53,592 nt of DNA from a virus (taxonomy: Duplodnaviria > Caudoviricetes): the IMG/VR virus record IMGVR_UViG_3300009788_000120, positions 1 through 53,592 of that record; one strand, written 5' to 3'. Below the pieces are notes generated by a model. It had not been told where the DNA came from and did not search any database. It saw nothing but the letters and a program-made list of their open reading frames with translations. The translations under genes were made by a program, and so were the position numbers. This document shows, piece after piece, positions 1 through 53,592 of the stretch (its first letter is position 1; each line of letters starts with the position of its first letter).

Positions 1-825
1 CCGCCCCCACCCCCACCCCCTCCACCACCGCCACCAGCGGGCGAGCTCATCCCGTGCTTCACCGCGAGCCCGATGACCGCTACCACCGGCCAGTCGATCT
101 CCTTCGATTCATCCTGCTCGAGCGGCCCGATCGCGTGGCGCGAGTGGAATCTGGGCGACGGTACGATCGAGACGGACCGGGTGTGGCTGGATCATGCCTA
201 CTTGACGAGCGGAACGAAGACGGTCCGCCTATTCCTCTCCAAGACGACGGGAGGCTTCGGTCCGAACGTAGCTCACGAGGTGACGATCACCGGGACAGCA
301 CCACCGCCTCCGCCCCCGCCCCCGCCACCACCGCCACCACCGCCACCACCGCCACCACCTGACTGCCCAACGTGCCCGGACCCGCCGGCCTGTGATTCTT
401 GCTGCAAGCCCTGCGTCCAGCCCCCGCCGTGCCAGGCGAGCGGCATCGAGGCAAGGACGGTAGTCGGCGGGATCGAGTTCCGCGCCACGGTCTCCGGCCC
501 GGGCTGGCTGGCGTGGTCGTGCGCTCCGCCCGAGACCCTCCAATGGGTGAGTCAAGCGGCCGAGCTGACGTGCTCGGTCTTCGATGGGCGGGTCTACCCC
601 GCGCCCTACGATAGCTTCTGGTTGTTTTGCAGTTCAGCGAGCGACCAGGCGTTCGAGACTCAGATCTGGATCGAGGAGCTAGCCTGCGGCTTCGCCTTCG
701 TGAATCCGGCGCGTCATATCTTCGGAGCCGAGCGAGGATATCAGTGCGCGGCTGCTGGTGAGTCATCGAAGCGGCCGACAAGACGGGACCGGAAGACGCT
801 CAAGGCCCTGGAGGCGAGACGATGA
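1..825 (+). CDS. PKD (Ig-like) domain protein with poly-Pro linkers and Cys-rich C-terminus; 5' truncated by the window edge
   Basis: Frame 1 is open from nt 1 (PPPPPPPPPPPPAGELIPCFTASP...). PKD signature FTASP-x-GQSISFDSS...WNLGDG...HAY-x-SGTKTVRL is followed by a second poly-Pro tract and clustered Cys. Confidence 0.8.
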   Translation, partial: PPPPPPPPPPPPAGELIPCFTASPMTATTGQSISFDSSCSSGPIAWREWNLGDGTIETDRVWLDHAYLTSGTKTVRLFLSKTTGGFGPNVAHEVTITGTAPPPPPPPPPPPPPPPPPPPPDCPTCPDPPACDSCCKPCVQPPPCQASGIEARTVVGGIEFRATVSGPGWLAWSCAPPETLQWVSQAAELTCSVFDGRVYPAPYDSFWLFCSSASDQAFETQIWIEELACGFAFVNPARHIFGAERGYQCAAAGESSKRPTRRDRKTLKALEARR

Positions 826-998
826 GCAAGAGTGACGACAGTTTCCTCGGGGCTGCCGCGGTTCTCGCGTGTCCTGCCGCGTGGCCCGGCCTCGCCTTCG
901 TGACTGGCTGGCTCGGCACCTGCCTGATCATCGCCGGGAGCGCCGAGCTCGCGGGCGTAGCGGCGCGGGCGGTCGGGTTGATGCCGCCGAGGGAGTGA
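822..998 (+). CDS. small hydrophobic (membrane) protein, 58 aa
   Basis: ATGA overlap with upstream stop; MSKSDDSFLGAAAVLACPAAWPGLAFVTGWLGTCLIIAG...; below the ORF-track length cutoff. Confidence 0.55.
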   Translation: MSKSDDSFLGAAAVLACPAAWPGLAFVTGWLGTCLIIAGSAELAGVAARAVGLMPPRE

Positions 999-1129
999 CG
1001 ATCGAGCTCTTCGAGCGCACGCTCTTGATCTCGCCTCACGCGGACGATGAGACGATCGCCTGCGGCGGGGCCACCGGCCGGGCCGAGATTCGCCTGCGCG
1101 ATCGGCGCCCGCCGGCCCCAACCGTCTGA
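995..1129 (+). pseudogene. N-terminal fragment of a PIG-L/LmbE-family deacetylase
   Basis: GTGA-coupled start; RTLLISPHADDETIACGG matches the PIG-L PHxDDE metal motif, but the frame stops after 44 codons. Confidence 0.6.
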
Positions 1130-1214
1130 AATCCGGTCTCCGGCCCAGCCCGGGCAAATTATTTTCGCCACGGAGAGCGCGGAGATCCGCGGTTTTGACC
1201 CCGCGGGCCAAGAA

Positions 1215-1266
1215 ACTTGAAAAAAATACTAGACTTTCCCCGAAAAGGTCTATAGACTTTTCAAGT
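1215..1266 (+). promoter_or_regulatory. sigma70-like promoter flanked by an inverted repeat (candidate operator)
   Basis: AT-rich island; TAGACT(1230-35)-17 bp-TAGACT(1253-58); ACTTGAAAA (1215-23) and TTTTCAAGT (1258-66) form a perfect 9-bp inverted repeat. Confidence 0.65.
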
Positions 1267-1361
1267 CATGAGCGACCGAGACAACCGAGACTAAGCCGAT
1301 ATGGTGAGCAACCGTCACCTCGGTGAGAGCGCGAACGCGGCGGGCCGCCCGAGAGCGGCCC

Positions 1362-1406
1362 GGATCGACAAGCTCGCTGGCGAGACGATCCAGGCGGCGT
1401 TTTTTT
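1362..1406 (+). terminator. possible intrinsic terminator/attenuator in a long leader
   Basis: GGATCG...CTCGC-TG-GCGAG-A-CGATCC hairpin, then GGCGGCG and a T7 run (1400-1406). Confidence 0.4.
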
Positions 1407-1610
1407 CGCGCTAGGGCAGTCGGTCTTTGAAAACTCCCACCGATCGAGAGCCCGCGCCGGCGGGCCGTGTCGATCTACCCACAGTCGAAACCTGAAGCGC
1501 GCCGCGAGATCGCAGCGCCGGGTCGCCGCGAGGTTTGCCGCTCGCGGCCTGATGAAGACAGGCCACACGATAAATCGACCGCGCCCGCGAGGGCGAGAGG
1601 AGCGAGCAAG

Positions 1611-2018
1611 ATGAACATCACACCGTTTCCGCCGCGTAGTCGTTACGCATTTCCGCCTCACCCGCCAGAACTTGTCGAGCTGGTCTTTGCCGTTTTCGCT
1701 CGCGAAGGGCACCTGACCCAGCCCGTGATCGGCGAGACCGGCTCCGAGATTCACCCTGCGCGACCGTTGCCGCGGAGTAGCGGGAGGGGCCAGCGCAAGC
1801 TCGCCGTCATCCTCGACCGGCTCCTGGCTGGCTATTCTGATCCGGACGCTGAAGAAGCCCGTCGGCTGATTCGATACACCGACGATCCTTGCAAGTGCGG
1901 TGCGCTGACGATGACCGTCTTCGCCGGCGCCCCGGGCACCGGCCGAGCGACCGTCTGCTCGAATGGCCACACGATCGATAGCACGATTCGGGAGCTGACT
2001 CCGGAGGAGTGCCGATGA
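1611..2018 (+). CDS. hypothetical protein (first gene of left early operon; C-terminal CxC...CxxGH)
   Basis: ATG preceded by AGGAGCGAGCA; ATGA-coupled to next gene. Confidence 0.7.
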   Translation: MNITPFPPRSRYAFPPHPPELVELVFAVFAREGHLTQPVIGETGSEIHPARPLPRSSGRGQRKLAVILDRLLAGYSDPDAEEARRLIRYTDDPCKCGALTMTVFAGAPGTGRATVCSNGHTIDSTIRELTPEECR

Positions 2019-2584
2019 TCACCACGATCAACCCGGTTACCGCCCGAGCCGAGTGGCTCAACTCGCCGGCCCGTCTCGAGATCGAGGCGGACGGCGAGAC
2101 CTGGACCGTCCCCTGCCCGCCGCGGCGCCGAGCAGCGGCTCTCGAGCTTCTCGAAGACTCCTGGCCCGTCGACCTCGAGCGCGTGGAGGCGGTCGCCGAT
2201 CCCCGCTACGACTTCGATTGGGCGCGCGGCGCCCGGACGGTCGCCGAGATCGACGAGCTGGAGACGGCCGAGCGGTCCCTCTTCCTTCACCTCATCGACC
2301 TCGAGATCGAAGAGCGTGAACTCGAACGCCTCGAGCGAGAGGCCGAAAAGCACGAAGCGGCGCAGACCGAGCTGCTCAAGGGCGAGCTGCGGGGCGCCGG
2401 TCGCGATCTCGCCGGCGACTTGACGAGATGGGGCCAGGCCGAGATCGTGGCCGATGCGGCGCTCGACGTCGCGCAGGGCCTGGCCTTCACCGGACAGCTG
2501 CTCGGCCTCGTCAACACCGAGGTCGCCGCCGACATCATCTACGACGCCGCGGTCAACGAGATCGAGCGCCGCAAAGAAGCCTGA
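2015..2584 (+). CDS. hypothetical protein
   Basis: ATGA overlap, GGAGGAG RBS, typical codon usage. Confidence 0.75.
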   Translation: MITTINPVTARAEWLNSPARLEIEADGETWTVPCPPRRRAAALELLEDSWPVDLERVEAVADPRYDFDWARGARTVAEIDELETAERSLFLHLIDLEIEERELERLEREAEKHEAAQTELLKGELRGAGRDLAGDLTRWGQAEIVADAALDVAQGLAFTGQLLGLVNTEVAADIIYDAAVNEIERRKEA

Positions 2585-2656
2585 CCGTTGCAACGAGCCC
2601 TCGACACGCGAGGGCTGCATGGAGCGTTCAAGCCCCAACAACCAAGGAGCGAGCAC

Positions 2657-3442
2657 ATGAAGACAGCAACCATCCCCGAGACCACAGACAGTTTCAAGCG
2701 CCGCCAGGCCGCCATTCTCGATCTCGAGCGCATCGAGGTCGGCGACACGGTCGTCATCGAGCAGCGCTACCGCAACCAGGAGCAGCCGGAGCGCACGATC
2801 CACGTGGTCACCAAGGTGACGAAAAAGCAGATCGTGATCGACGGCGGCGGCCAGCGTTTCAACCGCGAGACCGGCGAGCGGATCGGCGGTCACCGCAGCA
2901 CGTCGACCTCGATTCGGCTCCCCCGCGAGGGAGAGATTGACGAGATCGAAGAGGACATCACCGCCAAACAGCAGGCGCTGCGCGCCGAGCGTCAGGAGAC
3001 CGCCGCCCGTCGGGCCGGTCGATTCGAGGGTCAGCTGTTCAAGGCGGCCAGGATGATCCAGAAGACCGCCGGTGAGGACGACGGCCTACAGCACGTCAGC
3101 TTTCAGCTTGATAGCCTGGGCCGCGACATCGAGAGCGCGCAGGGCCGGGTTGTTCAGATCGCCGAGTGGATGCGCGATGACCTCGAGCGTCTGACGCGCG
3201 ACCTCGAGGCGGGCCGCTGGTGCACTCAGACTGACCGCGGCGCCGATCTCGCGAAGGCCATCGCCGAGCTGCAAGCCGCGATTGAACACGGTAAGACAAC
3301 GCTCTACATGGTCAGCAAGCTCACCGGCATCGAGCGCGACGCCTTCAAGGTCGCGAGCCCGGATGAGCTTCTGCGGCCCGAAGACCGGACGCATGACGAC
3401 GTCGTCGACGAAGAAACCGCTGGCGCGAAGGTGGCGTCTTGA
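2657..3442 (+). CDS. hypothetical protein (N-terminal SH3-like beta region, C-terminal coiled coil)
   Basis: ATG preceded by AGGAGCGAGCA; IEVGDTVVIE...VTKVTKKQIVIDG..RFNRETG resembles a common phage beta-barrel motif. Confidence 0.75.
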   Translation: MKTATIPETTDSFKRRQAAILDLERIEVGDTVVIEQRYRNQEQPERTIHVVTKVTKKQIVIDGGGQRFNRETGERIGGHRSTSTSIRLPREGEIDEIEEDITAKQQALRAERQETAARRAGRFEGQLFKAARMIQKTAGEDDGLQHVSFQLDSLGRDIESAQGRVVQIAEWMRDDLERLTRDLEAGRWCTQTDRGADLAKAIAELQAAIEHGKTTLYMVSKLTGIERDAFKVASPDELLRPEDRTHDDVVDEETAGAKVAS

Positions 3443-3615
3443 GCCGGCGATCGAGCGCGCGCCGGCGCCTGCTCAACACCCTGTCGGTGATGAAATCGAT
3501 CACCGTCCGAGAGGGCGACGCCGAGCACCGTGCCGCCAAGCAACTGGAGACCGAGAGCCGCGTCACGATTCGCAGCGACCGCGACTACCAATACCTCCGG
3601 GTGGCCCTCAAATGA
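3439..3615 (+). CDS. small hypothetical protein, 58 aa
   Basis: TTGA overlap upstream and ATGA overlap downstream fill the gap exactly. Confidence 0.5.
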   Translation: MSRRSSARRRLLNTLSVMKSITVREGDAEHRAAKQLETESRVTIRSDRDYQYLRVALK

Positions 3616-3794
3616 CCGCCAGAAAGAGGAAGGGCCGGCTCCAGATCTGGTTTGGCCAGGAAGAGGAGCCGCGCATTGACCGGGTCTTGAGCTGGGAGAA
3701 GGCTCTCGAGCTGAAGACGAAATCGATGAACTGGAAGGGTACGACCGAGGCGTTTCTGACGCCGATCACCAACCACCGAGGAGCGAGCAGATGA
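3612..3794 (+). CDS. small hypothetical protein
   Basis: MTARKRKGRLQIWF...; coupled at both ends. Confidence 0.6.
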   Translation: MTARKRKGRLQIWFGQEEEPRIDRVLSWEKALELKTKSMNWKGTTEAFLTPITNHRGASR

Positions 3795-4243
3795 ACGAAG
3801 ACTTCATGAAGCGGAATCCACACGCCAAAGCAGCGGCTCTGATCGAGGGCCTGACCGAGCTGCTCATCGAGCAGATGATCGAAAACCACCACCTGCGCGA
3901 CGGCCAGAACGAGGCCGGCGCCCGCCGGGAGGCGCTCGTCGACCTCCGCCGGGCTGTGAGTCGCATCTCGGTCGCTCGTCGATCGTTCGGACCGCAGCTG
4001 TGCCTGGTGGTCTCTGACCACCTGACCGCGCTGATCGAGGCGGCGGACGCCGCGGCCTACGAGGCGGCCGGAGACGAACTCAGACTGCCTGCTGAGGACG
4101 ACTCCGAACCGCCTTTCCCTCCATCTCGCGATGCGCCGGCGCGCCTCTCCGAGGTGACCCGTCGACCGGCTCACCCTCGCGGTGAGTCGATGCTGGAGCG
4201 GGCGACCCGCCAGGACAACGATTCCGCCTTCTACAGGAGCTGA
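3791..4243 (+). CDS. hypothetical protein
   Basis: ATG preceded by AGGAGCGAGCA. Confidence 0.7.
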   Translation: MNEDFMKRNPHAKAAALIEGLTELLIEQMIENHHLRDGQNEAGARREALVDLRRAVSRISVARRSFGPQLCLVVSDHLTALIEAADAAAYEAAGDELRLPAEDDSEPPFPPSRDAPARLSEVTRRPAHPRGESMLERATRQDNDSAFYRS

Positions 4244-4245
4244 TC

Positions 4246-4764
4246 ATGAAGACCACCGGACTAGACGCAGAGACTTTCGCGCTCGAAACGGGCGCAGAGA
4301 CCAAGCTGGAGGGAAAGGGCCGCGGAGCCTGGGGAGAGGTCAAGGTGCCCGATCGCGGCGTCGTCGCCTTCTCCTCATCGCCCGGCGGTTGCACTCTTCA
4401 GATTCGCAGCAGCGGGGCGACAACCGATGGCGGGAAGTCCCGGCGTGCGTATTCCGTCGCTTGGCTCGACGCCGAGATGGCCGACGATCTTGCGCACTGG
4501 CTATCGGCCTGGGCTCGCGAGAACCGCGGGCTCGCCGACGCCGCCGCGGCGAGTGACGCCGAGCTTGAAGAAACCATCACGCCTCACGGCGAGTTCAAGA
4601 TCTACACCAACTGCCGCGGCTACGCCTTGGACGGCGGCCTCGACGGCTGGTGCTGGCAAGCCTGGTCGGGAGAGCTGATCGCCTACGGCCGCACCGAGGA
4701 ATCGGCGATCGAGCATCTGAGGGAGAAGAGAGCGCAACGCGCCGGCGAAGGGAGTCGGTCATGA
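4246..4764 (+). CDS. hypothetical protein
   Basis: AGGAG RBS, operon context. Confidence 0.7.
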   Translation: MKTTGLDAETFALETGAETKLEGKGRGAWGEVKVPDRGVVAFSSSPGGCTLQIRSSGATTDGGKSRRAYSVAWLDAEMADDLAHWLSAWARENRGLADAAAASDAELEETITPHGEFKIYTNCRGYALDGGLDGWCWQAWSGELIAYGRTEESAIEHLREKRAQRAGEGSRS

Positions 4765-5156
4765 GCACCCAACCGAAACACGGCGGCGCCCGCCAGGGCG
4801 CCGGCCGTCAACCGCTCGCCAAGAAGGGCCTCCAGTGCACGATTCCGGCCGACACCCTCGAGCGGCTCAAGACCTTCACCTGGGACGCTCGCGTGCCCCG
4901 GAGCAACGGACCCCTGCCCCCGATCGCCAATCGCCGGCCGACCCAGGGCGAGGTGACCGCCGCCGCCCTGGAGATCGCGCTCGAGGCGCAGGCGCCGGCG
5001 GCCCGCGCGCAGCTGTTGACCGTCCTCGAGATGATCGAGGACGTCACGCTCGCCTCCGGCGAGGACGTCACGCTCGCCTACCAGCTGATCGCTCGGCTGA
5101 TTCAGCCGCTGCCCGAGAGGGTACGGATTCCGACCATGAGGGAGGTGAGCTCGTGA
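4761..5156 (+). CDS. putative DNA-binding protein
   Basis: N-terminal HGGARQGAGRQP (GGxRxGAGR motif of small phage DNA-binding proteins), then a ribbon-helix-like LQCTIPADTLERLK. Confidence 0.6.
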   Translation: MSTQPKHGGARQGAGRQPLAKKGLQCTIPADTLERLKTFTWDARVPRSNGPLPPIANRRPTQGEVTAAALEIALEAQAPAARAQLLTVLEMIEDVTLASGEDVTLAYQLIARLIQPLPERVRIPTMREVSS

Positions 5157-5470
5157 AAAGGCACGAGCGAGCTGTGATGGATATCGCAACTGCCCGCTAT
5201 AACGGAACCCGCTACGACTTGACCGTGACCGCCCACCGCGGGACGGGGCGCGGTAGCCACCACACGACGAAGGTTCCATTCACTGTCATTTCGTGGGAGA
5301 CCGGCGGCGACATCGATCCGATGACGCGAGGGACGGCCTACATCCCGGTAGGAACGAAGGGCTACCCGGACGGACTGGTGCTGGCCCATATGAACACCGC
5401 CGGTCACGGCCATCACGAGGCTACGCTGCGAGCGATGGTCGACCAAGGCAACGACGAAGTGATCCGATAG
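5153..5470 (+). CDS. hypothetical protein
   Basis: GGAGGT RBS and GTGA overlap; ends just before the terminator. Confidence 0.65.
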   Translation: MKRHERAVMDIATARYNGTRYDLTVTAHRGTGRGSHHTTKVPFTVISWETGGDIDPMTRGTAYIPVGTKGYPDGLVLAHMNTAGHGHHEATLRAMVDQGNDEVIR

Positions 5471-5476
5471 TCCCAG

Positions 5477-5511
5477 CCCCGACCGGGCTCTCTCCCGGTC
5501 GGGGTTTTTTT
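5477..5511 (+). terminator. rho-independent terminator
   Basis: CCCCGACCGGG-ctctct-CCCGGTCGGGG (11-bp stem) followed by T7. Confidence 0.9.
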
Positions 5512-5531
5512 GTGCGTGCTATCGTGGGTCG

Positions 5532-6491
5532 ATGGCGAAGAGAGGCGGATCTAAGCGGTCGCGGATGCAGCTCGAGGTGGATCGTCTCACCGCCGTCCAG
5601 CTCTCGGCCCGCGGCTGGGGCCCTGCGGAGATCGCCGCCCATATCAACGAGCTGCCGGCCATCGAGAACCTGGCCGCCGGCAGCCCGCCTCGGCCGCCAT
5701 CGTCCCACGTCAGCCGTCAGGCGGTGGGGCAGGATCTCAAGGAGGTCTTCGAGCGCCTGGCCGAGGAGCAAATCGGCTCGCTGCGGGCCTCGCTCGGCTC
5801 CCAGCTCCAGAAGGAGCGGACGCTACGTCGCGAGGCCTGGGAGGAGTACGAGAGGTCGAAAGAGAACTACCAGGGCGGCTCTGACGTCACCAAGGAGCTC
5901 GTCGGCACGGTGCCGGATCCGGACCCGGCGCTGATCCGTCGACTGGCGGCCGCAGGCGCCGATGAGCAGGTTCTGGCCGCGGCCCGTGAGACAGCGGATC
6001 CGGAGGTGGTGCTGTCTCACGAGCGGCGCGTCACGCGCAAGGTCGAGGGCCGGGTGGGCGACCCGCGGTTCCTGGCGATCATCGCCGGCTGTCACCAACG
6101 GGAGATGGAGCTCCAGAGGCTGAATCAGCCGTCGATCTGGGCGCGGGCCATGGTGCCGAAGACCGCGGCGGCCCGCGGCCGGCTCAGAAATGGGAAGCCG
6201 AAAGCCGCGGTCAAAGCCCTGCTCATCGGCTCGACGGCCGCCGAGAGGGCGATTGTCGCCGCCCAGGTCCAGGCCCTGGATGAGGTCGAAGATCTGTCGA
6301 GGGTGCACGCCGCGCTGGCCGAGGGCGACGCCGCGCGCATTCGCTGGGCCGAGCTGCGGCTCAAGGCCGGCGAGCGCCGGATGCGCCTGTTGGGCATCAA
6401 GCCGCCGAGCCCGGATGATCCCTTGGCGGGCGGAGACGGAGACGATCAGGTGATCGAGGTCACGGTCATAGAGAAGTCGATCGCGCCGTGA
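5532..6491 (+). CDS. putative terminase small subunit
   Basis: Position upstream of TerL; N-terminal HTH-like segment (GWGPAEIAAHI...VSRQAVGQDLK), VGDPRFL motif, C-terminal RRMRLLGI..P. Confidence 0.6.
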   Translation: MAKRGGSKRSRMQLEVDRLTAVQLSARGWGPAEIAAHINELPAIENLAAGSPPRPPSSHVSRQAVGQDLKEVFERLAEEQIGSLRASLGSQLQKERTLRREAWEEYERSKENYQGGSDVTKELVGTVPDPDPALIRRLAAAGADEQVLAAARETADPEVVLSHERRVTRKVEGRVGDPRFLAIIAGCHQREMELQRLNQPSIWARAMVPKTAAARGRLRNGKPKAAVKALLIGSTAAERAIVAAQVQALDEVEDLSRVHAALAEGDAARIRWAELRLKAGERRMRLLGIKPPSPDDPLAGGDGDDQVIEVTVIEKSIAP

Positions 6492-6709
6492 GAAGAAAAC
6501 TCCTACAGGGGTTCGAGGTTGGCGCGGCTGCTCGAGGAGAGGTCATTCTTCAGCACGCGGTCAAACCGCTGCCGGCTCCGAAGATATCCTTCAAGGCGGT
6601 TTGCGGAGCAAAGATCGTATGCCGTCGATTGGAGTTCAACCCTACAGATCGACGAGCGTGTTTTCAATGCAGCGCTCGTACCGGAACTCTCTACCTGCGA
6701 TCCTCCTGA
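6488..6709 (+). CDS. small Cys/His-containing protein (possible zinc binder)
   Basis: GTGA overlap; HAV...VCG...ACFQC. Confidence 0.5.
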   Translation: MRRKLLQGFEVGAAARGEVILQHAVKPLPAPKISFKAVCGAKIVCRRLEFNPTDRRACFQCSARTGTLYLRSS

Positions 6710-6917
6710 GATCTTCGTTCTCCCCACCCTCCCGCACTCCCTCCGGCGATCAGCGACCGGCGGCCGGGCGATCGGCCCCGCGGCCGAGGTCGGCGCGGGA
6801 GAGGTCGTAATATGCTTTCCTTCCTTGCAAGGGACCCGCCGCGATGCCCGGAGAGGGTGAGCGGGCTCGAGGCCCGACATTTGCTACTCCCCTCTCCGGG
6901 CCGGGTAGACTGCCTGG

Positions 6918-8351
6918 GTGAAGATCGAGTTTCCCCTCTGGCCAAAGCAGATGCTGGCCTTCCGATCGCCGGCGACCGAGCTTCTCTACGGCGGAGCGAA
7001 GGGCGGGGGCAAGAGCTACCTCATGAGGGTCTGCGCCATCTGCTGGTGCATGACGATTCCCGGGCTCCAGGTCTACCTCTTCCGGCGCACGTCGCCAGAG
7101 CTCCGCAAGAGCCATCTCGAGGGACCTACGTCATTCGAGAACCTGCTGGCGCCGCTCTTGGCTTCCCGACGGGTGACGATCGTCGCCGACCAGATCAGAT
7201 TCTGGAACGGCTCGCGCATCCACCTGGCGCACGCGCAGTACGAGCACAACCTGTCGAAGTACCGCGGCGTGGGCATCCACGTGCTGATGATCGACCAGCT
7301 CGAGGAGTTCACCGAGCCGATGTATCGGCTGCTGCGGGCCGAGGTCCGGATGGCCGGGATCAAGATCCCGTCGGAGTCGAACCTGCGCGGCAGATTCCCC
7401 CGCGTGCTGTTGTCCGACAACCCGGGCGGGGTCGGCGACGGCTGGATCATGCAGCAATTCATCGACCCGGCGCCCGAGCTCGAGATCTGGGAAAGCCCGG
7501 CCGGCTTCAAACGCCAGTTCATCCCCGCGCTGCTCGAGGACAACCCGTCGATCGAGCTCGAAGATCCGATGTACCGCCGGCGGCTCGAAGACCTCGGCAA
7601 CCCGATGCTGGTCGAGGCCCTGCTCCTCGGCCGCCGCGGGCTGGTGGCCGGATCGTTCTTTTCCGACGTCTGGAACCGGCCCGACTACCAGATCCTGAAG
7701 CCGTTCAGCGTTCCGGCCGGCTGGTGGTGTTTCGCGTCGTTCGATTGGGGCTCTGCATCGCCGGCCTCGCTGGGGATCTGGGCGGTGGCCAACGGCGAAG
7801 AGGTCACGATCGCCGGAGATCGCCGATGGTTCCCGCCGGGGTCGATGATTCGAATGGACGAGCTCTATACCGTCGTCGAACACGACGGCAAGGTGGAGCA
7901 CAACGTCGGCCAGCGCCTCACCAACGCCAAGCTCGGGCTTCAGGTCGCGGCTCTGGCCGCTCCCTACCAACCACGGTTCATTGCCGCTGATCCCCAGGTC
8001 TTCCAGGAAATGGGCGGCCCGTCGATCGGCGATCAGATGATCGAGGCGGCGCAGGCCAGAGGCTACGGCCTGCCCCTGGTGAGAGCCGATAACGCCCGGG
8101 TGCCCGGCTGGCAGAAGGTGCGCAAGATGATGCATCAGAGCGCGGCAAACCATCCGGAGGGAGCGGGACTCTGGGTGGTCGATACCTGTCGGCACTGGAT
8201 GAGAACGATGACCGGCGTTCAGAAGGATCCGGCCCGTGGCGGCGAGGATCTGAAGAAAGAGGGCGAGGATCACTGCGCCGACGACACGCGCTATGCGGTC
8301 ATGATGGTAGATAGTGGTAGGCTCGAATCCGAGCCGCTGGACTTGTACTGA
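6918..8351 (+). CDS. terL: terminase large subunit
   Basis: Q motif (LWPKQ), Walker A YGGAKGGGKS, Walker B-like VLMIDQLEEF, NPGG, nuclease SFDWG and EDHCADDTRY. Confidence 0.92.
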   Translation: MKIEFPLWPKQMLAFRSPATELLYGGAKGGGKSYLMRVCAICWCMTIPGLQVYLFRRTSPELRKSHLEGPTSFENLLAPLLASRRVTIVADQIRFWNGSRIHLAHAQYEHNLSKYRGVGIHVLMIDQLEEFTEPMYRLLRAEVRMAGIKIPSESNLRGRFPRVLLSDNPGGVGDGWIMQQFIDPAPELEIWESPAGFKRQFIPALLEDNPSIELEDPMYRRRLEDLGNPMLVEALLLGRRGLVAGSFFSDVWNRPDYQILKPFSVPAGWWCFASFDWGSASPASLGIWAVANGEEVTIAGDRRWFPPGSMIRMDELYTVVEHDGKVEHNVGQRLTNAKLGLQVAALAAPYQPRFIAADPQVFQEMGGPSIGDQMIEAAQARGYGLPLVRADNARVPGWQKVRKMMHQSAANHPEGAGLWVVDTCRHWMRTMTGVQKDPARGGEDLKKEGEDHCADDTRYAVMMVDSGRLESEPLDLY

Positions 8352-8361
8352 GGAGACGCTT

Positions 8362-9906
8362 ATGGCCGAGATCGCCGACAGGCCGGAAGACTCGATCGAC
8401 TACGTGACTCCGGAGGTCAGGGAGCTGAGGCAGATCGCGGCTCTGCCCCGGGCGCTTTTCGGTAGCACCAGAAAGATGCGCGAGGGCCGGGAGACGTGGT
8501 TGCCCAGGGCGAGGACGGGAGCCGGATCGAATAGAGAAACTGACGCGGAATACGAGAAGCGCCTGGACAGCGCCTACCTCCTCGACGCCTTCGCCGAGAC
8601 GGTCAAGAAGAGCGTGGGTCGGGTCTTTCACCGGCCGCCGTCGTTGACCGGCTCGCCGCCCTGGATGGACCGGGTCAAGAAGAATTTCGACGGCGGCGGG
8701 TCTTCTTACCCGCTTTGGAGCCGCGACACCCTGGCCGACGCGATGGTCGGCGGAGTCAACTTCGCATTCGGCGACAAGAAGCCCAAGCCGGAGGGCGAGA
8801 CGACGGCCGAGGCTCTCAAGCGGAAGCCCTACGCCGTCAGGTATCCGATCGAGAAGGTCTACGGCTGGCAGATGACGACGGCCGAGGACGGAAGCTCGCA
8901 GATCGGTCAGATCCGTTTCCAGGAAAGCTACCCCGTGACCAAGGGCCTGTACGGGGTCAAGCGCGCCGACCAGGTGCGACTGATCGAGCCGGACCATTGG
9001 GAGACCTGGCGCGAGGGCGTAGACGGTAAATGGTTCAAGGAGAACGAGGGGCCGATGGACCTGGGCCGGGTGCCGGTCATCCCGTTCTTCGGTATGAGAA
9101 CGGGGCCGATGAGCGGCATTACGCCGCTCGAGGGCCAGTGCCAGATGAACCTCTGCCACTACCAGAGTTCGAGCGCGCAGAGGCACATCCTCAACGTCGT
9201 CCGAGTGCCCACTCTGACGCTTCTAGGCGTATCGAAAGATGACGCGAAGAGCATCTCACTCGGCATCGCTCGAGCGATTCGCGCCGGCAAAGATTCGGTC
9301 ATCAAGTGGCTAGAGCTCGACAGCGGAGTCTCGATCGAGGCCGGCTGGAAAGATCTCGACCGCCTGGAGAGGGCCATGTCCGAGCTCGGCATGGACATTC
9401 GCGCACCGCGCCAGACCGGCGACGTCACCGCCGCCGCCAACTGGATCGGATACGAGTCAGCGACCTCTACCCTCGACGCCATCGCGATGGGCTTCACCGA
9501 GTCGTTCCAGGCTCTGCTCGACTTGTTTGCGGAGTGGGAGGACGCCTCGACGGCCGGCACCTACGCTCTCACCACCCGAGATCTGTTGACCTCGAAGAGG
9601 CCCGAAGACCTGAAGCATCTCCGGGACATGCGTCAGACCGGCGATCTGAGCCAGGAGGGCGAGTGGGAGGAGCTCCAGCGCCGACAGGTTCTCGGAGAAA
9701 AATTTGACGCCGAGAGGGAGAAGGAACGGTTGGCGGCTGAGGTCGGAGGCCAGGTCTTTCAGGGAACGTGGCGCGCTCCGGTGACCGGCGAGGGTGGAGA
9801 GCCGGCGCCGGGAGCGGCCGGTGGCGAGGGCGGCGAGCCGACGCCGGGCGAGCCCGGCCCAGACCAGGGCGGCGGCGCGGGGGACTCGGGCGTCGAAGAG
9901 GGATAG
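8362..9906 (+). CDS. portal protein (DUF4055-like)
   Basis: Follows TerL; GAGGAG RBS; ETDAEYEKRL, VPVIPF, NLCHYQSSS motifs. Confidence 0.85.
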   Translation: MAEIADRPEDSIDYVTPEVRELRQIAALPRALFGSTRKMREGRETWLPRARTGAGSNRETDAEYEKRLDSAYLLDAFAETVKKSVGRVFHRPPSLTGSPPWMDRVKKNFDGGGSSYPLWSRDTLADAMVGGVNFAFGDKKPKPEGETTAEALKRKPYAVRYPIEKVYGWQMTTAEDGSSQIGQIRFQESYPVTKGLYGVKRADQVRLIEPDHWETWREGVDGKWFKENEGPMDLGRVPVIPFFGMRTGPMSGITPLEGQCQMNLCHYQSSSAQRHILNVVRVPTLTLLGVSKDDAKSISLGIARAIRAGKDSVIKWLELDSGVSIEAGWKDLDRLERAMSELGMDIRAPRQTGDVTAAANWIGYESATSTLDAIAMGFTESFQALLDLFAEWEDASTAGTYALTTRDLLTSKRPEDLKHLRDMRQTGDLSQEGEWEELQRRQVLGEKFDAEREKERLAAEVGGQVFQGTWRAPVTGEGGEPAPGAAGGEGGEPTPGEPGPDQGGGAGDSGVEEG

Positions 9907-9909
9907 GCG

Positions 9910-11658
9910 TTGCCCGCGGTCAACCTAGCCCTGCACGACGATTCGGTGAGGCGCTCGCTTGGCCTCATTCGATACGACTCCAGGGTAGCTCGAGAGATCC
10001 ACGCGGTGCTCGAGGCCTCCCGGCTCGAGCTCTTGGAGAAGATCGCAGCTCGAGCCGCGGTGCTGGATCCTGCCAGGGGTTTGACCTACACCTCGGCCAG
10101 GCTCAATGAGCTGCTGCTCTAGACCGAGGCGGCGATGGCCGAGGCGGGCCGGGTGCTCGGATCCAACATGACTCGCGAGATGCGCGGGCTGGCCGCCCGG
10201 GAGGAAGCCTGGCAGCTCAACTCCCTGACCAAGCGGACGGGCATCCCGGTGGGCAACGAGGCCTTCTCCGCGGTCAGCTCGGCGGCGAGCTGGGTGAGAA
10301 CCTCGCCCGAGCTCCTGGCGGCGCTCGTCGACAAGACGCCGGTCTTCGGCAAGCTGCTGACTTCCTGGACCGATGGCCTCGCCGGCGCTCAGCTGGATCG
10401 AATGTCGAGCGCGCTACGCATCGGCGTGCAGCAAGGAGAGTCGATCGCCGGCCTCGGTCGCCGGATCCGACGCATCGAGCCGTGGAGCCGTCGGAGCTCG
10501 GAGGCGGTGGCCCGCACCGTGGTCAACGGCTTCTCTCGCGAAGCGCGCATGTCGACGATGCGCCAGAACAAGCACCTGCTCAAGGGCATCCAGATCGTCG
10601 CCACTCTTGACGCGCGCACCACGCCGATCTGTCGAGATCTCGACGGCAAGGTCTTCCCCGTCGACAGCGGGCCGCGGCCGCCGTTTCACGTCGCTTGCCG
10701 GACGACGATCGCCCCGCTGGTCAAGAGCTGGAAAGCGATCGGCTCCCGGCGGCTCCCGGCCCTGACCGAGACCCGGCGCCGGGCAATGGACGGCTTCGTC
10801 CCCCGGGGCGAGACCCACAACGCCTGGCTCCTGCGGCAGCCGGTGCCGATCCAGGAGGAGATCCTGGGAGTGAGGCGGGCGGAGATCTTCCGGACGAAGA
10901 AGGGAATCGAGCTCTCGGACCTGATCGACCGGCAACGAAACCGCTACTGGACGCTCGAGGAGCTGGGTCCGAAACTTGCGAGAAAGGTCGGCAAGACGAG
11001 CGTTCAAGAGATCGCTCCGAGCAGCGTTCTGGGAAAACGGTTGGAGATTCCGGAGTTCAAGACGGCGAAACAGGGTCGCGACTGGATAGAGGGTCGATAC
11101 GCAGAAAAGGTCGAGCTTCTAGGCGCGAAGACCGCCCGTATTCAAGAGATCGCAGAGGGATTGTCGAGGGTGCTCGAGGGAACCGGCGTCAGGCTGAAGA
11201 AGATCAGATTCCATCCGCGGTCTGGCGACAACTACTTCGGCGCACATACGCCAGGCGACAAAACTATTCTTCTGAATCGGAGGTTTCTGAAAGACCCGAA
11301 CGCTGGCGTCAAGAGAATTCAGGCGGCGCTATCTCAGCACCCCGGCGGTGCCAAGGGGACTTTCGTCTCGAGCTCAAGCTCCCGTCCGGTCGTAGCGGGA
11401 ACCTCTCATGAGGCCGGTCACGCGCTCTGGTATGACGGTCTCAGCGAGCAGGCGCGGACTACCTTCGCCTTCGAGACCGAGAGATTTTACGGATTCACGA
11501 AGAGAATAGACCTCGGTTTTTCCAGCTACGCCTCAACCAGCGCCGAGGAGCTCTGGGCCGAGCTCATTGCGATGTCTGCGGAGGGTCGGATAAGCGAGAT
11601 ACCCGCGGATCTTCTCACGTCCCTACTGCGCGCCCTTGGCGATTCCGGCTTGGTCTGA
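9910..11658 (+). CDS. MuF/SPP1 gp7-like minor head protein with C-terminal HExxH metallopeptidase-like domain; interrupted by in-frame TAG at 10120-10122
   Basis: ORFs 9910-10122 and 10135-11658 share a frame. MuF motif VATLDARTTPICRDLDG...PPFHVACRT; C-terminal SHEAGH and SSYASTSAEELWAE. Confidence 0.8.
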
Positions 11659-11932
11659 GCGCTTCCCTAGCGGCCCCCAGAAGCCCGAAGGCCTCTCCCC
11701 TACCGACCTCGGTGAGCTTGTAGTAGCAGCGCCGGCGCCGGCCCGCGGCCGCCTCGTCGATCTCCTCTCGCCGTCCAGAGATCCAGCCTATGGCCTCGAG
11801 CCGATGCAGGATCGGGTAGAGACTTCCGGACTTGAGGCCGGCCTCAGATGCGATCTCGAGGCCGTAGGCTTCGGGCTGTCGAAGCAGCGCGGCGAGGACC
11901 CTCAAGGTCTGAAAACTGAGCGTGGCACCCAT
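11615..11932 (-). CDS. PadR-family winged-helix transcriptional regulator
   Basis: YGLEIA...GSLYPILHRLE..GWI...RRRCYYKLTEVG is the PadR signature; TGGTATAGT lies 7 nt upstream of the ATG. Confidence 0.9.
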   Translation of the reverse strand: MGATLSFQTLRVLAALLRQPEAYGLEIASEAGLKSGSLYPILHRLEAIGWISGRREEIDEAAAGRRRRCYYKLTEVGRGEAFGLLGAAREALRPSRNRQGRAVGT

Positions 11933-12018
11933 TATCGGAACTATACCATGGACTATGCAGAGGAAAGGGGGCCGTGGTATTCCTGGATCATGATGAATCG
12001 CAAACGGAGGAGCCGGCG

Positions 12019-12897
12019 ATGCCGCAGCTGAAACCCCAGGTCGATGACCTGAGCACCGTTGACGAGAGTGCCCGTGGATTTTACAAGGAATTCGACGCCG
12101 TCGATGACCAAGGCAAGGCCACGGGGAAGACAGTTTTCCGACCGGATTTCGGAGACGATGACCCGGTGGCCGTCTACGGCGGCGAGCTCAAGCGAGCTCA
12201 CGCGCGGACGAAGAAAGAGCACGACCTCACCAAGGCAGAGCTCGCCAAGGAGCGGGCCAAGACCGACAGCTGGGACAAGATCCAGACTGAGCTCGGGGCC
12301 GATCCGGGTGCCGTGCGTCGACTCTATGATCGCCAGTCGGAGTTCGAGAGCGCGACGGCGACCCACCAGGCCGCGGTGCAGGAGATGAAGACTCAGCACG
12401 AGAGCGCGCTCAGGGGTGCGGATGCAAAGACCTCGGCCGAGCACGCGCGGTTTCTCGAGAACGTCAACCAGAACCGGGCGCTCGCCGCTCTCGGCGCCGG
12501 CAATCGACACACCGGCCTGCCCGGCATCCTCGCCAGGATGAAGACGCAGGACAACCCGGCGGGCGGCGATCCGATCACGGTGATCGAGAAGCTGGACGGC
12601 GACGATGAGATCTTCATGAGCCAAGAGGATCGAGACGCCGGCAAGACCCTCGACGAGTTCAAGACCGCGAGCGACCTGGTCGCGGCGATGAAGAAAAGTC
12701 AGGCTTTCGGCGGTTGCTGGGAGTCGAACGCGAAGGCAGGATCCGGAGCCGACGTCGATGACGTCGATCTCCAAAGCGCCGATGGCGCGGTAGTTCTCTC
12801 GCGGGAACAAGCGTTGATCCCTGCCGTCTACCGCCGCGCTCAAAAGCAGGCGGAAAAAGACGGTAAGGACTTTCGCGTCGCTCCCGTGGGTACGTAA
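12019..12897 (+). CDS. head scaffolding protein
   Basis: Between MuF and coat; charged/coiled-coil; GGAGGAG RBS; GSGA near the C-terminus. Confidence 0.65.
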   Translation: MPQLKPQVDDLSTVDESARGFYKEFDAVDDQGKATGKTVFRPDFGDDDPVAVYGGELKRAHARTKKEHDLTKAELAKERAKTDSWDKIQTELGADPGAVRRLYDRQSEFESATATHQAAVQEMKTQHESALRGADAKTSAEHARFLENVNQNRALAALGAGNRHTGLPGILARMKTQDNPAGGDPITVIEKLDGDDEIFMSQEDRDAGKTLDEFKTASDLVAAMKKSQAFGGCWESNAKAGSGADVDDVDLQSADGAVVLSREQALIPAVYRRAQKQAEKDGKDFRVAPVGT

Positions 12898-12952
12898 ACC
12901 CGACGGCGCCAGAGCGGACTGAGCCGAGGCGGCGTCCCAAACGGGAGCCATC

Positions 12953-14125
12953 ATGGCCAACTTTCTCGATCCCTACGATCCCATCTTCTACGCGCAGGAA
13001 GCCCTGCGCCACATGGAGAACAACCTCGGCTTCGCCGGGCGCCTCCACCGCGGCTTCGACAAGGCTCCGCAGCAACGCGGGTCAAAAATCCAAGTCTCTC
13101 GGCCGTCCGTCTTCACGACCCAGGCGGGCACCGACGCCACGCCGCAAGACCTGGCGACGTCGTCCATCTGGATCACGTTGAGCAACCACCGGAAGGTGGA
13201 ATTCCTGGTCTCGGACGTCGACGTCTCTCACGGCGGCCAGTCGATCATCGACGACCACATCCGTCCCGCCGGCTACGCGCTCGCCAATTACGTCGACGCT
13301 CAGCTTGCCGGGCTCTATACGTCGGTCCCCTGGGTGCTCGACGCAACCGGTGTCGCCGCGAATATGACCGCGGCCCGCAAGGTGCTCCGCGACAACGGGG
13401 TACCGCTGGGCGAGAAGGACCGGATGCACTTCATCATCGGCTCGAGCTACGAGGAGAAGCTGCTCAACGTCACGGCCTTCGCCCAGCACCAGGGCGCCGG
13501 TCTCGAGGGTCAAGAGCTCCAGCGCGAGGGTGATCTGGCGCGGAAGTACGGGTTCAACATCTTCCCCGATCAGAACGTGGCCACGCACGCCACCGTGGCG
13601 ATCACCGCGGCGAGCCCGACGTTGAAGGCCAACATCGCGCCCAGCGTCGCGCCCGAGGACGACGTCAACGCCGTCGAGACCTTCATCATCGAAGACACGA
13701 CGATGACCGGGACGCTCAAGAAGGGCGATACCTTCGTCATCGCGGGCAACGCCCAGCGCTACGTCATCCAGGCCGACGTTGTTTGTGCAAGCAACGAGGC
13801 CACGGTGACCGTTCTGCCGCGTCTGGCGACCTCCTATTCGCTCGGCGACGCCGTGACCTTCGATCAGACGGACAACGCGAAGACCCAGAACATCGCCTTC
13901 CATCGGAACTTCGCCTGCCTGGCGATGGCTCCGCTGTCCGACATCGGAGCGAGCCTCTTCGGCGGCCGCATGGTGACGATCGTCGATCCGAACTCCGGTC
14001 TGGCGATCCGCTCGAGCATCTGGTACGACCCGCTCGTGGGCGGCAACACCAAGGTGCGGCTCGACATCCTCTTCGGCTTCCGCGTCCTCGACGGCAACCT
14101 GGCCGTCCGCTCGCGGCTGGCCTAG
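12953..14125 (+). CDS. major capsid protein (P22 gp5 coat-like, with insertion domain)
   Basis: AQEAL..MENNL, GSKIQVSRP, PAGYALANYVD, TLKKGDTFVIAG insertion, NIAFHRN, RLDILFG. Confidence 0.88.
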   Translation: MANFLDPYDPIFYAQEALRHMENNLGFAGRLHRGFDKAPQQRGSKIQVSRPSVFTTQAGTDATPQDLATSSIWITLSNHRKVEFLVSDVDVSHGGQSIIDDHIRPAGYALANYVDAQLAGLYTSVPWVLDATGVAANMTAARKVLRDNGVPLGEKDRMHFIIGSSYEEKLLNVTAFAQHQGAGLEGQELQREGDLARKYGFNIFPDQNVATHATVAITAASPTLKANIAPSVAPEDDVNAVETFIIEDTTMTGTLKKGDTFVIAGNAQRYVIQADVVCASNEATVTVLPRLATSYSLGDAVTFDQTDNAKTQNIAFHRNFACLAMAPLSDIGASLFGGRMVTIVDPNSGLAIRSSIWYDPLVGGNTKVRLDILFGFRVLDGNLAVRSRLA

Positions 14126-14201
14126 CGTCTAACGGCTGCGGCCAAAAACAGGGCTCGGGCCCTCCGCGAGGAGGGCCGGCCCGATGCCCAAAGGAGTCAC
14201 G

Positions 14202-14492
14202 ATGAGAAGCATTCCGACAATTCGCGTTCAGCTCAAAGGCGCCGCGTTCAAGGCTAAGGGGACGGTCAACATCAACGAGGAGGACTTCAACCCCAAGCTG
14301 CACAAGCGGCTCGATGACCCGAAGCCCACGGCGGCCGTCGTGGAGAAGGAGAAGGTCGAGATGATCGAAATCGTCGACCCGACCAATCCCGACAAACCGC
14401 TCAAGATCGCCGCCTCGAGCTTCACGCCGAAGCACAAGCTCTGGAGCGAGAGCAAGGCACCGAAGGGCAAGAGCCAGACGCCCGCGAAGTAG
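14202..14492 (+). CDS. small basic hypothetical protein (head accessory)
   Basis: AAGGAG RBS; two similar segments (INEEDFNPKLHK / IAASSFTPKHKL). Confidence 0.7.
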   Translation: MRSIPTIRVQLKGAAFKAKGTVNINEEDFNPKLHKRLDDPKPTAAVVEKEKVEMIEIVDPTNPDKPLKIAASSFTPKHKLWSESKAPKGKSQTPAK

Positions 14493-14498
14493 GGGAAG

Positions 14499-15023
14499 AT
14501 GGCTCCGCCTCTGGACTACCTGATCGTCGAGACGGGTGCTGGCGTCGACCTCGCCAACACCTGGATCGACGTCGTCTACGCCGACGCCTACCACCTCGAG
14601 AGGAATCGGGCGGATTGGGCCTCGGCGACGGATTTGGTGAAGGTGGCGGCCATTCTCCTGGCGGGCCAGTGGATCGTCGGTCAATATCGCTTCCGAGGTA
14701 GTCAGACCGACCGGGACCGGCTCCCCTTCCCGGCGACGGCCGCCTACGACGACGGTGAGCCGCCGCGGCTGATCTCCGGCGTGCCGCTCGAGATCAAGCG
14801 AGCGCAGGCCGAGCTCGCCTACGACCACGGGGTGAGACTGAACGCGGTTGACGTGCCCCTGGATCGAGACCTCGCGGAGCTGAAAGCCGGTCCCGTGACC
14901 TTGAAGTGGGCCGAGGGCGGGCCTCGAGACGTGACGCGTCGGTTGGTCGAGGCCGAGCTGTCCGGCCTGATCGTCTCAGGAGGCCTCTCGCTCGACTTAC
15001 CGCTGGCCGCGGGGTTCTACTAG
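14499..15023 (+). CDS. head-tail adaptor (DnaT-like phage family)
   Basis: LIVETGAG...ANTWI..ADAYH...RLPFP...VPLEIKRAQAELA pattern; position after capsid. Confidence 0.8.
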   Translation: MAPPLDYLIVETGAGVDLANTWIDVVYADAYHLERNRADWASATDLVKVAAILLAGQWIVGQYRFRGSQTDRDRLPFPATAAYDDGEPPRLISGVPLEIKRAQAELAYDHGVRLNAVDVPLDRDLAELKAGPVTLKWAEGGPRDVTRRLVEAELSGLIVSGGLSLDLPLAAGFY

Positions 15024-15026
15024 ATC

Positions 15027-15449
15027 ATGGCTCTCGTAGGTCCACTGTCCAAGGTCTCGGCTCTCGTCGATAGGGCGACGCGGAAAGTCATGCAGCCGTT
15101 GACCATCTACCCGCCGGCGGCCGGCGGCAAGGTCTTCGACCCGGCCACCGGCCAGTACACCGGGACGGCGCCGGCGGCGATTACCGGCCGCGGCCTCATT
15201 ACCGCCTACAGCGATCAGCTCGTCTCCGGCGGTGCAGCTCGGGCCGAGGATCGCCAGGTCATCGTCATACGCAAGAGCCTGTCGGCGGATCTACTCTTCA
15301 AGCCCGGCGTCGAGGTGGTCCAGGTTGGCGACCAGGCGACCGAGAGGGTCAAGCCCGTGCGCTGGGAGAAGGATCCGGCCGAGGCCACGATCATCGGCCA
15401 CACGGCCAGGACAGCGACCCGGCAACGGTTCGTGGCGGCGGATGGCTGA
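15027..15449 (+). CDS. head closure (stopper) protein
   Basis: Neck position; FDPATG motif. Confidence 0.65.
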   Translation: MALVGPLSKVSALVDRATRKVMQPLTIYPPAAGGKVFDPATGQYTGTAPAAITGRGLITAYSDQLVSGGAARAEDRQVIVIRKSLSADLLFKPGVEVVQVGDQATERVKPVRWEKDPAEATIIGHTARTATRQRFVAADG

Positions 15450-15901
15450 TGTTCACCGTAGACCTCGACCTCGCGGCCTTCGATCGAGCTGCCGGGCAGG
15501 CCGCGGCCTTCGTCGAAGAGGAGATCGTGCCCGATCTCGTCGGCGCCCTCGGCCTCCACATCCTCGGCGGGGCCATTCGGCGATCGAGGGTTGACACCGG
15601 CTGGTATCGATTGGCCTGGATGCTCGAGATCAACGCCTTCAGCAACGAGATTCCGCCGGCGCCGCCCAAGGGCTCGAGGGCCGCGGCTCCGGATCCGCGC
15701 GCCCAGATCGGCAAAGCCAACCGGCTCGGCCGCGGTGACTTCATCACCATCTCCAACAACCTGGCCTACGCTCCGGTGCGCGAGTGGGGCTCCGAGACCC
15801 AGCCACCGGACCTGACGATGACCCGGGCGATCGAGGAGACCTTGGCCTGGTCCAACGGCCTTGGCGAGCTCGAGGGTGGCGCGGTGGGGTCAGCGGCATG
15901 A
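15449..15901 (+). CDS. HK97 gp10-like neck/tail completion protein
   Basis: SRVDTGWYRLAW...ITISNNLAYAPVREWGSETQPP. Confidence 0.8.
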   Translation: MFTVDLDLAAFDRAAGQAAAFVEEEIVPDLVGALGLHILGGAIRRSRVDTGWYRLAWMLEINAFSNEIPPAPPKGSRAAAPDPRAQIGKANRLGRGDFITISNNLAYAPVREWGSETQPPDLTMTRAIEETLAWSNGLGELEGGAVGSAA

Positions 15902-16590
15902 CGCACGCAGAGGCCATCGCCGCGGTTTGCGCTCGCTTTCAGACAGCGTGGAGCTCGAGGTGCAAGGTCATCTGGCCCAACGTCGGGGGCGAGGAGGCGG
16001 AGACGCCTCGGACCTCGACCGCGACAGGCTCCCTGACCGTGACCCTCTCAACTCGTCGCATGACTCTGGTCGGGGCTTTCGCCCAAATGAAACAGCTCGA
16101 CGTCTTCGCGCTCTCGGGCACCGTGCTCTACAACCGGCGCTTCACGATCAAGCAGAAGATCTCGGACGACGTGGTGGTGGTCGCCGATCACGACACGATC
16201 ACCGCGGACGAGACGGCGGCCGCCGCCACCTTGACCTCGATTCTATCCTACGTCCGGTTCGACGTCATCGCCGATCACGACTCTCAGGCCTGGATGAGCG
16301 ACGTCACCGGCTATCGAAACGATTGCTTCGTCTCGGCCTCGATCTTCACCCCGCAGGGCGAGGGCTTCAGGGAGATCTGGGGGCTCAAAGAGGTGGTCAA
16401 GTGGGCCTTCAGGGGAAATACGATCGCCGGCGAGCTCTTCTTCTCCTCGCGGGTTTCCTACAGCCCGCCGCTGCGATCGGGGGAGATGTACCAGGTCACG
16501 GTCTCCGTCCCGTTCTACTTCGAGGAGACGGGGAACACGGTGCCCGTCTTCGAGCCCGACGTCTTCGAGCCGGAGGTCTTCGAGGCATGA
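15898..16590 (+). CDS. tail terminator protein with inserted beta-domain
   Basis: IWPNV, YVRFDV, SIFTPQGEG, YQVTVSVPF terminator-like motifs; ~75-aa insertion; C-terminal VFEPDVFEPEVFEA repeat. Confidence 0.7.
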   Translation: MTHAEAIAAVCARFQTAWSSRCKVIWPNVGGEEAETPRTSTATGSLTVTLSTRRMTLVGAFAQMKQLDVFALSGTVLYNRRFTIKQKISDDVVVVADHDTITADETAAAATLTSILSYVRFDVIADHDSQAWMSDVTGYRNDCFVSASIFTPQGEGFREIWGLKEVVKWAFRGNTIAGELFFSSRVSYSPPLRSGEMYQVTVSVPFYFEETGNTVPVFEPDVFEPEVFEA

Positions 16591-18533
16591 TGACTACGAC
16601 GCGCTGGATCCGGATCGTCACGCTGGCCATCGCGCTCTCATCGGCGCCGGCGGCCGCGCAGGTCTGTACCGACACGATCAACCTTCGGTGCCCGGTCGGC
16701 GACCCGTCCTGCGACACCTGCCCGGCCGGCTCGCCCTGCGTGATCACGACGGACGCCCTGAGCAACGTGAAGTGGAATCAGGCGGCGACCGACATCGCCC
16801 TGATGTGTCTCGAGGTCGACAAAGAGCCCAGGGCCCGCACTCACGCCACCGACTGCACCGGATTGACCGACGGCGAGGCTGGTGAGCTTTGCTTTGATCT
16901 GGACGACGATCGCGGCTGGCGATGCGAGCCGACGGCTGGCCTTTGCGACACGGTAGGCGAGTGGATAGCGGTCGCCGGCACAGACACGAACCTGACCCAG
17001 GAGGAGGTCGAGGACTTCGCCGGCGCGCTGGTCGCCGACGGCACCGGAACTCACACCGGTGTCGCGGTCACTTATCAGGATGCGACGGGCGACGTCGACC
17101 TGGTGGTGGATCACGACGCGGCGACCAACTTCCTGGCGGCCGAGCATGTCGATTGGGCCGGGGCCTCGGCCGGCACTGTCCACGCGACGAACTACGTGGA
17201 CGATGACGTGCCTGACGCAGGCGAGGTCGATGACACGGCCTTGGCCGCGGGCGCGGTCGACGGCGGTGCCGGCGGCGAGATTGCGGACGGCACGGTAGAC
17301 GGCAACGACATCGCGACGGACGGCGTGAGCGCCGATGAGCTGAACGCCACGGGAGTTGAGGCCGAGCTCGAGGCGGTTCTTGATCTCCCTGATCTCCAGG
17401 GCACACTGGGCTCCGCGCAGCTGACCGCGGCCCTGCTCTCGAAGACGATCGACGCCGGCGACGCCGGCAGCGGCACCACCCGGCCGGCCAACGGCAACAC
17501 CATCCAAGTGCTCACCCACGACACCGACTGCACCTCTTTGACGATCGGCAAGCGCGGAGAGCTTTGCTGCGACGAGGACGACGATTCGTGTTTCCGATGC
17601 GAGCCGACGGCCGGCGACTGCGACACGGCCGGCGAGTGGATCGCGGTGGGTGGCGGTGGCACCAGCATCTCAGAGGGCGACTCCAACGTCACCGTGACCG
17701 ATGCCGGAAACGGGCAGGTGGACTTCAACCTCGACGGCGTCCTGGCTGCCCGATTCTCGACCGACGGCACCGACAATATCTTCACGCTTACCGCCGCGAG
17801 CGCGCCCGTAGGAAATGAGTTTGTCATCGACGGCGAGGGCTCGTTCTCATGGGAGATTGGCACCGGCAAGGGCTTCAACCAGATTCTTTCGAGCCACGAT
17901 TTGTACTTCTATGCCGGGGCGAACTGGTTTAGATGGGGTGTCAGTACTAAAATTCTGTCTTTTCCTGATCCTGGCACCGCAGCGGCGCCAATAATCGGTA
18001 TAGGTGAATTGACCACGGGGTTCTTCCGCCCGTCAGTCGGCGTGCTCGGGATCACGGGCGGTGGCATCGCGGTCGCTCACTTCAACACTATCGCCTCGGG
18101 CGTCAACCGCCACGACTTCTATGCTTCGGCCACCGGCTTGCCGATCCGCTGGGTCTTTACTGGAACCGACACCGATGGCACGATTGACGTAGAGCCCAAA
18201 GGCGCGGGGTCGTTCAACGTAGTCGGAAAGCTGTCTGGAGACAATCAAGCAATCACGCTCGGCGCGGCGGCGACTACCTTCGCCGCAACTACCAGCTTCG
18301 TCACTCTCACCGGCGACGGTGGAGCGAACACGCTCGCGGACATCACCGGAGGCGTCGTCGGGATGCCCCTGCGGCTGCTCTTCGTCGATGCCCTCATCAC
18401 CATCACCGACACCGACGCGCATGACGCCAACACGATCGACCTCTCTGCGGCGTTCACCTCGGCCGACGACACCACCCTGACGCTGCTGTTTGATGGCACG
18501 TCGTGGTACGAGATGTCCCGAAGCGTCAACTAG
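16587..18533 (+). CDS. signal-peptide-bearing Cys-rich fibre/decoration-like protein
   Basis: MMTTTRWIRIVTLAIALSSAPAAA|QV; two ~47-aa Cys repeats; Gly/Thr/Asp-rich fibre-like segments. Confidence 0.75.
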   Translation: MMTTTRWIRIVTLAIALSSAPAAAQVCTDTINLRCPVGDPSCDTCPAGSPCVITTDALSNVKWNQAATDIALMCLEVDKEPRARTHATDCTGLTDGEAGELCFDLDDDRGWRCEPTAGLCDTVGEWIAVAGTDTNLTQEEVEDFAGALVADGTGTHTGVAVTYQDATGDVDLVVDHDAATNFLAAEHVDWAGASAGTVHATNYVDDDVPDAGEVDDTALAAGAVDGGAGGEIADGTVDGNDIATDGVSADELNATGVEAELEAVLDLPDLQGTLGSAQLTAALLSKTIDAGDAGSGTTRPANGNTIQVLTHDTDCTSLTIGKRGELCCDEDDDSCFRCEPTAGDCDTAGEWIAVGGGGTSISEGDSNVTVTDAGNGQVDFNLDGVLAARFSTDGTDNIFTLTAASAPVGNEFVIDGEGSFSWEIGTGKGFNQILSSHDLYFYAGANWFRWGVSTKILSFPDPGTAAAPIIGIGELTTGFFRPSVGVLGITGGGIAVAHFNTIASGVNRHDFYASATGLPIRWVFTGTDTDGTIDVEPKGAGSFNVVGKLSGDNQAITLGAAATTFAATTSFVTLTGDGGANTLADITGGVVGMPLRLLFVDALITITDTDAHDANTIDLSAAFTSADDTTLTLLFDGTSWYEMSRSVN

Positions 18534-18544
18534 AGGAGCCCCCG

Positions 18545-19183
18545 ATGATCCAACAAGCCCTCTCAGAGCTTGCCGAGCAGGCCGCCATCGACCGCGCCTA
18601 CCGGGCCAGCCGCGTTCGGGTCGCTCGCAAGAGCGCCGGTATCCTGCCACTGATCGCGCTACTGGCCCTCTCGGGCGCCAGCGCCAAGGCGATCGAGCTG
18701 ACCGACACCGCCTTTTGTACGGCTCAGAATCGCCCTTGGGACTGCTGCTCGGGACCGGCTGCCGGAAACTGCGATGGGAAGGCCGAGATCCGCACGTCCG
18801 TCAAGGCGTGGACGGTCTTCGAATCCTGCGCCGTGGAGTGGTTCGACGGCAACGGAGCGCTGCGGCTGTGTAACGAGATCCGCTTCGGCATCCAGTGGCA
18901 TGTAGACGCCGGCCCCGGGACCGGAAGCGGCGCTTGCAGCCAAGCCGAGGCCGATGCCGCGACGCCGCTTCCCGTCGTGACCTGCACGACCGCTCGCCAA
19001 ACGGCCGGGAAGTGCCGTGCGCCGTTCGAGGGCTCGACAAAAATGCCTGCTCAGGCCGCGTGCTTCAAAGCGCGCGGGTATCTGGAGAAGAAGGAGATCA
19101 AGGGACCACGGAAGGCCGGCCGGAAACTTTGGAAGCTAGCGGATGACGGCGGGGCCTTTGACCCCGGCGACGAAGAGGAGTAG
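18545..19183 (+). CDS. Cys-rich exported protein
   Basis: GAGGAG RBS; RKSAGILPLIALLALSGASAKA|IE; 10 Cys. Confidence 0.7.
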   Translation: MIQQALSELAEQAAIDRAYRASRVRVARKSAGILPLIALLALSGASAKAIELTDTAFCTAQNRPWDCCSGPAAGNCDGKAEIRTSVKAWTVFESCAVEWFDGNGALRLCNEIRFGIQWHVDAGPGTGSGACSQAEADAATPLPVVTCTTARQTAGKCRAPFEGSTKMPAQAACFKARGYLEKKEIKGPRKAGRKLWKLADDGGAFDPGDEEE

Positions 19184-19252
19184 GAGCAAGGGAGCATCCA
19201 AAGAGTTCAGACGTTGTAACATCGAACGAACAAACCAGGAGAAAGAGAGCCC

Positions 19253-20443
19253 ATGAGCACCAACCTGACCACCCTCGCATTCGCCAAAGAGACCACGCTC
19301 GGAGTCGCGGTCACCGCCAGCGCCGCTTTCTCCTACCTCAAGCACGTGGGAGAGTCTTTGAAGACTGATCTGGCCACGGCCAGAAGCGGCGGCTTCACCC
19401 CGGATCGACGGCCACAGTCACTCTATCCAACCGGGAGAATGCCCTCCGGCGGAATCAGCGGCAAGCTGGCCGTCGGATCCCACGACGAGTTCCTGCCCGG
19501 CGCCTTCATGGCGACGGATTGGGTGACGTCGCAAACCACCACCGCGGCCCTGACGGTCGTAGCGGCGACTCGCACCGTGACGATGATCGCGGCCTTCACC
19601 AACATGATCGTGGGCGACGTTTTCAAGATCGATGGCTCTGCCTCCACTGGCGCCAACGATGGCCTTTACCAGATTCTCACTCGCACCTCGGACGACGAGG
19701 TCATCGTAGAGACCTTCCACAGCCTTGCCGGCGGTGACGAAACCGCGACCGCAGATGTGACGATCAGCCACACCGGGTACTGCGACGTCGGCGTGGTGCT
19801 GAGCTCCTGGAACCTCGAGAAGAACCTGCGAAAGGGCGCCGCGTCCCTCGATTTCCATCAGAGCCTCGGCATGGCGATCGACACCATGACCCTCAAGATG
19901 GGGTTGGAGGGGGAGCTCGAGATCGAGCTGAACTTCAAGGGCATGAAATGCCTGAGCTCGGTGGCCACCGCGGCCGTCGGCGCGATTACCGCGGCGACCA
20001 CGGTCAAGGCCGTCCGGTCGGTGACCGGCCTCAAGGGCTTCTTCATCAAGGGCCTGACTACCCCTGCCGCCTACCGGGTGCGCGACTGGAGCCTTACGGT
20101 CAACAACAACATCCGACAGGACAAGGCGCAGGCCGACGATCTCGACAACGTGGTCTACGACATCGAGCCGGGAAACTCGGAGATCGCCGGCACGATGGAG
20201 ATTTACTTCAGCTCTCGTGACATCTACACCCAGTTCCTGGCCTTCACCTCGCTGGGTTGCCTCTGGCACCTCCAGGATCCCCAAGGCGGGAAGTTCGCGC
20301 TGGTTATCGATGAGCTCAACTTCACGGCCGTCGAGGTCAACGCCGGCGGCGAGAATCAGCCGGTGGTCGCCAACATCACCTTCGAGGCTTCCGAGATCGA
20401 GGCGTCCGACCGCTACGTTCGCCTCTACCGCTTCGCGGCCTGA
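19253..20443 (+). CDS. major tail tube protein
   Basis: LAFAKETTLG, GESLK, SGGISG, WSLTVNNNI, IAGTMEIYF; directly upstream of the chaperones and TMP. Confidence 0.85.
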   Translation: MSTNLTTLAFAKETTLGVAVTASAAFSYLKHVGESLKTDLATARSGGFTPDRRPQSLYPTGRMPSGGISGKLAVGSHDEFLPGAFMATDWVTSQTTTAALTVVAATRTVTMIAAFTNMIVGDVFKIDGSASTGANDGLYQILTRTSDDEVIVETFHSLAGGDETATADVTISHTGYCDVGVVLSSWNLEKNLRKGAASLDFHQSLGMAIDTMTLKMGLEGELEIELNFKGMKCLSSVATAAVGAITAATTVKAVRSVTGLKGFFIKGLTTPAAYRVRDWSLTVNNNIRQDKAQADDLDNVVYDIEPGNSEIAGTMEIYFSSRDIYTQFLAFTSLGCLWHLQDPQGGKFALVIDELNFTAVEVNAGGENQPVVANITFEASEIEASDRYVRLYRFAA

Positions 20444-20514
20444 TAGGCTGCTCGCCAGGTCGGTAAACCCCGGGGGCCGCACGATGGGCGGTCCAAGACA
20501 AGGAGCGATGCTTC

Positions 20515-21015
20515 ATGAGACTCGACAATGCGTATGCGAACCGCGAGCAGCTGAAGGACGACGACGGCGTCAAGGTCTGGCTCGAAGAGCTAGACGAGGT
20601 GGAGGATGGCAAGGAGCGAGCCTTCGTTCACGTCCGCTCGAGCCGTTACGCGCCTTTCTCCAAGCTCCAGCGCAAGCTGGGATTCCCCGAGCGCAAGAAG
20701 ATCTTGCGCGGCACCCACTCCGACACCAAGCTCGAGAAGATCCAGGCCAAGTGCGTTTCCCGCCAGGGCCTCGTGACCTGGGGCGGGATCTACGACGGCG
20801 ACACCCTGATCCCCTTCTCGGCCGCGGCCGCCGAGAAGTACTTCCTCAAGTATCCAACGTTCTTGGACGATGTTGTGGGCTTCATGGGTGAGGAGTCGAT
20901 CTTCTTCGCTGAAACCCTGGAGAAGGAAAAAAACTCCTCGCCCGCTGGGTCGCCTGGCAGTGCCAGTGGGGAGAGTACCGGGCCGACCTCGAGCACTCCG
21001 AGCGGGAAGCCTTAG
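20515..21015 (+). CDS. tail assembly chaperone (gpG-like)
   Basis: Between tube and TMP; slippery A-AAA-AAC at 20928-20934. Confidence 0.8.
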   Translation: MRLDNAYANREQLKDDDGVKVWLEELDEVEDGKERAFVHVRSSRYAPFSKLQRKLGFPERKKILRGTHSDTKLEKIQAKCVSRQGLVTWGGIYDGDTLIPFSAAAAEKYFLKYPTFLDDVVGFMGEESIFFAETLEKEKNSSPAGSPGSASGESTGPTSSTPSGKP

Positions 21016-21323
21016 ACGACGAAACAACCGTAGCCGACGAGGCATCGGAAACCCTAGATGACGAACCCGAGATCCCCGACTTCTTGTCCTGGATCTCAAG
21101 CGCCTTCCAGCTCCTGAGCAGCCGACGGCCTATCAGCAGCGAAGGCATCTCACCCATCGGCGTCGATGACGTCCTGGCCTACTGCGAGCTCTTCCTGGTC
21201 GATGACCTGGACTCGCGCACAGAGCTTCTGGAGTGCATCGACGCCATGGACAACTCCTACGTCAAGGTGATGGCGCCCAAGCTCCGCGCAAGGCTCAAGG
21301 CGGCCGCGGGTGGGCGCTCCTGA
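20928..21323 (+). CDS. tail assembly chaperone gpGT extension via programmed -1 frameshift
   Basis: -1 frame is open from the slip site (LLARWVAWQCQWGE...AFQLLSSRRP...IDAMD...) to 21323. Confidence 0.8.
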   Translation, partial: KKLLARWVAWQCQWGEYRADLEHSEREALDDETTVADEASETLDDEPEIPDFLSWISSAFQLLSSRRPISSEGISPIGVDDVLAYCELFLVDDLDSRTELLECIDAMDNSYVKVMAPKLRARLKAAAGGRS

Positions 21324-24300
21324 AGTACCCGTCAGAGTAGCTGTTAGGGCGAACACGGGCGCTGGCCGAGAGGTCACGCGCTCGCTTCGCAAGATCCGGG
21401 CCGAGGCGCGCGGCGCCCGCACGGATCTCAAAAGGACGTCGGGGGCAGCTGGGCAGCTGCTCTCGACGTTCAAGCGCTTTTCTGGTCTGGGAGGGTTACT
21501 CGGCGGCTTCCTGGCCGTCAACGAGCTGCGGACGGCGGTCACCGCCTTCTCCGACTTCGAGAGCTCTATGGCCGAGGCCCGGGCGGTCACCGGAGCGACG
21601 AACTCTCAGTTCATCGAGCTGACGGCGACCGCCCGCGAGCTCGGCCGCACTACCAAATTCAGCGCCACGGAGGCGGCCTCGGGCATCGTCTTCCTGGGCC
21701 GGGCGGGGTTCGAGACCACGGAAATCGTCTCGGCGATGCCGTCGGTCCTCGATCTGGCGGCGGCGGCCACCTTGGATCTCGGCCGAGCTGCCGACATCAC
21801 CTCGAACATCATGTCGGCCTTCGCCGTGCCGGCTCTCGAGGCGACCCGTATCGCCGATGCTCTGGCCGCGGTGGCCGCCAACGCCAACACCGACGTCTCG
21901 CAAATGGGCGAGGCGATGAAATTCGTCGGCCCCGTGGCCAGGGCCCTCGGCGTGTCGATGGAGGACTCGGCGGCCGCCATCGGCATCCTGTCCAACGCTG
22001 GCCTACAGGCCAGCCTGGCGGGCACCGGTCTGCGGCGCATCTTGAGCTCGCTGGCCAAGGCGGCTCCGAAGGTCACTCGGACGCTGACCGACCTCGGTCT
22101 GAAAATGGAGGATCTGAATCCTCAGACGAACAGCCTGATCGACATCATCCGCCGTCTGGCTGAGGCCGACATCGACGCCACGGCCGCCTTCGAGGCATTC
22201 GGCGATCGAGGGGCGCCGGCGATCCTGGCCTTGACCTCGATGGTCCCTCAGCTCGAGCGTCTGACCGACGTCGTGAACAGCAGTGAAGGGGCCGCCGGCC
22301 GGATGGCCGAGACCATGCGCAACACCCTGCGCGGGGCGACCCTCGAGCTCAAGAGCGTGATCGAGAGCGTGAGAATCGAGTTCGGCACCGCCCTGGCGCC
22401 GGCTCTGCGCGAGACCTCGGTGCTGCTCAAAGAGTGGTTCGATAGCGGCTCTGACGGCGCTCGGAAATTCGGCGAGGCCTTCGGTCAAGGGCTGCTGGCC
22501 GTGGTCAAGATCCTCTTGGCCCTGTCGGAGAACATCGACCTGGTCATCGGCGGCCTGAAGGTCTTCCTCGCCTACCGGGTGGCGACGGTGCTCGCCGGCT
22601 GGGTCACGGCCATGAACGCGGCGACCGTCGCGACCCACAGCTTCTCGGCCGCTCTGCTGGCCAATCCAATCGGCGTCTGGGTCGCGGCGGCTGTCGCCGC
22701 CTATGCCGTGCTCGACACGGCCATCAACCGATGGGCCGACAGCAGCGAACAGGCGATCGAGCGGACCGTGGCCTCGAGCCAGAGGCTTCTCGCTACTTTG
22801 GATCGCGCTGTCTCGCTCATCGAGCGCGGCAGCCTCGCTTCCCAGCAGGCGGAGTACGACGCCCTGTCTGAGAGCATCTTCGACCTCGGCGTCGAGCAGG
22901 CAGCGGCCGCCGAAGAAACCCAGCGGCTGCGCGATCAGCTGGCCCGCCAGGTGCAGGAGTCGGGCCTAGCAGCCAAAATGTTCGCCGGCACGAATCGACT
23001 GATCGAGGAGTCGGTCAAGCTCGAGGGCGAGCTCGGCGCCGAGATCCGGGTTGCCACCCTCGCCCAGGCAGACCTCTCCAAGGCCATCGTCGAGGGCGGC
23101 ACCGCTCAGACCGAGGCGGCGATCAAGGCCGAGGAGCTCCGAAAGAATCTCGAGGCGGTGGCGGAGGGCGTCGATCAGGTCGAGACCGCGTACGCCAAGC
23201 TCGAGCGACGGGTGGAGGCTAGCCAGCGGATCGTCGATCTGATGGAGCGCACCGGGATCTCGGCAAAGCAAGCGGCCCTCGTCGTCTCCGTGCTGATGTC
23301 TGAGGGCAATACGGCGCGAGAGGCTCAGGTGCTGGACCTGGTGCGCGCTCTCGAGCTCGCGCAGAAGGCGGCCGCGGCCCTCGCCGGCGAGCTCGACCTC
23401 ACCATCTCCAATGCCCTGACGCAGACCCTGGGCGGCGAGGGCGCCGGCTTCAACGTCCCGGTGGACGACCTCGAGGCCTACGAGCACAACGCCGACCTGA
23501 TCGGCGATCACAACCAGCGGATCCGCAATCTACAATCCCAGATCAACCAGGAGACCCGGACCTGGGTGCAGCTCGGCAACCTGGTCGCGGAGAGCATCGG
23601 CGGAATCGACTCTGGCCTTGGCCGGATGCTTCAGAGCGTCGTTCGGATCGTTCAGGCTTTCCAGCTCATTCAGCAAGAGGGCTCGAAGGCCCAGAGAGCC
23701 TTGTCCGGGGCTCAGTTCGGGGGTGCCCTCGGCGGCTTAACGGGGAGCTCGGCTGCCGCCGGTCTCGGTAGCCTGGGCGGCTTCCTCGGACCCCTGCTCT
23801 CGGCCTCGAAATTCGCCGGCGTCTACGGCGCGGCGATCGGCGTTGCCGTCGGCCTGATCGGCGACATGTTCGCCAGGACCGCCCAGACCTTCGCCGACGG
23901 CTCAACCGAGGGCGGCCGCCTGGCGGCTCAGATTCACGAGGGCTCGGGCCGGCTGGCCGAGCAGACGCAAGGGATCATCGACTCGATCACCGGGACCGTC
24001 AACGGCATCCTCGACTCGATCAACGGCACCTTCTCCTCCTTCTCGACCTTCGCCGTCCAGATCCGCGATGACTCGGGGGGCATCCGGGTTTGGGTCAACA
24101 ACCAGGTGCGGGTCTTCGGCGAGGACGTCCAGGGGGCAATCGATTTTGCCGTCACCGAGATCTTCCGCCAGAGCGAGGTTAGCGGCGTCTCGGATGTCGT
24201 GTCCGGCGCGCTCAACTCCTTCGTCGGCTCGACGGTCCAGGAGCTCGAGGCGACGTTGTCCGACGCCCTGACGATCGACAACCTGGGCCTGACGCAGTTC

Positions 24301-26895
24301 GAGATTGACCTCAGCTCGAGGGTCCGGGAGCTCGGCCGCCTGCTCGATCGAGCGATCTTCGAGTTCGGCGCCGGCGCAGAGCAAGTGTTGACCGGCCCGG
24401 GCGGTTTGGTCTCGACCCTGCGCGATGCCTACAACCAGGCTTTCGGCATCGAGCAGGATCAGGGCGAGCTGACGAGGCAACGGATTCTTGCCGTTCAGGC
24501 GCAGATCGCCATCGCCGAGGCGCAGCTCATCGTCCTCCGGCAGCAGCTGCTCGTTCAGCAGGCCGAGGTCGAGGGCCGGGCGGCCGGCGTCCAGGCCCAG
24601 GCGGTAGCCACCGAGGCGATGCTCGAGCTGTCCGCGCTCGGTGCTCGAGGCATCGGCGCCTTTGCCCATACCATGGGCGCCGCCGGTGTCGTGGCGGCGA
24701 TCTCTGCCGAGTCGATCGCCCGGGCGCTGGCCGGGGTAGACGCGGCTCTCGCCGCTCTCAGCGATTTCGATTTCAGCCCGGCGGCAATCAATGCAGCCGT
24801 AGCGGCGGCGGCCGCGGCGGCCAGAGGCATCTCGGGCGGCGGTCGGGCCGGGCCGCTCGGAGGTCTGAGCGAGGCCGATATACAGCGAGAGCTCGACCTT
24901 CTCCAGGCTCTCGCCGATGGCAACACGGCGCTGGTCAGGGAGATGGAGGAGCACGATCGTTGGCTCGGTTTGATAGCGCGAGGCTACAGCGAAGAGCAGG
25001 CAACCCGAGCCATCACCCTTCAGGGTCTGATCGATGCGAATGCAGAGCTCGAGCGCTTCAACGATCAGCTTCGAGATCTCGCGGATCGCACGCGGGACCT
25101 ACTCTCTCCCGGCGGTTTCCAGGGGCAAATCGACCGACTCAGGGGGCAATTCGAGGGCCTGATCCAAGAGATCTTCAATACCCTGGCTGGCGCCACCGGC
25201 ACGCCTATCGCTATCCAGGATCTCATTCGACAATGGCTCGCCGGCGACCTCTCCCTGGAGCTTCTACTCGAGCGCCTGGCGCAATACTCCGAGACCATCG
25301 CCGACGTGACCGCGCTCCAGGACGGGCTCACCCGAGCCCTCGAGCTCATGGGTAGGGCGATGCTCGCCTCGCTCTCGCCGACCCTCGCCGCGCGCCAGGC
25401 CCGAGACGATCTCGCCAGGGATCTCGATGACCTGGTGCGCAACATGGAGGCGCTCGGCGTTTCCTGGGAAGAGCTCGGCATCGTGGCTCGCGATGTGACC
25501 CTGCGAGTGGTGGGGTCGGCGATCGATTTCCTGGCCGATGCGCTGTCGGGTATCAAGGATCCGGAGGCTCGAGCTCGGGCAGAAGAGGCGCTGCTGAAAA
25601 TGCGCCAAATCGAGTTCCAGCTTCGTTTCACGCTCATGGAGCTCGAGCTGGCGCACGCCAGAGCGATGCTCTCGGCGCAGGGGCTGATGACCGACGAGCT
25701 CGCGGCCTTGTTCGACCTGGCCGACAGCCTAGCGCGCGACGTCCTGGCAAATTGGGAGGAGATCTTGGCCGGTCTCGCCGATTCGACATCCGGTCTCGCC
25801 GACCAGGCCGGGCAGCTGGAAGACGTGATGTCGCGGCTCGCCTCGATCAGCGGCGCAATCGGGCAAGCTGGTCAGATCGAGTCGGCTCTCCGGGGCCTCG
25901 AGGATCTGATCCAGGCGGCGCAGGAGCTGCTCTCCGGCGGCGGGCTCCCGGTCGAGGATTTCGACGCACTTCTGGCGAGCATCGAGCTTGCCCGGCGCGC
26001 GGTCAAGGCCCAGATCCAACAGATCGCGTCCGATTTCCTGGCGGGGATCATCGAGACCGGACTCAGAAACCGGATCGAGAACGCCGAGACGGCCGAGGCG
26101 CGCTTGGCGGCCGAGCAACGGCTATTCGAGTTTCAGACACGTCGTCTAGAGCTCGAGCGAGCCTTCCAGCTTGCGCAAATCGCGCTGATCGAGGCGCAGC
26201 TGACCGCGTTCGGCGCCATGACCGACGAAATCGCCGGATGGATCGATCTGGCTCGAGAGCTTCTCTCGGAGCCGTTGCCGGCCTTCACCGCGGAAGTCAA
26301 CTCGACGCTCGACGCCTTCCGGGCCCTACGCGACGAGCTGACCCTGGGTAGTCTGTCGAACCTCTCGGGCGGCGAGCAGCTGACCGAGGCGCAGGGCCGG
26401 GTCGACGCTCTGATGGCGAGGATCGCGGCCAACCCGGCAGACCAGGCGGCCATCGGTGCCTTGCCCGATGCTCTCAGAGACCTGGTGCAGGCCGCCTCCG
26501 CCTTCACCGGCGGCGCCGGGCCGCTCTACGATCGCATCTTCGCACAGGTCCAGGCGATCATCGCCCAGATGCTCGGGGAGGCTCCGGCGGGGGCTACATC
26601 TCCAAACAATCTAGCGTTCTTCCCGACACCGCCGCCGAACTCGTCGGTTGGCTCGACGATCGGCAGCCTGCCGGCGACCGTGACCCTGCTGTCGGATATC
26701 CGCGACTCCCTGGCACGGCAGGAGACCGAGCTCAGCGAGATCAAAGAGGAGCTGAAGGAGACGGGAGCCGAGCTCGCCGACTATCACCTGGACGAGCAGA
26801 CGCGAGAAGCCCAACGGCGCCAGCGCGATGGCTCAGAGGAAGAGGACCGGGCGGCCATGAGGCGCACAGCGACCACCAGAAAGAGGATCGCGTGA
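21310..26895 (+). CDS. tape measure protein (TP901-type core), 1861 aa
   Basis: FESSMAE..AVTGAT, TTKFSATEAA, ANTDVSQMGEAMKFVGP, AGTGLRR; long Ala/Leu-rich helical body. Confidence 0.93.
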   Translation: MGAPEVPVRVAVRANTGAGREVTRSLRKIRAEARGARTDLKRTSGAAGQLLSTFKRFSGLGGLLGGFLAVNELRTAVTAFSDFESSMAEARAVTGATNSQFIELTATARELGRTTKFSATEAASGIVFLGRAGFETTEIVSAMPSVLDLAAAATLDLGRAADITSNIMSAFAVPALEATRIADALAAVAANANTDVSQMGEAMKFVGPVARALGVSMEDSAAAIGILSNAGLQASLAGTGLRRILSSLAKAAPKVTRTLTDLGLKMEDLNPQTNSLIDIIRRLAEADIDATAAFEAFGDRGAPAILALTSMVPQLERLTDVVNSSEGAAGRMAETMRNTLRGATLELKSVIESVRIEFGTALAPALRETSVLLKEWFDSGSDGARKFGEAFGQGLLAVVKILLALSENIDLVIGGLKVFLAYRVATVLAGWVTAMNAATVATHSFSAALLANPIGVWVAAAVAAYAVLDTAINRWADSSEQAIERTVASSQRLLATLDRAVSLIERGSLASQQAEYDALSESIFDLGVEQAAAAEETQRLRDQLARQVQESGLAAKMFAGTNRLIEESVKLEGELGAEIRVATLAQADLSKAIVEGGTAQTEAAIKAEELRKNLEAVAEGVDQVETAYAKLERRVEASQRIVDLMERTGISAKQAALVVSVLMSEGNTAREAQVLDLVRALELAQKAAAALAGELDLTISNALTQTLGGEGAGFNVPVDDLEAYEHNADLIGDHNQRIRNLQSQINQETRTWVQLGNLVAESIGGIDSGLGRMLQSVVRIVQAFQLIQQEGSKAQRALSGAQFGGALGGLTGSSAAAGLGSLGGFLGPLLSASKFAGVYGAAIGVAVGLIGDMFARTAQTFADGSTEGGRLAAQIHEGSGRLAEQTQGIIDSITGTVNGILDSINGTFSSFSTFAVQIRDDSGGIRVWVNNQVRVFGEDVQGAIDFAVTEIFRQSEVSGVSDVVSGALNSFVGSTVQELEATLSDALTIDNLGLTQFEIDLSSRVRELGRLLDRAIFEFGAGAEQVLTGPGGLVSTLRDAYNQAFGIEQDQGELTRQRILAVQAQIAIAEAQLIVLRQQLLVQQAEVEGRAAGVQAQAVATEAMLELSALGARGIGAFAHTMGAAGVVAAISAESIARALAGVDAALAALSDFDFSPAAINAAVAAAAAAARGISGGGRAGPLGGLSEADIQRELDLLQALADGNTALVREMEEHDRWLGLIARGYSEEQATRAITLQGLIDANAELERFNDQLRDLADRTRDLLSPGGFQGQIDRLRGQFEGLIQEIFNTLAGATGTPIAIQDLIRQWLAGDLSLELLLERLAQYSETIADVTALQDGLTRALELMGRAMLASLSPTLAARQARDDLARDLDDLVRNMEALGVSWEELGIVARDVTLRVVGSAIDFLADALSGIKDPEARARAEEALLKMRQIEFQLRFTLMELELAHARAMLSAQGLMTDELAALFDLADSLARDVLANWEEILAGLADSTSGLADQAGQLEDVMSRLASISGAIGQAGQIESALRGLEDLIQAAQELLSGGGLPVEDFDALLASIELARRAVKAQIQQIASDFLAGIIETGLRNRIENAETAEARLAAEQRLFEFQTRRLELERAFQLAQIALIEAQLTAFGAMTDEIAGWIDLARELLSEPLPAFTAEVNSTLDAFRALRDELTLGSLSNLSGGEQLTEAQGRVDALMARIAANPADQAAIGALPDALRDLVQAASAFTGGAGPLYDRIFAQVQAIIAQMLGEAPAGATSPNNLAFFPTPPPNSSVGSTIGSLPATVTLLSDIRDSLARQETELSEIKEELKETGAELADYHLDEQTREAQRRQRDGSEEEDRAAMRRTATTRKRIA

Positions 26896-27047
26896 TCGGA
26901 AATCGAGCTCGAGGCGTTTTTGTGGGGCGAGCTGACGTCGTAGGCGGGGCTCCTGACGTGATCGAGGATCGCGCGGGCGGTTACTCGCTCACCCGCCAGA
27001 GGCCCGGAGATCGAGCGCTAGAGCTTCAGAGAGGTAACGACTCTTGA
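26892..27047 (+). CDS. small hypothetical protein, 51 aa
   Basis: GTGA and TTGA overlaps exactly bridge the TMP and tail-tip genes. Confidence 0.45.
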   Translation: MIGNRARGVFVGRADVVGGAPDVIEDRAGGYSLTRQRPGDRALELQRGNDS

Positions 27048-29531
27048 GGCCGGCGTCAAACTTCGTCGTGGAGCTGACTCCCCGGGTGCTGACCGCGGTG
27101 ACGATCCACGGGCAGGCCTACACCGCGGGCCAGACGCCGACCCTCCGCTACGCGATTGACGACTATGTGACGGGCGGCGCTGATACGCCGGCCCTCGAGC
27201 CTCACGAGGTCGCCGTGCTCAAGATCCTCAACTTCGAGCAGTCAGCTTTTTCCATCGGCAACGGGTGGCTCGAGCTCGGCGGTTTCGCGGCTCGTAGCGG
27301 CGGACTGATCCAGCTCAACAATGCCGACGGCGACATGGACGACTTCAGCTCCCTCTCGTTCGACGGGGCGGCCGTGGCCGTGAAGGAGGGACTATACGTG
27401 TGGGATCAGGCCCGTGGCTGGATCGCCGAGCCGTTCGTCGACTTCAAGGTGTGGATGCAGGGCCTGTCGAAGGGGCGGCCGCGAATCTCGGACACCGTGG
27501 TCTCGATCGAGATCGCAGACCTCGCCGTCAAGCTCAACGTCGACCTTCAGGCGAGCAAGTTTCTCGGCCTGGGCGGCGCCTTGCTCTTCGAGAGCGCGGG
27601 ATCGGTTGGAGTCGCTGAGGATCCCGACAACCTCCTGGACCCGGCGCTCGCCGCTCTGACTCTGATCTTTCTCAGCAGGATCGATACCGCTCAGGGATAC
27701 TCGGTCGCCAAGGGGACTGAAGCGGCCGGCCCATTCTGGGTGAAGGCCATAGCGACCGGCGGCGGCACTATGCACTGCGGCGTCCGAACCGCCGGTGGCG
27801 TCTCCGAGGTCGACTCGGCGGCCCAGGGTCTGGCGAAGTGGTTCTGGACGGTCCTGAGATACGACGGTGCCCTGGTCGAGGTCTTCACCGCCGACGTCGA
27901 TGGCTCCAACTGGACGGCCGGCGGCACCGCGGCGCGCACCGGCTCCACCGTCTCCGTATCGGAGGCCCTCGAGCTCGGCCGGGCCGGCGTCAGCTCGACG
28001 GAGTTTCGCGGCGCCCTGGCCCACGTCCGGCTCTACAGCGTGGCGCTTCCGACGGCGACGGCGCAAGCTCAGATCGGCCGGCTGTTGGATATGGACGTGG
28101 CGGCCGACACCGACAACCTTCTCCTGAGCATTCCGGCCGACGATAGGTTCGGCCTATGGGCCTCGGACCTTGCCGACGATCATCTCGACGCGCAGCTGAC
28201 GACGGTCTCTTGGGCAACCACAGGGACCGGCCGACCGGATCTCAAGGGTAAGCCCATGCCCCTGACCCTCGGCCCGGCGGCCCACGTCACCCTCACGTTG
28301 GTCGACGAGCTGGCGACCGGAAGGGTCTACACCTGCAACTGGCGCTCGGTGTCCAAGTGGCGCTACGTCTTCGCCGGCGCCGTCGGCCTGGCCGGGCCCT
28401 TCGCCTTGACCTCGAGCGCGATTCGATTCGACGCGGGTCGAAAGCTGTTGTTGGGAACGGCCGGCGCCGGGCTACTTGACGGCCTGGTGCCCGATCAGCA
28501 GTTCTCGGTCACAGGCTCGGCGAGCAACAATGTCACTTTCACGGTCGACGGCTTCAACCTCGGCCCCGATCATTGCCGCGTTCTGGAGACCGTGGTCACC
28601 GAGGCGGCCGGTGCCAGCGTCACGATTACCGGCCTCAATCCCGGTTGGACGCTGCTACAGGCAGGCGACGCCAGCAACCCTACTCTGATCCTTGTCACCG
28701 GCGGCGCGACCGGCGAGCTGACGGCCACGGTCGATGGCGATGACGCAGGGCCCGTGGGCTACGCCGACACCTTCGAGAAACAGATCAAGGTGCTGTGCGT
28801 GGATATGTCGCCGGGTTTCCTGGTCAGCAACCTCGACTTCTCCGGCCTCGGCGCCTCGAGCGCGCTGGTGACCAGCTGGTATCGTGGCATCGATCCGATC
28901 GCCGCGCTGGAGGCAGTGCATTCGCTTTGCGTGTCGATCATGGCACATGCGGCCGCCGTCTCGGACACCCAGCTCGACTTCGACCTGGTGGACCTGTCAA
29001 GCGCGGCGGCCGTCATCGGTACTTTTGTCCGCGACGGCTCCGGCGACGCCGGACGGGATCATCATGTCGTTGGCCGTCGTCGACCTCGGAGCCCCACCCT
29101 CGGAGCTCAGGGTCGGATACGCGCCGGCCTACTCCACCTTGACTGAGGGCGAGATTGCCGAGGCAGCTTGGCCGCGTGAGGCTGATTTCGTCCGGGCTGA
29201 GTATCGCTGGGCGGTTCAGGCGGTGGCGGCGGTCGCCGATTGGCCGCTGTCGCGGGGCGCCGCGACCGGCGAGCCGCCGGAGATTCCGACTCACCTCGTG
29301 AATCGAGCCGCCGCCGAGGCGCAGGCTGTCGCCAGGGCGACCGCGGCGCAGTCGAAGGTCGTCACCGTGAAGCTGAGCGAGCTTCCCGCGGGCCTGGCGA
29401 TCGGCTCAAAACTCTCCCTGGCCTACGACCGGCACGGCTTCGACGAAGGCGTGACGGTCTGGGTGGTAGGCTTCGCTCTCAACGGCACCACCGGACTCGT
29501 CGAGGTCGACGCGGCAATCCCCCCACTATGA
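27044..29531 (+). CDS. tail tip/hub protein with LamG-like domain; frameshifted near 29040
   Basis: LNNADG, DLKGKPMPLTLG; LamG-like WFWTVLRYDG...FRGALAHVRLYSVAL; protein-like sequence continues in the frame ending at 29531. Confidence 0.7.
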
Positions 29532-30475
29532 GCACACCCAATCCGATCATCGGAGGCCTTCCGAACCACGTGGCCGAGGGGCTCTCCGAGGTGGTGATGT
29601 CCGCGAGCTCGGAAGCCAACGCGCGGACGTTGGTTGCGAATTTGCGCAACCCGGCGAGCCACCGGCCTTGGATCTCGGCCTCGAGCTCGCCGATCGCCGA
29701 CGCCTCTTTTCAGTGGCACTACGGCGGCGCCAGTCGCTCGGCCGATCACGTCGGGCTCTTCGGCGTCGACCTTCCTTTCGATTCCGATTTCCAGCTCGAG
29801 CTCTTTGGCGGTCAAACGGTGGACGTAGGTGATCCGGTCTACGACTCAACTCGACTCCCGACGTGGTATCCCTACTTCACGCCGGGGGCCGGTGGCGGGA
29901 CTCTTCCCTGGGGGCAGTTCATCTGGGGTGGTCGTGCTCCTCAAGACGTACTGCAAAACTTTCCGCGCAACATCCTGATCCCGCTACTCGCCGCCGACGG
30001 ACTGAGCTTGCAACCGATCCAGCACGCCTCGGGCCGCTTCACCTTTCGGACGGCCAATCCGGTGACCAGCCAGACCTACTGGCGGGTCAACTATCTCGAC
30101 GTCTCTGAGGCTTGGATGAGCTCTTGCCCCCCGGCCTGGGGTAGAGAGCGAAACGGTCGAGAATGGACATTGTCGGAACGCGGCCCTGCCGGTCACTTCA
30201 AATCAACGGCCAGGGGCTACTCGCCGGGACACAGCTTCGGCTTCAACTCCCTGACCTTGACCGAAAGCCTACATCGCGTCGAGCGTCTCAACGCAGCGAT
30301 CGGCACCGTATCGCCGCTCGTGTTGATCCTCGAGCCTCACCACCCGGAAAACTTCTGGCGTGACGCGGGGCTCTATCGGTTGAACAGCCTGATCAAGGCA
30401 TCGGTCCAACCGCGCTGGCGATTCGGCCGACCCGTCTGGAAAACCAACAAGCTACAAATGGAGGCTTGGTCATGA
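29528..30475 (+). CDS. distal tail/minor tail protein
   Basis: ATGA overlap; VANLRNP..RPW, VYDS, YWRV motifs; tail-tip position. Confidence 0.7.
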   Translation: MSTPNPIIGGLPNHVAEGLSEVVMSASSEANARTLVANLRNPASHRPWISASSSPIADASFQWHYGGASRSADHVGLFGVDLPFDSDFQLELFGGQTVDVGDPVYDSTRLPTWYPYFTPGAGGGTLPWGQFIWGGRAPQDVLQNFPRNILIPLLAADGLSLQPIQHASGRFTFRTANPVTSQTYWRVNYLDVSEAWMSSCPPAWGRERNGREWTLSERGPAGHFKSTARGYSPGHSFGFNSLTLTESLHRVERLNAAIGTVSPLVLILEPHHPENFWRDAGLYRLNSLIKASVQPRWRFGRPVWKTNKLQMEAWS

Positions 30476-31971
30476 GCTACTTCCGCACCAGCATCGCCTG
30501 CGCGTTTCTGCTACTCCTGCGCTTTTTCGTTGCACCTGCACCTGCGGTCGCGCAACTGTCCGCGACGCTCGAGAACAGCCAGGCTTCAGGGCCGTCCTTC
30601 TGCACCTACGCGGAGGCCAACTTCAGCGGCACGGCCTACGCGAGCACCGGCCCGTGCACCGGGTTTCTGCCCGCGATGCAGGACATGGCCCAGCATGTGG
30701 CCAACGCCTGGCGCGGGACGTCCCTGACAACTCACAGCTGCACGGCCACCTCTAAAGCCTTCACGCTGTCGAGCGGAGGCGCGGGTTTTGGGGCCGGAGC
30801 GCCGGCGCGCATAGTGGAGACGGCGGTTTCGACCGAGGTGATGGACGGCCAGATCACGGCCTGGGATCCGGTGGGCCTCATCGTGACGATCAACGTCACG
30901 GGCGTCAACTGCACCGGCTCGGCCGCCGATTGGCAAATCTACCTGGCGAGCTTCGAGAACGTCACGGTGTCGACGCCGGTCTCCATCGCCAACGGCGGCA
31001 CCGGCGCCACCGACGCGGCGACCGCGCGAACCAACCTCGGCGTGCTCAGCTCGCCGGTAGCGGTGGCCGACGGCGGCACCGGCGCCACCGACGCGGCGAC
31101 CGCGCGGACCAACCTCGGCGTGCCCTCAAACGAGGGCGGTGCCGTCTTCAACGACGCGGGCGGAGATTTCGACTTCAGAGTCGAAGGCGACACCCAGCCC
31201 AATCTGCTGGTCATAGACGGAGCACTCGAGGCGATCGGTATTGGAGAGATAGCTCCGGAGTCCCTGGTGCATATCAAAAAGGCCAGCGCCGGCGTTCACA
31301 CGCCCGTCGGCGGGACCGTCCTCTTGGTGGAAAGCGACATCAACGCTGCCATCGAGATCGCCACCGCGGACACGTTTGATTCGAGCGTCCGCTTCACCTC
31401 GACCGACGGCATCGGCGCGGAAGTCGTTTGGTCGGACAACACCGAAAGCTTCGATCTGATTACGAGAACCGCCGGCGCCAAGACCCGTTTCTACACGAGC
31501 ACCACGCTGCTCGCGATGACGATCGCGAGCGATCAGGAGGTGGGTGTAGGCGTTATCTCACCGGCGAGCAGACTTGATGTCGCGGACACCTCGGTCGCCG
31601 ACAACGTCTTGTTGCTCACCGACGACTCCGGCACCTGCGAGGCTCAGCCGGCGACCGGCTCGCTCACCTGGAGCTGCTCCTCCGATCGAGCCCTCAAGAG
31701 CAACATCAGAGAAGCCGCGCCGGCCCTCGAGCGTCTGTCTCGATTCCGCGTTCGAGACTACGTCGAGCGGGCGACGGGTCTGCCTCAGACCGGGGTCATC
31801 GCCCAGGAGGTGGCGGTCGACGCACCGGACCATTTCGTCAAAAACGATTCCGGTCTCATGGCCTCGGCTCCGAACGCCTGGGTTCTGATCAAAGCGATTC
31901 AAGAGCTTCAGGCCGAGGTCGTTGCCCAGGCGGCTCTGATCGGCGATCTCCAGAGGAGAGTCGAGAGATGA
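30472..31971 (+). CDS. tail-fibre-like protein with C-terminal peptidase S74 intramolecular chaperone and N-terminal signal peptide
   Basis: MSYFRTSIACAFLLLLRFFVAPAPAVA|QL; 2x GGTGATDAATARTNLG; SSDRALKSNI...GVIAQEV...LIKAIQEL. Confidence 0.85.
   Translation: MSYFRTSIACAFLLLLRFFVAPAPAVAQLSATLENSQASGPSFCTYAEANFSGTAYASTGPCTGFLPAMQDMAQHVANAWRGTSLTTHSCTATSKAFTLSSGGAGFGAGAPARIVETAVSTEVMDGQITAWDPVGLIVTINVTGVNCTGSAADWQIYLASFENVTVSTPVSIANGGTGATDAATARTNLGVLSSPVAVADGGTGATDAATARTNLGVPSNEGGAVFNDAGGDFDFRVEGDTQPNLLVIDGALEAIGIGEIAPESLVHIKKASAGVHTPVGGTVLLVESDINAAIEIATADTFDSSVRFTSTDGIGAEVVWSDNTESFDLITRTAGAKTRFYTSTTLLAMTIASDQEVGVGVISPASRLDVADTSVADNVLLLTDDSGTCEAQPATGSLTWSCSSDRALKSNIREAAPALERLSRFRVRDYVERATGLPQTGVIAQEVAVDAPDHFVKNDSGLMASAPNAWVLIKAIQELQAEVVAQAALIGDLQRRVER
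30992..31123 (+). repeat. two 54-bp direct repeats, 78-bp period (GGTGATDAATARTNLGV)
   Basis: 30992-31045 and 31070-31123 differ at one base. Confidence 0.9.
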
Positions 31972-33002
31972 GAGCCTCGGCCGCGGCGCTCGCCGCGTCG
32001 ATCTTCTTGGCTTCCGTCGCCGGCGCCGAGACCTACCGGGCCTATGACATCGAGCTCTATCGATCCACCCAGCCGTCGACCGCCGAGCCCTGGGTCTGGC
32101 TGGCCAAGACCGGCGGCGATGTCGCGGCCTACGGCAAGGCCAAGGGCAAGACGAGCGCGACGGCCGCGGCCAAAGACGCGATCGACATCGTCCTGGATGA
32201 GACCCACGTCGGGGTCGGAGACGACCTCGGAGACCACACTGCCACCACCAACATTCTGCTCAACGGAGAATGGCTTTCTGGCGACGGCGGCGACGAAGGG
32301 GTTTTCGTCGACTCAGCCGGCAACGTCGGCATCGGTACCTCCACCCCCCAGTCGAAGGAAGACGTAGAGGGCGGCCTCGCTGTTGGTGCCACTTACTCCG
32401 GCACCACGGCGGCACCGACGAACGGGGTGATCGTCGAGGGGCGCGCAGGCTTTGGATCTAATGCGCCCGAAACCAACGTGCACATCTCTGAGAGCAACTT
32501 GAACACCAAGCCAGCGCTAGAGATCGAGCAGCTCTCAACGGGCGACGCCGCGTTCCAGCTCTCGATCGCCGGCGACGCTTGGGCCTTTGGAATCGACAAC
32601 TCGGACTCGGACGACAGCCTCAAGCTTTGCTACGCCGCGGCCGCAGGGACCGCCATCCTCGGGACGGGCTGCTTTCTCGACATCGCGCCTAACGGGCAGG
32701 TCGGATTCGGAGCCGCTGGGACGTTTCGGCTCGAGGCCAAGGGGACGCTGGGCGGCGGCTACTTTGGTCTGACCAACTCGACCTCGGGAGACGTCTTCAA
32801 AGTAGACGGCTCCGGACAGGTCAGCATCGGAACGATCACCGCCTCGGCAAACCTCGACGTTGACCAGGGGACCGGTCGCGGTATCATCGAAATCGACGGC
32901 TCGACCGGTGGCTGCCTCAAAATTCGCGACACCGACGATGCCGGTTTCACATACTGCACCGCCCTCAATGGAGTCCTATCGTGCTCAACATCCGCTTGCT
33001 GA
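31968..33002 (+). CDS. signal-peptide-bearing fibre protein with GNVGIGT repeats
   Basis: MRASAAALAASIFLASVAGA|ET; GNVGIGT, GQVGFG, GQVSIGT; Cys-rich C-terminal tip. Confidence 0.8.
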   Translation: MRASAAALAASIFLASVAGAETYRAYDIELYRSTQPSTAEPWVWLAKTGGDVAAYGKAKGKTSATAAAKDAIDIVLDETHVGVGDDLGDHTATTNILLNGEWLSGDGGDEGVFVDSAGNVGIGTSTPQSKEDVEGGLAVGATYSGTTAAPTNGVIVEGRAGFGSNAPETNVHISESNLNTKPALEIEQLSTGDAAFQLSIAGDAWAFGIDNSDSDDSLKLCYAAAAGTAILGTGCFLDIAPNGQVGFGAAGTFRLEAKGTLGGGYFGLTNSTSGDVFKVDGSGQVSIGTITASANLDVDQGTGRGIIEIDGSTGGCLKIRDTDDAGFTYCTALNGVLSCSTSAC

Positions 33003-33538
33003 CCGTCTCGATCCTCTTGGCATCGCCCGCGGCCGCCGACCCGTGCTGCATCGTCAACCGCCCGGCTATGGTCATGGCGACGAGCTCGAGCCTATTGCTG
33101 CCGGAGCACCCGGTGGTTGATTGTCGAGCCTCTTCCTGTGACATCGACCTACCGCCGCAGTGGGAAGGCCTCGACTGGACCATCGGTGCTCTTTGTCGGC
33201 CGCTGTCCGCCGCCGACGACTGCGACCCGGCGCAGGTCGAAGCTGTCGAGGATTCCGATCCGACAGCCAAACGAATCGGCTGCTGCAACTGCGCTGAGCC
33301 GGATCCCGGCGACCCCGGCTGCGCTCCTTGTGAGGAGGGAGAGGTGCGCGATGTCGATTGTTTCCCATGCACCGTGGTTGCGATCTGCGGGCGTTGCAAC
33401 CCGCAGGGCACTCCGCCTACGGCCGAGGTCTTCGTTTTCTGCCCACCGACGCAAACGCAGGCCGCGGTCTCTCCCCAGCTGCCGGTCGAGACTCTTGCCG
33501 TTTGGAGGCAAGATCAAGATCTGAAGGCAAGGTATTGA
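32981..33538 (+). CDS. Cys-rich exported protein (16 Cys)
   Basis: MLNIRLLTVSILLASPAAA|DP. Confidence 0.7.
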   Translation: MLNIRLLTVSILLASPAAADPCCIVNRPAMVMATSSSLLLPEHPVVDCRASSCDIDLPPQWEGLDWTIGALCRPLSAADDCDPAQVEAVEDSDPTAKRIGCCNCAEPDPGDPGCAPCEEGEVRDVDCFPCTVVAICGRCNPQGTPPTAEVFVFCPPTQTQAAVSPQLPVETLAVWRQDQDLKARY

Positions 33539-33960
33539 ACGACGAGCACCCGGAGATTGCTGCCCTAGATCGCGTCGAGAAATCCTTCCGGGAGGCGGCA
33601 GACAGAAGCGTCCGCAAGGTCGAAGAGCTGAGAAAACACTTCGACGAGGAGCGCCTGCGAGCAGAGGAGCGCGAGGAGACTCGACTCGAGAAGCTCGAGG
33701 ATCGCTGGTCAGAACGTGACAAGGAGCTGCGAGGGGACTTCTCGCGCCTGTCAGAGCGAGTCTCGGAGGCGTTGGCCAACAAGGAGGTCATCGCCCGAAC
33801 GCTCGCTGTGTTGACCAAAATCGTGAAAGCGATGGAGGATCTGGGCTCCGTGAAGGAGAAGGTCGCGACCCACGACTGGCTGCTCAAATTCCTTTTGCTG
33901 GCGATCACCCTGGCAGCTCTTGCCCAGGGGCTAGCGCGCATCTATTTCACGAAACCTTGA
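33535..33960 (+). CDS. coiled-coil protein with C-terminal TM helix (holin-like/lysis-associated)
   Basis: TTGA overlap; charged coiled coil, then WLLKFLLLAITLAALAQGL. Confidence 0.6.
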   Translation: MNDEHPEIAALDRVEKSFREAADRSVRKVEELRKHFDEERLRAEEREETRLEKLEDRWSERDKELRGDFSRLSERVSEALANKEVIARTLAVLTKIVKAMEDLGSVKEKVATHDWLLKFLLLAITLAALAQGLARIYFTKP

Positions 33961-33969
33961 GGAGAGGCC

Positions 33970-34473
33970 ATGTCCGAGAAGCTAGGGACGGTCCAGAACA
34001 TTCGGAAAGCGCTCAATGGCAGCACGGCGAAGCTGATCTCAATCGCCTTAATCGCTGTTCTGGGCGGCGGGCTTGGCGTCGACGCCGCCAACGACTGGCG
34101 CCTGGAAATGGTCGAGAGGGTCAAAGGGCTAGAGGACGCCCGCGAAACTGACGCGGTGATCATCAAAGATCTGAAGACGTGGCGCGACAACTGGATCAAG
34201 AGCGGCGCGCTCCCTATGGACGATGATCAGAACGAGGCGATCTTGGAGCTTCAGGCCCATGCCGAGGTCGGCACGCGGTTCACCGGCGAAGACGCCCTCG
34301 TCACCGCGCCCTGCATCATCACCAGCGCCAAGGCCGTGCGTCGCATCATGCTGGATCGTCGCTCAGGGTCTCAGGAGCACCACCAGGACATTCTCGAGAG
34401 CCTGAACCGCTGCATCGCTGTTGTCGAGGATCAGTTGGTTCAGTTACGGCGCCGGCGGGTCGGCGTACCTTGA
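33970..34473 (+). CDS. single-TM membrane protein
   Basis: GAGGAGAGG RBS; LISIALIAVLGGGLGV. Confidence 0.7.
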   Translation: MSEKLGTVQNIRKALNGSTAKLISIALIAVLGGGLGVDAANDWRLEMVERVKGLEDARETDAVIIKDLKTWRDNWIKSGALPMDDDQNEAILELQAHAEVGTRFTGEDALVTAPCIITSAKAVRRIMLDRRSGSQEHHQDILESLNRCIAVVEDQLVQLRRRRVGVP

Positions 34474-34498
34474 GGCGAAGTGCTAAGATGATTCCGCT

Positions 34499-34681
34499 AT
34501 GGCAAAGAGCTTCCTTTCGTTGGATGAACGGATCCGAGGACTGCTCAAGAGAGTCCGAGGCGGGCTGGATATCAACGAGGCCCTGATCGAGCTCGAGCGC
34601 CTAGTTGAAGACGAGAGGAAGCGCCGGCGTCAGACCGCGCGGCTGCTGCGCATCGCAGCCCTGACAGCCCGATTCCCGTGA
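34499..34681 (+). CDS. small hypothetical protein
   Basis: Preceded by TGCTAAGAT extended -10-like element; coupled to next gene. Confidence 0.55.
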   Translation: MAKSFLSLDERIRGLLKRVRGGLDINEALIELERLVEDERKRRRQTARLLRIAALTARFP

Positions 34682-35238
34682 AAACCTTCACTCTCTGCGT
34701 CGCATCTCTGGCCGCCGCGGGAATAATCTGCGCGGTGATCGCCGGCGACCTCGAGCGGACAAACGAGGCGGGCGTGCCCCGATTCGTGCCGGCGATCTTC
34801 GGATCCCTGGCCCTGCTCCTGATCTCCGCGGGCTTCTGGCGATGTCGTCGCGGCTGCGCTCGACCTCTCGCCGGTCTCTACGAGGTTCTGGCCGCGGCCT
34901 ACGCGACCGGCGCGGCGCTCGGCGGACGGGTCGGACTCCAAGCGCTGCTCGACGTTCATCTTCCTGTGATCGCGCCGCTGGCGATCGCCGCCGGCGCGGC
35001 GCTCTACGTGCTGACGCGATTGGCTCGAAGCGGCCCGTCGAGGGCGATCAGGGCGACAGCCGGAGCCTCGGCCCTCTCGCTGCTCGCGGTTCTGGCCGCG
35101 ATCTTCGCCGGGCCGCCTTCATCGGCGCCGGCGGCCGCGGTCTTGGCCGCGATCATTTGGGCCTCGGTGGCCTCGATGACCGGGTTGCTCCTCGCGGCCT
35201 TGCCGCGTGCTAGAGTGGCTGAAAGGAGATCAACATGA
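34678..35238 (+). CDS. polytopic membrane protein (about 6 TM)
   Basis: Several hydrophobic segments; coupled at both ends. Confidence 0.7.
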   Translation: MKTFTLCVASLAAAGIICAVIAGDLERTNEAGVPRFVPAIFGSLALLLISAGFWRCRRGCARPLAGLYEVLAAAYATGAALGGRVGLQALLDVHLPVIAPLAIAAGAALYVLTRLARSGPSRAIRATAGASALSLLAVLAAIFAGPPSSAPAAAVLAAIIWASVASMTGLLLAALPRARVAERRST

Positions 35239-35606
35239 CGCCAGAAATCGCCGCAATCATCCTCGCCGCCGCCGTCGGCCTCTACCGGAAAATCGATTGG
35301 CAAAAGGAGGATACAGCCGGTTGGATCCTGAGATGGTGCCAGTCCGGAATACGGCCTTTGCTACTCAAGTATCCGGGCCTCGACGCTTTCAATGCACCGA
35401 GCGGCGTGGAGGCGGTCGCCGACCTCGAGCGACAACTGCTCAGGGTGGTTCCCGAGTTGGTAAAGGTGGATGCGCGCGTCAAGGTCGCCGATCTGGAGGA
35501 GTTCAACGCCGTGCTCAGAAAGAGCTCCACCTGGCTCTGCGAAGACAATTTGACGGCTGACGATCCCCGAGCGCCGGCCCTCAGAGCCGCGGGCCTGATC
35601 GAGTAG
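35235..35606 (+). CDS. hypothetical protein with N-terminal hydrophobic segment
   Basis: AAAGGAG RBS; ATGA overlap. Confidence 0.7.
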   Translation: MTPEIAAIILAAAVGLYRKIDWQKEDTAGWILRWCQSGIRPLLLKYPGLDAFNAPSGVEAVADLERQLLRVVPELVKVDARVKVADLEEFNAVLRKSSTWLCEDNLTADDPRAPALRAAGLIE

Positions 35607-35615
35607 GGGGTCCAG

Positions 35616-35972
35616 CTAATTTCTCGCTGGGCTCGAGAGTAGAATACGTTGCTTCTTTTCTCGGTAGCCGCCCTTCGCCGCCTGCCGCATTCTCTCTCCC
35701 GATTCCTCCTCAATCAGCCGCAGCTCCTCGCATGCGAGGCACTCGCGGCCAGAATTCCGGCACTTTCCCCGGCAGTATCCAACGTCCTCTTCGGATTCGA
35801 GCCCTTGGACTTCGTCGACCAAGCGAGCCGTTTCGAGGTAACGAGCGCGGCTCATCTTGCAGCGCGATGCCGCCGCGTCCACCCAGTCGGTCGGCGAAAC
35901 CAAGCCGCAAGCTATGCACCACCAGCCGCCGTGTGTGCCGTATCTGGGGATCATTGATCCGCAGGAGCACAT
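35616..35972 (-). CDS. Cys-rich (zinc-finger-like) hypothetical protein
   Basis: AGGAAGGAG RBS; CSCG...CIAC and C..KC....CLAC. Confidence 0.6.
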   Translation of the reverse strand: MCSCGSMIPRYGTHGGWWCIACGLVSPTDWVDAAASRCKMSRARYLETARLVDEVQGLESEEDVGYCRGKCRNSGRECLACEELRLIEEESGERMRQAAKGGYREKKQRILLSSPARN

Positions 35973-36003
35973 GGCTCTCCTTCCTCGAGCTTGCAGTGAA
36001 AGA

Positions 36004-36477
36004 TCATCGTCTCGGCAACTCGATGTAGGAATGGATCGGCGGGCCGGGCCGCGAGTCGAAGATGACGATCGCCGTCCCCCTGAAGAAAGAGCGCCCGAGC
36101 TCTTTTCCCTCCGCGGATCGGAACCAGACCCGGCCCTGGAGGAAACGGATCTCGGAGGCGCCGGCCGCCACCTCGCGATGCCACCATCCGGTTGACGGGT
36201 CGCTGGGTAGGACCATGACGACGGTCTCCCGCTCGAAGAGCCGGGCTCGCCGCGTCCAGGTCGGAAGGTCGGAGTAGGGAGGGTTGCAGAAGACGGGGCC
36301 GGGCGCCCAGGGCTCGAGCAGACCGTTATACCCGAGATCTCGAGCCAGGCCCCGGGGCGCGAGCTTGTTGCTCGATGTGCAGGCCGCATCGAGTCGGAAG
36401 TGGAATTCTGCGTCCAGGGCCCGGTATAGCCTCGGCGGCGTTCTGAACTCGTCGCCGTTGGGCTTGAGTTTCTTCAT
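36004..36477 (-). CDS. phage N6-adenine DNA methyltransferase (phage Dam family)
   Basis: DEFRTP, FRLDAAC, VFCNPPYS, EIRFLQGRVWF. Confidence 0.9.
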   Translation of the reverse strand: MKKLKPNGDEFRTPPRLYRALDAEFHFRLDAACTSSNKLAPRGLARDLGYNGLLEPWAPGPVFCNPPYSDLPTWTRRARLFERETVVMVLPSDPSTGWWHREVAAGASEIRFLQGRVWFRSAEGKELGRSFFRGTAIVIFDSRPGPPIHSYIELPRR

Positions 36478-36683
36478 TCGACGAATCCGATCTTGAGACT
36501 CTCGCTCCCGGCCATCGGCTCGACGGAGGTGGCCTCGATCCAATCGAAGTGGCAGACGCCGCCGTCCCAATGCTCGACAAAGTAGCGCGCGGTCGGCCCG
36601 GATCGAATCTCTACCGCGACCACAGCGGCCTCAATCTCTCCGAGGACCAATCGGACTCTCGACCCGGGCGCGATGACTTTCAT
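36474..36683 (-). CDS. small hypothetical protein
   Basis: Coupled overlaps; SH3-like, ends KIGF. Confidence 0.65.
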   Translation of the reverse strand: MKVIAPGSRVRLVLGEIEAAVVAVEIRSGPTARYFVEHWDGGVCHFDWIEATSVEPMAGSESLKIGFVE

Positions 36684-37399
36684 GACGGTCGCCTGACGCC
36701 GGCGAGGCCTGTGGCCCTCAGATCACTCGATACCGTTGCCAGGGAGGCGCCGACGTCGGCGACGATGGCCTTCAGGTCCCAATGCTCGCCCGCTAGCCAT
36801 CTCATCCGGAGCTCGGCGACCCGAGCCCGTCGGGCTCGTCGAGCCGAAGCCGCCGGGTTGTCGGTCTCCCAGGCTTGCCGCTTTGTAGCCTCGGAGGCTC
36901 CTACAGCGGCCTCCGGAGCTCGGAGTCGAACGAAATTCCTCGACACGTCGAGCCTTCGCGCTATGGCCCGCACGCTGAGCTTCTGTGACGCGAGCTCGTG
37001 CGCCCGAACGGCGAGCCCGTCATAGTCTTTGCCGTTTCTTCGCGCATTCATGATCTCGTCGGCTCGGCTCTTATCGCGGAGCACGCCGCGCCGGCGAAGG
37101 TGCACGTTGACCCATTCTTGCGACGGCGCCGGGTCTCCGGGATGAAGCTCTTTGAGCCTGGCGACGACTCCCCGACAGCTGAGCTGCTCGTCGACGTACA
37201 GCCGCTCCGCCTCGGAAACAAGACGCACCGTGTAGGTTGGGCAGGTTCCCATGTGCCCGGCCTCGCAAAGTCTCTTGTATGCCCATGTTTTCCCGACGTG
37301 GCCGGCGGCCGCGGCCCGCGACAGGGAGCGGCTTCGCTCATACTCTCGCAGCACTCGAGACCTGTGCCAGGCTCCGTATCGACGACGTCGACCCATCAC
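36680..37399 (-). CDS. multi-HTH DNA-binding protein
   Basis: SLSRAAAAGHVGKTWAYKRL, LSVRAIARRLDVSRNFV, LKAIVADVGASLATVSSDL. Confidence 0.7.
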   Translation of the reverse strand: MMGRRRRYGAWHRSRVLREYERSRSLSRAAAAGHVGKTWAYKRLCEAGHMGTCPTYTVRLVSEAERLYVDEQLSCRGVVARLKELHPGDPAPSQEWVNVHLRRRGVLRDKSRADEIMNARRNGKDYDGLAVRAHELASQKLSVRAIARRLDVSRNFVRLRAPEAAVGASEATKRQAWETDNPAASARRARRARVAELRMRWLAGEHWDLKAIVADVGASLATVSSDLRATGLAGVRRPS

Positions 37400-40300
37400 G
37401 CGGCCCTCGCGGTCAGTGCCCGGTAGATCGCCTCGCCGACCGCCAGGGAGGTGGCGGCCGCCGCCTGGCTCTCGGGATCAGCGCCGCAGGCCTCGAGCGC
37501 TCCCTGAATCGACAGGCCGTCGAGCTGTAACGATGCCGTGACCTTCGCTGCGATAAGCTCGAGGGCGGCCTGCTGCGCGGTCCCGGGGTAGTAGGGCCAG
37601 TCGACGGTGCACGGCCGGTCTTGGCCGATGCGGTGGATGCGACCGTTGGCCTGGCGGTAGGTGAAAGCCGAGTAGTCTGACTCGTACCAGAGCGTGCGAC
37701 AGAAGCTGACGAGGTTGTTGAGCCCGGTGCGGACGGCGACCGGATTGACCAGCATCACCGAGCATTCTGGGCCGTTGATGTGCTGATCGATCCAGGCCTC
37801 CCGCGTTCTGGCCGAAACGCTGCCGGCGTTGAGCCACTCGACCTTGACCCCCAGCTCTTTGCGTAGCATGGACCGGAGCCGATGCGCCAGGTGAGCGGTT
37901 CCCGTGTGCCGGAGGAAGACCATCGTCCGATCGCCGGCGGCCAGCGACTCTCTCAAGCTCTCGACGAGGAAACGCTCTTTAGGCGTCCGGATCGAGGCCG
38001 GGAACTGCCGACCGACTGCCAACACTGGATCTTCGATGTCGCACCCGTCGGTGTAGGCGATCACGAACTCCGGTTGGTCATCGGTACACCGATCCAGATA
38101 GGACGGCAGCTCGAGCAGCTGCCCCAGGAGCTTGCCCTGGAGCGGTGTGAACATATCCCTTTTGATCGCGCTGAGTAGCTCGGTCTCGAGCCGTCGATAC
38201 TCCTCCATGATCTCGCGGTCGAGGTCGGTATCCAGGTCGAGAGGGTGTCTCAGCTCGGACATCGGCGGGAGCTCTTCCTCCAGATCCGTCTTGTGGATCG
38301 TGGCCGCGATCGGCAGCAGATGATCCATGAGGAAGGCCGGCAGGATGCCCGGCGCCTCGCCCAACCGCCGAGCTCGGCAGCTGGTTTCTCGATCCGACTG
38401 GCTGCCGAAGTCGACGTCCTCAACCTTCACGCCCTCTCGAGGCTCGTAGAGCGTCTTGCGGTAGCCGTAGCGATCGACGAAGGCCGCGACGTCGCCGCGG
38501 TCGAAGGTCTCGCGGAAGCGGGCACTGGCCGCCCAAAGATTGGCGAAGAGCGAGCTTGCATACCCTCCCATGAAGGATCCGCTCAGCAGCAAGGTCAGCT
38601 TACCGAGAGCGAGCAACCGCTGCGCGGACTTCGACTGCGCCGAGCCCTGGTTGTTGTTCTCGTGCGCTTCGTCCAGAGCGAAGAGGTCGAATCGTTCCGG
38701 GTAGCGGCGGACGATCGCCTTGGACAACGGGTAGCGTCGAGGCCCGGAGATCGCATGGAGCATCTCGTCGCACGGCTCGCTCTCACTCCAACTGGCAAGA
38801 TTCCAGAGCAGGTCGAGCGCTTTCGAGAGATCCTCTCCCGCGCCCGGCGGGCCGGTGGCCGGCGCCGAGGCGAAGGGCCCATGTCCAATCGAGCAGCCGG
38901 TCATCTCCAGGGCCGCACTCCGGATCATCTGAACCCGCTGGCCGTGTCCGTGCTCGACGCCCCCCATGCCCCTGAGCTCGACGCCCACCGGGTCGCTCGA
39001 GCCCAGGAACCGGGCCAGGCTCTTGACGATCGCCAGCCGCGGGTAGAGCTCGCCATAGACGTCTAGCGACTCCTTGACCAGAAGCCCGGTAACCGTGGCC
39101 AGCGTCCGGCGCAAAACGCCGGCGACGGTTGACGAGTCGGGCGTGACGCTCTTCTGCTTCCCCAGATGTCGGAAGCCCTCGACAACGGCCCGCACCGTCT
39201 CGTCCGTCGGGATCAGACCGCGAGCGGCGACCGACAGCCGCTCGACGTCCACTGCCTCGGCGTTCTGCGGGCGCAGGGTGGTCGCCGTGCATCGCAGGCG
39301 GCGGCGAGCGCAGACCACGGCCTCTTTCGGTAGCCCAGCGCCGCACCGCGGGCAATGATCGACGGACAAGGGCTCGACCGTCGACCCGAGCTTGGCCTTC
39401 TCCCGGCTGAGGATGTAGATCTCGGCGTCGGCCTCGAGATCGGAGATCGACGTCACTTCAATCGCCCGCCAGCCTGGGAGCACGGCGGCCGCCTGATCAA
39501 GCCACGACGACACGAGGTGAGGCGGGCACTGCACGAGCATCCTGCGTACCGTGGGAAGCTCGCCGGCTCGGTCGAATCCCAGGCTCTGGAGCTGGGCGAC
39601 GGTCGCCGCTCGATTGTCGGCCGAGAGGGCGTTAGCGACCTCGAGCGTCACTTGAGACTTCCCGGTGCCGACCTCTGCAACCACAAAAACGTTCTCGAGG
39701 CCGGATCCGGCCGCTGCGATCTTGAGCGTCGCCTGGATTGCGTGAACCTGGCAGCGGTAGGCGGGCCTGGCGGTAGGCGGTAGCTCGATTCGATCGTCGG
39801 GCTCGGCCGGCGAGTGGAGCGGCGGGAACTGCCGTCGCATGAGATCGGCCAGCCCGTCGCTGTAGCAGGCGAGAATGTCGGCCGCGTTCATCTCCTCAAG
39901 CACCTCAGCGCCGCTCGGCGCGGCGCCGGGCACCGGGCTGAAATAGTTGTAGGTGTCGAGGCGCAGAGCGCAGAGCGACAGCCGTGGCTCTTCGACCCGG
40001 GTACTCGAGCTCTCCCCCGCCTTGATCTCTACGCTCTCCCTCGAGAAACGCCCCTTCAGCAGCAGGGATGGATAGCGGTCGGGATCATTGGGCTCGAGGC
40101 GGTGTCCGTTGAAGACGCCGGAGGCAACGGCCAGAGCGAGGTGCGCGGGCCGCGGGGGCATGGCCGTCGTATAGCTTCTGCCGATGAGATCGTCGAGACT
40201 GAGCCCTGGGCCGATGCCGGTGGGCGGGGTCCAGGCGTCGATCGTCGCCCTCAGATCCGCCTGGAGGATTTTGCAACCTTCGAGGCCGGCGCGCAGATCG

Positions 40301-41004
40301 CGATCGAAGGTGTCTGTCAGCTGAACCCGAAGAGGGTTCTGGATCTTTTCCGGCAGAGGCCAGAGGTGATCGGGATCCGCCCAACTCGCGATCAGCGCCT
40401 CGGCCTCGACCCGGGTCTCTTCACTCCGGCAGGGTGATCGCCGGCGTCGAGCGTAGAACGCCACCTGGCTGTAGTCGGTGAACTCGGGCTCCGGGAACTT
40501 CCAGCATCGGTGATCGCGATAGTGAAGGGCCAGGGTGCGCGCGCTGGCCGGCAGCGAGGTCGCCGGCACGATGAATAGGAGCACGCCGCCCGGCGCCAGG
40601 GCCTGTGTGAATCGCTCGAGGAAGCGCTCCTCCAGACGCTTGTGCTCGCGGTCTTGATCGTAGGGCGGATTGAGATGGAGGACGTGCGCGCCCTCGTATC
40701 TCGAGTCCCAGGCCAGGGAGAAGGCGTCGCCCTCGATACATCGGCCACGGCCATGGAGCTTTCGTTGACAGGCCGCGGCCCTCTCCTTCTCCATCTCGCA
40801 AGCCAAGATCTTGGGCCGTAGGTCTTCGCAGTCTTCATACCAGAGTGCCCGAAGCGCATCGATCGCCTCGCCGTCGCCGGCGCACGGATCGAGCAGGACC
40901 AAGCCGTCTTGGTCGGGTAGCTCAATCCCAGAGGCTAAGCTGCTGAGAAGCCGGGCCGGGGTGGGGTAAAATCCGGCCAGGGCTTGGCTCTCGAATCTTG
41001 CCAC
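37396..41004 (-). CDS. fused amino-DNA methyltransferase (DUF6094-like) and SF2/SNF2 helicase, ~1200 aa
   Basis: GFYPTP, LLDPCAGDG, LNPPYD; AEVGTGKS, LDEAHE, LLSGS, TGLN, QANGRIHRIGQ. GTG start after GAGGAGG (alternative TTG at 41010). Confidence 0.88.
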   Translation of the reverse strand: MARFESQALAGFYPTPARLLSSLASGIELPDQDGLVLLDPCAGDGEAIDALRALWYEDCEDLRPKILACEMEKERAAACQRKLHGRGRCIEGDAFSLAWDSRYEGAHVLHLNPPYDQDREHKRLEERFLERFTQALAPGGVLLFIVPATSLPASARTLALHYRDHRCWKFPEPEFTDYSQVAFYARRRRSPCRSEETRVEAEALIASWADPDHLWPLPEKIQNPLRVQLTDTFDRDLRAGLEGCKILQADLRATIDAWTPPTGIGPGLSLDDLIGRSYTTAMPPRPAHLALAVASGVFNGHRLEPNDPDRYPSLLLKGRFSRESVEIKAGESSSTRVEEPRLSLCALRLDTYNYFSPVPGAAPSGAEVLEEMNAADILACYSDGLADLMRRQFPPLHSPAEPDDRIELPPTARPAYRCQVHAIQATLKIAAAGSGLENVFVVAEVGTGKSQVTLEVANALSADNRAATVAQLQSLGFDRAGELPTVRRMLVQCPPHLVSSWLDQAAAVLPGWRAIEVTSISDLEADAEIYILSREKAKLGSTVEPLSVDHCPRCGAGLPKEAVVCARRRLRCTATTLRPQNAEAVDVERLSVAARGLIPTDETVRAVVEGFRHLGKQKSVTPDSSTVAGVLRRTLATVTGLLVKESLDVYGELYPRLAIVKSLARFLGSSDPVGVELRGMGGVEHGHGQRVQMIRSAALEMTGCSIGHGPFASAPATGPPGAGEDLSKALDLLWNLASWSESEPCDEMLHAISGPRRYPLSKAIVRRYPERFDLFALDEAHENNNQGSAQSKSAQRLLALGKLTLLLSGSFMGGYASSLFANLWAASARFRETFDRGDVAAFVDRYGYRKTLYEPREGVKVEDVDFGSQSDRETSCRARRLGEAPGILPAFLMDHLLPIAATIHKTDLEEELPPMSELRHPLDLDTDLDREIMEEYRRLETELLSAIKRDMFTPLQGKLLGQLLELPSYLDRCTDDQPEFVIAYTDGCDIEDPVLAVGRQFPASIRTPKERFLVESLRESLAAGDRTMVFLRHTGTAHLAHRLRSMLRKELGVKVEWLNAGSVSARTREAWIDQHINGPECSVMLVNPVAVRTGLNNLVSFCRTLWYESDYSAFTYRQANGRIHRIGQDRPCTVDWPYYPGTAQQAALELIAAKVTASLQLDGLSIQGALEACGADPESQAAAATSLAVGEAIYRALTARAA

Positions 41005-41764
41005 GTTCAATATCCTCCTCGAAGTAGAGCGCTGTCTGAGTCTTGATCAGCTCCTCGATCTGGCCGTGACTCGCTCGGCAGAGCGTTGGCCGCTCGAGGC
41101 CGGGGATCTGTTGACCCGGGAAGATGCCGACCTTCGACCCGTAGACGATATTGGTCAGAGGCGTCAGGAGCTTCTCCTCGAGGGCGGCGGCGACCAGCTG
41201 CCGGTGGAAGCCGATATCCTTGACCAGCGGAAGACCGGTTCTCCGATCGAGGTAGGCGGTAGTCACCGCCGAGGTCGCGACCTCGATGGCTTCTTCGTCC
41301 GGCAGATCATCGCCGAGCAATTCGCGCGCCGCCGGGACCTGAGACCTCACCCAGGCGGTCGACGGCGCGGCGATGAAGTCGATGCGCGGCTCCTCGGTTG
41401 ACGGCGGATCGAGGTCGAAGAGCCGCGGCAGGTAGGCGGTGACCACCGCGGTGTCTCCGGGCCCTGGAGCCTGGAGGAATCTGAACCGAGCCGAGCGCGG
41501 GATTTCGAGCTGCTCTTTCCCCCATCGGTCCGTCTCCTTCATTCGTCGGATTTTCCGCCCGGTTCGCACGTTGGCCTGAAACGCTCGGCACTCCTGAGTG
41601 GTGCCGGTGAAGGCCAGCCAAACGGGCCGGAGGCAGGTGTCGGAGGCTCCGCTACCGAGTTCCCAAAGCCGGTTGGCGATGATGTAGCCGATGAGGCGCA
41701 CGGAGAAGGCGCGGCTCTTGCCGCTGTCGTCGTTGGCCTTGGGGCAGACGATGAGGCGATCCAT
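40922..41764 (-). CDS. hypothetical protein, partner upstream of the MTase-helicase
   Basis: ATG coupled to upstream TGA; typical codon usage. Confidence 0.7.
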   Translation of the reverse strand: MDRLIVCPKANDDSGKSRAFSVRLIGYIIANRLWELGSGASDTCLRPVWLAFTGTTQECRAFQANVRTGRKIRRMKETDRWGKEQLEIPRSARFRFLQAPGPGDTAVVTAYLPRLFDLDPPSTEEPRIDFIAAPSTAWVRSQVPAARELLGDDLPDEEAIEVATSAVTTAYLDRRTGLPLVKDIGFHRQLVAAALEEKLLTPLTNIVYGSKVGIFPGQQIPGLERPTLCRASHGQIEELIKTQTALYFEEDIERGKIREPSPGRILPHPGPASQQLSLWD

Positions 41765-41994
41765 CAGCTGCTGGACCCAAAGAGAATGACCGGGGCGTCG
41801 GGATCTCTGTAGTCCGGCCAATGGTTGCGGCAACCCCATCGGCCGCATCGACGATCGGGAGCGACGTGCTGGGCCTGGACGGTCTTTCCGATGAAGAAGT
41901 AGCCTCGACAGGCCGCCCGATGCCTCTCGCTGTCGCTCTCGAGGTGATAGCGGCCGTGGCCGTCGGCGGTGATCAGACCGGCTCGAGCGGTCAT
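41764..41994 (-). CDS. small hypothetical protein (CxxxxCxxH)
   Basis: GAGGA RBS; MTARAG...; appears fused to the upstream ORF only through a probable indel. Confidence 0.55.
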   Translation of the reverse strand: MTARAGLITADGHGRYHLESDSERHRAACRGYFFIGKTVQAQHVAPDRRCGRWGCRNHWPDYRDPDAPVILFGSSS

Positions 41995-42210
41995 AGGATG
42001 TTCCTCAGATCGATCAGACGCGGCCCGCCCGGCCGATCCGTCTCGGTCCAGCTCACGATCGAATTGAGCGGAGTCGGCCTGGTTGTGCACGGCGATGCGG
42101 TGGATGAAGACGTCGCACTCGATGCCCGAGGCGGTGACTCCTTTCCAGTGGCGGACGGGCACGCCGTCGATCTCCGTGGTGTTGCTGGTCGATATGATCT
42201 GGATCTCCAT
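41991..42210 (-). CDS. small hypothetical protein with probable 1-nt insertion near 42046
   Basis: AAGGAG RBS; removing one base gives ...DRELTETDRPGGPRLIDLRNIL* with an ATGA overlap to the next gene. Confidence 0.5.
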
Positions 42211-42220
42211 TCCGCTCTCC

Positions 42221-42568
42221 TTATTCTCGTGATTCCGCAGTGTTGCTCGAGGGGATCAACTCGGCCTCTACCTCCATCGGACCCGGTGGCAACGCCGGCG
42301 CTGATAGCTGCTGCCAGCCGCGGTATTGCTCTCCGCTCTTCGACGCGCCGTAGCGATCGACGGCCCGGAGGGCGGTGAGCGTCAGGCTCAGGGCCCGGAG
42401 GTTTGCCGTCCAGGAGTCGTAGGTATCGCAGGGCATCGCGATCTCGCCGTGTTTCCCGTTGAAGAAGAGAACCACGCCCGGGGATTTCGGCCTGGCGATC
42501 TCATGTTCCTCGATCTCGAGCTTGATCTTTACGTCGTAAACCTCTATTTGCTTGAGCCTGGTCTTCAT
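42221..42568 (-). CDS. conserved phage hypothetical protein
   Basis: PGVVLFF...MPCDTY...NLRALSLTL.ALRAVDRYG, a motif often found N-terminal to J-domains in phages. Confidence 0.65.
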   Translation of the reverse strand: MKTRLKQIEVYDVKIKLEIEEHEIARPKSPGVVLFFNGKHGEIAMPCDTYDSWTANLRALSLTLTALRAVDRYGASKSGEQYRGWQQLSAPALPPGPMEVEAELIPSSNTAESRE

Positions 42569-42762
42569 CGGATTCTCCGGCTGACCCTCCAAAGCGGAAT
42601 CGGCTCCTTTTGGCCGACGGGGACGAAGACCCGGACGCCGTGCTGGCGGTAGCTGGCGCCGGCCGCCTCGTACTCTTTTCCGTCGAGGGTCACGACCACT
42701 GCTCCCCGGGGGAGGACGTCGTCAGGTCCACGGTCAGTTCTCATCTCTGTCAGCGTGTCCAT
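42565..42762 (-). CDS. small hypothetical protein
   Basis: Preceded by AGGAGCGAGC-ATG. Confidence 0.65.
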   Translation of the reverse strand: MDTLTEMRTDRGPDDVLPRGAVVVTLDGKEYEAAGASYRQHGVRVFVPVGQKEPIPLWRVSRRIR

Positions 42763-42779
42763 GCTCGCTCCTCTCTATG

Positions 42780-42819
42780 GTGAAAGGCGCTCGGCTGGTC
42801 TCCGACGCCGAGCGCCCGG
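42780..42819 (-). terminator. possible weak terminator/processing hairpin
   Basis: GGCGCTCGGC...GCCGAGCGCC 10-bp stem followed by TTTCAC on the minus strand. Confidence 0.4.
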
Positions 42820-42938
42820 GTGGCGGGAGTTCGGGACGGTGGGAAGATCCCTCGGCGACCGGAGAGGGCGTGTCAGGCGCCCGCCGTCGAGGGTTGGATT
42901 CAACGCTCCAAGATTCCTCCACTCGAGGCGTTGAGTTT

Positions 42939-43634
42939 TCACGCCACTCCTCCGAGCAGCGATCCTTGACGCGGCGGCCGAGGCGGGTCGCCGGTTTTCT
43001 TGCGCTTCGGCGTCGGCTCGACGTCGGCGCCGTAGTGGATCATGAGCTCCCGCATCCGCCAGTAGCGCAGGCGAGAGCCGCGGCCGACGTCCTGGTGAAC
43101 GCGCACCGCGACGTGCCGGGCATAGGACAGGGGCATCGAGCGCATCTTGGCGCTCGCCTTGTACGCCTCCCAGAGACCGATTCGTAGGAAATGGCACTCG
43201 GCCTCCGAGCCGTCCGGCAACTCGACTAGCCAGAGAACGCCGGCGACGTTGCCCGCCGCCGCGGCCTTGAGCAAGCCGGCCACCTGATGATCCTTGACCT
43301 GGTCGAAGGCCAGGCGCGCGGCCAGGTCGCCGGTCTTGGCCGCGAACCTTCCCTGCGTCCGCTTGCACTCGAGGGCGAAGACAATTTGCGGGGAGATGCC
43401 GAGCGGCGCCGAGGGACAAAAACAGCCGGCGGCCGGCGCCGTGACTAGGAAGTCAAACGGGTATTTCGGGCTGAATCGCGTGTTGCTACCCGGGGCCTCG
43501 TTGTCACCGCCGAACCACGTTGCGGGATCCGGGAACTTGTAGCCCCAGACGGTCGCCGACCGGACGGGGGAGGCGAGGGGCGGCAGAGACCGTCCCACCT
43601 CCTCCTGAAATATTCCTCCGGGGCCCTTGGCCAT
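42939..43634 (-). CDS. RecU-like Holliday junction resolvase (PD-(D/E)xK)
   Basis: YKFPDP, PFDFL, FALECKRT, QVKDHQV..L, GNVAGVLW. Confidence 0.75.
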   Translation of the reverse strand: MAKGPGGIFQEEVGRSLPPLASPVRSATVWGYKFPDPATWFGGDNEAPGSNTRFSPKYPFDFLVTAPAAGCFCPSAPLGISPQIVFALECKRTQGRFAAKTGDLAARLAFDQVKDHQVAGLLKAAAAGNVAGVLWLVELPDGSEAECHFLRIGLWEAYKASAKMRSMPLSYARHVAVRVHQDVGRGSRLRYWRMRELMIHYGADVEPTPKRKKTGDPPRPPRQGSLLGGVA

Positions 43635-43638
43635 CTCT

Positions 43639-45168
43639 CTACTCCGGCGGCTCGAGCGGCACGCCCGGATCAGTGACCCTGGCCGCCCTGGCCTTGTCGA
43701 TCGCCTCGATGCAGGTCTTCCGATGCTTGCCGGCGAAGGCTCCGGGCTTCCCGGTCTCCGTCTCCGTCAGCTTGCGCAGGGCCGGCAACGACATGCCCGT
43801 GAGGTTCTCTTCCGGCGCGGGCGCGGGCGCGGGCATCGGCTTGTGTTCCTCGAGAAGAGCCTTCTCTTCATCGGTCAGGACATTGGGGGGCACCTCTTCG
43901 TCGCCGGCGATCGGCTCGCCATCCTGGTCGACGTACTCCGCGTCGATCTCATCGCCGTCGGCCAACTCGATCTCGGCGTAGGCCTCGAGGACGGCCGGCG
44001 GTACAGCGCCTACGTTTCCTTGGGTGAAGGACATCACCTTGAGACGCTCTTCGGAGGCCCACTCAGCAATGTCCTCGACCGGAACGGCGAAGCCCAGATC
44101 CAGGAGCCGATCGGCGAGCACGGAGGGATGGAGCGTCATCGAGTAGGCGTCCAGACCCTCCGGGAGAGGCTCTCCGGTGGCGGCAAAGTGCCGAATCTCC
44201 TCCCAGGGCACCATCGTCAGGTCCGCCAAGACGGTGGGCCGGACGTGAAAGCAGCGGCTCAGGAGCTGAGTCGAGAGCTCATGGTCATCCAGAGCCGGCT
44301 CGGCGTCATCCGGGCCGATGATCGAGATCGAGGCCAGTCCATCGGACTCGGGCGCCGGCGGTACGTCGACCTCTGACCCCAGAGCCTGGCGGCGCTGGGC
44401 GTCGGCCCAGGACACGGCGCGATCACGGAACTCGGAGCCCCACTCGGCGACGGCCTCCGCCGCGGCGTAGTAGCCGAGAGCGGCCAGCAGCAGCGCCAGC
44501 GCGGAGTCGTCACCGAGGTCGAGCTCCAGGTCCGAGAGGATCTCCCGGCGCATCGACGGGACGCGATCATCGACTGGGGGTGCGGTCTCTGGGTCTTCTC
44601 CGCCGAATTTCCCGGCGGCCTCCGGCATGCCCGGCAGAGCCGCTACCAACCGCGGTGTCTTCGGCGTCTTGCCGGCGATCATCCCTTCGCACCACGCCGC
44701 GATCTCTTTGCGCTCCGAGGCGGTGAGACCGTCGATCGCCTCAACGCCCGGCCATGCGCGGTTCGGATCCGCCTCCCAAAGCAGGGAGACGATCGCCGCG
44801 GCTGGCGTTTCGTCGGACGATTCCGGCTCGGCCCGGCGGCCGGCGTCGTTACGATCGACGGTGGTTTTGAAGAAGCCCTCCACCATCTCGCGCAGCTCCC
44901 CGTGGGTTACGGCGTGGTCGTGCTCGCTGCCGGGAAACAGCGGGCCGGTGACCGTCGCCTCCTGATCTTCATCGGCCTGGAGATAGGCGGCGAGCAGCCG
45001 GCGCGCGCAGTGTGCAGCGGCGGCAATCGCCGTCTGCATGAAGGTCTTAAACGAGCTCATCCAGAGCGTGGGAAGAGGAAGATCGAAGGCTTCGACCTCC
45101 GTCTCCAGGCCGATGACCGTGTCGGTCAGGGCCATGATTTCCTGCAACGTGTTCTTCTTCTTCGCCAT
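43639..45168 (-). CDS. acidic hypothetical protein
   Basis: GGAGG RBS before MAKKKNTL; long acidic ORF; C-terminal helix-extension-helix-like MSLPALRKL...HRKTCIEAI. Confidence 0.75.
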   Translation of the reverse strand: MAKKKNTLQEIMALTDTVIGLETEVEAFDLPLPTLWMSSFKTFMQTAIAAAAHCARRLLAAYLQADEDQEATVTGPLFPGSEHDHAVTHGELREMVEGFFKTTVDRNDAGRRAEPESSDETPAAAIVSLLWEADPNRAWPGVEAIDGLTASERKEIAAWCEGMIAGKTPKTPRLVAALPGMPEAAGKFGGEDPETAPPVDDRVPSMRREILSDLELDLGDDSALALLLAALGYYAAAEAVAEWGSEFRDRAVSWADAQRRQALGSEVDVPPAPESDGLASISIIGPDDAEPALDDHELSTQLLSRCFHVRPTVLADLTMVPWEEIRHFAATGEPLPEGLDAYSMTLHPSVLADRLLDLGFAVPVEDIAEWASEERLKVMSFTQGNVGAVPPAVLEAYAEIELADGDEIDAEYVDQDGEPIAGDEEVPPNVLTDEEKALLEEHKPMPAPAPAPEENLTGMSLPALRKLTETETGKPGAFAGKHRKTCIEAIDKARAARVTDPGVPLEPPE

Positions 45169-45190
45169 TCTCGAATCCTCCAAAAGGTGG

Positions 45191-45225
45191 TTGACTTGCG
45201 CGTCGGCCGTCGACCGTGCTACGCT
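45191..45225 (+). promoter_or_regulatory. putative promoter for the antisense small RNA
   Basis: TTGACTTGCGC (45191-45201), then extended -10 TG-C-TACGCT (45217-45225); 18-bp spacer from TTGCGC. Confidence 0.55.
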
Positions 45226-45230
45226 TCCTC

Positions 45231-45334
45231 TGACGACGGGCCTCTCCGGTGCTTTGCTCGCTCCTGGTGTCAGGCTCCTGTGTTCTCGATCCGATCCGGC
45301 CTCGCGGCGCAATCCGCGAGGCCGGTGTAGTTTT
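45231..45334 (+). ncRNA. putative trans-acting anti-RBS small RNA (~100 nt)
   Basis: Intergenic, antisense to the flanking genes. The 5' stem-loop carries UUUGCUCGCUCCU, complementary to the AGGAGCGAGCA RBS motif; the 3' end is a 12-bp hairpin plus UGUAGUUUU. Confidence 0.6.
45296..45334 (+). terminator. intrinsic terminator-like hairpin oriented for plus-strand transcription
   Basis: CCGGCCTCGCGG-cgcaat-CCGCGAGGCCGG; T-rich tail on the plus side only. Confidence 0.6.
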
Positions 45335-46596
45335 CAGGCGGCGGCCGTCAGGATTCTCTTCGTCTCGGTCACCGCCCGCTCTTTGACGGCCGGCGGTTGA
45401 TCTGAGTGCGAGATCTCGACCCAGGACCGGGCGGGCATCTCGATGACCCGGCCCGCCAGCTCCTGGAGCTCGACGGCCCGATCGTAGTTTTTGACGTCGT
45501 TCGAGGCCCGGGTGATCGCGGAGGTGAAGCCCCACTGGCTGAGGTTGCCGCCCCGGATCAAGTGCGTCAGGACGTCGTTGCTTTCCGGCTCGGTGAGGCC
45601 GAGCTGCTGGCGAGCGGTCTCCACCATGGCGGGCGGTTGGGCGACGATCGGCAGCTGGTCGGCAACGCTCATCCTGGCGCAGACCCGGGCGAAGGCGCCT
45701 TGGTCCATCGCGTGACGGAGCGCATCTCGTAGCTTGAGCAGGAAAGTCTTGTTCATGCTCTGCTGGGTGTCGGAGGCGTACTTGACCTCGCCGAAGACGT
45801 CGACCTCTTTCCCTTTCTGGCGGCCACCCGAGTGCCAGCCGCCGAGCCCGCGGCCCACGGTCATGCCGTTGGAGCAGACCAGAGTATGGATCATCGGCCG
45901 GAGCCAGACGGCGCCGTCCCCGATCTCGGAATTCTTCAGCAGGATGGCGGCGGAAACCGCCTCGCCGACCGCCACCTCGCCCTGGATGCCGGGAAAGACC
46001 ACCTGGAGGTAGAGCTTGTTGCTCGTGACCTCGCAGGATTTGATGTCGATCTCCTCGGTTCGTTCGGAGAGGACGCTGAGCGCCGTCCCCAGCACCACGT
46101 CGTTATCCAGCACTCGGTAGGAGCTCGAGAGGAAGGCTCGCGCGCGACCGTCGAGGGTGCGGACCATTCGCTCTTCGGGCTGACGCCGGAAGTGGGTGTT
46201 GACCGTCTCGCAGAGGAAATCCGGCATCTCGGCCTTGAGCCGCTTGACGTAGGTCATCGGGATCTTCAGGCGCCCGGCGACCTGGGTGAGGGCGTGGGTC
46301 GTGAGGCCGAAGACCTCACCGTGACCCGCGGTGAGCCCGATGCCGCTGGATCTCGTGTCCATCACCTCGAGCTTGAGGGCGCCGCCCGTCGGCACGAGGG
46401 CCTGTTGGGATCGGGTGATCAGCTGCGGCAAGCTGCCGTTGCCCGCGGCGATTGCCTGGGGGTTGGCGATCGGCTTGGGCGGCGGTTCTTCGTACCGTAG
46501 CGCGAGAAGACGGGTGTCGCCCTTGAAATCGCGCTTCTCTTCTGCCTGGCGTTGGACCTCCGCGGACAGGTTTTGGAGGCTTCGTCCCTGGATCAT
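45334..46596 (-). CDS. DUF932-like protein
   Basis: RMVRTLDGRARAFLSSSYRVLDN, LKNSEIGDG, LVCSNGM, LSQWGFTSAITRAS. Confidence 0.8.
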   Translation of the reverse strand: MIQGRSLQNLSAEVQRQAEEKRDFKGDTRLLALRYEEPPPKPIANPQAIAAGNGSLPQLITRSQQALVPTGGALKLEVMDTRSSGIGLTAGHGEVFGLTTHALTQVAGRLKIPMTYVKRLKAEMPDFLCETVNTHFRRQPEERMVRTLDGRARAFLSSSYRVLDNDVVLGTALSVLSERTEEIDIKSCEVTSNKLYLQVVFPGIQGEVAVGEAVSAAILLKNSEIGDGAVWLRPMIHTLVCSNGMTVGRGLGGWHSGGRQKGKEVDVFGEVKYASDTQQSMNKTFLLKLRDALRHAMDQGAFARVCARMSVADQLPIVAQPPAMVETARQQLGLTEPESNDVLTHLIRGGNLSQWGFTSAITRASNDVKNYDRAVELQELAGRVIEMPARSWVEISHSDQPPAVKERAVTETKRILTAAA

Positions 46597-46650
46597 GCTC
46601 GCTCCTTGTCTGAGGTGGCCGCTCGGTGCATCCGGCGACCCCGTGAGACT

Positions 46651-46698
46651 CGATTCTACTTTGGGGCTTTACAAATGTAAAGAGGCAAAGTAAGATCG
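46651..46698. promoter_or_regulatory. symmetric divergent promoter pair with central palindrome (genetic switch)
   Basis: Rightward TTTACA-17-TAAGAT; leftward TTTACA-17-TAGAAT; core CTTTACA-AA-TGTAAAG. Confidence 0.85.
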
Positions 46699-46720
46699 GT
46701 GACGAAAGGAGGTCAGCACG

Positions 46721-46984
46721 ATGAAGACTGACTTGGACGTAGACACCGTTCGGCGTGATACGGATCGGCTGATGATCGTCGCCTTCAACATGGTCAAGGG
46801 GGAGCTCGGGTGCTCTTCGGATCACGAGTTGGCGGCCAGGCTGGGGCTCTCTGCCAGCTATACTCACCATGTGACGGGGACGCGGTCCTGGCCCGCCGCC
46901 TCGATGCACAGAATCGCCGCCGCGTCCGGCAGGACGGTTGACGCCCTGCTCGGCGACGCTAGGGCATTGGCGGCCGCAGCGTGA
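46721..46984 (+). CDS. Cro/C1-type HTH regulator
   Basis: AAAGGAGGT RBS; SDHELAARLGLSASYTHHVTGTR.W....MHRIAAASGRTVDALLG. Confidence 0.8.
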   Translation: MKTDLDVDTVRRDTDRLMIVAFNMVKGELGCSSDHELAARLGLSASYTHHVTGTRSWPAASMHRIAAASGRTVDALLGDARALAAAA

Positions 46985-47271
46985 CCGTCTCGGCGGCCAG
47001 AGTGCATAGCACGGGGCTGTCGAAGATGATTGACGGCTTCGTTGCGCTCGCGACCGACGTGAAGATTCCGCAAGGCCTGAGGGTCGCGGCGGCCGTTGAG
47101 TGCGCCAACCAGGCGGCCGTCCAGGCGACGATAGATGGCCGCTTTCATCCGGTCCGGAGTTCGGGTTCCACGACCTGGCGCGAGGTGCCTGAATGGCTCG
47201 ACCCCTACCCCGACCGCGGCCGACGACACCTCTTCACCCCGACCACGTTACCGACGCCTTCGCCTGACTGA
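46981..47271 (+). CDS. hypothetical protein
   Basis: GTGA overlap with the HTH gene. Confidence 0.45.
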   Translation: MTVSAARVHSTGLSKMIDGFVALATDVKIPQGLRVAAAVECANQAAVQATIDGRFHPVRSSGSTTWREVPEWLDPYPDRGRRHLFTPTTLPTPSPD

Positions 47272-47290
47272 AACACAAGGAGCGAGCAAC

Positions 47291-49396
47291 ATGCACATCG
47301 TCCCCCCGAAGACCGCGTCCCTTCCCTTCGAGATCGAAAACGTCGGCCCGCGCATCGGCCCAGAGGGTCAGCCGAGTCGGCTCACCGGGACTCTTCCTCC
47401 CGGCGTCCTCGAGTTTCTCGGCGGCATGGCCGCCGGCAAGAGCCATCACATTTGGGCGCTGTTGGCGGCCGCCGGCGCCGACATTCCCGACCAATTCATC
47501 GAGGTGACCCGCGGGGCCGACGTAGGCCGCGTGCGACTCGGCCCCGACTCTCTGATCATCAAGGCCGGCGAGATGCCGGAGTCCGGGAAGCGCGGACTCG
47601 CGGCGCCGGCCGAGCCGGTCGACGTCAGTCCGCTCTCCGTGCTCTTCCGTCCGGACGCCGTCGACCCGGCGGTCAGCCGGAAGCTACGTATCACCGCGTT
47701 CTTGAAACTCGCTCGGCTCGAGCCGACCCGCGAGCGGCTGGCGAAGCTCTGCGCGGGCTCGGCCGAGCTGCTCGAGTGGATCGTGGCCAAGGTCGCCGGC
47801 GACAAGAAGATCTCAACGCTCGACGTCGCGCTCAAGAGGCTGACGACCGAGGCTCACCGCCTCGCCCGAGAAGATCACGAATCCAAGATCAAGGCCGCGG
47901 CCAACGATCGCATCCGCCTGGAGGGCCGCGTCGAGCAGCTGCTGAGGGAGGCGGCCGCGCCATACGGCATCACTTGGTCGATCGAGCCGGCGGAGGAAGA
48001 CGACGACGAGCAGGCTGCGGCCAGGGCTGCGGCCGTCAACCAGGCTCGCGAGCTGCTGTCCGTCGAGCCCGGCAAGGCGCCGGCCGACCTGGAGGCCGCC
48101 CGTCGAGAGTTCGGCCAGCTCGAGGCTCGCCGAGAGGCTCGAATAGCCTTTGACGCTCTACTCGCGGAGGTGGGCGAGACCGAAGAGGTCATCGACACGG
48201 CGGGCGCTGAGGCCGAGGTCGAGCGCCGACAATCCGCGGCCCAGGCGACCCGGGCGGCCGCCGATCAGGCGAACAGCCAGCGGGCGAAGGCCGACGCCTC
48301 GTTGCAGATTGCGGCCGCGGCCGTGAAGACGGCTCGAGAGCGACACGCCGAGACCGAGGCGAAAATCGACGGAATCTCTGAGGATCAGGCTGCTGAAGAA
48401 TTGTTGGCTCAGGAGCTGGTGAGGAAGCTAGCGGAGTTTCGATCGCGGATCGAGGCTCTTGAAGCCGCTCAGGCGAGTGCCTACGAGGAAGAGAGCGAGC
48501 GGAGCATCGCGGTTGCGACGGCTGAGGATGCAGCGAAACTCCGCCAGGCGGTCGCCGCGGCGGCGGTCTCCGACGCCGAAGCGGTCGAGCTCGCCTCAAC
48601 CGAAGCGGCTCGCGAAGCCGAGGGCGCCCGGATCGAGCTCGCCCGGCTCCAGAAGGCGCAGGCGTCCCAGGCTGAGCGTCAGCTCATCTTGTCGAAGAAG
48701 CCGGCCGACGTCGGCCCCGAAGAGAACGAGGTTGATAACGCGGCCAACGAGCTCGACAAACTGGCCATCGCCCACCGCCTCTTCGGGCTACGCTCGACGT
48801 TCGTCGATACCGATCGGGAGTACTTGGCGGCGGTCGAGCTCGAGCGCGTCGAGCGTCAGGCGTCCGACGCGCTGCGTGACGTCGCTCGTAACGCCCACCG
48901 GCGGCTCTACAAGCTGCTGACGGAAGAGGGCGGCATCCAGGGAGTCGAGATCACGGAGGAGGGCGATATCCTGATCGTTGACGAGTACGAGGGCGAGGAG
49001 CGCAAGCGCGACGTCGCGGACCTGGCGCACGTGTCGGAGGGCGAGAGAATGTCGACCTTCCTGGACATGGCGCAGCCCTACTTATCGGGCACCGGGATTC
49101 CGGTGATCCACTTGGAGGGCCGCTACTGGCGAGACCTGGATGAGACGCGCAAGCGAGAGCTCGCGGCGAAGGCCTCGAGGCGCGGCCAGTGCATCCTGAC
49201 CGAGGTACCGACCGACGAGGACGACACCCGGCCCTGCTCGATCGAGACCGGTAAGTTGATCATGGTCGAACGCGAGCCGGGAGTCTGGACCGCGGACCAA
49301 CGCAAACTCGGCGGCGGAGCCGACATCGAGGGATACTTTCAGTCCCGGGTCTACTACCGGCGGTTGACGGCGCCGGCCGAGGAGTCGACGTCATGA
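47291..49396 (+). CDS. Rad50/SbcC-like coiled-coil ATPase
   Basis: FEIENVGP, Walker A GGMAAGKS, long Ala/Glu coiled coil, signature-like VSEGER, degenerate Walker B VIHLEG; AGGAGCGAGCA RBS. Confidence 0.7.
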   Translation: MHIVPPKTASLPFEIENVGPRIGPEGQPSRLTGTLPPGVLEFLGGMAAGKSHHIWALLAAAGADIPDQFIEVTRGADVGRVRLGPDSLIIKAGEMPESGKRGLAAPAEPVDVSPLSVLFRPDAVDPAVSRKLRITAFLKLARLEPTRERLAKLCAGSAELLEWIVAKVAGDKKISTLDVALKRLTTEAHRLAREDHESKIKAAANDRIRLEGRVEQLLREAAAPYGITWSIEPAEEDDDEQAAARAAAVNQARELLSVEPGKAPADLEAARREFGQLEARREARIAFDALLAEVGETEEVIDTAGAEAEVERRQSAAQATRAAADQANSQRAKADASLQIAAAAVKTARERHAETEAKIDGISEDQAAEELLAQELVRKLAEFRSRIEALEAAQASAYEEESERSIAVATAEDAAKLRQAVAAAAVSDAEAVELASTEAAREAEGARIELARLQKAQASQAERQLILSKKPADVGPEENEVDNAANELDKLAIAHRLFGLRSTFVDTDREYLAAVELERVERQASDALRDVARNAHRRLYKLLTEEGGIQGVEITEEGDILIVDEYEGEERKRDVADLAHVSEGERMSTFLDMAQPYLSGTGIPVIHLEGRYWRDLDETRKRELAAKASRRGQCILTEVPTDEDDTRPCSIETGKLIMVEREPGVWTADQRKLGGGADIEGYFQSRVYYRRLTAPAEESTS

Positions 49397-49833
49397 CGAT
49401 CAACGACCACCTGGCCGGTCTCCGGTCCCTGGCCTTGAGGCCGGCCGTTACCCTCGACCAGCTCGCGCAAGCGATCCTCGCGGATCCTCCGACCCCTCCG
49501 ACCCCGCAGAGCTGCGAGCCGGTCATCGCCACGGACGAGGGCTCGCCCAACAACCTGACCGTCTTCATTCGGCAGCTGCAATATAAGAAGGCGGTGTCCT
49601 GTAGCGCTTGCGGGGCCTTCGCCCGGCGCCATTGGACGATGATCCTGCCCTTTCGAGCTGCTCTCCCAGACGGCTCGGCGTCGCCCATGATCCCGGGTCT
49701 CTGGCCGGTCTGCGAGCGCCACTCGATGCAGCCCGACCCCGTCATCTTCGACCAGGCCCTGGCCTCTTTCAAGCACCTGGCGAGGCTCTACGCCGAGGAT
49801 CTCGAGCGTCAACAGCTCGGGGAGAAGAACTGA
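49393..49833 (+). CDS. hypothetical protein (CxxC...CxxH)
   Basis: GAGGAG RBS; ATGA overlap. Confidence 0.65.
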   Translation: MTINDHLAGLRSLALRPAVTLDQLAQAILADPPTPPTPQSCEPVIATDEGSPNNLTVFIRQLQYKKAVSCSACGAFARRHWTMILPFRAALPDGSASPMIPGLWPVCERHSMQPDPVIFDQALASFKHLARLYAEDLERQQLGEKN

Positions 49834-49835
49834 TC

Positions 49836-50216
49836 ATGTGGGAAAAACAGAACCTGGTGACTCAGTCCAAAGGCGATCAGTGGAAGTGCTCACATTGCGG
49901 CTATAAATTCTGGTCTTGTCGGTTGGGAGCCAACGACTCGACCTGCCCGAAGTGCGATTGCTTAGCCGGTCTCGAGCACCCCGTTGAGATGTCCGGGAAG
50001 CCGCTCGGCGGCTGGTACGCGCCGGCCGCGGAGAAGGCCTACGACTCTCTGGTCGAGCTTCGGGCGGCGGAGAGTTCGAGACCGTCATGCGCGGGCTGCC
50101 GAGGCCCGTTGGTCATCGTTCCTCGGACGAGGCATCCGCTCTCCGACCTCTGGAGACTTGAGCGGCAAGATGGCCTGGCGCTGATGTGCTGCGCCGGCGA
50201 CTGCAAGGAGCCTTAG
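49836..50216 (+). CDS. zinc-ribbon protein
   Basis: WKCSHCG...CPKCD, CAGCRG...CCAGDC. Confidence 0.65.
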   Translation: MWEKQNLVTQSKGDQWKCSHCGYKFWSCRLGANDSTCPKCDCLAGLEHPVEMSGKPLGGWYAPAAEKAYDSLVELRAAESSRPSCAGCRGPLVIVPRTRHPLSDLWRLERQDGLALMCCAGDCKEP

Positions 50217-50449
50217 GGGGTGCGCGGCCTGAACTCTACGCAGCGGCGGGCCGGTGCGCTCTGTGCGGCGGAGACATGAAGAAGAGGCTCGGGTTGTCGA
50301 ATAGCGCGACCCTGGAGGACGACGGACCTGGACGTCTGCCGCGGCTGTCAAATGTTCCACGGCTGCAAGGGCCATCGAGATCTCGACCGGCCGGAGCTGA
50401 TCGTGGAGAGCGTGGATTGGGATCGAGAACTTAGCAAAGGAGCGAGCAA

Positions 50450-51052
50450 ATGAACATCGACGAGGTACTCAGAAAACATAGGATTTGGATTCAAGATGGA
50501 GACGGCGGCGAGAGGGCCAACCTCAGCGGGGCCAACCTCAGCGGGGCCAACCTCAGCGGGGCCTACCTCAGCCGGGCCAACCTCAGCGGGGCCTACCTCA
50601 GCCGGGCCTACCTCAGCGGGGCCAACCTCAGCGGGGCCAACCTCAGCGGGTCCGACCTCCGCGGGGCCGACCTCAGCCGGGCCTACCTCCGCGGGGCCAA
50701 CCTCCGCGGGGCCAACCTCAGCGGGGCCGACCTCAGCGGGGCCGACCTCAGCGGGGCCGACCTCAGCGGGGCCTACCGACACGAAGGCTTGGCGCTCGAC
50801 GGCCGTGTTGACTGCGGCTTATCGCTGGGATACTTCTGGTTGGCCTATACCGCAAATCGCCACGCTTATCTAGAGATCGGGTGCCATAAAAACCGTCGCA
50901 CGGTTCGACAGTGGCGCCGAGATCTTCCGGGTATGACTCGGGGGTACTTTGCCTCAGACCGGAAGGAGGGCGAGGCAACGATCAGGGCTCTGCTCGATTT
51001 CGTCGAGTCAACCCTTGGCGTCTCAATTCCCAGCGAGGAGAGCTCTTCATGA
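50450..51052 (+). CDS. pentapeptide repeat protein
   Basis: HRIW...[13 protein letters not shown]..., 17 A(N/D/Y)LxG-type units, C-terminal LEIGCH; AGGAGCGAGCA RBS. Confidence 0.92.
50516..50770 (+). repeat. 17 x 15-bp tandem repeat (consensus GCCAACCTCAGCGGG)
   Basis: Directly visible; encodes the pentapeptide repeats. Confidence 0.95.
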
Positions 51053-51417
51053 ACCCACTCTTCGCGCCTCGATCCGGGCGCCAGGTGCGCGCCGGCGCCG
51101 GGCAGGCGGGCGACACCCTACGCGAGATCATCGGGCCGCCGATGTTCCAGGTCACCCACCGGCGACAGCTGACGGTGCCGGGGGCCGTCAAGCCGGAGAT
51201 CTGGGCGGGCGAGGATCGCACGATCGCCGAGCGGTTCATCGCGCCCCTAGCCGGTGCGGTTCTGGTCGAGGGCCGGACGACTGACGGAAAAAGAATCGAG
51301 CGTGCGTACCAGCCACGAGATAAAATCGAGCTGACAGCGTCGCAGTTTTTCGCGAATGAAGAGGATCTGAGGCGCATGAGAGCCTGGATCCTCGGTGATC
51401 CAACAGCCTGGCTCTGA
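51049..51417 (+). CDS. hypothetical protein
   Basis: GAGGAG RBS; ATGA overlap. Confidence 0.7.
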
Positions 51418-51447
51418 GTAGAGCGAGGCGGAAAAGGAGCGAGCAAG

Positions 51448-51723
51448 ATGAAGCCGACGAGTTTTCCTCAGTCGAACGACACGCTGACCGGCGGCCCTGG
51501 CGAGAATTACGGGGTCGATCAGGAGACGGTGCCCGACCTCGAGATCTATCGAGGCACCGGCGAGGTCATATCCTGCTGGTCTTTTGACGATTGGTGGGAG
51601 CGGCTCAGCGTGCTCTTCACCGGCCGGGTCTTTCTCCGCGTCGCGGGCAAAACCCATCCGCCACTCTGGCTCGCCGGCGGCCGGGTGTTCAACTCGGGCG
51701 GTCGCAAGAAGGGTGACCGATGA
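51448..51723 (+). CDS. conserved phage hypothetical protein
   Basis: MKP..FPQSN...VISCWSFD.WERL.VLFTGRVFL.V.G.THPPL; AGGAGCGAGCA RBS. Confidence 0.75.
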   Translation: MKPTSFPQSNDTLTGGPGENYGVDQETVPDLEIYRGTGEVISCWSFDDWWERLSVLFTGRVFLRVAGKTHPPLWLAGGRVFNSGGRKKGDR

Positions 51724-52811
51724 CCGCTCCGCGGGCTCTCCCAAAAACCCGGCCCGAGCTGAGCCCGGAGCACGCCCAGGCCCGCGCGGGGAACATCGGA
51801 GGCTCGGAGGTGGGCTCCCTCTTCGGATGGGGCTTCGAGACCAAGCTCGAGCTCTACAACCGCAAGACCGCCGAGCTCGCCGGCGTCGCGCCGGCGGCCG
51901 TCGATCGACCGACGCACTCAGAGCCGCGGCGGCCCGGAGCTCTCGATCCCCTGACCAGGGGATCGGTGCTGGAGACGGCGGTCGCCGAGCTCTTCGCCAT
52001 TGAGACCCAGCTCGACGTCTACCCGCTGGTCGATGCCTACTGGCCGCATCCGACAATCGACGGCATGGGCGCCTCGCCTGACTTCGAGTTGGTGCACCCG
52101 GATTGGGGCCCTGGGATTCTGTCGATCAAGACGGCGATCTTCTGGATCTATCGCCGGTGGCAGGCTCTGTCCGAAGCGTTACACGGCGCGGGCGCGGCGG
52201 TTGAGCCGTCGATGGGCTATCAGCTCCAGGTGCAGCAGGAGCTTGCCTGCTCCCCGGGCTCGGCGGTCGAGCCCGGCGCCCCGCACACCTGGGGCTGCAT
52301 CGCCACCCTCGTCGGCCTCGAGCGGCTCGAGGTCTTCCCGGCGCCGGCCAACGACCTAGAGGTGATCGGCGCTTACCGTCCGAACGAGCAGCTGGTCGGT
52401 CAGATGGCTGTCGAGATCGATCGATTCTGGGATCGCGTGCGGCGAGCCGAGCCGCCGCCCGCCGACTTCGAGCGCGATTGGGAGACGCTGGCCGCGATGC
52501 AAACGAAGCTTGGCGTCGGCGTGCACCTGGACCTCCGCCGGGACGAGGACTTCAACCGGGCGGGCAATGCCTACGTGATGCACCGCGACGAGGAGACCTA
52601 CAGCCGCAAGCTCAAGGAGCTGGCCGGCGCCGAGCTCCGAGAGATCAGCGTGCGACAGGAGACGCCGGCCGCCATCTACGGCCAGGACTTCACTCTCAAG
52701 AACATCCAGGTCAAGGGCTCGAGGTGCCCGGGTTGCCGGCGGCCGCTGCGCAAGCCCTACATCATGACCAGGATCGACAAGAACAAGGTCGACAAGAACA
52801 AGGGGGCTTGA
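51720..52811 (+). CDS. YqaJ/lambda-exonuclease-family recombination nuclease
   Basis: RAGNIGGSEV, RGSVLE, GASPDF, GILSIKT, YQLQVQQEL, FWDRV. Confidence 0.85.
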   Translation: MTAPRALPKTRPELSPEHAQARAGNIGGSEVGSLFGWGFETKLELYNRKTAELAGVAPAAVDRPTHSEPRRPGALDPLTRGSVLETAVAELFAIETQLDVYPLVDAYWPHPTIDGMGASPDFELVHPDWGPGILSIKTAIFWIYRRWQALSEALHGAGAAVEPSMGYQLQVQQELACSPGSAVEPGAPHTWGCIATLVGLERLEVFPAPANDLEVIGAYRPNEQLVGQMAVEIDRFWDRVRRAEPPPADFERDWETLAAMQTKLGVGVHLDLRRDEDFNRAGNAYVMHRDEETYSRKLKELAGAELREISVRQETPAAIYGQDFTLKNIQVKGSRCPGCRRPLRKPYIMTRIDKNKVDKNKGA

Positions 52812-53050
52812 TGAGAAGCGTGAAGCGAAAAGTCGACCCTCGCAAAGAGGAGCTTGCGCTCGAGCGCATAGAGCCCGATCTGGTCTCAGCGATCGACGCT
52901 ATGAAGAGTGTCGGGAAGATGACCTGGGAGCTCGACGAGCACCCGGCATCGACTCCGGCCCTTTCCGAAGGCGACCGGGTCAGCATGCCGCCGATCGGGA
53001 AGCACACCGAGCTGGGAGGCTACGCTCGGGGGAGCCGTGGCCGCGACTGA
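52811..53050 (+). CDS. hypothetical protein
   Basis: TGATG coupling. Confidence 0.55.
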   Translation: MRSVKRKVDPRKEELALERIEPDLVSAIDAMKSVGKMTWELDEHPASTPALSEGDRVSMPPIGKHTELGGYARGSRGRD

Positions 53051-53357
53051 GGCGGAGGCACGTCAGGTGGAAGTGTGGAAAAAATCTCGCGCCGGTGAAG
53101 AAAACGGCGCTATAATCGGAAACGCCAGACCGGTCGGAGGGGAAGCCGAGCGCCTATTCCGGGCTCTCGCATTCTTCCGCCGGCTCTGGAGCGAGCTCGA
53201 CGGGCTGCAAAAGGGTCTGACCCCAGACCCGGATTTTGACGGCCTGGTCAACGACGTCAGGGTGCTCGACTACGAGACCCTGATCAGCCGATTGCGGGAG
53301 TCTCCCGCGGTCGAATCAACCACCACCCCTGGATCAGGGGTAGACAGGAGCGAGTGA
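53037..53357 (+). CDS. hypothetical protein
   Basis: GGGGAG RBS; TGATG coupling downstream. Confidence 0.5.
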   Translation: MAATEAEARQVEVWKKSRAGEENGAIIGNARPVGGEAERLFRALAFFRRLWSELDGLQKGLTPDPDFDGLVNDVRVLDYETLISRLRESPAVESTTTPGSGVDRSE

Positions 53358-53592
53358 TGGACGACAAGAAGAGCGCCGGCGGAGCCGGCAAACAGGCAGG
53401 ACTTCCGACGACACCACCTCTGGCATCGCCGCAGACCGGCAAGGAGACCGCCTCGAGCGGCTCATCGGCGCCGGCGGCCGCCGGCCAGGCCAGTCAGGCG
53501 ATCGATGCGACCACCCTGCCCGCCGTCAGGAACCTTCCGCCGATCGAGAGCCTGGAGCTCATTCCCGAGGTCGAGGAAAAGGAGCTCCAGCA
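53357..53592 (+). CDS. hypothetical protein, 3' truncated (MDDKKSAGG...)
   Basis: Open to the window end; preceded by the variant motif CAGGAGCGAGTGATG. Confidence 0.6.
   Translation, partial: MDDKKSAGGAGKQAGLPTTPPLASPQTGKETASSGSSAPAAAGQASQAIDATTLPAVRNLPPIESLELIPEVEEKELQ

Follow-up and report, generated by a model that had tools for sequence, protein, structure and literature searches.

An exact 11-nucleotide word at the ribosome-binding sites of eight unrelated non-virion genes of an uncultivated phage

The window, by which we mean the whole stretch of 53,592 nt analysed here, is a viral record with a completeness of 65% (CheckV). Its virion module (6918..33002, + strand, 26 kb) encodes the large terminase, portal, head morphogenesis, scaffold and major head proteins, tail proteins, a chaperone, the tape measure and fibres. 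Ahead of the packaging genes a strong terminator-like hairpin (5475..5506, +), with a stem of 13 pairs and a T run behind it, ends a rightward block of non-virion genes. Overlapping divergent sigma-70-like promoters, predicted from consensus matches only, lie between two non-virion blocks at 46653..46696, with TTTACA-17-TAGAAT directed leftward and TTTACA-17-TAAGAT rightward. The 11-nt word AGGAGCGAGCA is present in the window in nine exact copies, counting both strands, and the virion module contains none of them.

On the + strand, the copy at 1598..1608 lies 2 nt before the ATG at 1611 of a gene (1611-2018, 135 aa) without a family match; a 481-nt stretch with low coding potential precedes this gene. 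The copy at 2645..2655 is 1 nt away from the ATG at 2657 of a 261-aa gene (2657-3442), whose product gives a weak Pfam match to Phage_ProQ_C_like (29.5 bits, cut-off 27). The copy at 3779..3789, again 1 nt before its ATG (3791; gene 3791-4243, 150 aa), is the only one located within the 3' end of an upstream open reading frame (3612-3794, ATGA overlap). Further along the same strand, the copies at 47278..47288 and 51435..51445 stand 2 nt before the ATGs at 47291 (47291-49396, 701 aa, no family match) and 51448 (51448-51723, 91 aa), the latter gene being the first in a series of overlapping genes, among them a YqaJ/RecE-like exonuclease (51720-52811). Between them, the copy at 50438..50448 lies 1 nt before the ATG at 50450 of a gene for a pentapeptide-repeat protein (50450-51052), which is preceded by a 616-nt stretch with low coding potential. 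On the − strand, the copies at 42762..42772 and 46596..46606 lend their last A to the ATGs at 42762 (42565-42762, 65 aa) and 46596 (45334-46596, 420 aa). The 420-aa product is a DUF932/phrog_1362 protein, and its gene, the first of a leftward operon, follows the predicted sigma-70-like promoter at a distance of about 40 nt. The ninth copy (45255..45265, −) is an orphan; the DUF932 gene and gene 43639-45168 are 165 nt apart, and this copy lies between them, has no ATG, GTG or TTG start within 15 nt and is located 87 nt upstream of the ATG at 45168, about 30 nt past a 12-bp hairpin. An earlier, sequence-only reading of this DNA had listed the other eight copies, all of which are real, and had missed the orphan.

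The excess over chance is large. In 100 dinucleotide shuffles 0.07 copies were expected and the maximum was 1, and Markov models of orders 0-5 gave an expectation of 0.038-0.137 with P(≥9) ≤ 4e-14, so that the estimate of well under one chance copy in the sequence-only reading (0.04-0.14 against nine found) and the k-mer count against a Markov background that it had proposed both came out in favour of a strong enrichment. The density in the window is 168 copies per Mb. AGGAG occurs 164 times on both strands and is followed by CGAGCA in nine cases, while the runner-up hexamer follows only three times. The CGAGCA spacer, which had been described as fixed, is invariant in all nine copies, with no substitution over 54 spacer positions (9 copies × 6 bases); the flanks are not conserved, and no common upstream or downstream word rose above shuffled controls. 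By eye, G+C-rich hairpins of unrelated sequence can be seen upstream of about seven of the nine sites. Near-variants occur at chance level, with 28 matches at up to two mismatches against 34 expected, and the single copy with one mismatch, at 20612, lies within a gene. Two look-alikes on the + strand that had been noted before are present as described: AGGAGCGAGTG (53346..53356; 9 of 11 bases) immediately 5' of the ATG at 53357, and AGGAGCGATGC (20501..20511), which has the first eight bases in common with the word and lies 3 nt 5' of the ATG at 20515. The latter ATG belongs to the tail assembly chaperone, and no other virion gene has a look-alike; the two variants have only AGGAGCGA(G) in common.

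The position of the word relative to genes is as constrained as its sequence. Eight of nine copies are followed by an ATG after 0-2 nt or lend it their last A; with a background frequency of such ATGs of 0.035, P(≥8/9) = 1.8e-11. This places the AGGAG core 5-8 nt from the ATG, and all nine copies have the orientation of the genes around them. An asymmetric site of about 11 bp that is always oriented with transcription is also what would be expected of a DNA-level operator, i.e. a site for a DNA-binding regulator of transcription comparable to the 13-bp stoperators of Cluster A mycobacteriophages, which are described as short asymmetric DNA sites, oriented with transcription and present in many copies per genome (PMC4351075, PMC3203893). 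The intergenic orphan copy, away from any start, and a weak helix-turn-helix match of open reading frame 36680-37396, below the Pfam cut-off, can be read in the same way. However, a roadblock to transcription requires neither proximity to ATG nor AGGAG at Shine-Dalgarno distance, and the copy ending at 46606 lies downstream of the predicted promoter and not over it. Stoperators are bound by the phage repressor, occur in early as well as late regions and are not locked to start codons, and identity with them was rejected on the ATG-tied copies, on the empty 26-kb virion module and because no integrase or repressor family was detected. We therefore regard an operator on DNA as improbable.

Among curated starts, 8 of 38 non-virion and 0 of 20 virion starts carry the word (one-sided P = 0.026), and the former claim that it marks non-structural genes only holds with these modest statistics. 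Uncoupled non-virion starts are tagged in 7 of 15 cases, coupled ones in 1 of 23 (P = 0.003), and in six of the eight tagged genes the stop is overlapped by the start of the next gene; the earlier remark that many targets head chains of coupled genes is therefore fair. There are no paralogues among the tagged genes (lowest pairwise E = 0.05). All eight begin with ATG, compared with 45 of 58 curated starts overall, a difference that is not significant (P = 0.13). Eight unrelated non-virion genes have AGGAGCGAGCA as their ribosome-binding site, and most of them head an independent translation unit.

The main rival to a reading in which the word is recognised by a dedicated factor is that the 11-mer is simply the best initiation region of this phage, an ideally spaced, strong Shine-Dalgarno core in unstructured surroundings that are poor in U, and is reused wherever strong independent initiation is needed. 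Uncoupled starts, which need their own ribosome loading, would fit this explanation, and so do the properties of the tagged regions. In comparison with 50 other curated starts, they are less structured (median −6.0 vs −10.3 kcal/mol, P = 0.004) and more open (unpaired probability 0.52 vs 0.43, P = 0.017), and their T content at −20..−1 is 3%, against 14% in other curated starts. Because a cis-acting optimum predicts it too, we counted the low structure against a factor-read tag. On the other hand, a large number of other spacers would be just as open, but the same six bases are found in nine of nine copies without near-variants, and at the orphan copy there is no gene whose translation it could start. 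Seven other non-virion genes (starts at 4246, 33970, 35235, 42210, 46721, 49393 and 51049) pair AGGAG with varied spacers, and so do the virion genes, in agreement with the ordinary variable spacers previously ascribed to head and tail genes. CGAGCA presumably does not lengthen the pairing with the 16S rRNA 3' tail, which we take to be the conserved bacterial one. On balance we consider the cis-acting optimum the less probable explanation, though clearly ahead of an operator on DNA.

In 151 Pseudomonadota genomes, which served as a surrogate for the host, the word is rare. It occurs there 122 times in total and at most eight times per genome, that one of 6 Mb, and it is not a general bacterial feature in this sample. 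A full IMG/VR scan returned 68 stretches with no more than 1-2 copies, as well as 2, 2 and 3 copies in three whole records, and no related phage with the same word. These numbers also bear on the idea that short identical boundary sequences serve as microhomology for cassette swaps between related phages. The word does lie at gene boundaries of a mosaic non-virion region, and the YqaJ/RecE-like exonuclease encoded by the phage could aid such exchange; but eleven bases are very short for homology-driven exchange, recombination requires neither a fixed orientation nor the Shine-Dalgarno-to-ATG register, and the scan gave no relative in which the word recurs. A recombination linker thus appears very improbable to us, more so than the DNA operator.

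No phage was found close enough to compare the motif at orthologous starts. Phages of Proteobacteria, among others, have virion proteins similar to those of the window at about 30% identity, and two distant relatives, G153 and G154, have virion genes and DUF932 in common with the window phage (24-37% identity). The words ACGGAGACCA (11 copies, 9 before ATG) and AGGAGAACC (12 copies, 10 before ATG) are each private to one member of this pair; they follow the same design as AGGAGCGAGCA with a different sequence and stand mostly outside virion genes. G153 also has orphan copies, and conservation there extends over a longer block of about 25-40 nt, a length that would suit a recombination linker better. 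A tag stands directly at the DUF932 gene not only in the window but also in G154 and in a further phage locus (L033), and the three words differ from one another. If the phages shared one ribosomal optimum, convergence would be expected, whereas these relatives differ in their word; their hosts may differ as well. Words that recur before ATG and include a Shine-Dalgarno core were found in 12 of 186 further phage loci and in 1 of 186 reversed-sequence controls, and the reuse of such words is therefore not rare, a result that is in line with a cis-acting optimum.

The closest known counterparts of the motif are the start-associated sequences (SAS) of some actinobacterial phages. The SAS of Cluster K mycobacteriophages (consensus GGGATAGGAGCCC; Pope et al. 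2011, PMC3203893; 2025 survey PMC12699233) is described as an asymmetric, AGGAG-containing repeat in ribosome-binding position, nearly always at ATG starts, restricted to the non-structural genome part, with one orientation and an occasional copy away from a gene start (PMC3203893). The genes that it precedes belong to unrelated families, 16S rRNA offers no pairing partner for its conserved positions, and its function is given as unknown (PMC3203893). The window motif agrees with this description in its asymmetry, its AGGAG, its distance of a few nucleotides from ATG, its restriction to non-virion genes of unrelated families, its single orientation (9/9) and its one copy away from a start; nine exact copies on a record of 65% completeness are also comparable to the roughly ten or more near-identical copies of SAS. 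In contrast to SAS, it measures 11 instead of 13 nt, is conserved only 3' of AGGAG and not on both sides, and has only AGGAGC in common with GGGATAGGAGCCC; furthermore, the window phage is an uncultivated singleton. Cluster EF Microbacterium phages, a lineage unrelated to Cluster K, are reported to carry a SAS-like motif, GGGAAAGGACCCC, with an upstream extended SAS (ESAS) centred on GTAGAG at all sites (PMC7302621). Their motif is likewise present in about ten copies in ribosome-binding position and conserved far beyond ordinary sites, whereas its sequence is unrelated, with only AGGA in common. ESAS, which are inverted repeats or conserved blocks ahead of the SAS, accompany about half of the Cluster K and all Cluster EF sites (PMC3203893, PMC7302621); at the window sites no such repeat or block exceeded shuffled controls. 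With some reserve, we interpret AGGAGCGAGCA as a start-associated sequence in which an AGGAG Shine-Dalgarno core is joined to an invariant CGAGCA that fills the spacer before ATG.

We tentatively prefer the explanation that a sequence-specific factor reads this sequence as a tag on the mRNA, without regarding it as established. In favour of it we counted the enrichment, the ATG position, the common orientation, the exact spacer and the non-paralogous genes, together with the bias towards non-virion and uncoupled starts, the rarity in bacterial genomes, the words of G153 and G154, the tagging of DUF932 and the precedents of SAS and T4. Phage T4 provides two such precedents (PMC3014915). The strong sites of RegB, acting with ribosomal protein S1, have the consensus GG*AGRAYARAA, are found in initiation regions of early but not late genes, and their cleavage inactivates a gene set post-transcriptionally. 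The window motif has the same 11-nt layout of GGAG with a conserved 3' extension into the spacer; its extension, CGAGCA, does not match the A-rich RAYARAA, and identity with this consensus was rejected. In about 30 mRNAs, the RegA operators of T4/RB69 lie over or ahead of the AUG in unstructured regions, so that one protein represses many early mRNAs through A+U-rich sites without a sharp consensus (PMC3014915). The window motif similarly overlaps or directly precedes starts in open regions; a RegA operator was nevertheless rejected, as the word is G+C-rich and exact and no RegA homologue was detected.

Against a factor-read tag we counted, besides the ATG use and the lack of a close relative, the null results of the searches for a factor, an antisense RNA and an Rfam family. 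In 40 translated open reading frames there was no Pfam match to RegA, RegB, S21, CsrA, Hfq or other RNA-binding families except the weak ProQ_C-like one; for RegB, this search covered an incomplete record with small open reading frames without matches. The model of the ProQ_C-like protein (pLDDT 86) showed no RNA-binding fold, Foldseek returned nothing at E ≤ 0.001, and VIA-align gave generic helical-bundle rows only. Neither an antisense RNA partner for the motif nor an Rfam family or a tRNA was found in the window. The empty searches for a factor are what a cis-acting optimum with no dedicated reader would lead one to expect.

If the motif is a factor-read tag, we hypothesize that its invariant CGAGCA extension is recognised on the mRNA by a sequence-specific factor of the phage or its host. 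The candidate could be a repressor that occludes the site in the manner of T4 RegA, or a nuclease similar to T4 RegB with ribosomal protein S1, which would cut inside GGAG and take its specificity from the 3' flank. With either factor, the tagged genes and the genes translationally coupled to them would be switched on or off together. The orphan copy might place the leader of the downstream 509-aa gene under the same control or might act as a decoy. Motifs of this kind have been described as SAS since 2011, which lowers the novelty of the present one; the function of SAS is still unexplained, and the motif of this phage is a further case of that kind.

The 11-mer AGGAGCGAGCA, an AGGAG Shine-Dalgarno core extended by CGAGCA, is present in nine exact copies on the two strands of the window, where dinucleotide shuffles lead one to expect 0.07 and Markov backgrounds of orders 0–5 lead one to expect 0.04–0.14. 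The enrichment noted in the sequence-only reading is thus borne out by a k-mer count; all eight copies listed there exist, but its total overlooked a ninth at 45255-45265 on the minus strand. Eight of the nine copies are locked to an ATG, which begins 0–2 nt after the motif or shares its last A, a situation met at just 3.5% of background positions (P = 1.8e-11), and the orientation of all nine matches that of the neighbouring genes. When up to two mismatches are tolerated, 28 matches are obtained against 34 expected, and the sole one-mismatch copy lies within a gene. Because near-variants stay at chance level, the word has sharp limits rather than being the commonest form of a degenerate motif family. 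Among the 164 AGGAG pentamers, CGAGCA follows nine times and the runner-up hexamer three times, which agrees with the earlier claim of a fixed spacer sequence. The two variants reported before, at 53346-53356 and 20501-20511, are present, but what they have in common with the motif is merely AGGAGCGA(G). With these corrections the observation itself is confirmed, and its interpretation as a whole is partly supported. Presumably, CGAGCA cannot lengthen the Shine-Dalgarno pairing with the conserved 3′ tail of 16S rRNA, a tail that may not be that of the host.

The window comprises an entire IMG/VR virus record (53,592 bp), classed as linear, with a G+C content of about 65% and a CheckV completeness of 65%. 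Genes were called with a codon-usage model trained on its long open reading frames, and 58 starts were curated. A virion module annotated with PHROGs extends from 6918 to 33002 (large terminase, portal, head morphogenesis, scaffold, major head protein, tail protein, chaperone, tape measure and fibres). The leftward block at 36004-46596 encodes a Dam-like methyltransferase, a 1204-aa methyltransferase/helicase, a resolvase-like protein and a DUF932 protein, while the rightward block runs from 46721 past the record end, resumes at the record start and is closed by a strong terminator-like hairpin at 5475-5506. Overlapping divergent sigma-70-like promoters are predicted at 46653-46696. The motif precedes 8 of the 38 non-virion starts and none of the 20 virion starts (P = 0.026), as expected from the proposal that it marks non-structural genes only. 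Within the non-virion set, the tag is found at 7 of 15 starts that lack translational coupling to the preceding gene and at 1 of 23 coupled starts (P = 0.003). AGGAG-type sites with ordinary, varied spacers, ascribed before to head and tail genes, are indeed seen at the virion genes and also at seven other non-virion genes. In six of the eight cases the start of the next gene overlaps the stop of the tagged gene; therefore, as already inferred from the sequence, a block at the tag could spread down the gene chain.

Gene duplication was rejected as the origin of the repeated motif, since the eight tagged proteins are mutually unrelated (best pairwise E 0.05). Their annotations are a weak ProQ_C-like match, a pentapeptide-repeat protein and DUF932; the other five are without annotated function, and one of these matches nothing but a PHROG of unknown function. 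A second over-represented word, ACCTCAGCGGGGCC, with ten exact copies at 50520-50773 spaced by multiples of 15 nt, was rejected as a relative of the motif: its copies are almost perfect repeats of 15 nt in the coding sequence of the pentapeptide-repeat gene at 50450-51052 (Pfam Pentapeptide, E 5.6e-55), and their uniformity at the DNA level suggests recent expansion.

Several further features of the window were observed. A 308-aa open reading frame with strong coding signal lies at 40922-41848 (minus strand); about 85 nt of it overlap the methyltransferase/helicase frame (37396-41010) at the annotated start, so that the true start of the latter probably lies further downstream. The tail assembly chaperone at 20515-21015 is followed by an overlapping frame at 21084-21323 directly before the tape measure, the usual site of a programmed frameshift product. 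The record start (1-825) consists of a C-rich low-complexity run (CCGCCCCCACCCCCACCCCC..) and a 5′-open frame with a PKD domain (E 1.2e-06), whose coding signal changes frame around 241-360; a frameshift, an assembly error or a repeat region could account for this. Low-coding stretches at 1130-1610 (about 480 nt) and 49834-50449 (616 nt) lie upstream of tagged genes and may hold promoters or non-coding RNA; neither has an Rfam match. The G+C fraction falls to 0.50–0.57 near 49790-49880 and 50375-50420.

Around the motif sites, no sequence conservation above shuffled controls was found on either side of the 11–12 nt motif, nor any common secondary structure or fold. By our own reading, G+C-rich hairpins of unrelated sequence precede about seven sites at a distance of 10–30 nt. 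T makes up 3% of the 20 nt ahead of tagged starts, compared with 14% at other starts, and folding predictions give a more open structure for the tagged initiation regions (median −6.0 versus −10.3 kcal/mol, P = 0.004). Searches for Rfam families and tRNAs found none. An antisense partner word was likewise not found in the window with G-U pairs allowed (19 matches, 14 expected), nine of the 19 matches being the motif's own complement. The motif serves as the ribosome-binding site of eight unrelated genes, heading translation units in open contexts, and is subject to a constraint that keeps six bases fixed which presumably play no part in pairing with rRNA. We tentatively propose, with a little under even confidence, that it is an mRNA tag: a putative sequence-specific factor would read the CGAGCA extension on the mRNA and control the whole tagged gene set jointly, by occlusion or cleavage. 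The main alternative, albeit less probable, is that the motif is an optimum in cis only, an initiation region reused by selection. The openness data fit both explanations equally well, but the absolute invariance of the spacer fits less well with an optimum in cis.

The same applies to the orphan copy at 45255-45265 (minus strand). It lies inside the 165-nt gap following the DUF932 gene, 87 nt ahead of an ATG at 45168 that possesses its own GGAGG; no ATG, GTG or TTG occurs within 15 nt after it, and the stretch from TTG 45312 to ATG 45168 scores as non-coding. A 12-bp G+C-rich hairpin at 45296-45325 stands directly after the DUF932 stop codon, about 30 nt before the orphan copy on the minus strand. 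This hairpin was scored as a terminator on the plus strand only, i.e. against the local gene direction. Copies away from gene starts are also present in G153, the record of a distantly related phage, and excerpts of the published description mention some such sites among the start-associated sequences (SAS) of Cluster K mycobacteriophages (PMC3203893). That the motif is a DNA operator of the stoperator type appears improbable to us, and that it is a recombination linker somewhat more so.

The phage is a singleton. No near matches to its DNA were found in the phage collection; single-protein searches of IMG/VR with the DUF932 protein, a 701-aa protein, the major head protein and the exonuclease gave no close relatives, and among 5.8 billion clusters no protein relatives exceeded 41% (DUF932) or 31% (portal) identity. 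In tblastn against cultured phages, identity reached 37% at most. Among cultured phages, those with the closest virion proteins, at about 30–35% identity, infect Pseudomonas, Xanthomonas, Caulobacter, Dinoroseobacter, Vibrio and others. A tape-measure search of genome contigs returned nine loci, among them Zhongshania (50%, within the conserved N-terminal part), an alphaproteobacterial MAG (44%) and Bacillus (37–40%), which does not fix the host. In 151 genomes from the phylum of the MAG (Pseudomonadota), a surrogate background that may not include the host, the motif occurs 122 times in total, in 70 genomes, with a maximum of eight in a 6-Mb genome; the word read backwards gave counts of similar size. 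Its density is at most about 1.3 per Mb in these genomes versus 168 per Mb in the window.

A first pattern search of IMG/VR found the motif in at least 106 stretches with one or two copies each. The stricter, complete search for the word followed by ATGAA returned 68 stretches, 63 with one copy, five with two and none with more, and three whole records contained two, two and three copies of the motif.

Different words of the same design were found elsewhere. A profile of DUF932 relatives retrieved 80 IMG/VR loci; as regards reuse of the DUF932 ribosome site among DUF932 phages, copy numbers of upstream 9-mers equalled the in-gene control level. A de novo scan for 10-mers with a Shine-Dalgarno core, at least four non-tandem copies and an ATG after at least 80% of them picked out 12 of the 186 foreign phage loci examined, the reversed-sequence control yielding 1 of 186. 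Several flagged words are of the GAAAGGAG type, which, we assume, could be explained by plain extended pairing with Firmicute-type 16S tails. In five loci (L149, L132, L030, L016 and L033), the bases 3′ of GGAG include conserved positions for which rRNA pairing offers no explanation. L149 and L132 belong to the distant-relative records G153 and G154, which carry homologues of the window's virion genes and of DUF932 at 24–37% identity.

G153 contains 11 copies of ACGGAGACCA, nine of them in the first 8.3 kb, each preceded by a small hairpin and followed 2 nt later by ATG, and two without a following start; its virion-gene homologues are at about 22–37 kb. These nine form copies of about 25 nt (..CAYCACCAACGGAGACCACCATGAA..., G153:C1:60-8260, also represented by L204) whose upstream stems differ by copy (e.g. 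tgccacgtcggca, tggcgctttgcca, tgtcgattcggca), an arrangement that looks like SAS with a structure-conserved upstream element. G154, which carries direct terminal repeats, has 12 copies of AGGAGAACC with ATG 3–5 nt after ten, GTG after one and nothing after one; ten tags at 27–41 kb are outside the virion-gene homologues and one is among them. At G154:C1:27137-41316, ACAGGAGAACC(gac)ATG stands ahead of at least ten non-virion-region genes including the DUF932 gene. Directly tagged DUF932 genes occur in the window, G154 and L033, each with a different word, and in G153 the gene is flanked by two tagged genes. The design therefore recurs within this broad lineage, but each time with a private word.

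Private start-associated words were also seen at L016:6070-8541 (GGAGTTGAAGAATGAA, four exact and two near copies) and L033:4074-8491 (TAGGAGCTAG, four exact copies and near copies, one before the DUF932 homologue). L030, L215 and L230 (G+C 44–48%) have AAGGAGCGAA-type ribosome sites, L030 with 11 near-copies, L215 and L230 with 7–8 copies of AGGAGCGA. We regard L030 as a different case, retrieved via a chance match to the window's word, because each of its sites follows a conserved promoter-like block (..ACTATAGG..TAAACAA); AGGAGCGA is probably common to these three loci and the window's word because they were retrieved through that word. Lineage-private words would be expected if a dedicated factor reads them and fit an optimum in cis less well.

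According to excerpts of the description by Pope et al. (2011, PMC3203893), Cluster K SAS are asymmetric 13-bp sequences with AGGAG inside, in 11–19 copies, 3–7 bp ahead of starts (ATG in 80 of 93), in a single orientation and in the non-structural genome half only; their conserved positions are not accounted for by 16S pairing, their function is given as unknown, and about half have an upstream inverted repeat (extended SAS, ESAS). The role of SAS is still called unverified in passages of a 2025 survey of 188 Cluster K genomes (PMC12699233), and an unrelated 13-mer of the same kind is reported, in excerpt, for Cluster EF Microbacterium phages (PMC7302621). The window motif resembles SAS in position, orientation and distribution but has no ESAS and no sequence match to the published consensus sequences. 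In phage T4, as far as excerpts describe it, strong RegB/S1 cleavage sites share GGAGRAYARAA in the initiation regions of early but not late genes, and RegA represses about 30 mRNAs via unstructured sites at the AUG (PMC3014915). The layout of the RegB sites is that of the window motif, whereas the consensus is different. Among the 40 translated window frames scanned, none matched the RegA or RegB family.

The sole annotated candidate for the factor is the ProQ_C-like protein at 2657-3442, whose own gene is tagged. A search of 1.84 billion representatives gave 16 weak homologues of it, and its structure was predicted with a pLDDT of 86. Foldseek against the PDB gave nothing at E ≤ 0.001, and a wide VIA-align search gave helical-bundle rows only (Z ≤ 9.3, residues 121-226), with the N-terminal beta domain scarcely covered; its candidacy thus gained no support from the predicted model. 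We also speculate, although we consider it rather unlikely, that each phage of the broad lineage has a private address code tagging an early non-virion mRNA regulon, in which a word of 10–15 nt with a Shine-Dalgarno core would co-evolve with an unrecognised phage-specific RNA-binding repressor or nuclease. Actinophage SAS, the window motif and the words of G153, G154, L016 and L033 would then represent one widespread mode of post-transcriptional timing. Such a factor may be among the many frames without family match or be encoded by the part of the genome absent from the record.

Judging from the published excerpts, start-associated sequences have been known since 2011 (PMC3203893, PMC12699233, PMC7302621); the window motif is of the same kind. 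It offers a simpler test case, one exact 11-mer without upstream element at eight genes that are not related to one another, in a phage with no relationship to the actinophage clusters that carry SAS. Since the same design is seen with different words in two distant relatives and in a few further uncultivated phages, our findings suggest that the phenomenon is not limited to two actinophage clusters and that each lineage has a word of its own. If dedicated factors exist, they would be compact, orthogonal translation switches and would explain early-gene timing in phages without elaborate transcription cascades; if there is no factor, the motif is nonetheless an example of how strongly a phage can canalise its initiation regions. 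Its value is that of a clean, minimal instance, together with a hint of private start-associated tags outside actinobacteriophages.

Follow-up and report, generated by a model that had tools for sequence, protein, structure and literature searches.

A start-less copy of a start-associated sequence between two early genes of an uncultured phage: sense-strand element or seed of an antisense RNA?

Start-associated sequences (SAS) have, according to the literature excerpts that we consulted, been a known yet unexplained feature of some phages since 2011. The window analyzed here, 53,592 nucleotides of DNA from an uncultured phage of a subsurface sample (CheckV completeness estimate, 65%), contains nine exact copies of an 11-nt sequence, AGGAGCGAGCA, one of which lies between two genes with no start codon beside it. 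What is this orphan copy for, and on which strand is it read? The first-pass annotation of this DNA had proposed that, read in complement on the plus strand, it serves as the seed of a small antisense RNA directed against all the other copies.

The nine exact copies compare with 0.07 expected for the whole window; none of 100 shuffled windows reached nine, and only one copy with a single mismatch was present. The sites, with the hairpins found upstream of some of them, are as follows.

1598 to 1608, plus strand: SAS before ATG 1611; 8-bp hairpin at 1525-1548, 49 nt upstream
2645 to 2655, plus strand: SAS before ATG 2657 of a ProQ C-terminal-like domain protein; 8-bp hairpin at 2596-2616, 28 nt upstream
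3779 to 3789, plus strand: SAS before ATG 3791 of a 150-aa gene
42762 to 42772, minus strand: SAS that overlaps the start codon (ATG) of a leftward gene of 65 aa; 10-bp sense-strand hairpin at 42786-42816, 13 nt upstream
45255 to 45265, minus strand: exact but start-less orphan SAS, whose plus-strand complement is the proposed seed
46596 to 46606, minus strand: SAS that overlaps gene A at its ATG
47278 to 47288, plus strand: SAS before ATG 47291 of a 701-aa gene
50438 to 50448, plus strand: SAS before ATG 50450 of a pentapeptide-repeat protein
51435 to 51445, plus strand: SAS before ATG 51448 of a 91-aa gene
53346 to 53356, plus strand: degenerate SAS, AGGAGCGAGTG, with ATG 53357 directly 3′

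Eight of the nine exact copies were located 0-3 nt 5′ of an ATG or overlapped it, in the sense orientation relative to the gene, and AGGAG was present within all eight. The ATG directly 3′ of AGGAGCGAGTG at 53346 makes this a tenth, degenerate start-linked copy. Genes run both ways in this phage, and SAS copies therefore occurred on both strands; all nine exact copies and the degenerate tenth were on the coding strand of the local transcription unit. The copies were confined to 1.6-3.8 kb and 42.7-53.4 kb, with none in the terminase-to-tail block (about 6.9-35 kb), and the genes that they lead were exclusively non-structural (early) genes. The product of the ORF starting at ATG 2657 matched the ProQ C-terminal-like domain (PF24203, E 1.3e-6); its sequence found no match in the PDB. 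The earlier claims that many genes of this phage have one standardised ribosome-binding site in common, and that one of its nine copies lacks an adjacent start codon, both held, and the repeat matches the start-associated sequences described in other phages. The GCGAGCA part of AGGAGCGAGCA is presumably unlike the stretch that commonly extends pairing with the 3′ end of 16S rRNA, and the consensus may not be that of the host.

The orphan copy was located in a 165-nt untranslated gap (45169-45333) between two leftward genes, with the following features in and around it.

43639 to 45168, minus strand: gene B (509 aa), which matched no family and has no relative; GC3 0.829
45176 to 45181, minus strand: gene B Shine-Dalgarno sequence GGAGGA, 7 nt before ATG 45168
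45191 to 45196, plus strand: −35-like TTGACT, at a non-canonical spacing of 23 nt from TACGCT
45217 to 45225, plus strand: extended −10-like box TGCTACGCT, with a putative RNA start near 45232
45296 to 45325: G+C-rich hairpin, 12 bp without mismatch, loop of 6 nt, 8 nt downstream of the gene A stop
45326 to 45336, read on the plus strand: T-rich run TGTAGTTTTCA; on the minus strand, a stop codon and its context, TGAAAACTACA
45334 to 46596, minus strand: gene A, 420 aa, SAS-led; its relatives carry DUF932 (PF06067)
46653 to 46696, both strands: divergent sigma-70-like promoters, TTTACA-17-TAGAAT (minus) and TTTACA-17-TAAGAT (plus)

From the orphan copy to the ATG of gene B downstream is 87 nt, and within reach on its 3′ side there was no ATG, GTG, TTG, CTG or ATN. 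The plus strand at 45253-45265 reads UUUGCUCGCUCCU, so that the antisense copy described by the first-pass annotation does exist as a complement; the copy itself, however, is on the minus strand and is sense to both flanking genes. By virtue of that strand it is sense to the leftward operon, as are all other copies to theirs, and the label antisense holds for this site only if a plus-strand RNA exists.

We propose, giving it an even chance, that the orphan copy is a sense-strand SAS on the leftward mRNA, for which no dedicated plus-strand RNA is needed. In this view AGGAGCGAGCA is an SAS in which the Shine-Dalgarno core AGGAG is joined to a phage-specific extension, GCGAGCA; it is kept letter-perfect 5′ of some of the non-structural genes, and would be read on the mRNA. 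The order of the leftward early operon would be a promoter near 46.65 kb, gene A, the hairpin, the orphan SAS, and gene B; judging by their sequence, the divergent promoters at 46653-46696 would be the putative drivers of this gap-containing operon and of the rightward SAS genes. The orphan SAS is most probably either a ribosome-binding module whose start was displaced by the arrival or remodelling of gene B, or an extra site on the polycistronic mRNA for the SAS reader, which could be a nuclease, a regulator of translation or the 30S subunit itself. The 12-bp hairpin would then be an intercistronic mRNA element, like those upstream of three true SAS. The action of the motif on mRNA, the identity of its reader and the history of the orphan copy are all things that we infer; the reader, whether RNA or protein, may be encoded in the missing part of the genome.

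The strand of all ten sites, the close linkage of eight exact copies to an ATG and their AGGAG all favor this sense-strand proposal, as do the described SAS systems, which in the available excerpts of PMC3203893 behave alike and include rare non-start copies. The surroundings of the orphan point the same way. Gene B, which is without relatives, comes with a GGAGGA of its own, spaced 7 nt from the start codon. Sense-strand hairpins were present upstream of four of the nine copies (1525-1548, 2596-2616, 42786-42816 and 45296-45325), three of these copies being true, start-linked SAS, which argues that the order of stop, hairpin, spacer and SAS is a normal layout in this phage. An alignment of the four hairpin-SAS gaps revealed no homology beyond the motif. 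The 8-mer TGAAAACT occurred four times relative to 0.36 expected; it forms the stop context of gene A and also that of the leftward gene ending at 42939, and as both genes stop with TGAAAACT followed by a hairpin, the plus-side T run next to the orphan has a sense-strand counterpart elsewhere. By reading, the minus strand of the gap contained no −10-like TANNNT, and gene B must therefore be transcribed through the hairpin. Three observations weigh against the sense-strand proposal: a start-less copy that is exact in 11 of 11 positions is unlike a decaying relic, unless the event was recent; the opposite strand has a rare extended −10 box and then a plus-facing U-rich hairpin, in the right order and at the right places; and the use of a U-tailed terminator is seen at 5475-5506. 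As a separate observation, another 11-mer, GGATCGAGAAC, was located upstream of both the orphan copy and the copy at 50438. It had three exact copies in the window, one of them within a late gene, and its one-mismatch count was equaled by 3 of 100 shuffles; as a shared upstream element it was too weak, and we rejected it.

The second reading, that of the first-pass annotation, is that a plus-strand RNA of ~100 nt, starting near 45232 from the extended −10 box and ending at the hairpin at 45296-45325, contains the exact SAS complement in its 5′ domain and pairs in trans with the eight exact and one degenerate start-linked SAS, occludes their Shine-Dalgarno sequences and acts as a global repressor or timer. 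We regard it as a doubtful but real possibility, and consider it unlikely that one such gap-encoded RNA shuts down or times all nine SAS-led genes in both arms of the early region. It would account for the exactness of the orphan copy, which the sense-strand proposal does not readily do, and the presence of a ProQ C-terminal-like domain in one SAS-led product is in keeping with it. So is the fact that Pope et al. left "RNA or protein" undecided for the SAS reader, in the excerpts available, although the same excerpts describe TM4 and Pixie as having SAS without any reverse copy (PMC3203893).

The promoter-like sequence that the annotation had pointed out is supported only in its TG-extended −10 form. 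Besides the box TGCTACGCT there are just 11 other TGNTANNNT sites in the window, a total of 12 per 107 kb of both strands, so that about 0.04 would be expected in the gap. Three other TGNTANNNT sites were positioned 6-9 nt 5′ of the ATG of an ORF (at 5532; at 11932, before a PadR-like gene; and at 34499), which argues that this type of box is a working promoter here. In contrast, the hexamer TACGCT (45220-45225) matches TATAAT at only three of six positions and is G+C-rich, there was no −35 sequence at 16-18 nt from it, with TTGACT lying too far away, and a sigma-70 scan of 44500-46000 gave no sites.

The perfect 12-bp hairpin and the T-rich tail, TGTAGTTTTC, on its plus side only, were as the annotation had described them. 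It was the strongest perfect hairpin in the window, with energies of −27.5 kcal/mol (z −3.7) on the plus strand and −28.9 kcal/mol (z −4.9) on the minus strand, and the terminator scan flagged it on the plus strand (12 pairs, tail TGTAGTTTTC), with a tail that is interrupted and lies within the recurring stop context. The plus-strand tail UGUAGUUUUC is part of TGAAAACT, which detracts from its value as a terminator of the proposed RNA since the same sequence recurs after the stop of another leftward gene; the gap with the hairpin at 42786-42816 had no clean plus-strand terminator on folding. The only canonical terminator in the window was at 5475-5506, and its T7 tail shows that this system makes use of terminators with a U tail.

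Folding of the candidate RNA gave a divided result. The 5′ stem that had been proposed, 45230-45240 with 45263-45273, can be drawn by reading (11 positions, two G-U, one mismatch); it was, however, absent from the minimum-energy fold, and the 64-nt 5′ domain was no more stable than its shuffles (z +0.93 on the plus strand and +0.39 on the minus strand). The whole candidate RNA had a z of −1.64, owing to the hairpin. As for the accessibility of the loop, the 7-nt UUUGCUC was open in the ensemble, as pairing in trans would require, whereas the CUCCU part of the seed was partly paired, and opening the 11-mer would cost 6.2 kcal/mol. Rfam gave no match at the gathering score over the whole window, and neither tRNA nor tmRNA was found in it.

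Pairing to the targets was likewise mixed. With G-U pairs allowed, 11-13 contiguous pairs formed at all nine SAS initiation regions, and the 13 contiguous pairs with two G-U claimed for AGGAGCGAGTG at 53346 were seen by reading; but 6 non-SAS regions among the 64 initiation regions tested also gave 11-13 contiguous pairs. An unconstrained duplexfold ranking of the same 64 regions placed only three SAS regions in the top seven and formed long, unrealistic duplexes, which made it uninformative. The annotation had further suggested that pairing extends upstream of the motif; this failed, as pairing was broken at position −1 in eight of eight targets, with 0 nt gained upstream and a mean of 1.12 nt gained past the 11-mer. 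When each copy in turn was used as a mock antisense, the flank pairing of the orphan copy ranked seventh of nine, and there was no co-adaptation within the genome between its flanks and the targets. We treat the plus-strand RNA as a hypothesis and not as a finding because the positive evidence for it consists of the extended −10-like box and the hairpin with its interrupted U tail, and the controls that were run were neutral or negative.

A plus-strand RNA could instead act in cis only, as a sar- or OOP-type antisense, fully complementary to the gene A-gene B junction of the leftward mRNA, that leads to cleavage or decay of that mRNA, in which case its anti-SAS sequence would be incidental. 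This third reading, which we think improbable, draws on the same promoter-like and terminator-like features, and inherits the same weak promoter and tail. Its position resembles that of OOP, sar and c4 as described in the excerpts of PMC12197685, and the hairpin would stop transcription of the plus strand but not of the minus strand, as an antisense gene embedded in an operon requires. The candidate RNA (about 45232-45334), however, stops 51 nt short of the gene B Shine-Dalgarno sequence at 45176-45181, leaving it and the start of gene B uncovered. Finally, translation driven by the orphan SAS, either of gene B with its N-terminus extended to TTG 45312, back to which its frame is open, or of a leader peptide with a non-canonical start, such as the 11-codon frame opened (by reading) by the AAG that directly follows the motif and is one letter off ATG, is very improbable and was rejected, because GC3 was 0.646 in the 48 in-frame codons upstream of gene B, equal to the base composition of the gap (0.63), versus 0.829 in gene B, TTG 45312 lies within the hairpin and has no Shine-Dalgarno sequence, the motif has no usable start codon near it, and the strong GGAGGA-7-ATG points to 45168 as the real start. 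By GC3 the gap does not read as a translated N-terminus, the finding that the annotation had said would refute its RNA, so the RNA model is not refuted on this ground.

Searches for relatives of the locus found none. Megablast of 43000-47500 against the phage collection gave no match; there were no locus relatives in viral contigs (queries gene B, gene A, the capsid protein, the 701-aa protein and terminase), in metagenome contigs (query gene B) or in genome contigs (query gene A); and among 5.8 billion proteins gene B matched only itself. The best relatives of gene A were at most 41% identical and those of the terminase 62, 58 and 57%, and the structural proteins were at most 39% identical to those of any phage among the matches listed. 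The pattern of SAS plus ATG occurred in viral contigs only as single-match loci among the matches listed (80 of 113 stretches), which is uninformative. The source DNA run was the only sequencing run found to contain DNA of the window, with no RNA run found; it yielded a single near-identical contig, apart from three short pieces of unrelated sequence, and the gap was without variants.

The best-described SAS are those of the Cluster K mycobacteriophages, a 13-bp AGGAG-containing repeat, GGGATAGGAGCCC, in 11-19 copies, restricted to non-structural genes and mostly before an ATG, although a few copies, Anaya site 7 among them, are not at a start (excerpts of Pope et al. 2011, PMC3203893); in the parts of the 2024 and 2025 literature consulted their function is still unexplained. 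As those excerpts describe them, they have much in common with AGGAGCGAGCA: a short, asymmetric AGGAG(C) repeat, near-exact in about 10-19 copies, oriented with the gene, a few nucleotides before mostly ATG, with conserved letters past the Shine-Dalgarno core. They differ in being 13 nt rather than 11 nt long, with only AGGAGC common to both, and the phage studied here is an unrelated one with genes running both ways; the 17-bp inverted-repeat extension (ESAS) of Cluster K was not found in the window. Anaya had 16 forward copies and one reverse copy in the 32.8 kb examined, and whereas its odd copy is reversed, in the gp96-gp97 gap, the odd copy here is sense to its operon. Judged by its sequence, AGGAGCGAGCA is an SAS analogue and not a Cluster K member by descent, since only AGGAGC is common, there was no phage DNA match and the structural proteins fell at or below the 39% given above for the matches listed. 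The window is an independent, unrelated example in an uncultured phage, and its different 11-mer argues that the SAS strategy arose more than once. The copy without a start, opposite which the other strand has signals resembling a promoter and a terminator, makes the RNA answer concretely testable, with a bearing on the mycobacteriophages as well; if true, an RNA acting in trans would be the first mechanism for motifs of the SAS type. The literature searched contained no antisense RNA tied to start-associated sequences and, among the matches listed, no shared-RBS RNA regulon of a phage and nothing relevant on conserved RBS motifs.

Citrobacter phage Mordin has a 26-bp repeat 5′ of eight genes, which its authors liken to SAS (excerpts of PMC4611695). 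As described there, it too lies upstream of gene starts, the eight genes being in one genome arm; it is longer, of another sequence and in another type of phage, and we compared it by description.

Among RNAs, OOP, sar and c4 are antisense RNAs of phages that map between cistrons or at the ends of genes and, like P22 sar and lambda OOP, the small candidate RNA would be made from the opposite strand inside an early operon and end at a hairpin terminator (excerpts of PMC12197685). OOP, in the same account, covers the end of cII, whereas the candidate would cover only a start-less SAS copy. P22 sar overlies the ribosome-binding site that ant actually uses, whereas the candidate would miss both the Shine-Dalgarno sequence and the start of gene B. 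The P4 CI RNA is an immunity RNA with loops that pair around the ribosome-binding site. The P1/P7 c4 RNA is described in the same way (excerpts of PMC12197685). Both are cut from the same strand and operon as their one or two targets; the RNA proposed here would be a separate, opposite-strand transcript with about nine targets and, if real, would make an antisense regulator of a phage act on a standardised target throughout the genome instead of on one or two sites.

For the sense-strand proposal, a model is provided by two proteins of phage T4 that read initiation regions common to many early genes: RegA represses the translation of numerous early mRNAs, and RegB is a nuclease that cuts GGAG in early Shine-Dalgarno sequences. 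No homologue of either turned up in the searches made, which had other aims. Sites for RegA and RegB also occur outside starts, as the orphan copy does, and whereas the T4 sites are short and degenerate, the 11-mer here is exact.

The 11-mer AGGAGCGAGCA, called here the SAS (start-associated sequence, a name borrowed from Cluster K mycobacteriophages), was present in nine exact copies in the whole window, where 0.07 were expected and none of 100 shuffles reached nine. When up to two mismatches were allowed, 28 copies were found versus 34 expected and just one copy carried a single mismatch, indicating that the family consists of the nine exact copies and is not a fuzzy cloud. Eight of the nine were located 0–3 nt ahead of an ATG or overlapped it, on the coding strand of the gene concerned, in agreement with the first-pass annotation of a standardised ribosome-binding motif ahead of many genes:

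1611, 2657, 3791, 47291, 50450 and 51448, plus strand: ATGs led by exact SAS copies
46596 and 42762, minus strand: ATGs led by exact SAS copies
53346, plus strand: degenerate tenth copy AGGAGCGAGTG, adjoining the ATG at 53357

The SAS-led gene at 2657–3442 encodes a 261-aa protein matching the 'Phage ProQ C-terminal-like' domain PF24203 (E 1.3e-6; 29.5 bits versus a cut-off of 27), for which a sequence search of the PDB gave no match; an RNA-chaperone-like protein would bear on any RNA-based control, though ProQ presumably binds RNA mainly through a part other than this domain. The SAS-led gene at 50450–51052 encodes a pentapeptide-repeat protein (PF00805, E 5.6e-55) by means of 15-bp tandem DNA repeats, with ACCTCAGCGGG occurring 11 times.

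Gene calls and family searches gave a rough map of the window, a complete linear IMG/VR virus record (53,592 bases, 65.5% G+C, 65% complete by CheckV estimate):

6918–8351 (terminase), 12953–14125 (capsid protein) and tail genes, to about 35.6 kb, plus strand: late block, from gene map and families
46596 down to about 36 kb, minus strand: leftward early operon, from gene map
46721 off the right end, plus strand: rightward early region, from gene map
46681 to 46653, minus strand: sigma-70-like promoter TTTACA-17-TAGAAT, between the two early arms
46668–46696, plus strand: sigma-70-like promoter TTTACA-17-TAAGAT, back-to-back with the minus-strand one

The rightward early region probably continues at the contig's left end (genes 1611–5470). 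The −35 boxes of the divergent early promoters form a 7-bp inverted repeat, CTTTACA AA TGTAAAG (46667–46682), with an operator-like look, and the first rightward gene (46721–46984) has a weak match to a family of phage repressors, phrog_4583 (E 3.8e-4). The leftward operon carries at its distal end a gene (37396–41010, minus) for a 1204-aa protein in which a DUF6094 methyltransferase-like N-terminus is fused to a helicase C-terminus (PF19587, E 7e-15; phrog_62, E 6e-37). Two ORFs missed by the codon-usage gene caller, 49836–50216 (126 aa, several Cys-x-x-Cys pairs, no family match) and 50277–50432 (51 aa, ending just short of the SAS at 50438), lie where the G+C content looks reduced. The 481 nt at 1130–1610, ahead of the first SAS gene, have no called gene; they contain an A+T-rich inverted repeat at about 1215–1268, hairpins at 1341–1362 and 1525–1548 and a T7 run at 1400–1406, and may serve a regulatory role or encode a non-coding RNA.

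The ninth exact copy (45265..45255) falls within a gap of 165 nt separating two leftward genes:

46596..45334, minus strand: gene A, 420 aa, SAS-led; relatives carry DUF932
45168..43639, minus strand: gene B, 509 aa; no family match and no relative found

As had been claimed, this copy does not stand beside a start codon, none of any usual kind following it. Its strand, which the first-pass annotation did not state, is minus, so that it is sense to its own operon as are all other copies. Gene B has its own Shine-Dalgarno sequence, GGAGGA, 7 nt ahead of its ATG. Its frame is open for 48 further codons back to TTG 45312, and we considered and rejected the gap as its N-terminus (a 43639–45312 ORF, as raised earlier): the GC3 of these codons was 0.646, like the gap base composition of 0.63, versus 0.829 for gene B, and TTG 45312 lies inside a hairpin, from which we concluded that the gap is untranslated. 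The sole sequencing run containing the window, a DNA run labelled subsurface metagenome that may be its source, yielded just one near-identical contig, with zero variants in the gap.

The most economical reading, to which we give an even chance, is that the orphan copy is a start-less sense-strand SAS inside the leftward operon mRNA. Sense-strand hairpins also precede three true SAS copies (1525–1548, 2596–2616 and 42786–42816), so the order stop, hairpin, spacer, SAS seen in the gap is an ordinary intercistronic layout of this phage. The copy could be what remains of a ribosome-binding module whose start the acquisition or remodelling of gene B displaced, or it could be an additional site recognised by the SAS reader, whatever that is. 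In T4, RegA and RegB are protein readers of early initiation regions common to many genes; the portion missing from this incomplete genome may code for a SAS reader.

The first-pass annotation proposed instead a plus-strand RNA of about 100 nt, starting near 45232 and ending in the hairpin, whose anti-SAS seed would repress the SAS-led genes in trans, a proposal that we regard as unlikely and against which the ordinary layout of the gap already counts. Its promoter was to consist of TTGACT (45191–96) and TACGCT (45220–25); these are 23 nt apart and a sigma-70 scan of 44500–46000 gave no site, so this −35/−10 pair was not upheld, whereas TGCTACGCT (45217–25) does fit the extended −10 form TGNTANNNT. 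Sites of this kind number only 12 on both strands of the window, as many as chance predicts, with about 0.04 expected in the gap. Three of the 12 lie 6–9 nt ahead of ORF ATGs (spans 5517–5534, 11948–11930 and 34481–34501):

5517, plus strand: extended −10 box TGCTATCGT before ATG 5532; ORF without Shine-Dalgarno
11948, minus strand: extended −10 box TGGTATAGT before ATG 11932; PadR-like gene without Shine-Dalgarno
34481, plus strand: extended −10 box TGCTAAGAT before ATG 34499; ORF without Shine-Dalgarno

These layouts suggest leaderless transcripts and, by extension, that this type of box may be a working promoter in the phage; the gap box is the weakest among them: three of its six positions agree with TATAAT, and its central bases are G+C. 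The box at 5517 follows a canonical terminator and would head the late block. The PadR-like regulator (105 aa; 11615–11932, minus) matched TIGR03433 at E 3e-9, short of the curated cut-off. Its gene runs counter to the surrounding plus-strand late block and shares 44 nt with the end of the 10135–11658 gene.

The perfect 12-bp hairpin at 45296–45325, with a T-rich tail on the plus side only, is there as described and is the strongest perfect hairpin of the window (−27.5 kcal/mol on the plus strand, z −3.7). The one canonical terminator in the window (5475–5506, tail T7) indicates that U-tailed terminators are in use here. On reading the minus strand of the gap we saw nothing resembling a −10 box, so transcripts of gene B must run through the hairpin; this fits a terminator acting in the plus direction only. 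Against a plus-strand RNA, the tail is interrupted (UGUAGUUUUC) and is the complement of TGAAAACT, that is, of the gene A stop codon and five bases, an 8-mer with four copies in the window versus 0.36 expected (0 of 100 shuffles reached four):

45329–45336, minus strand: gene A stop context, then hairpin
42934–42941, minus strand: stop context of the leftward gene ending at 42939, then hairpin
1428–1435, plus strand: in the non-coding stretch 1130–1610
11910–11917, plus strand: inside the PadR-like gene, other strand

Because the 8-mer recurs at another leftward stop with a hairpin, the T run may have a sense-strand cause.

The loop UUUGCUC was open in the folding ensemble, but the CUCCU part of the seed was partly paired and freeing the 11-mer cost 6.2 kcal/mol; the mirror-image minus-strand fold required 6.1 kcal/mol, so that structure favours neither strand. 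The proposed 5' stem was absent from the minimum-energy fold, and the 64-nt domain preceding the hairpin was no stabler than shuffles (z +0.93 plus, +0.39 minus; −1.64 for the whole candidate RNA). This domain formed 11–13 contiguous pairs at all nine SAS initiation regions, as the RNA model expects; with G-U allowed, however, six non-SAS regions among the 64 initiation regions tested did equally well, and the 13 pairs emphasised earlier are thus not special. In a control that took every exact copy once as mock antisense to the remaining eight, pairing of the orphan copy beyond the 11-mer averaged 1.12 nt (seventh of nine; range 0.25–3.12), and the anticipated upstream extension was 0 nt in all eight targets; this control gave no sign that its flanks fit the targets. 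At present the RNA model is hypothetical, supported by a weak promoter-like box and a hairpin; if true, it would supply the first mechanism for SAS motifs, which makes a bench test worthwhile. An antisense RNA acting purely in cis, like sar or OOP, is quite improbable; it would leave the real Shine-Dalgarno of gene B uncovered.

No relative of the gap locus was found in any collection searched (phage, viral, metagenome and genome contigs; proteins). A query of 43000–47500 had no DNA match among 50,697 phage records, and the best identities to any phage among the matches listed were 39% (terminase) and 34.5% (capsid protein); the nearest terminases overall had 57–62% identity. In PMC3203893, the Cluster K SAS is described as a 13-bp repeat, GGGATAGGAGCCC, with 11–19 copies confined to the non-structural genome half, 3–7 bp ahead of mostly ATG starts, combining AGGAG with conserved letters unable to pair with 16S rRNA; K1 phages have one reversed copy each, in Anaya the copy at site 7 is in sense orientation and away from any start, and TM4 and Pixie have the SAS without a reversed copy. 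SAS systems thus do not need one, a further point against the trans-acting RNA. The 32.8-kb right part of Anaya held 16 forward copies and one reversed, the latter (31871–31883 of that part, 59870–59882 of the record) in the 385-bp gp96-gp97 gap and preceded by a canonical terminator; putative rightward transcripts across this gap would carry anti-SAS. A similar 26-bp repeat precedes eight genes of Citrobacter phage Mordin (PMC4611695), and papers from 2024 (PMC11373665) and 2025 (PMC12699233) still describe the SAS role as unexplained. As in Cluster K, the motif of this window is a short AGGAG-type repeat before ATG starts, with a non-start copy; the lack of a DNA match and the low protein identities to the phages listed make it an independent analogue and not a relative. 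We conclude that it is a new, independent example of the known but unexplained SAS kind.
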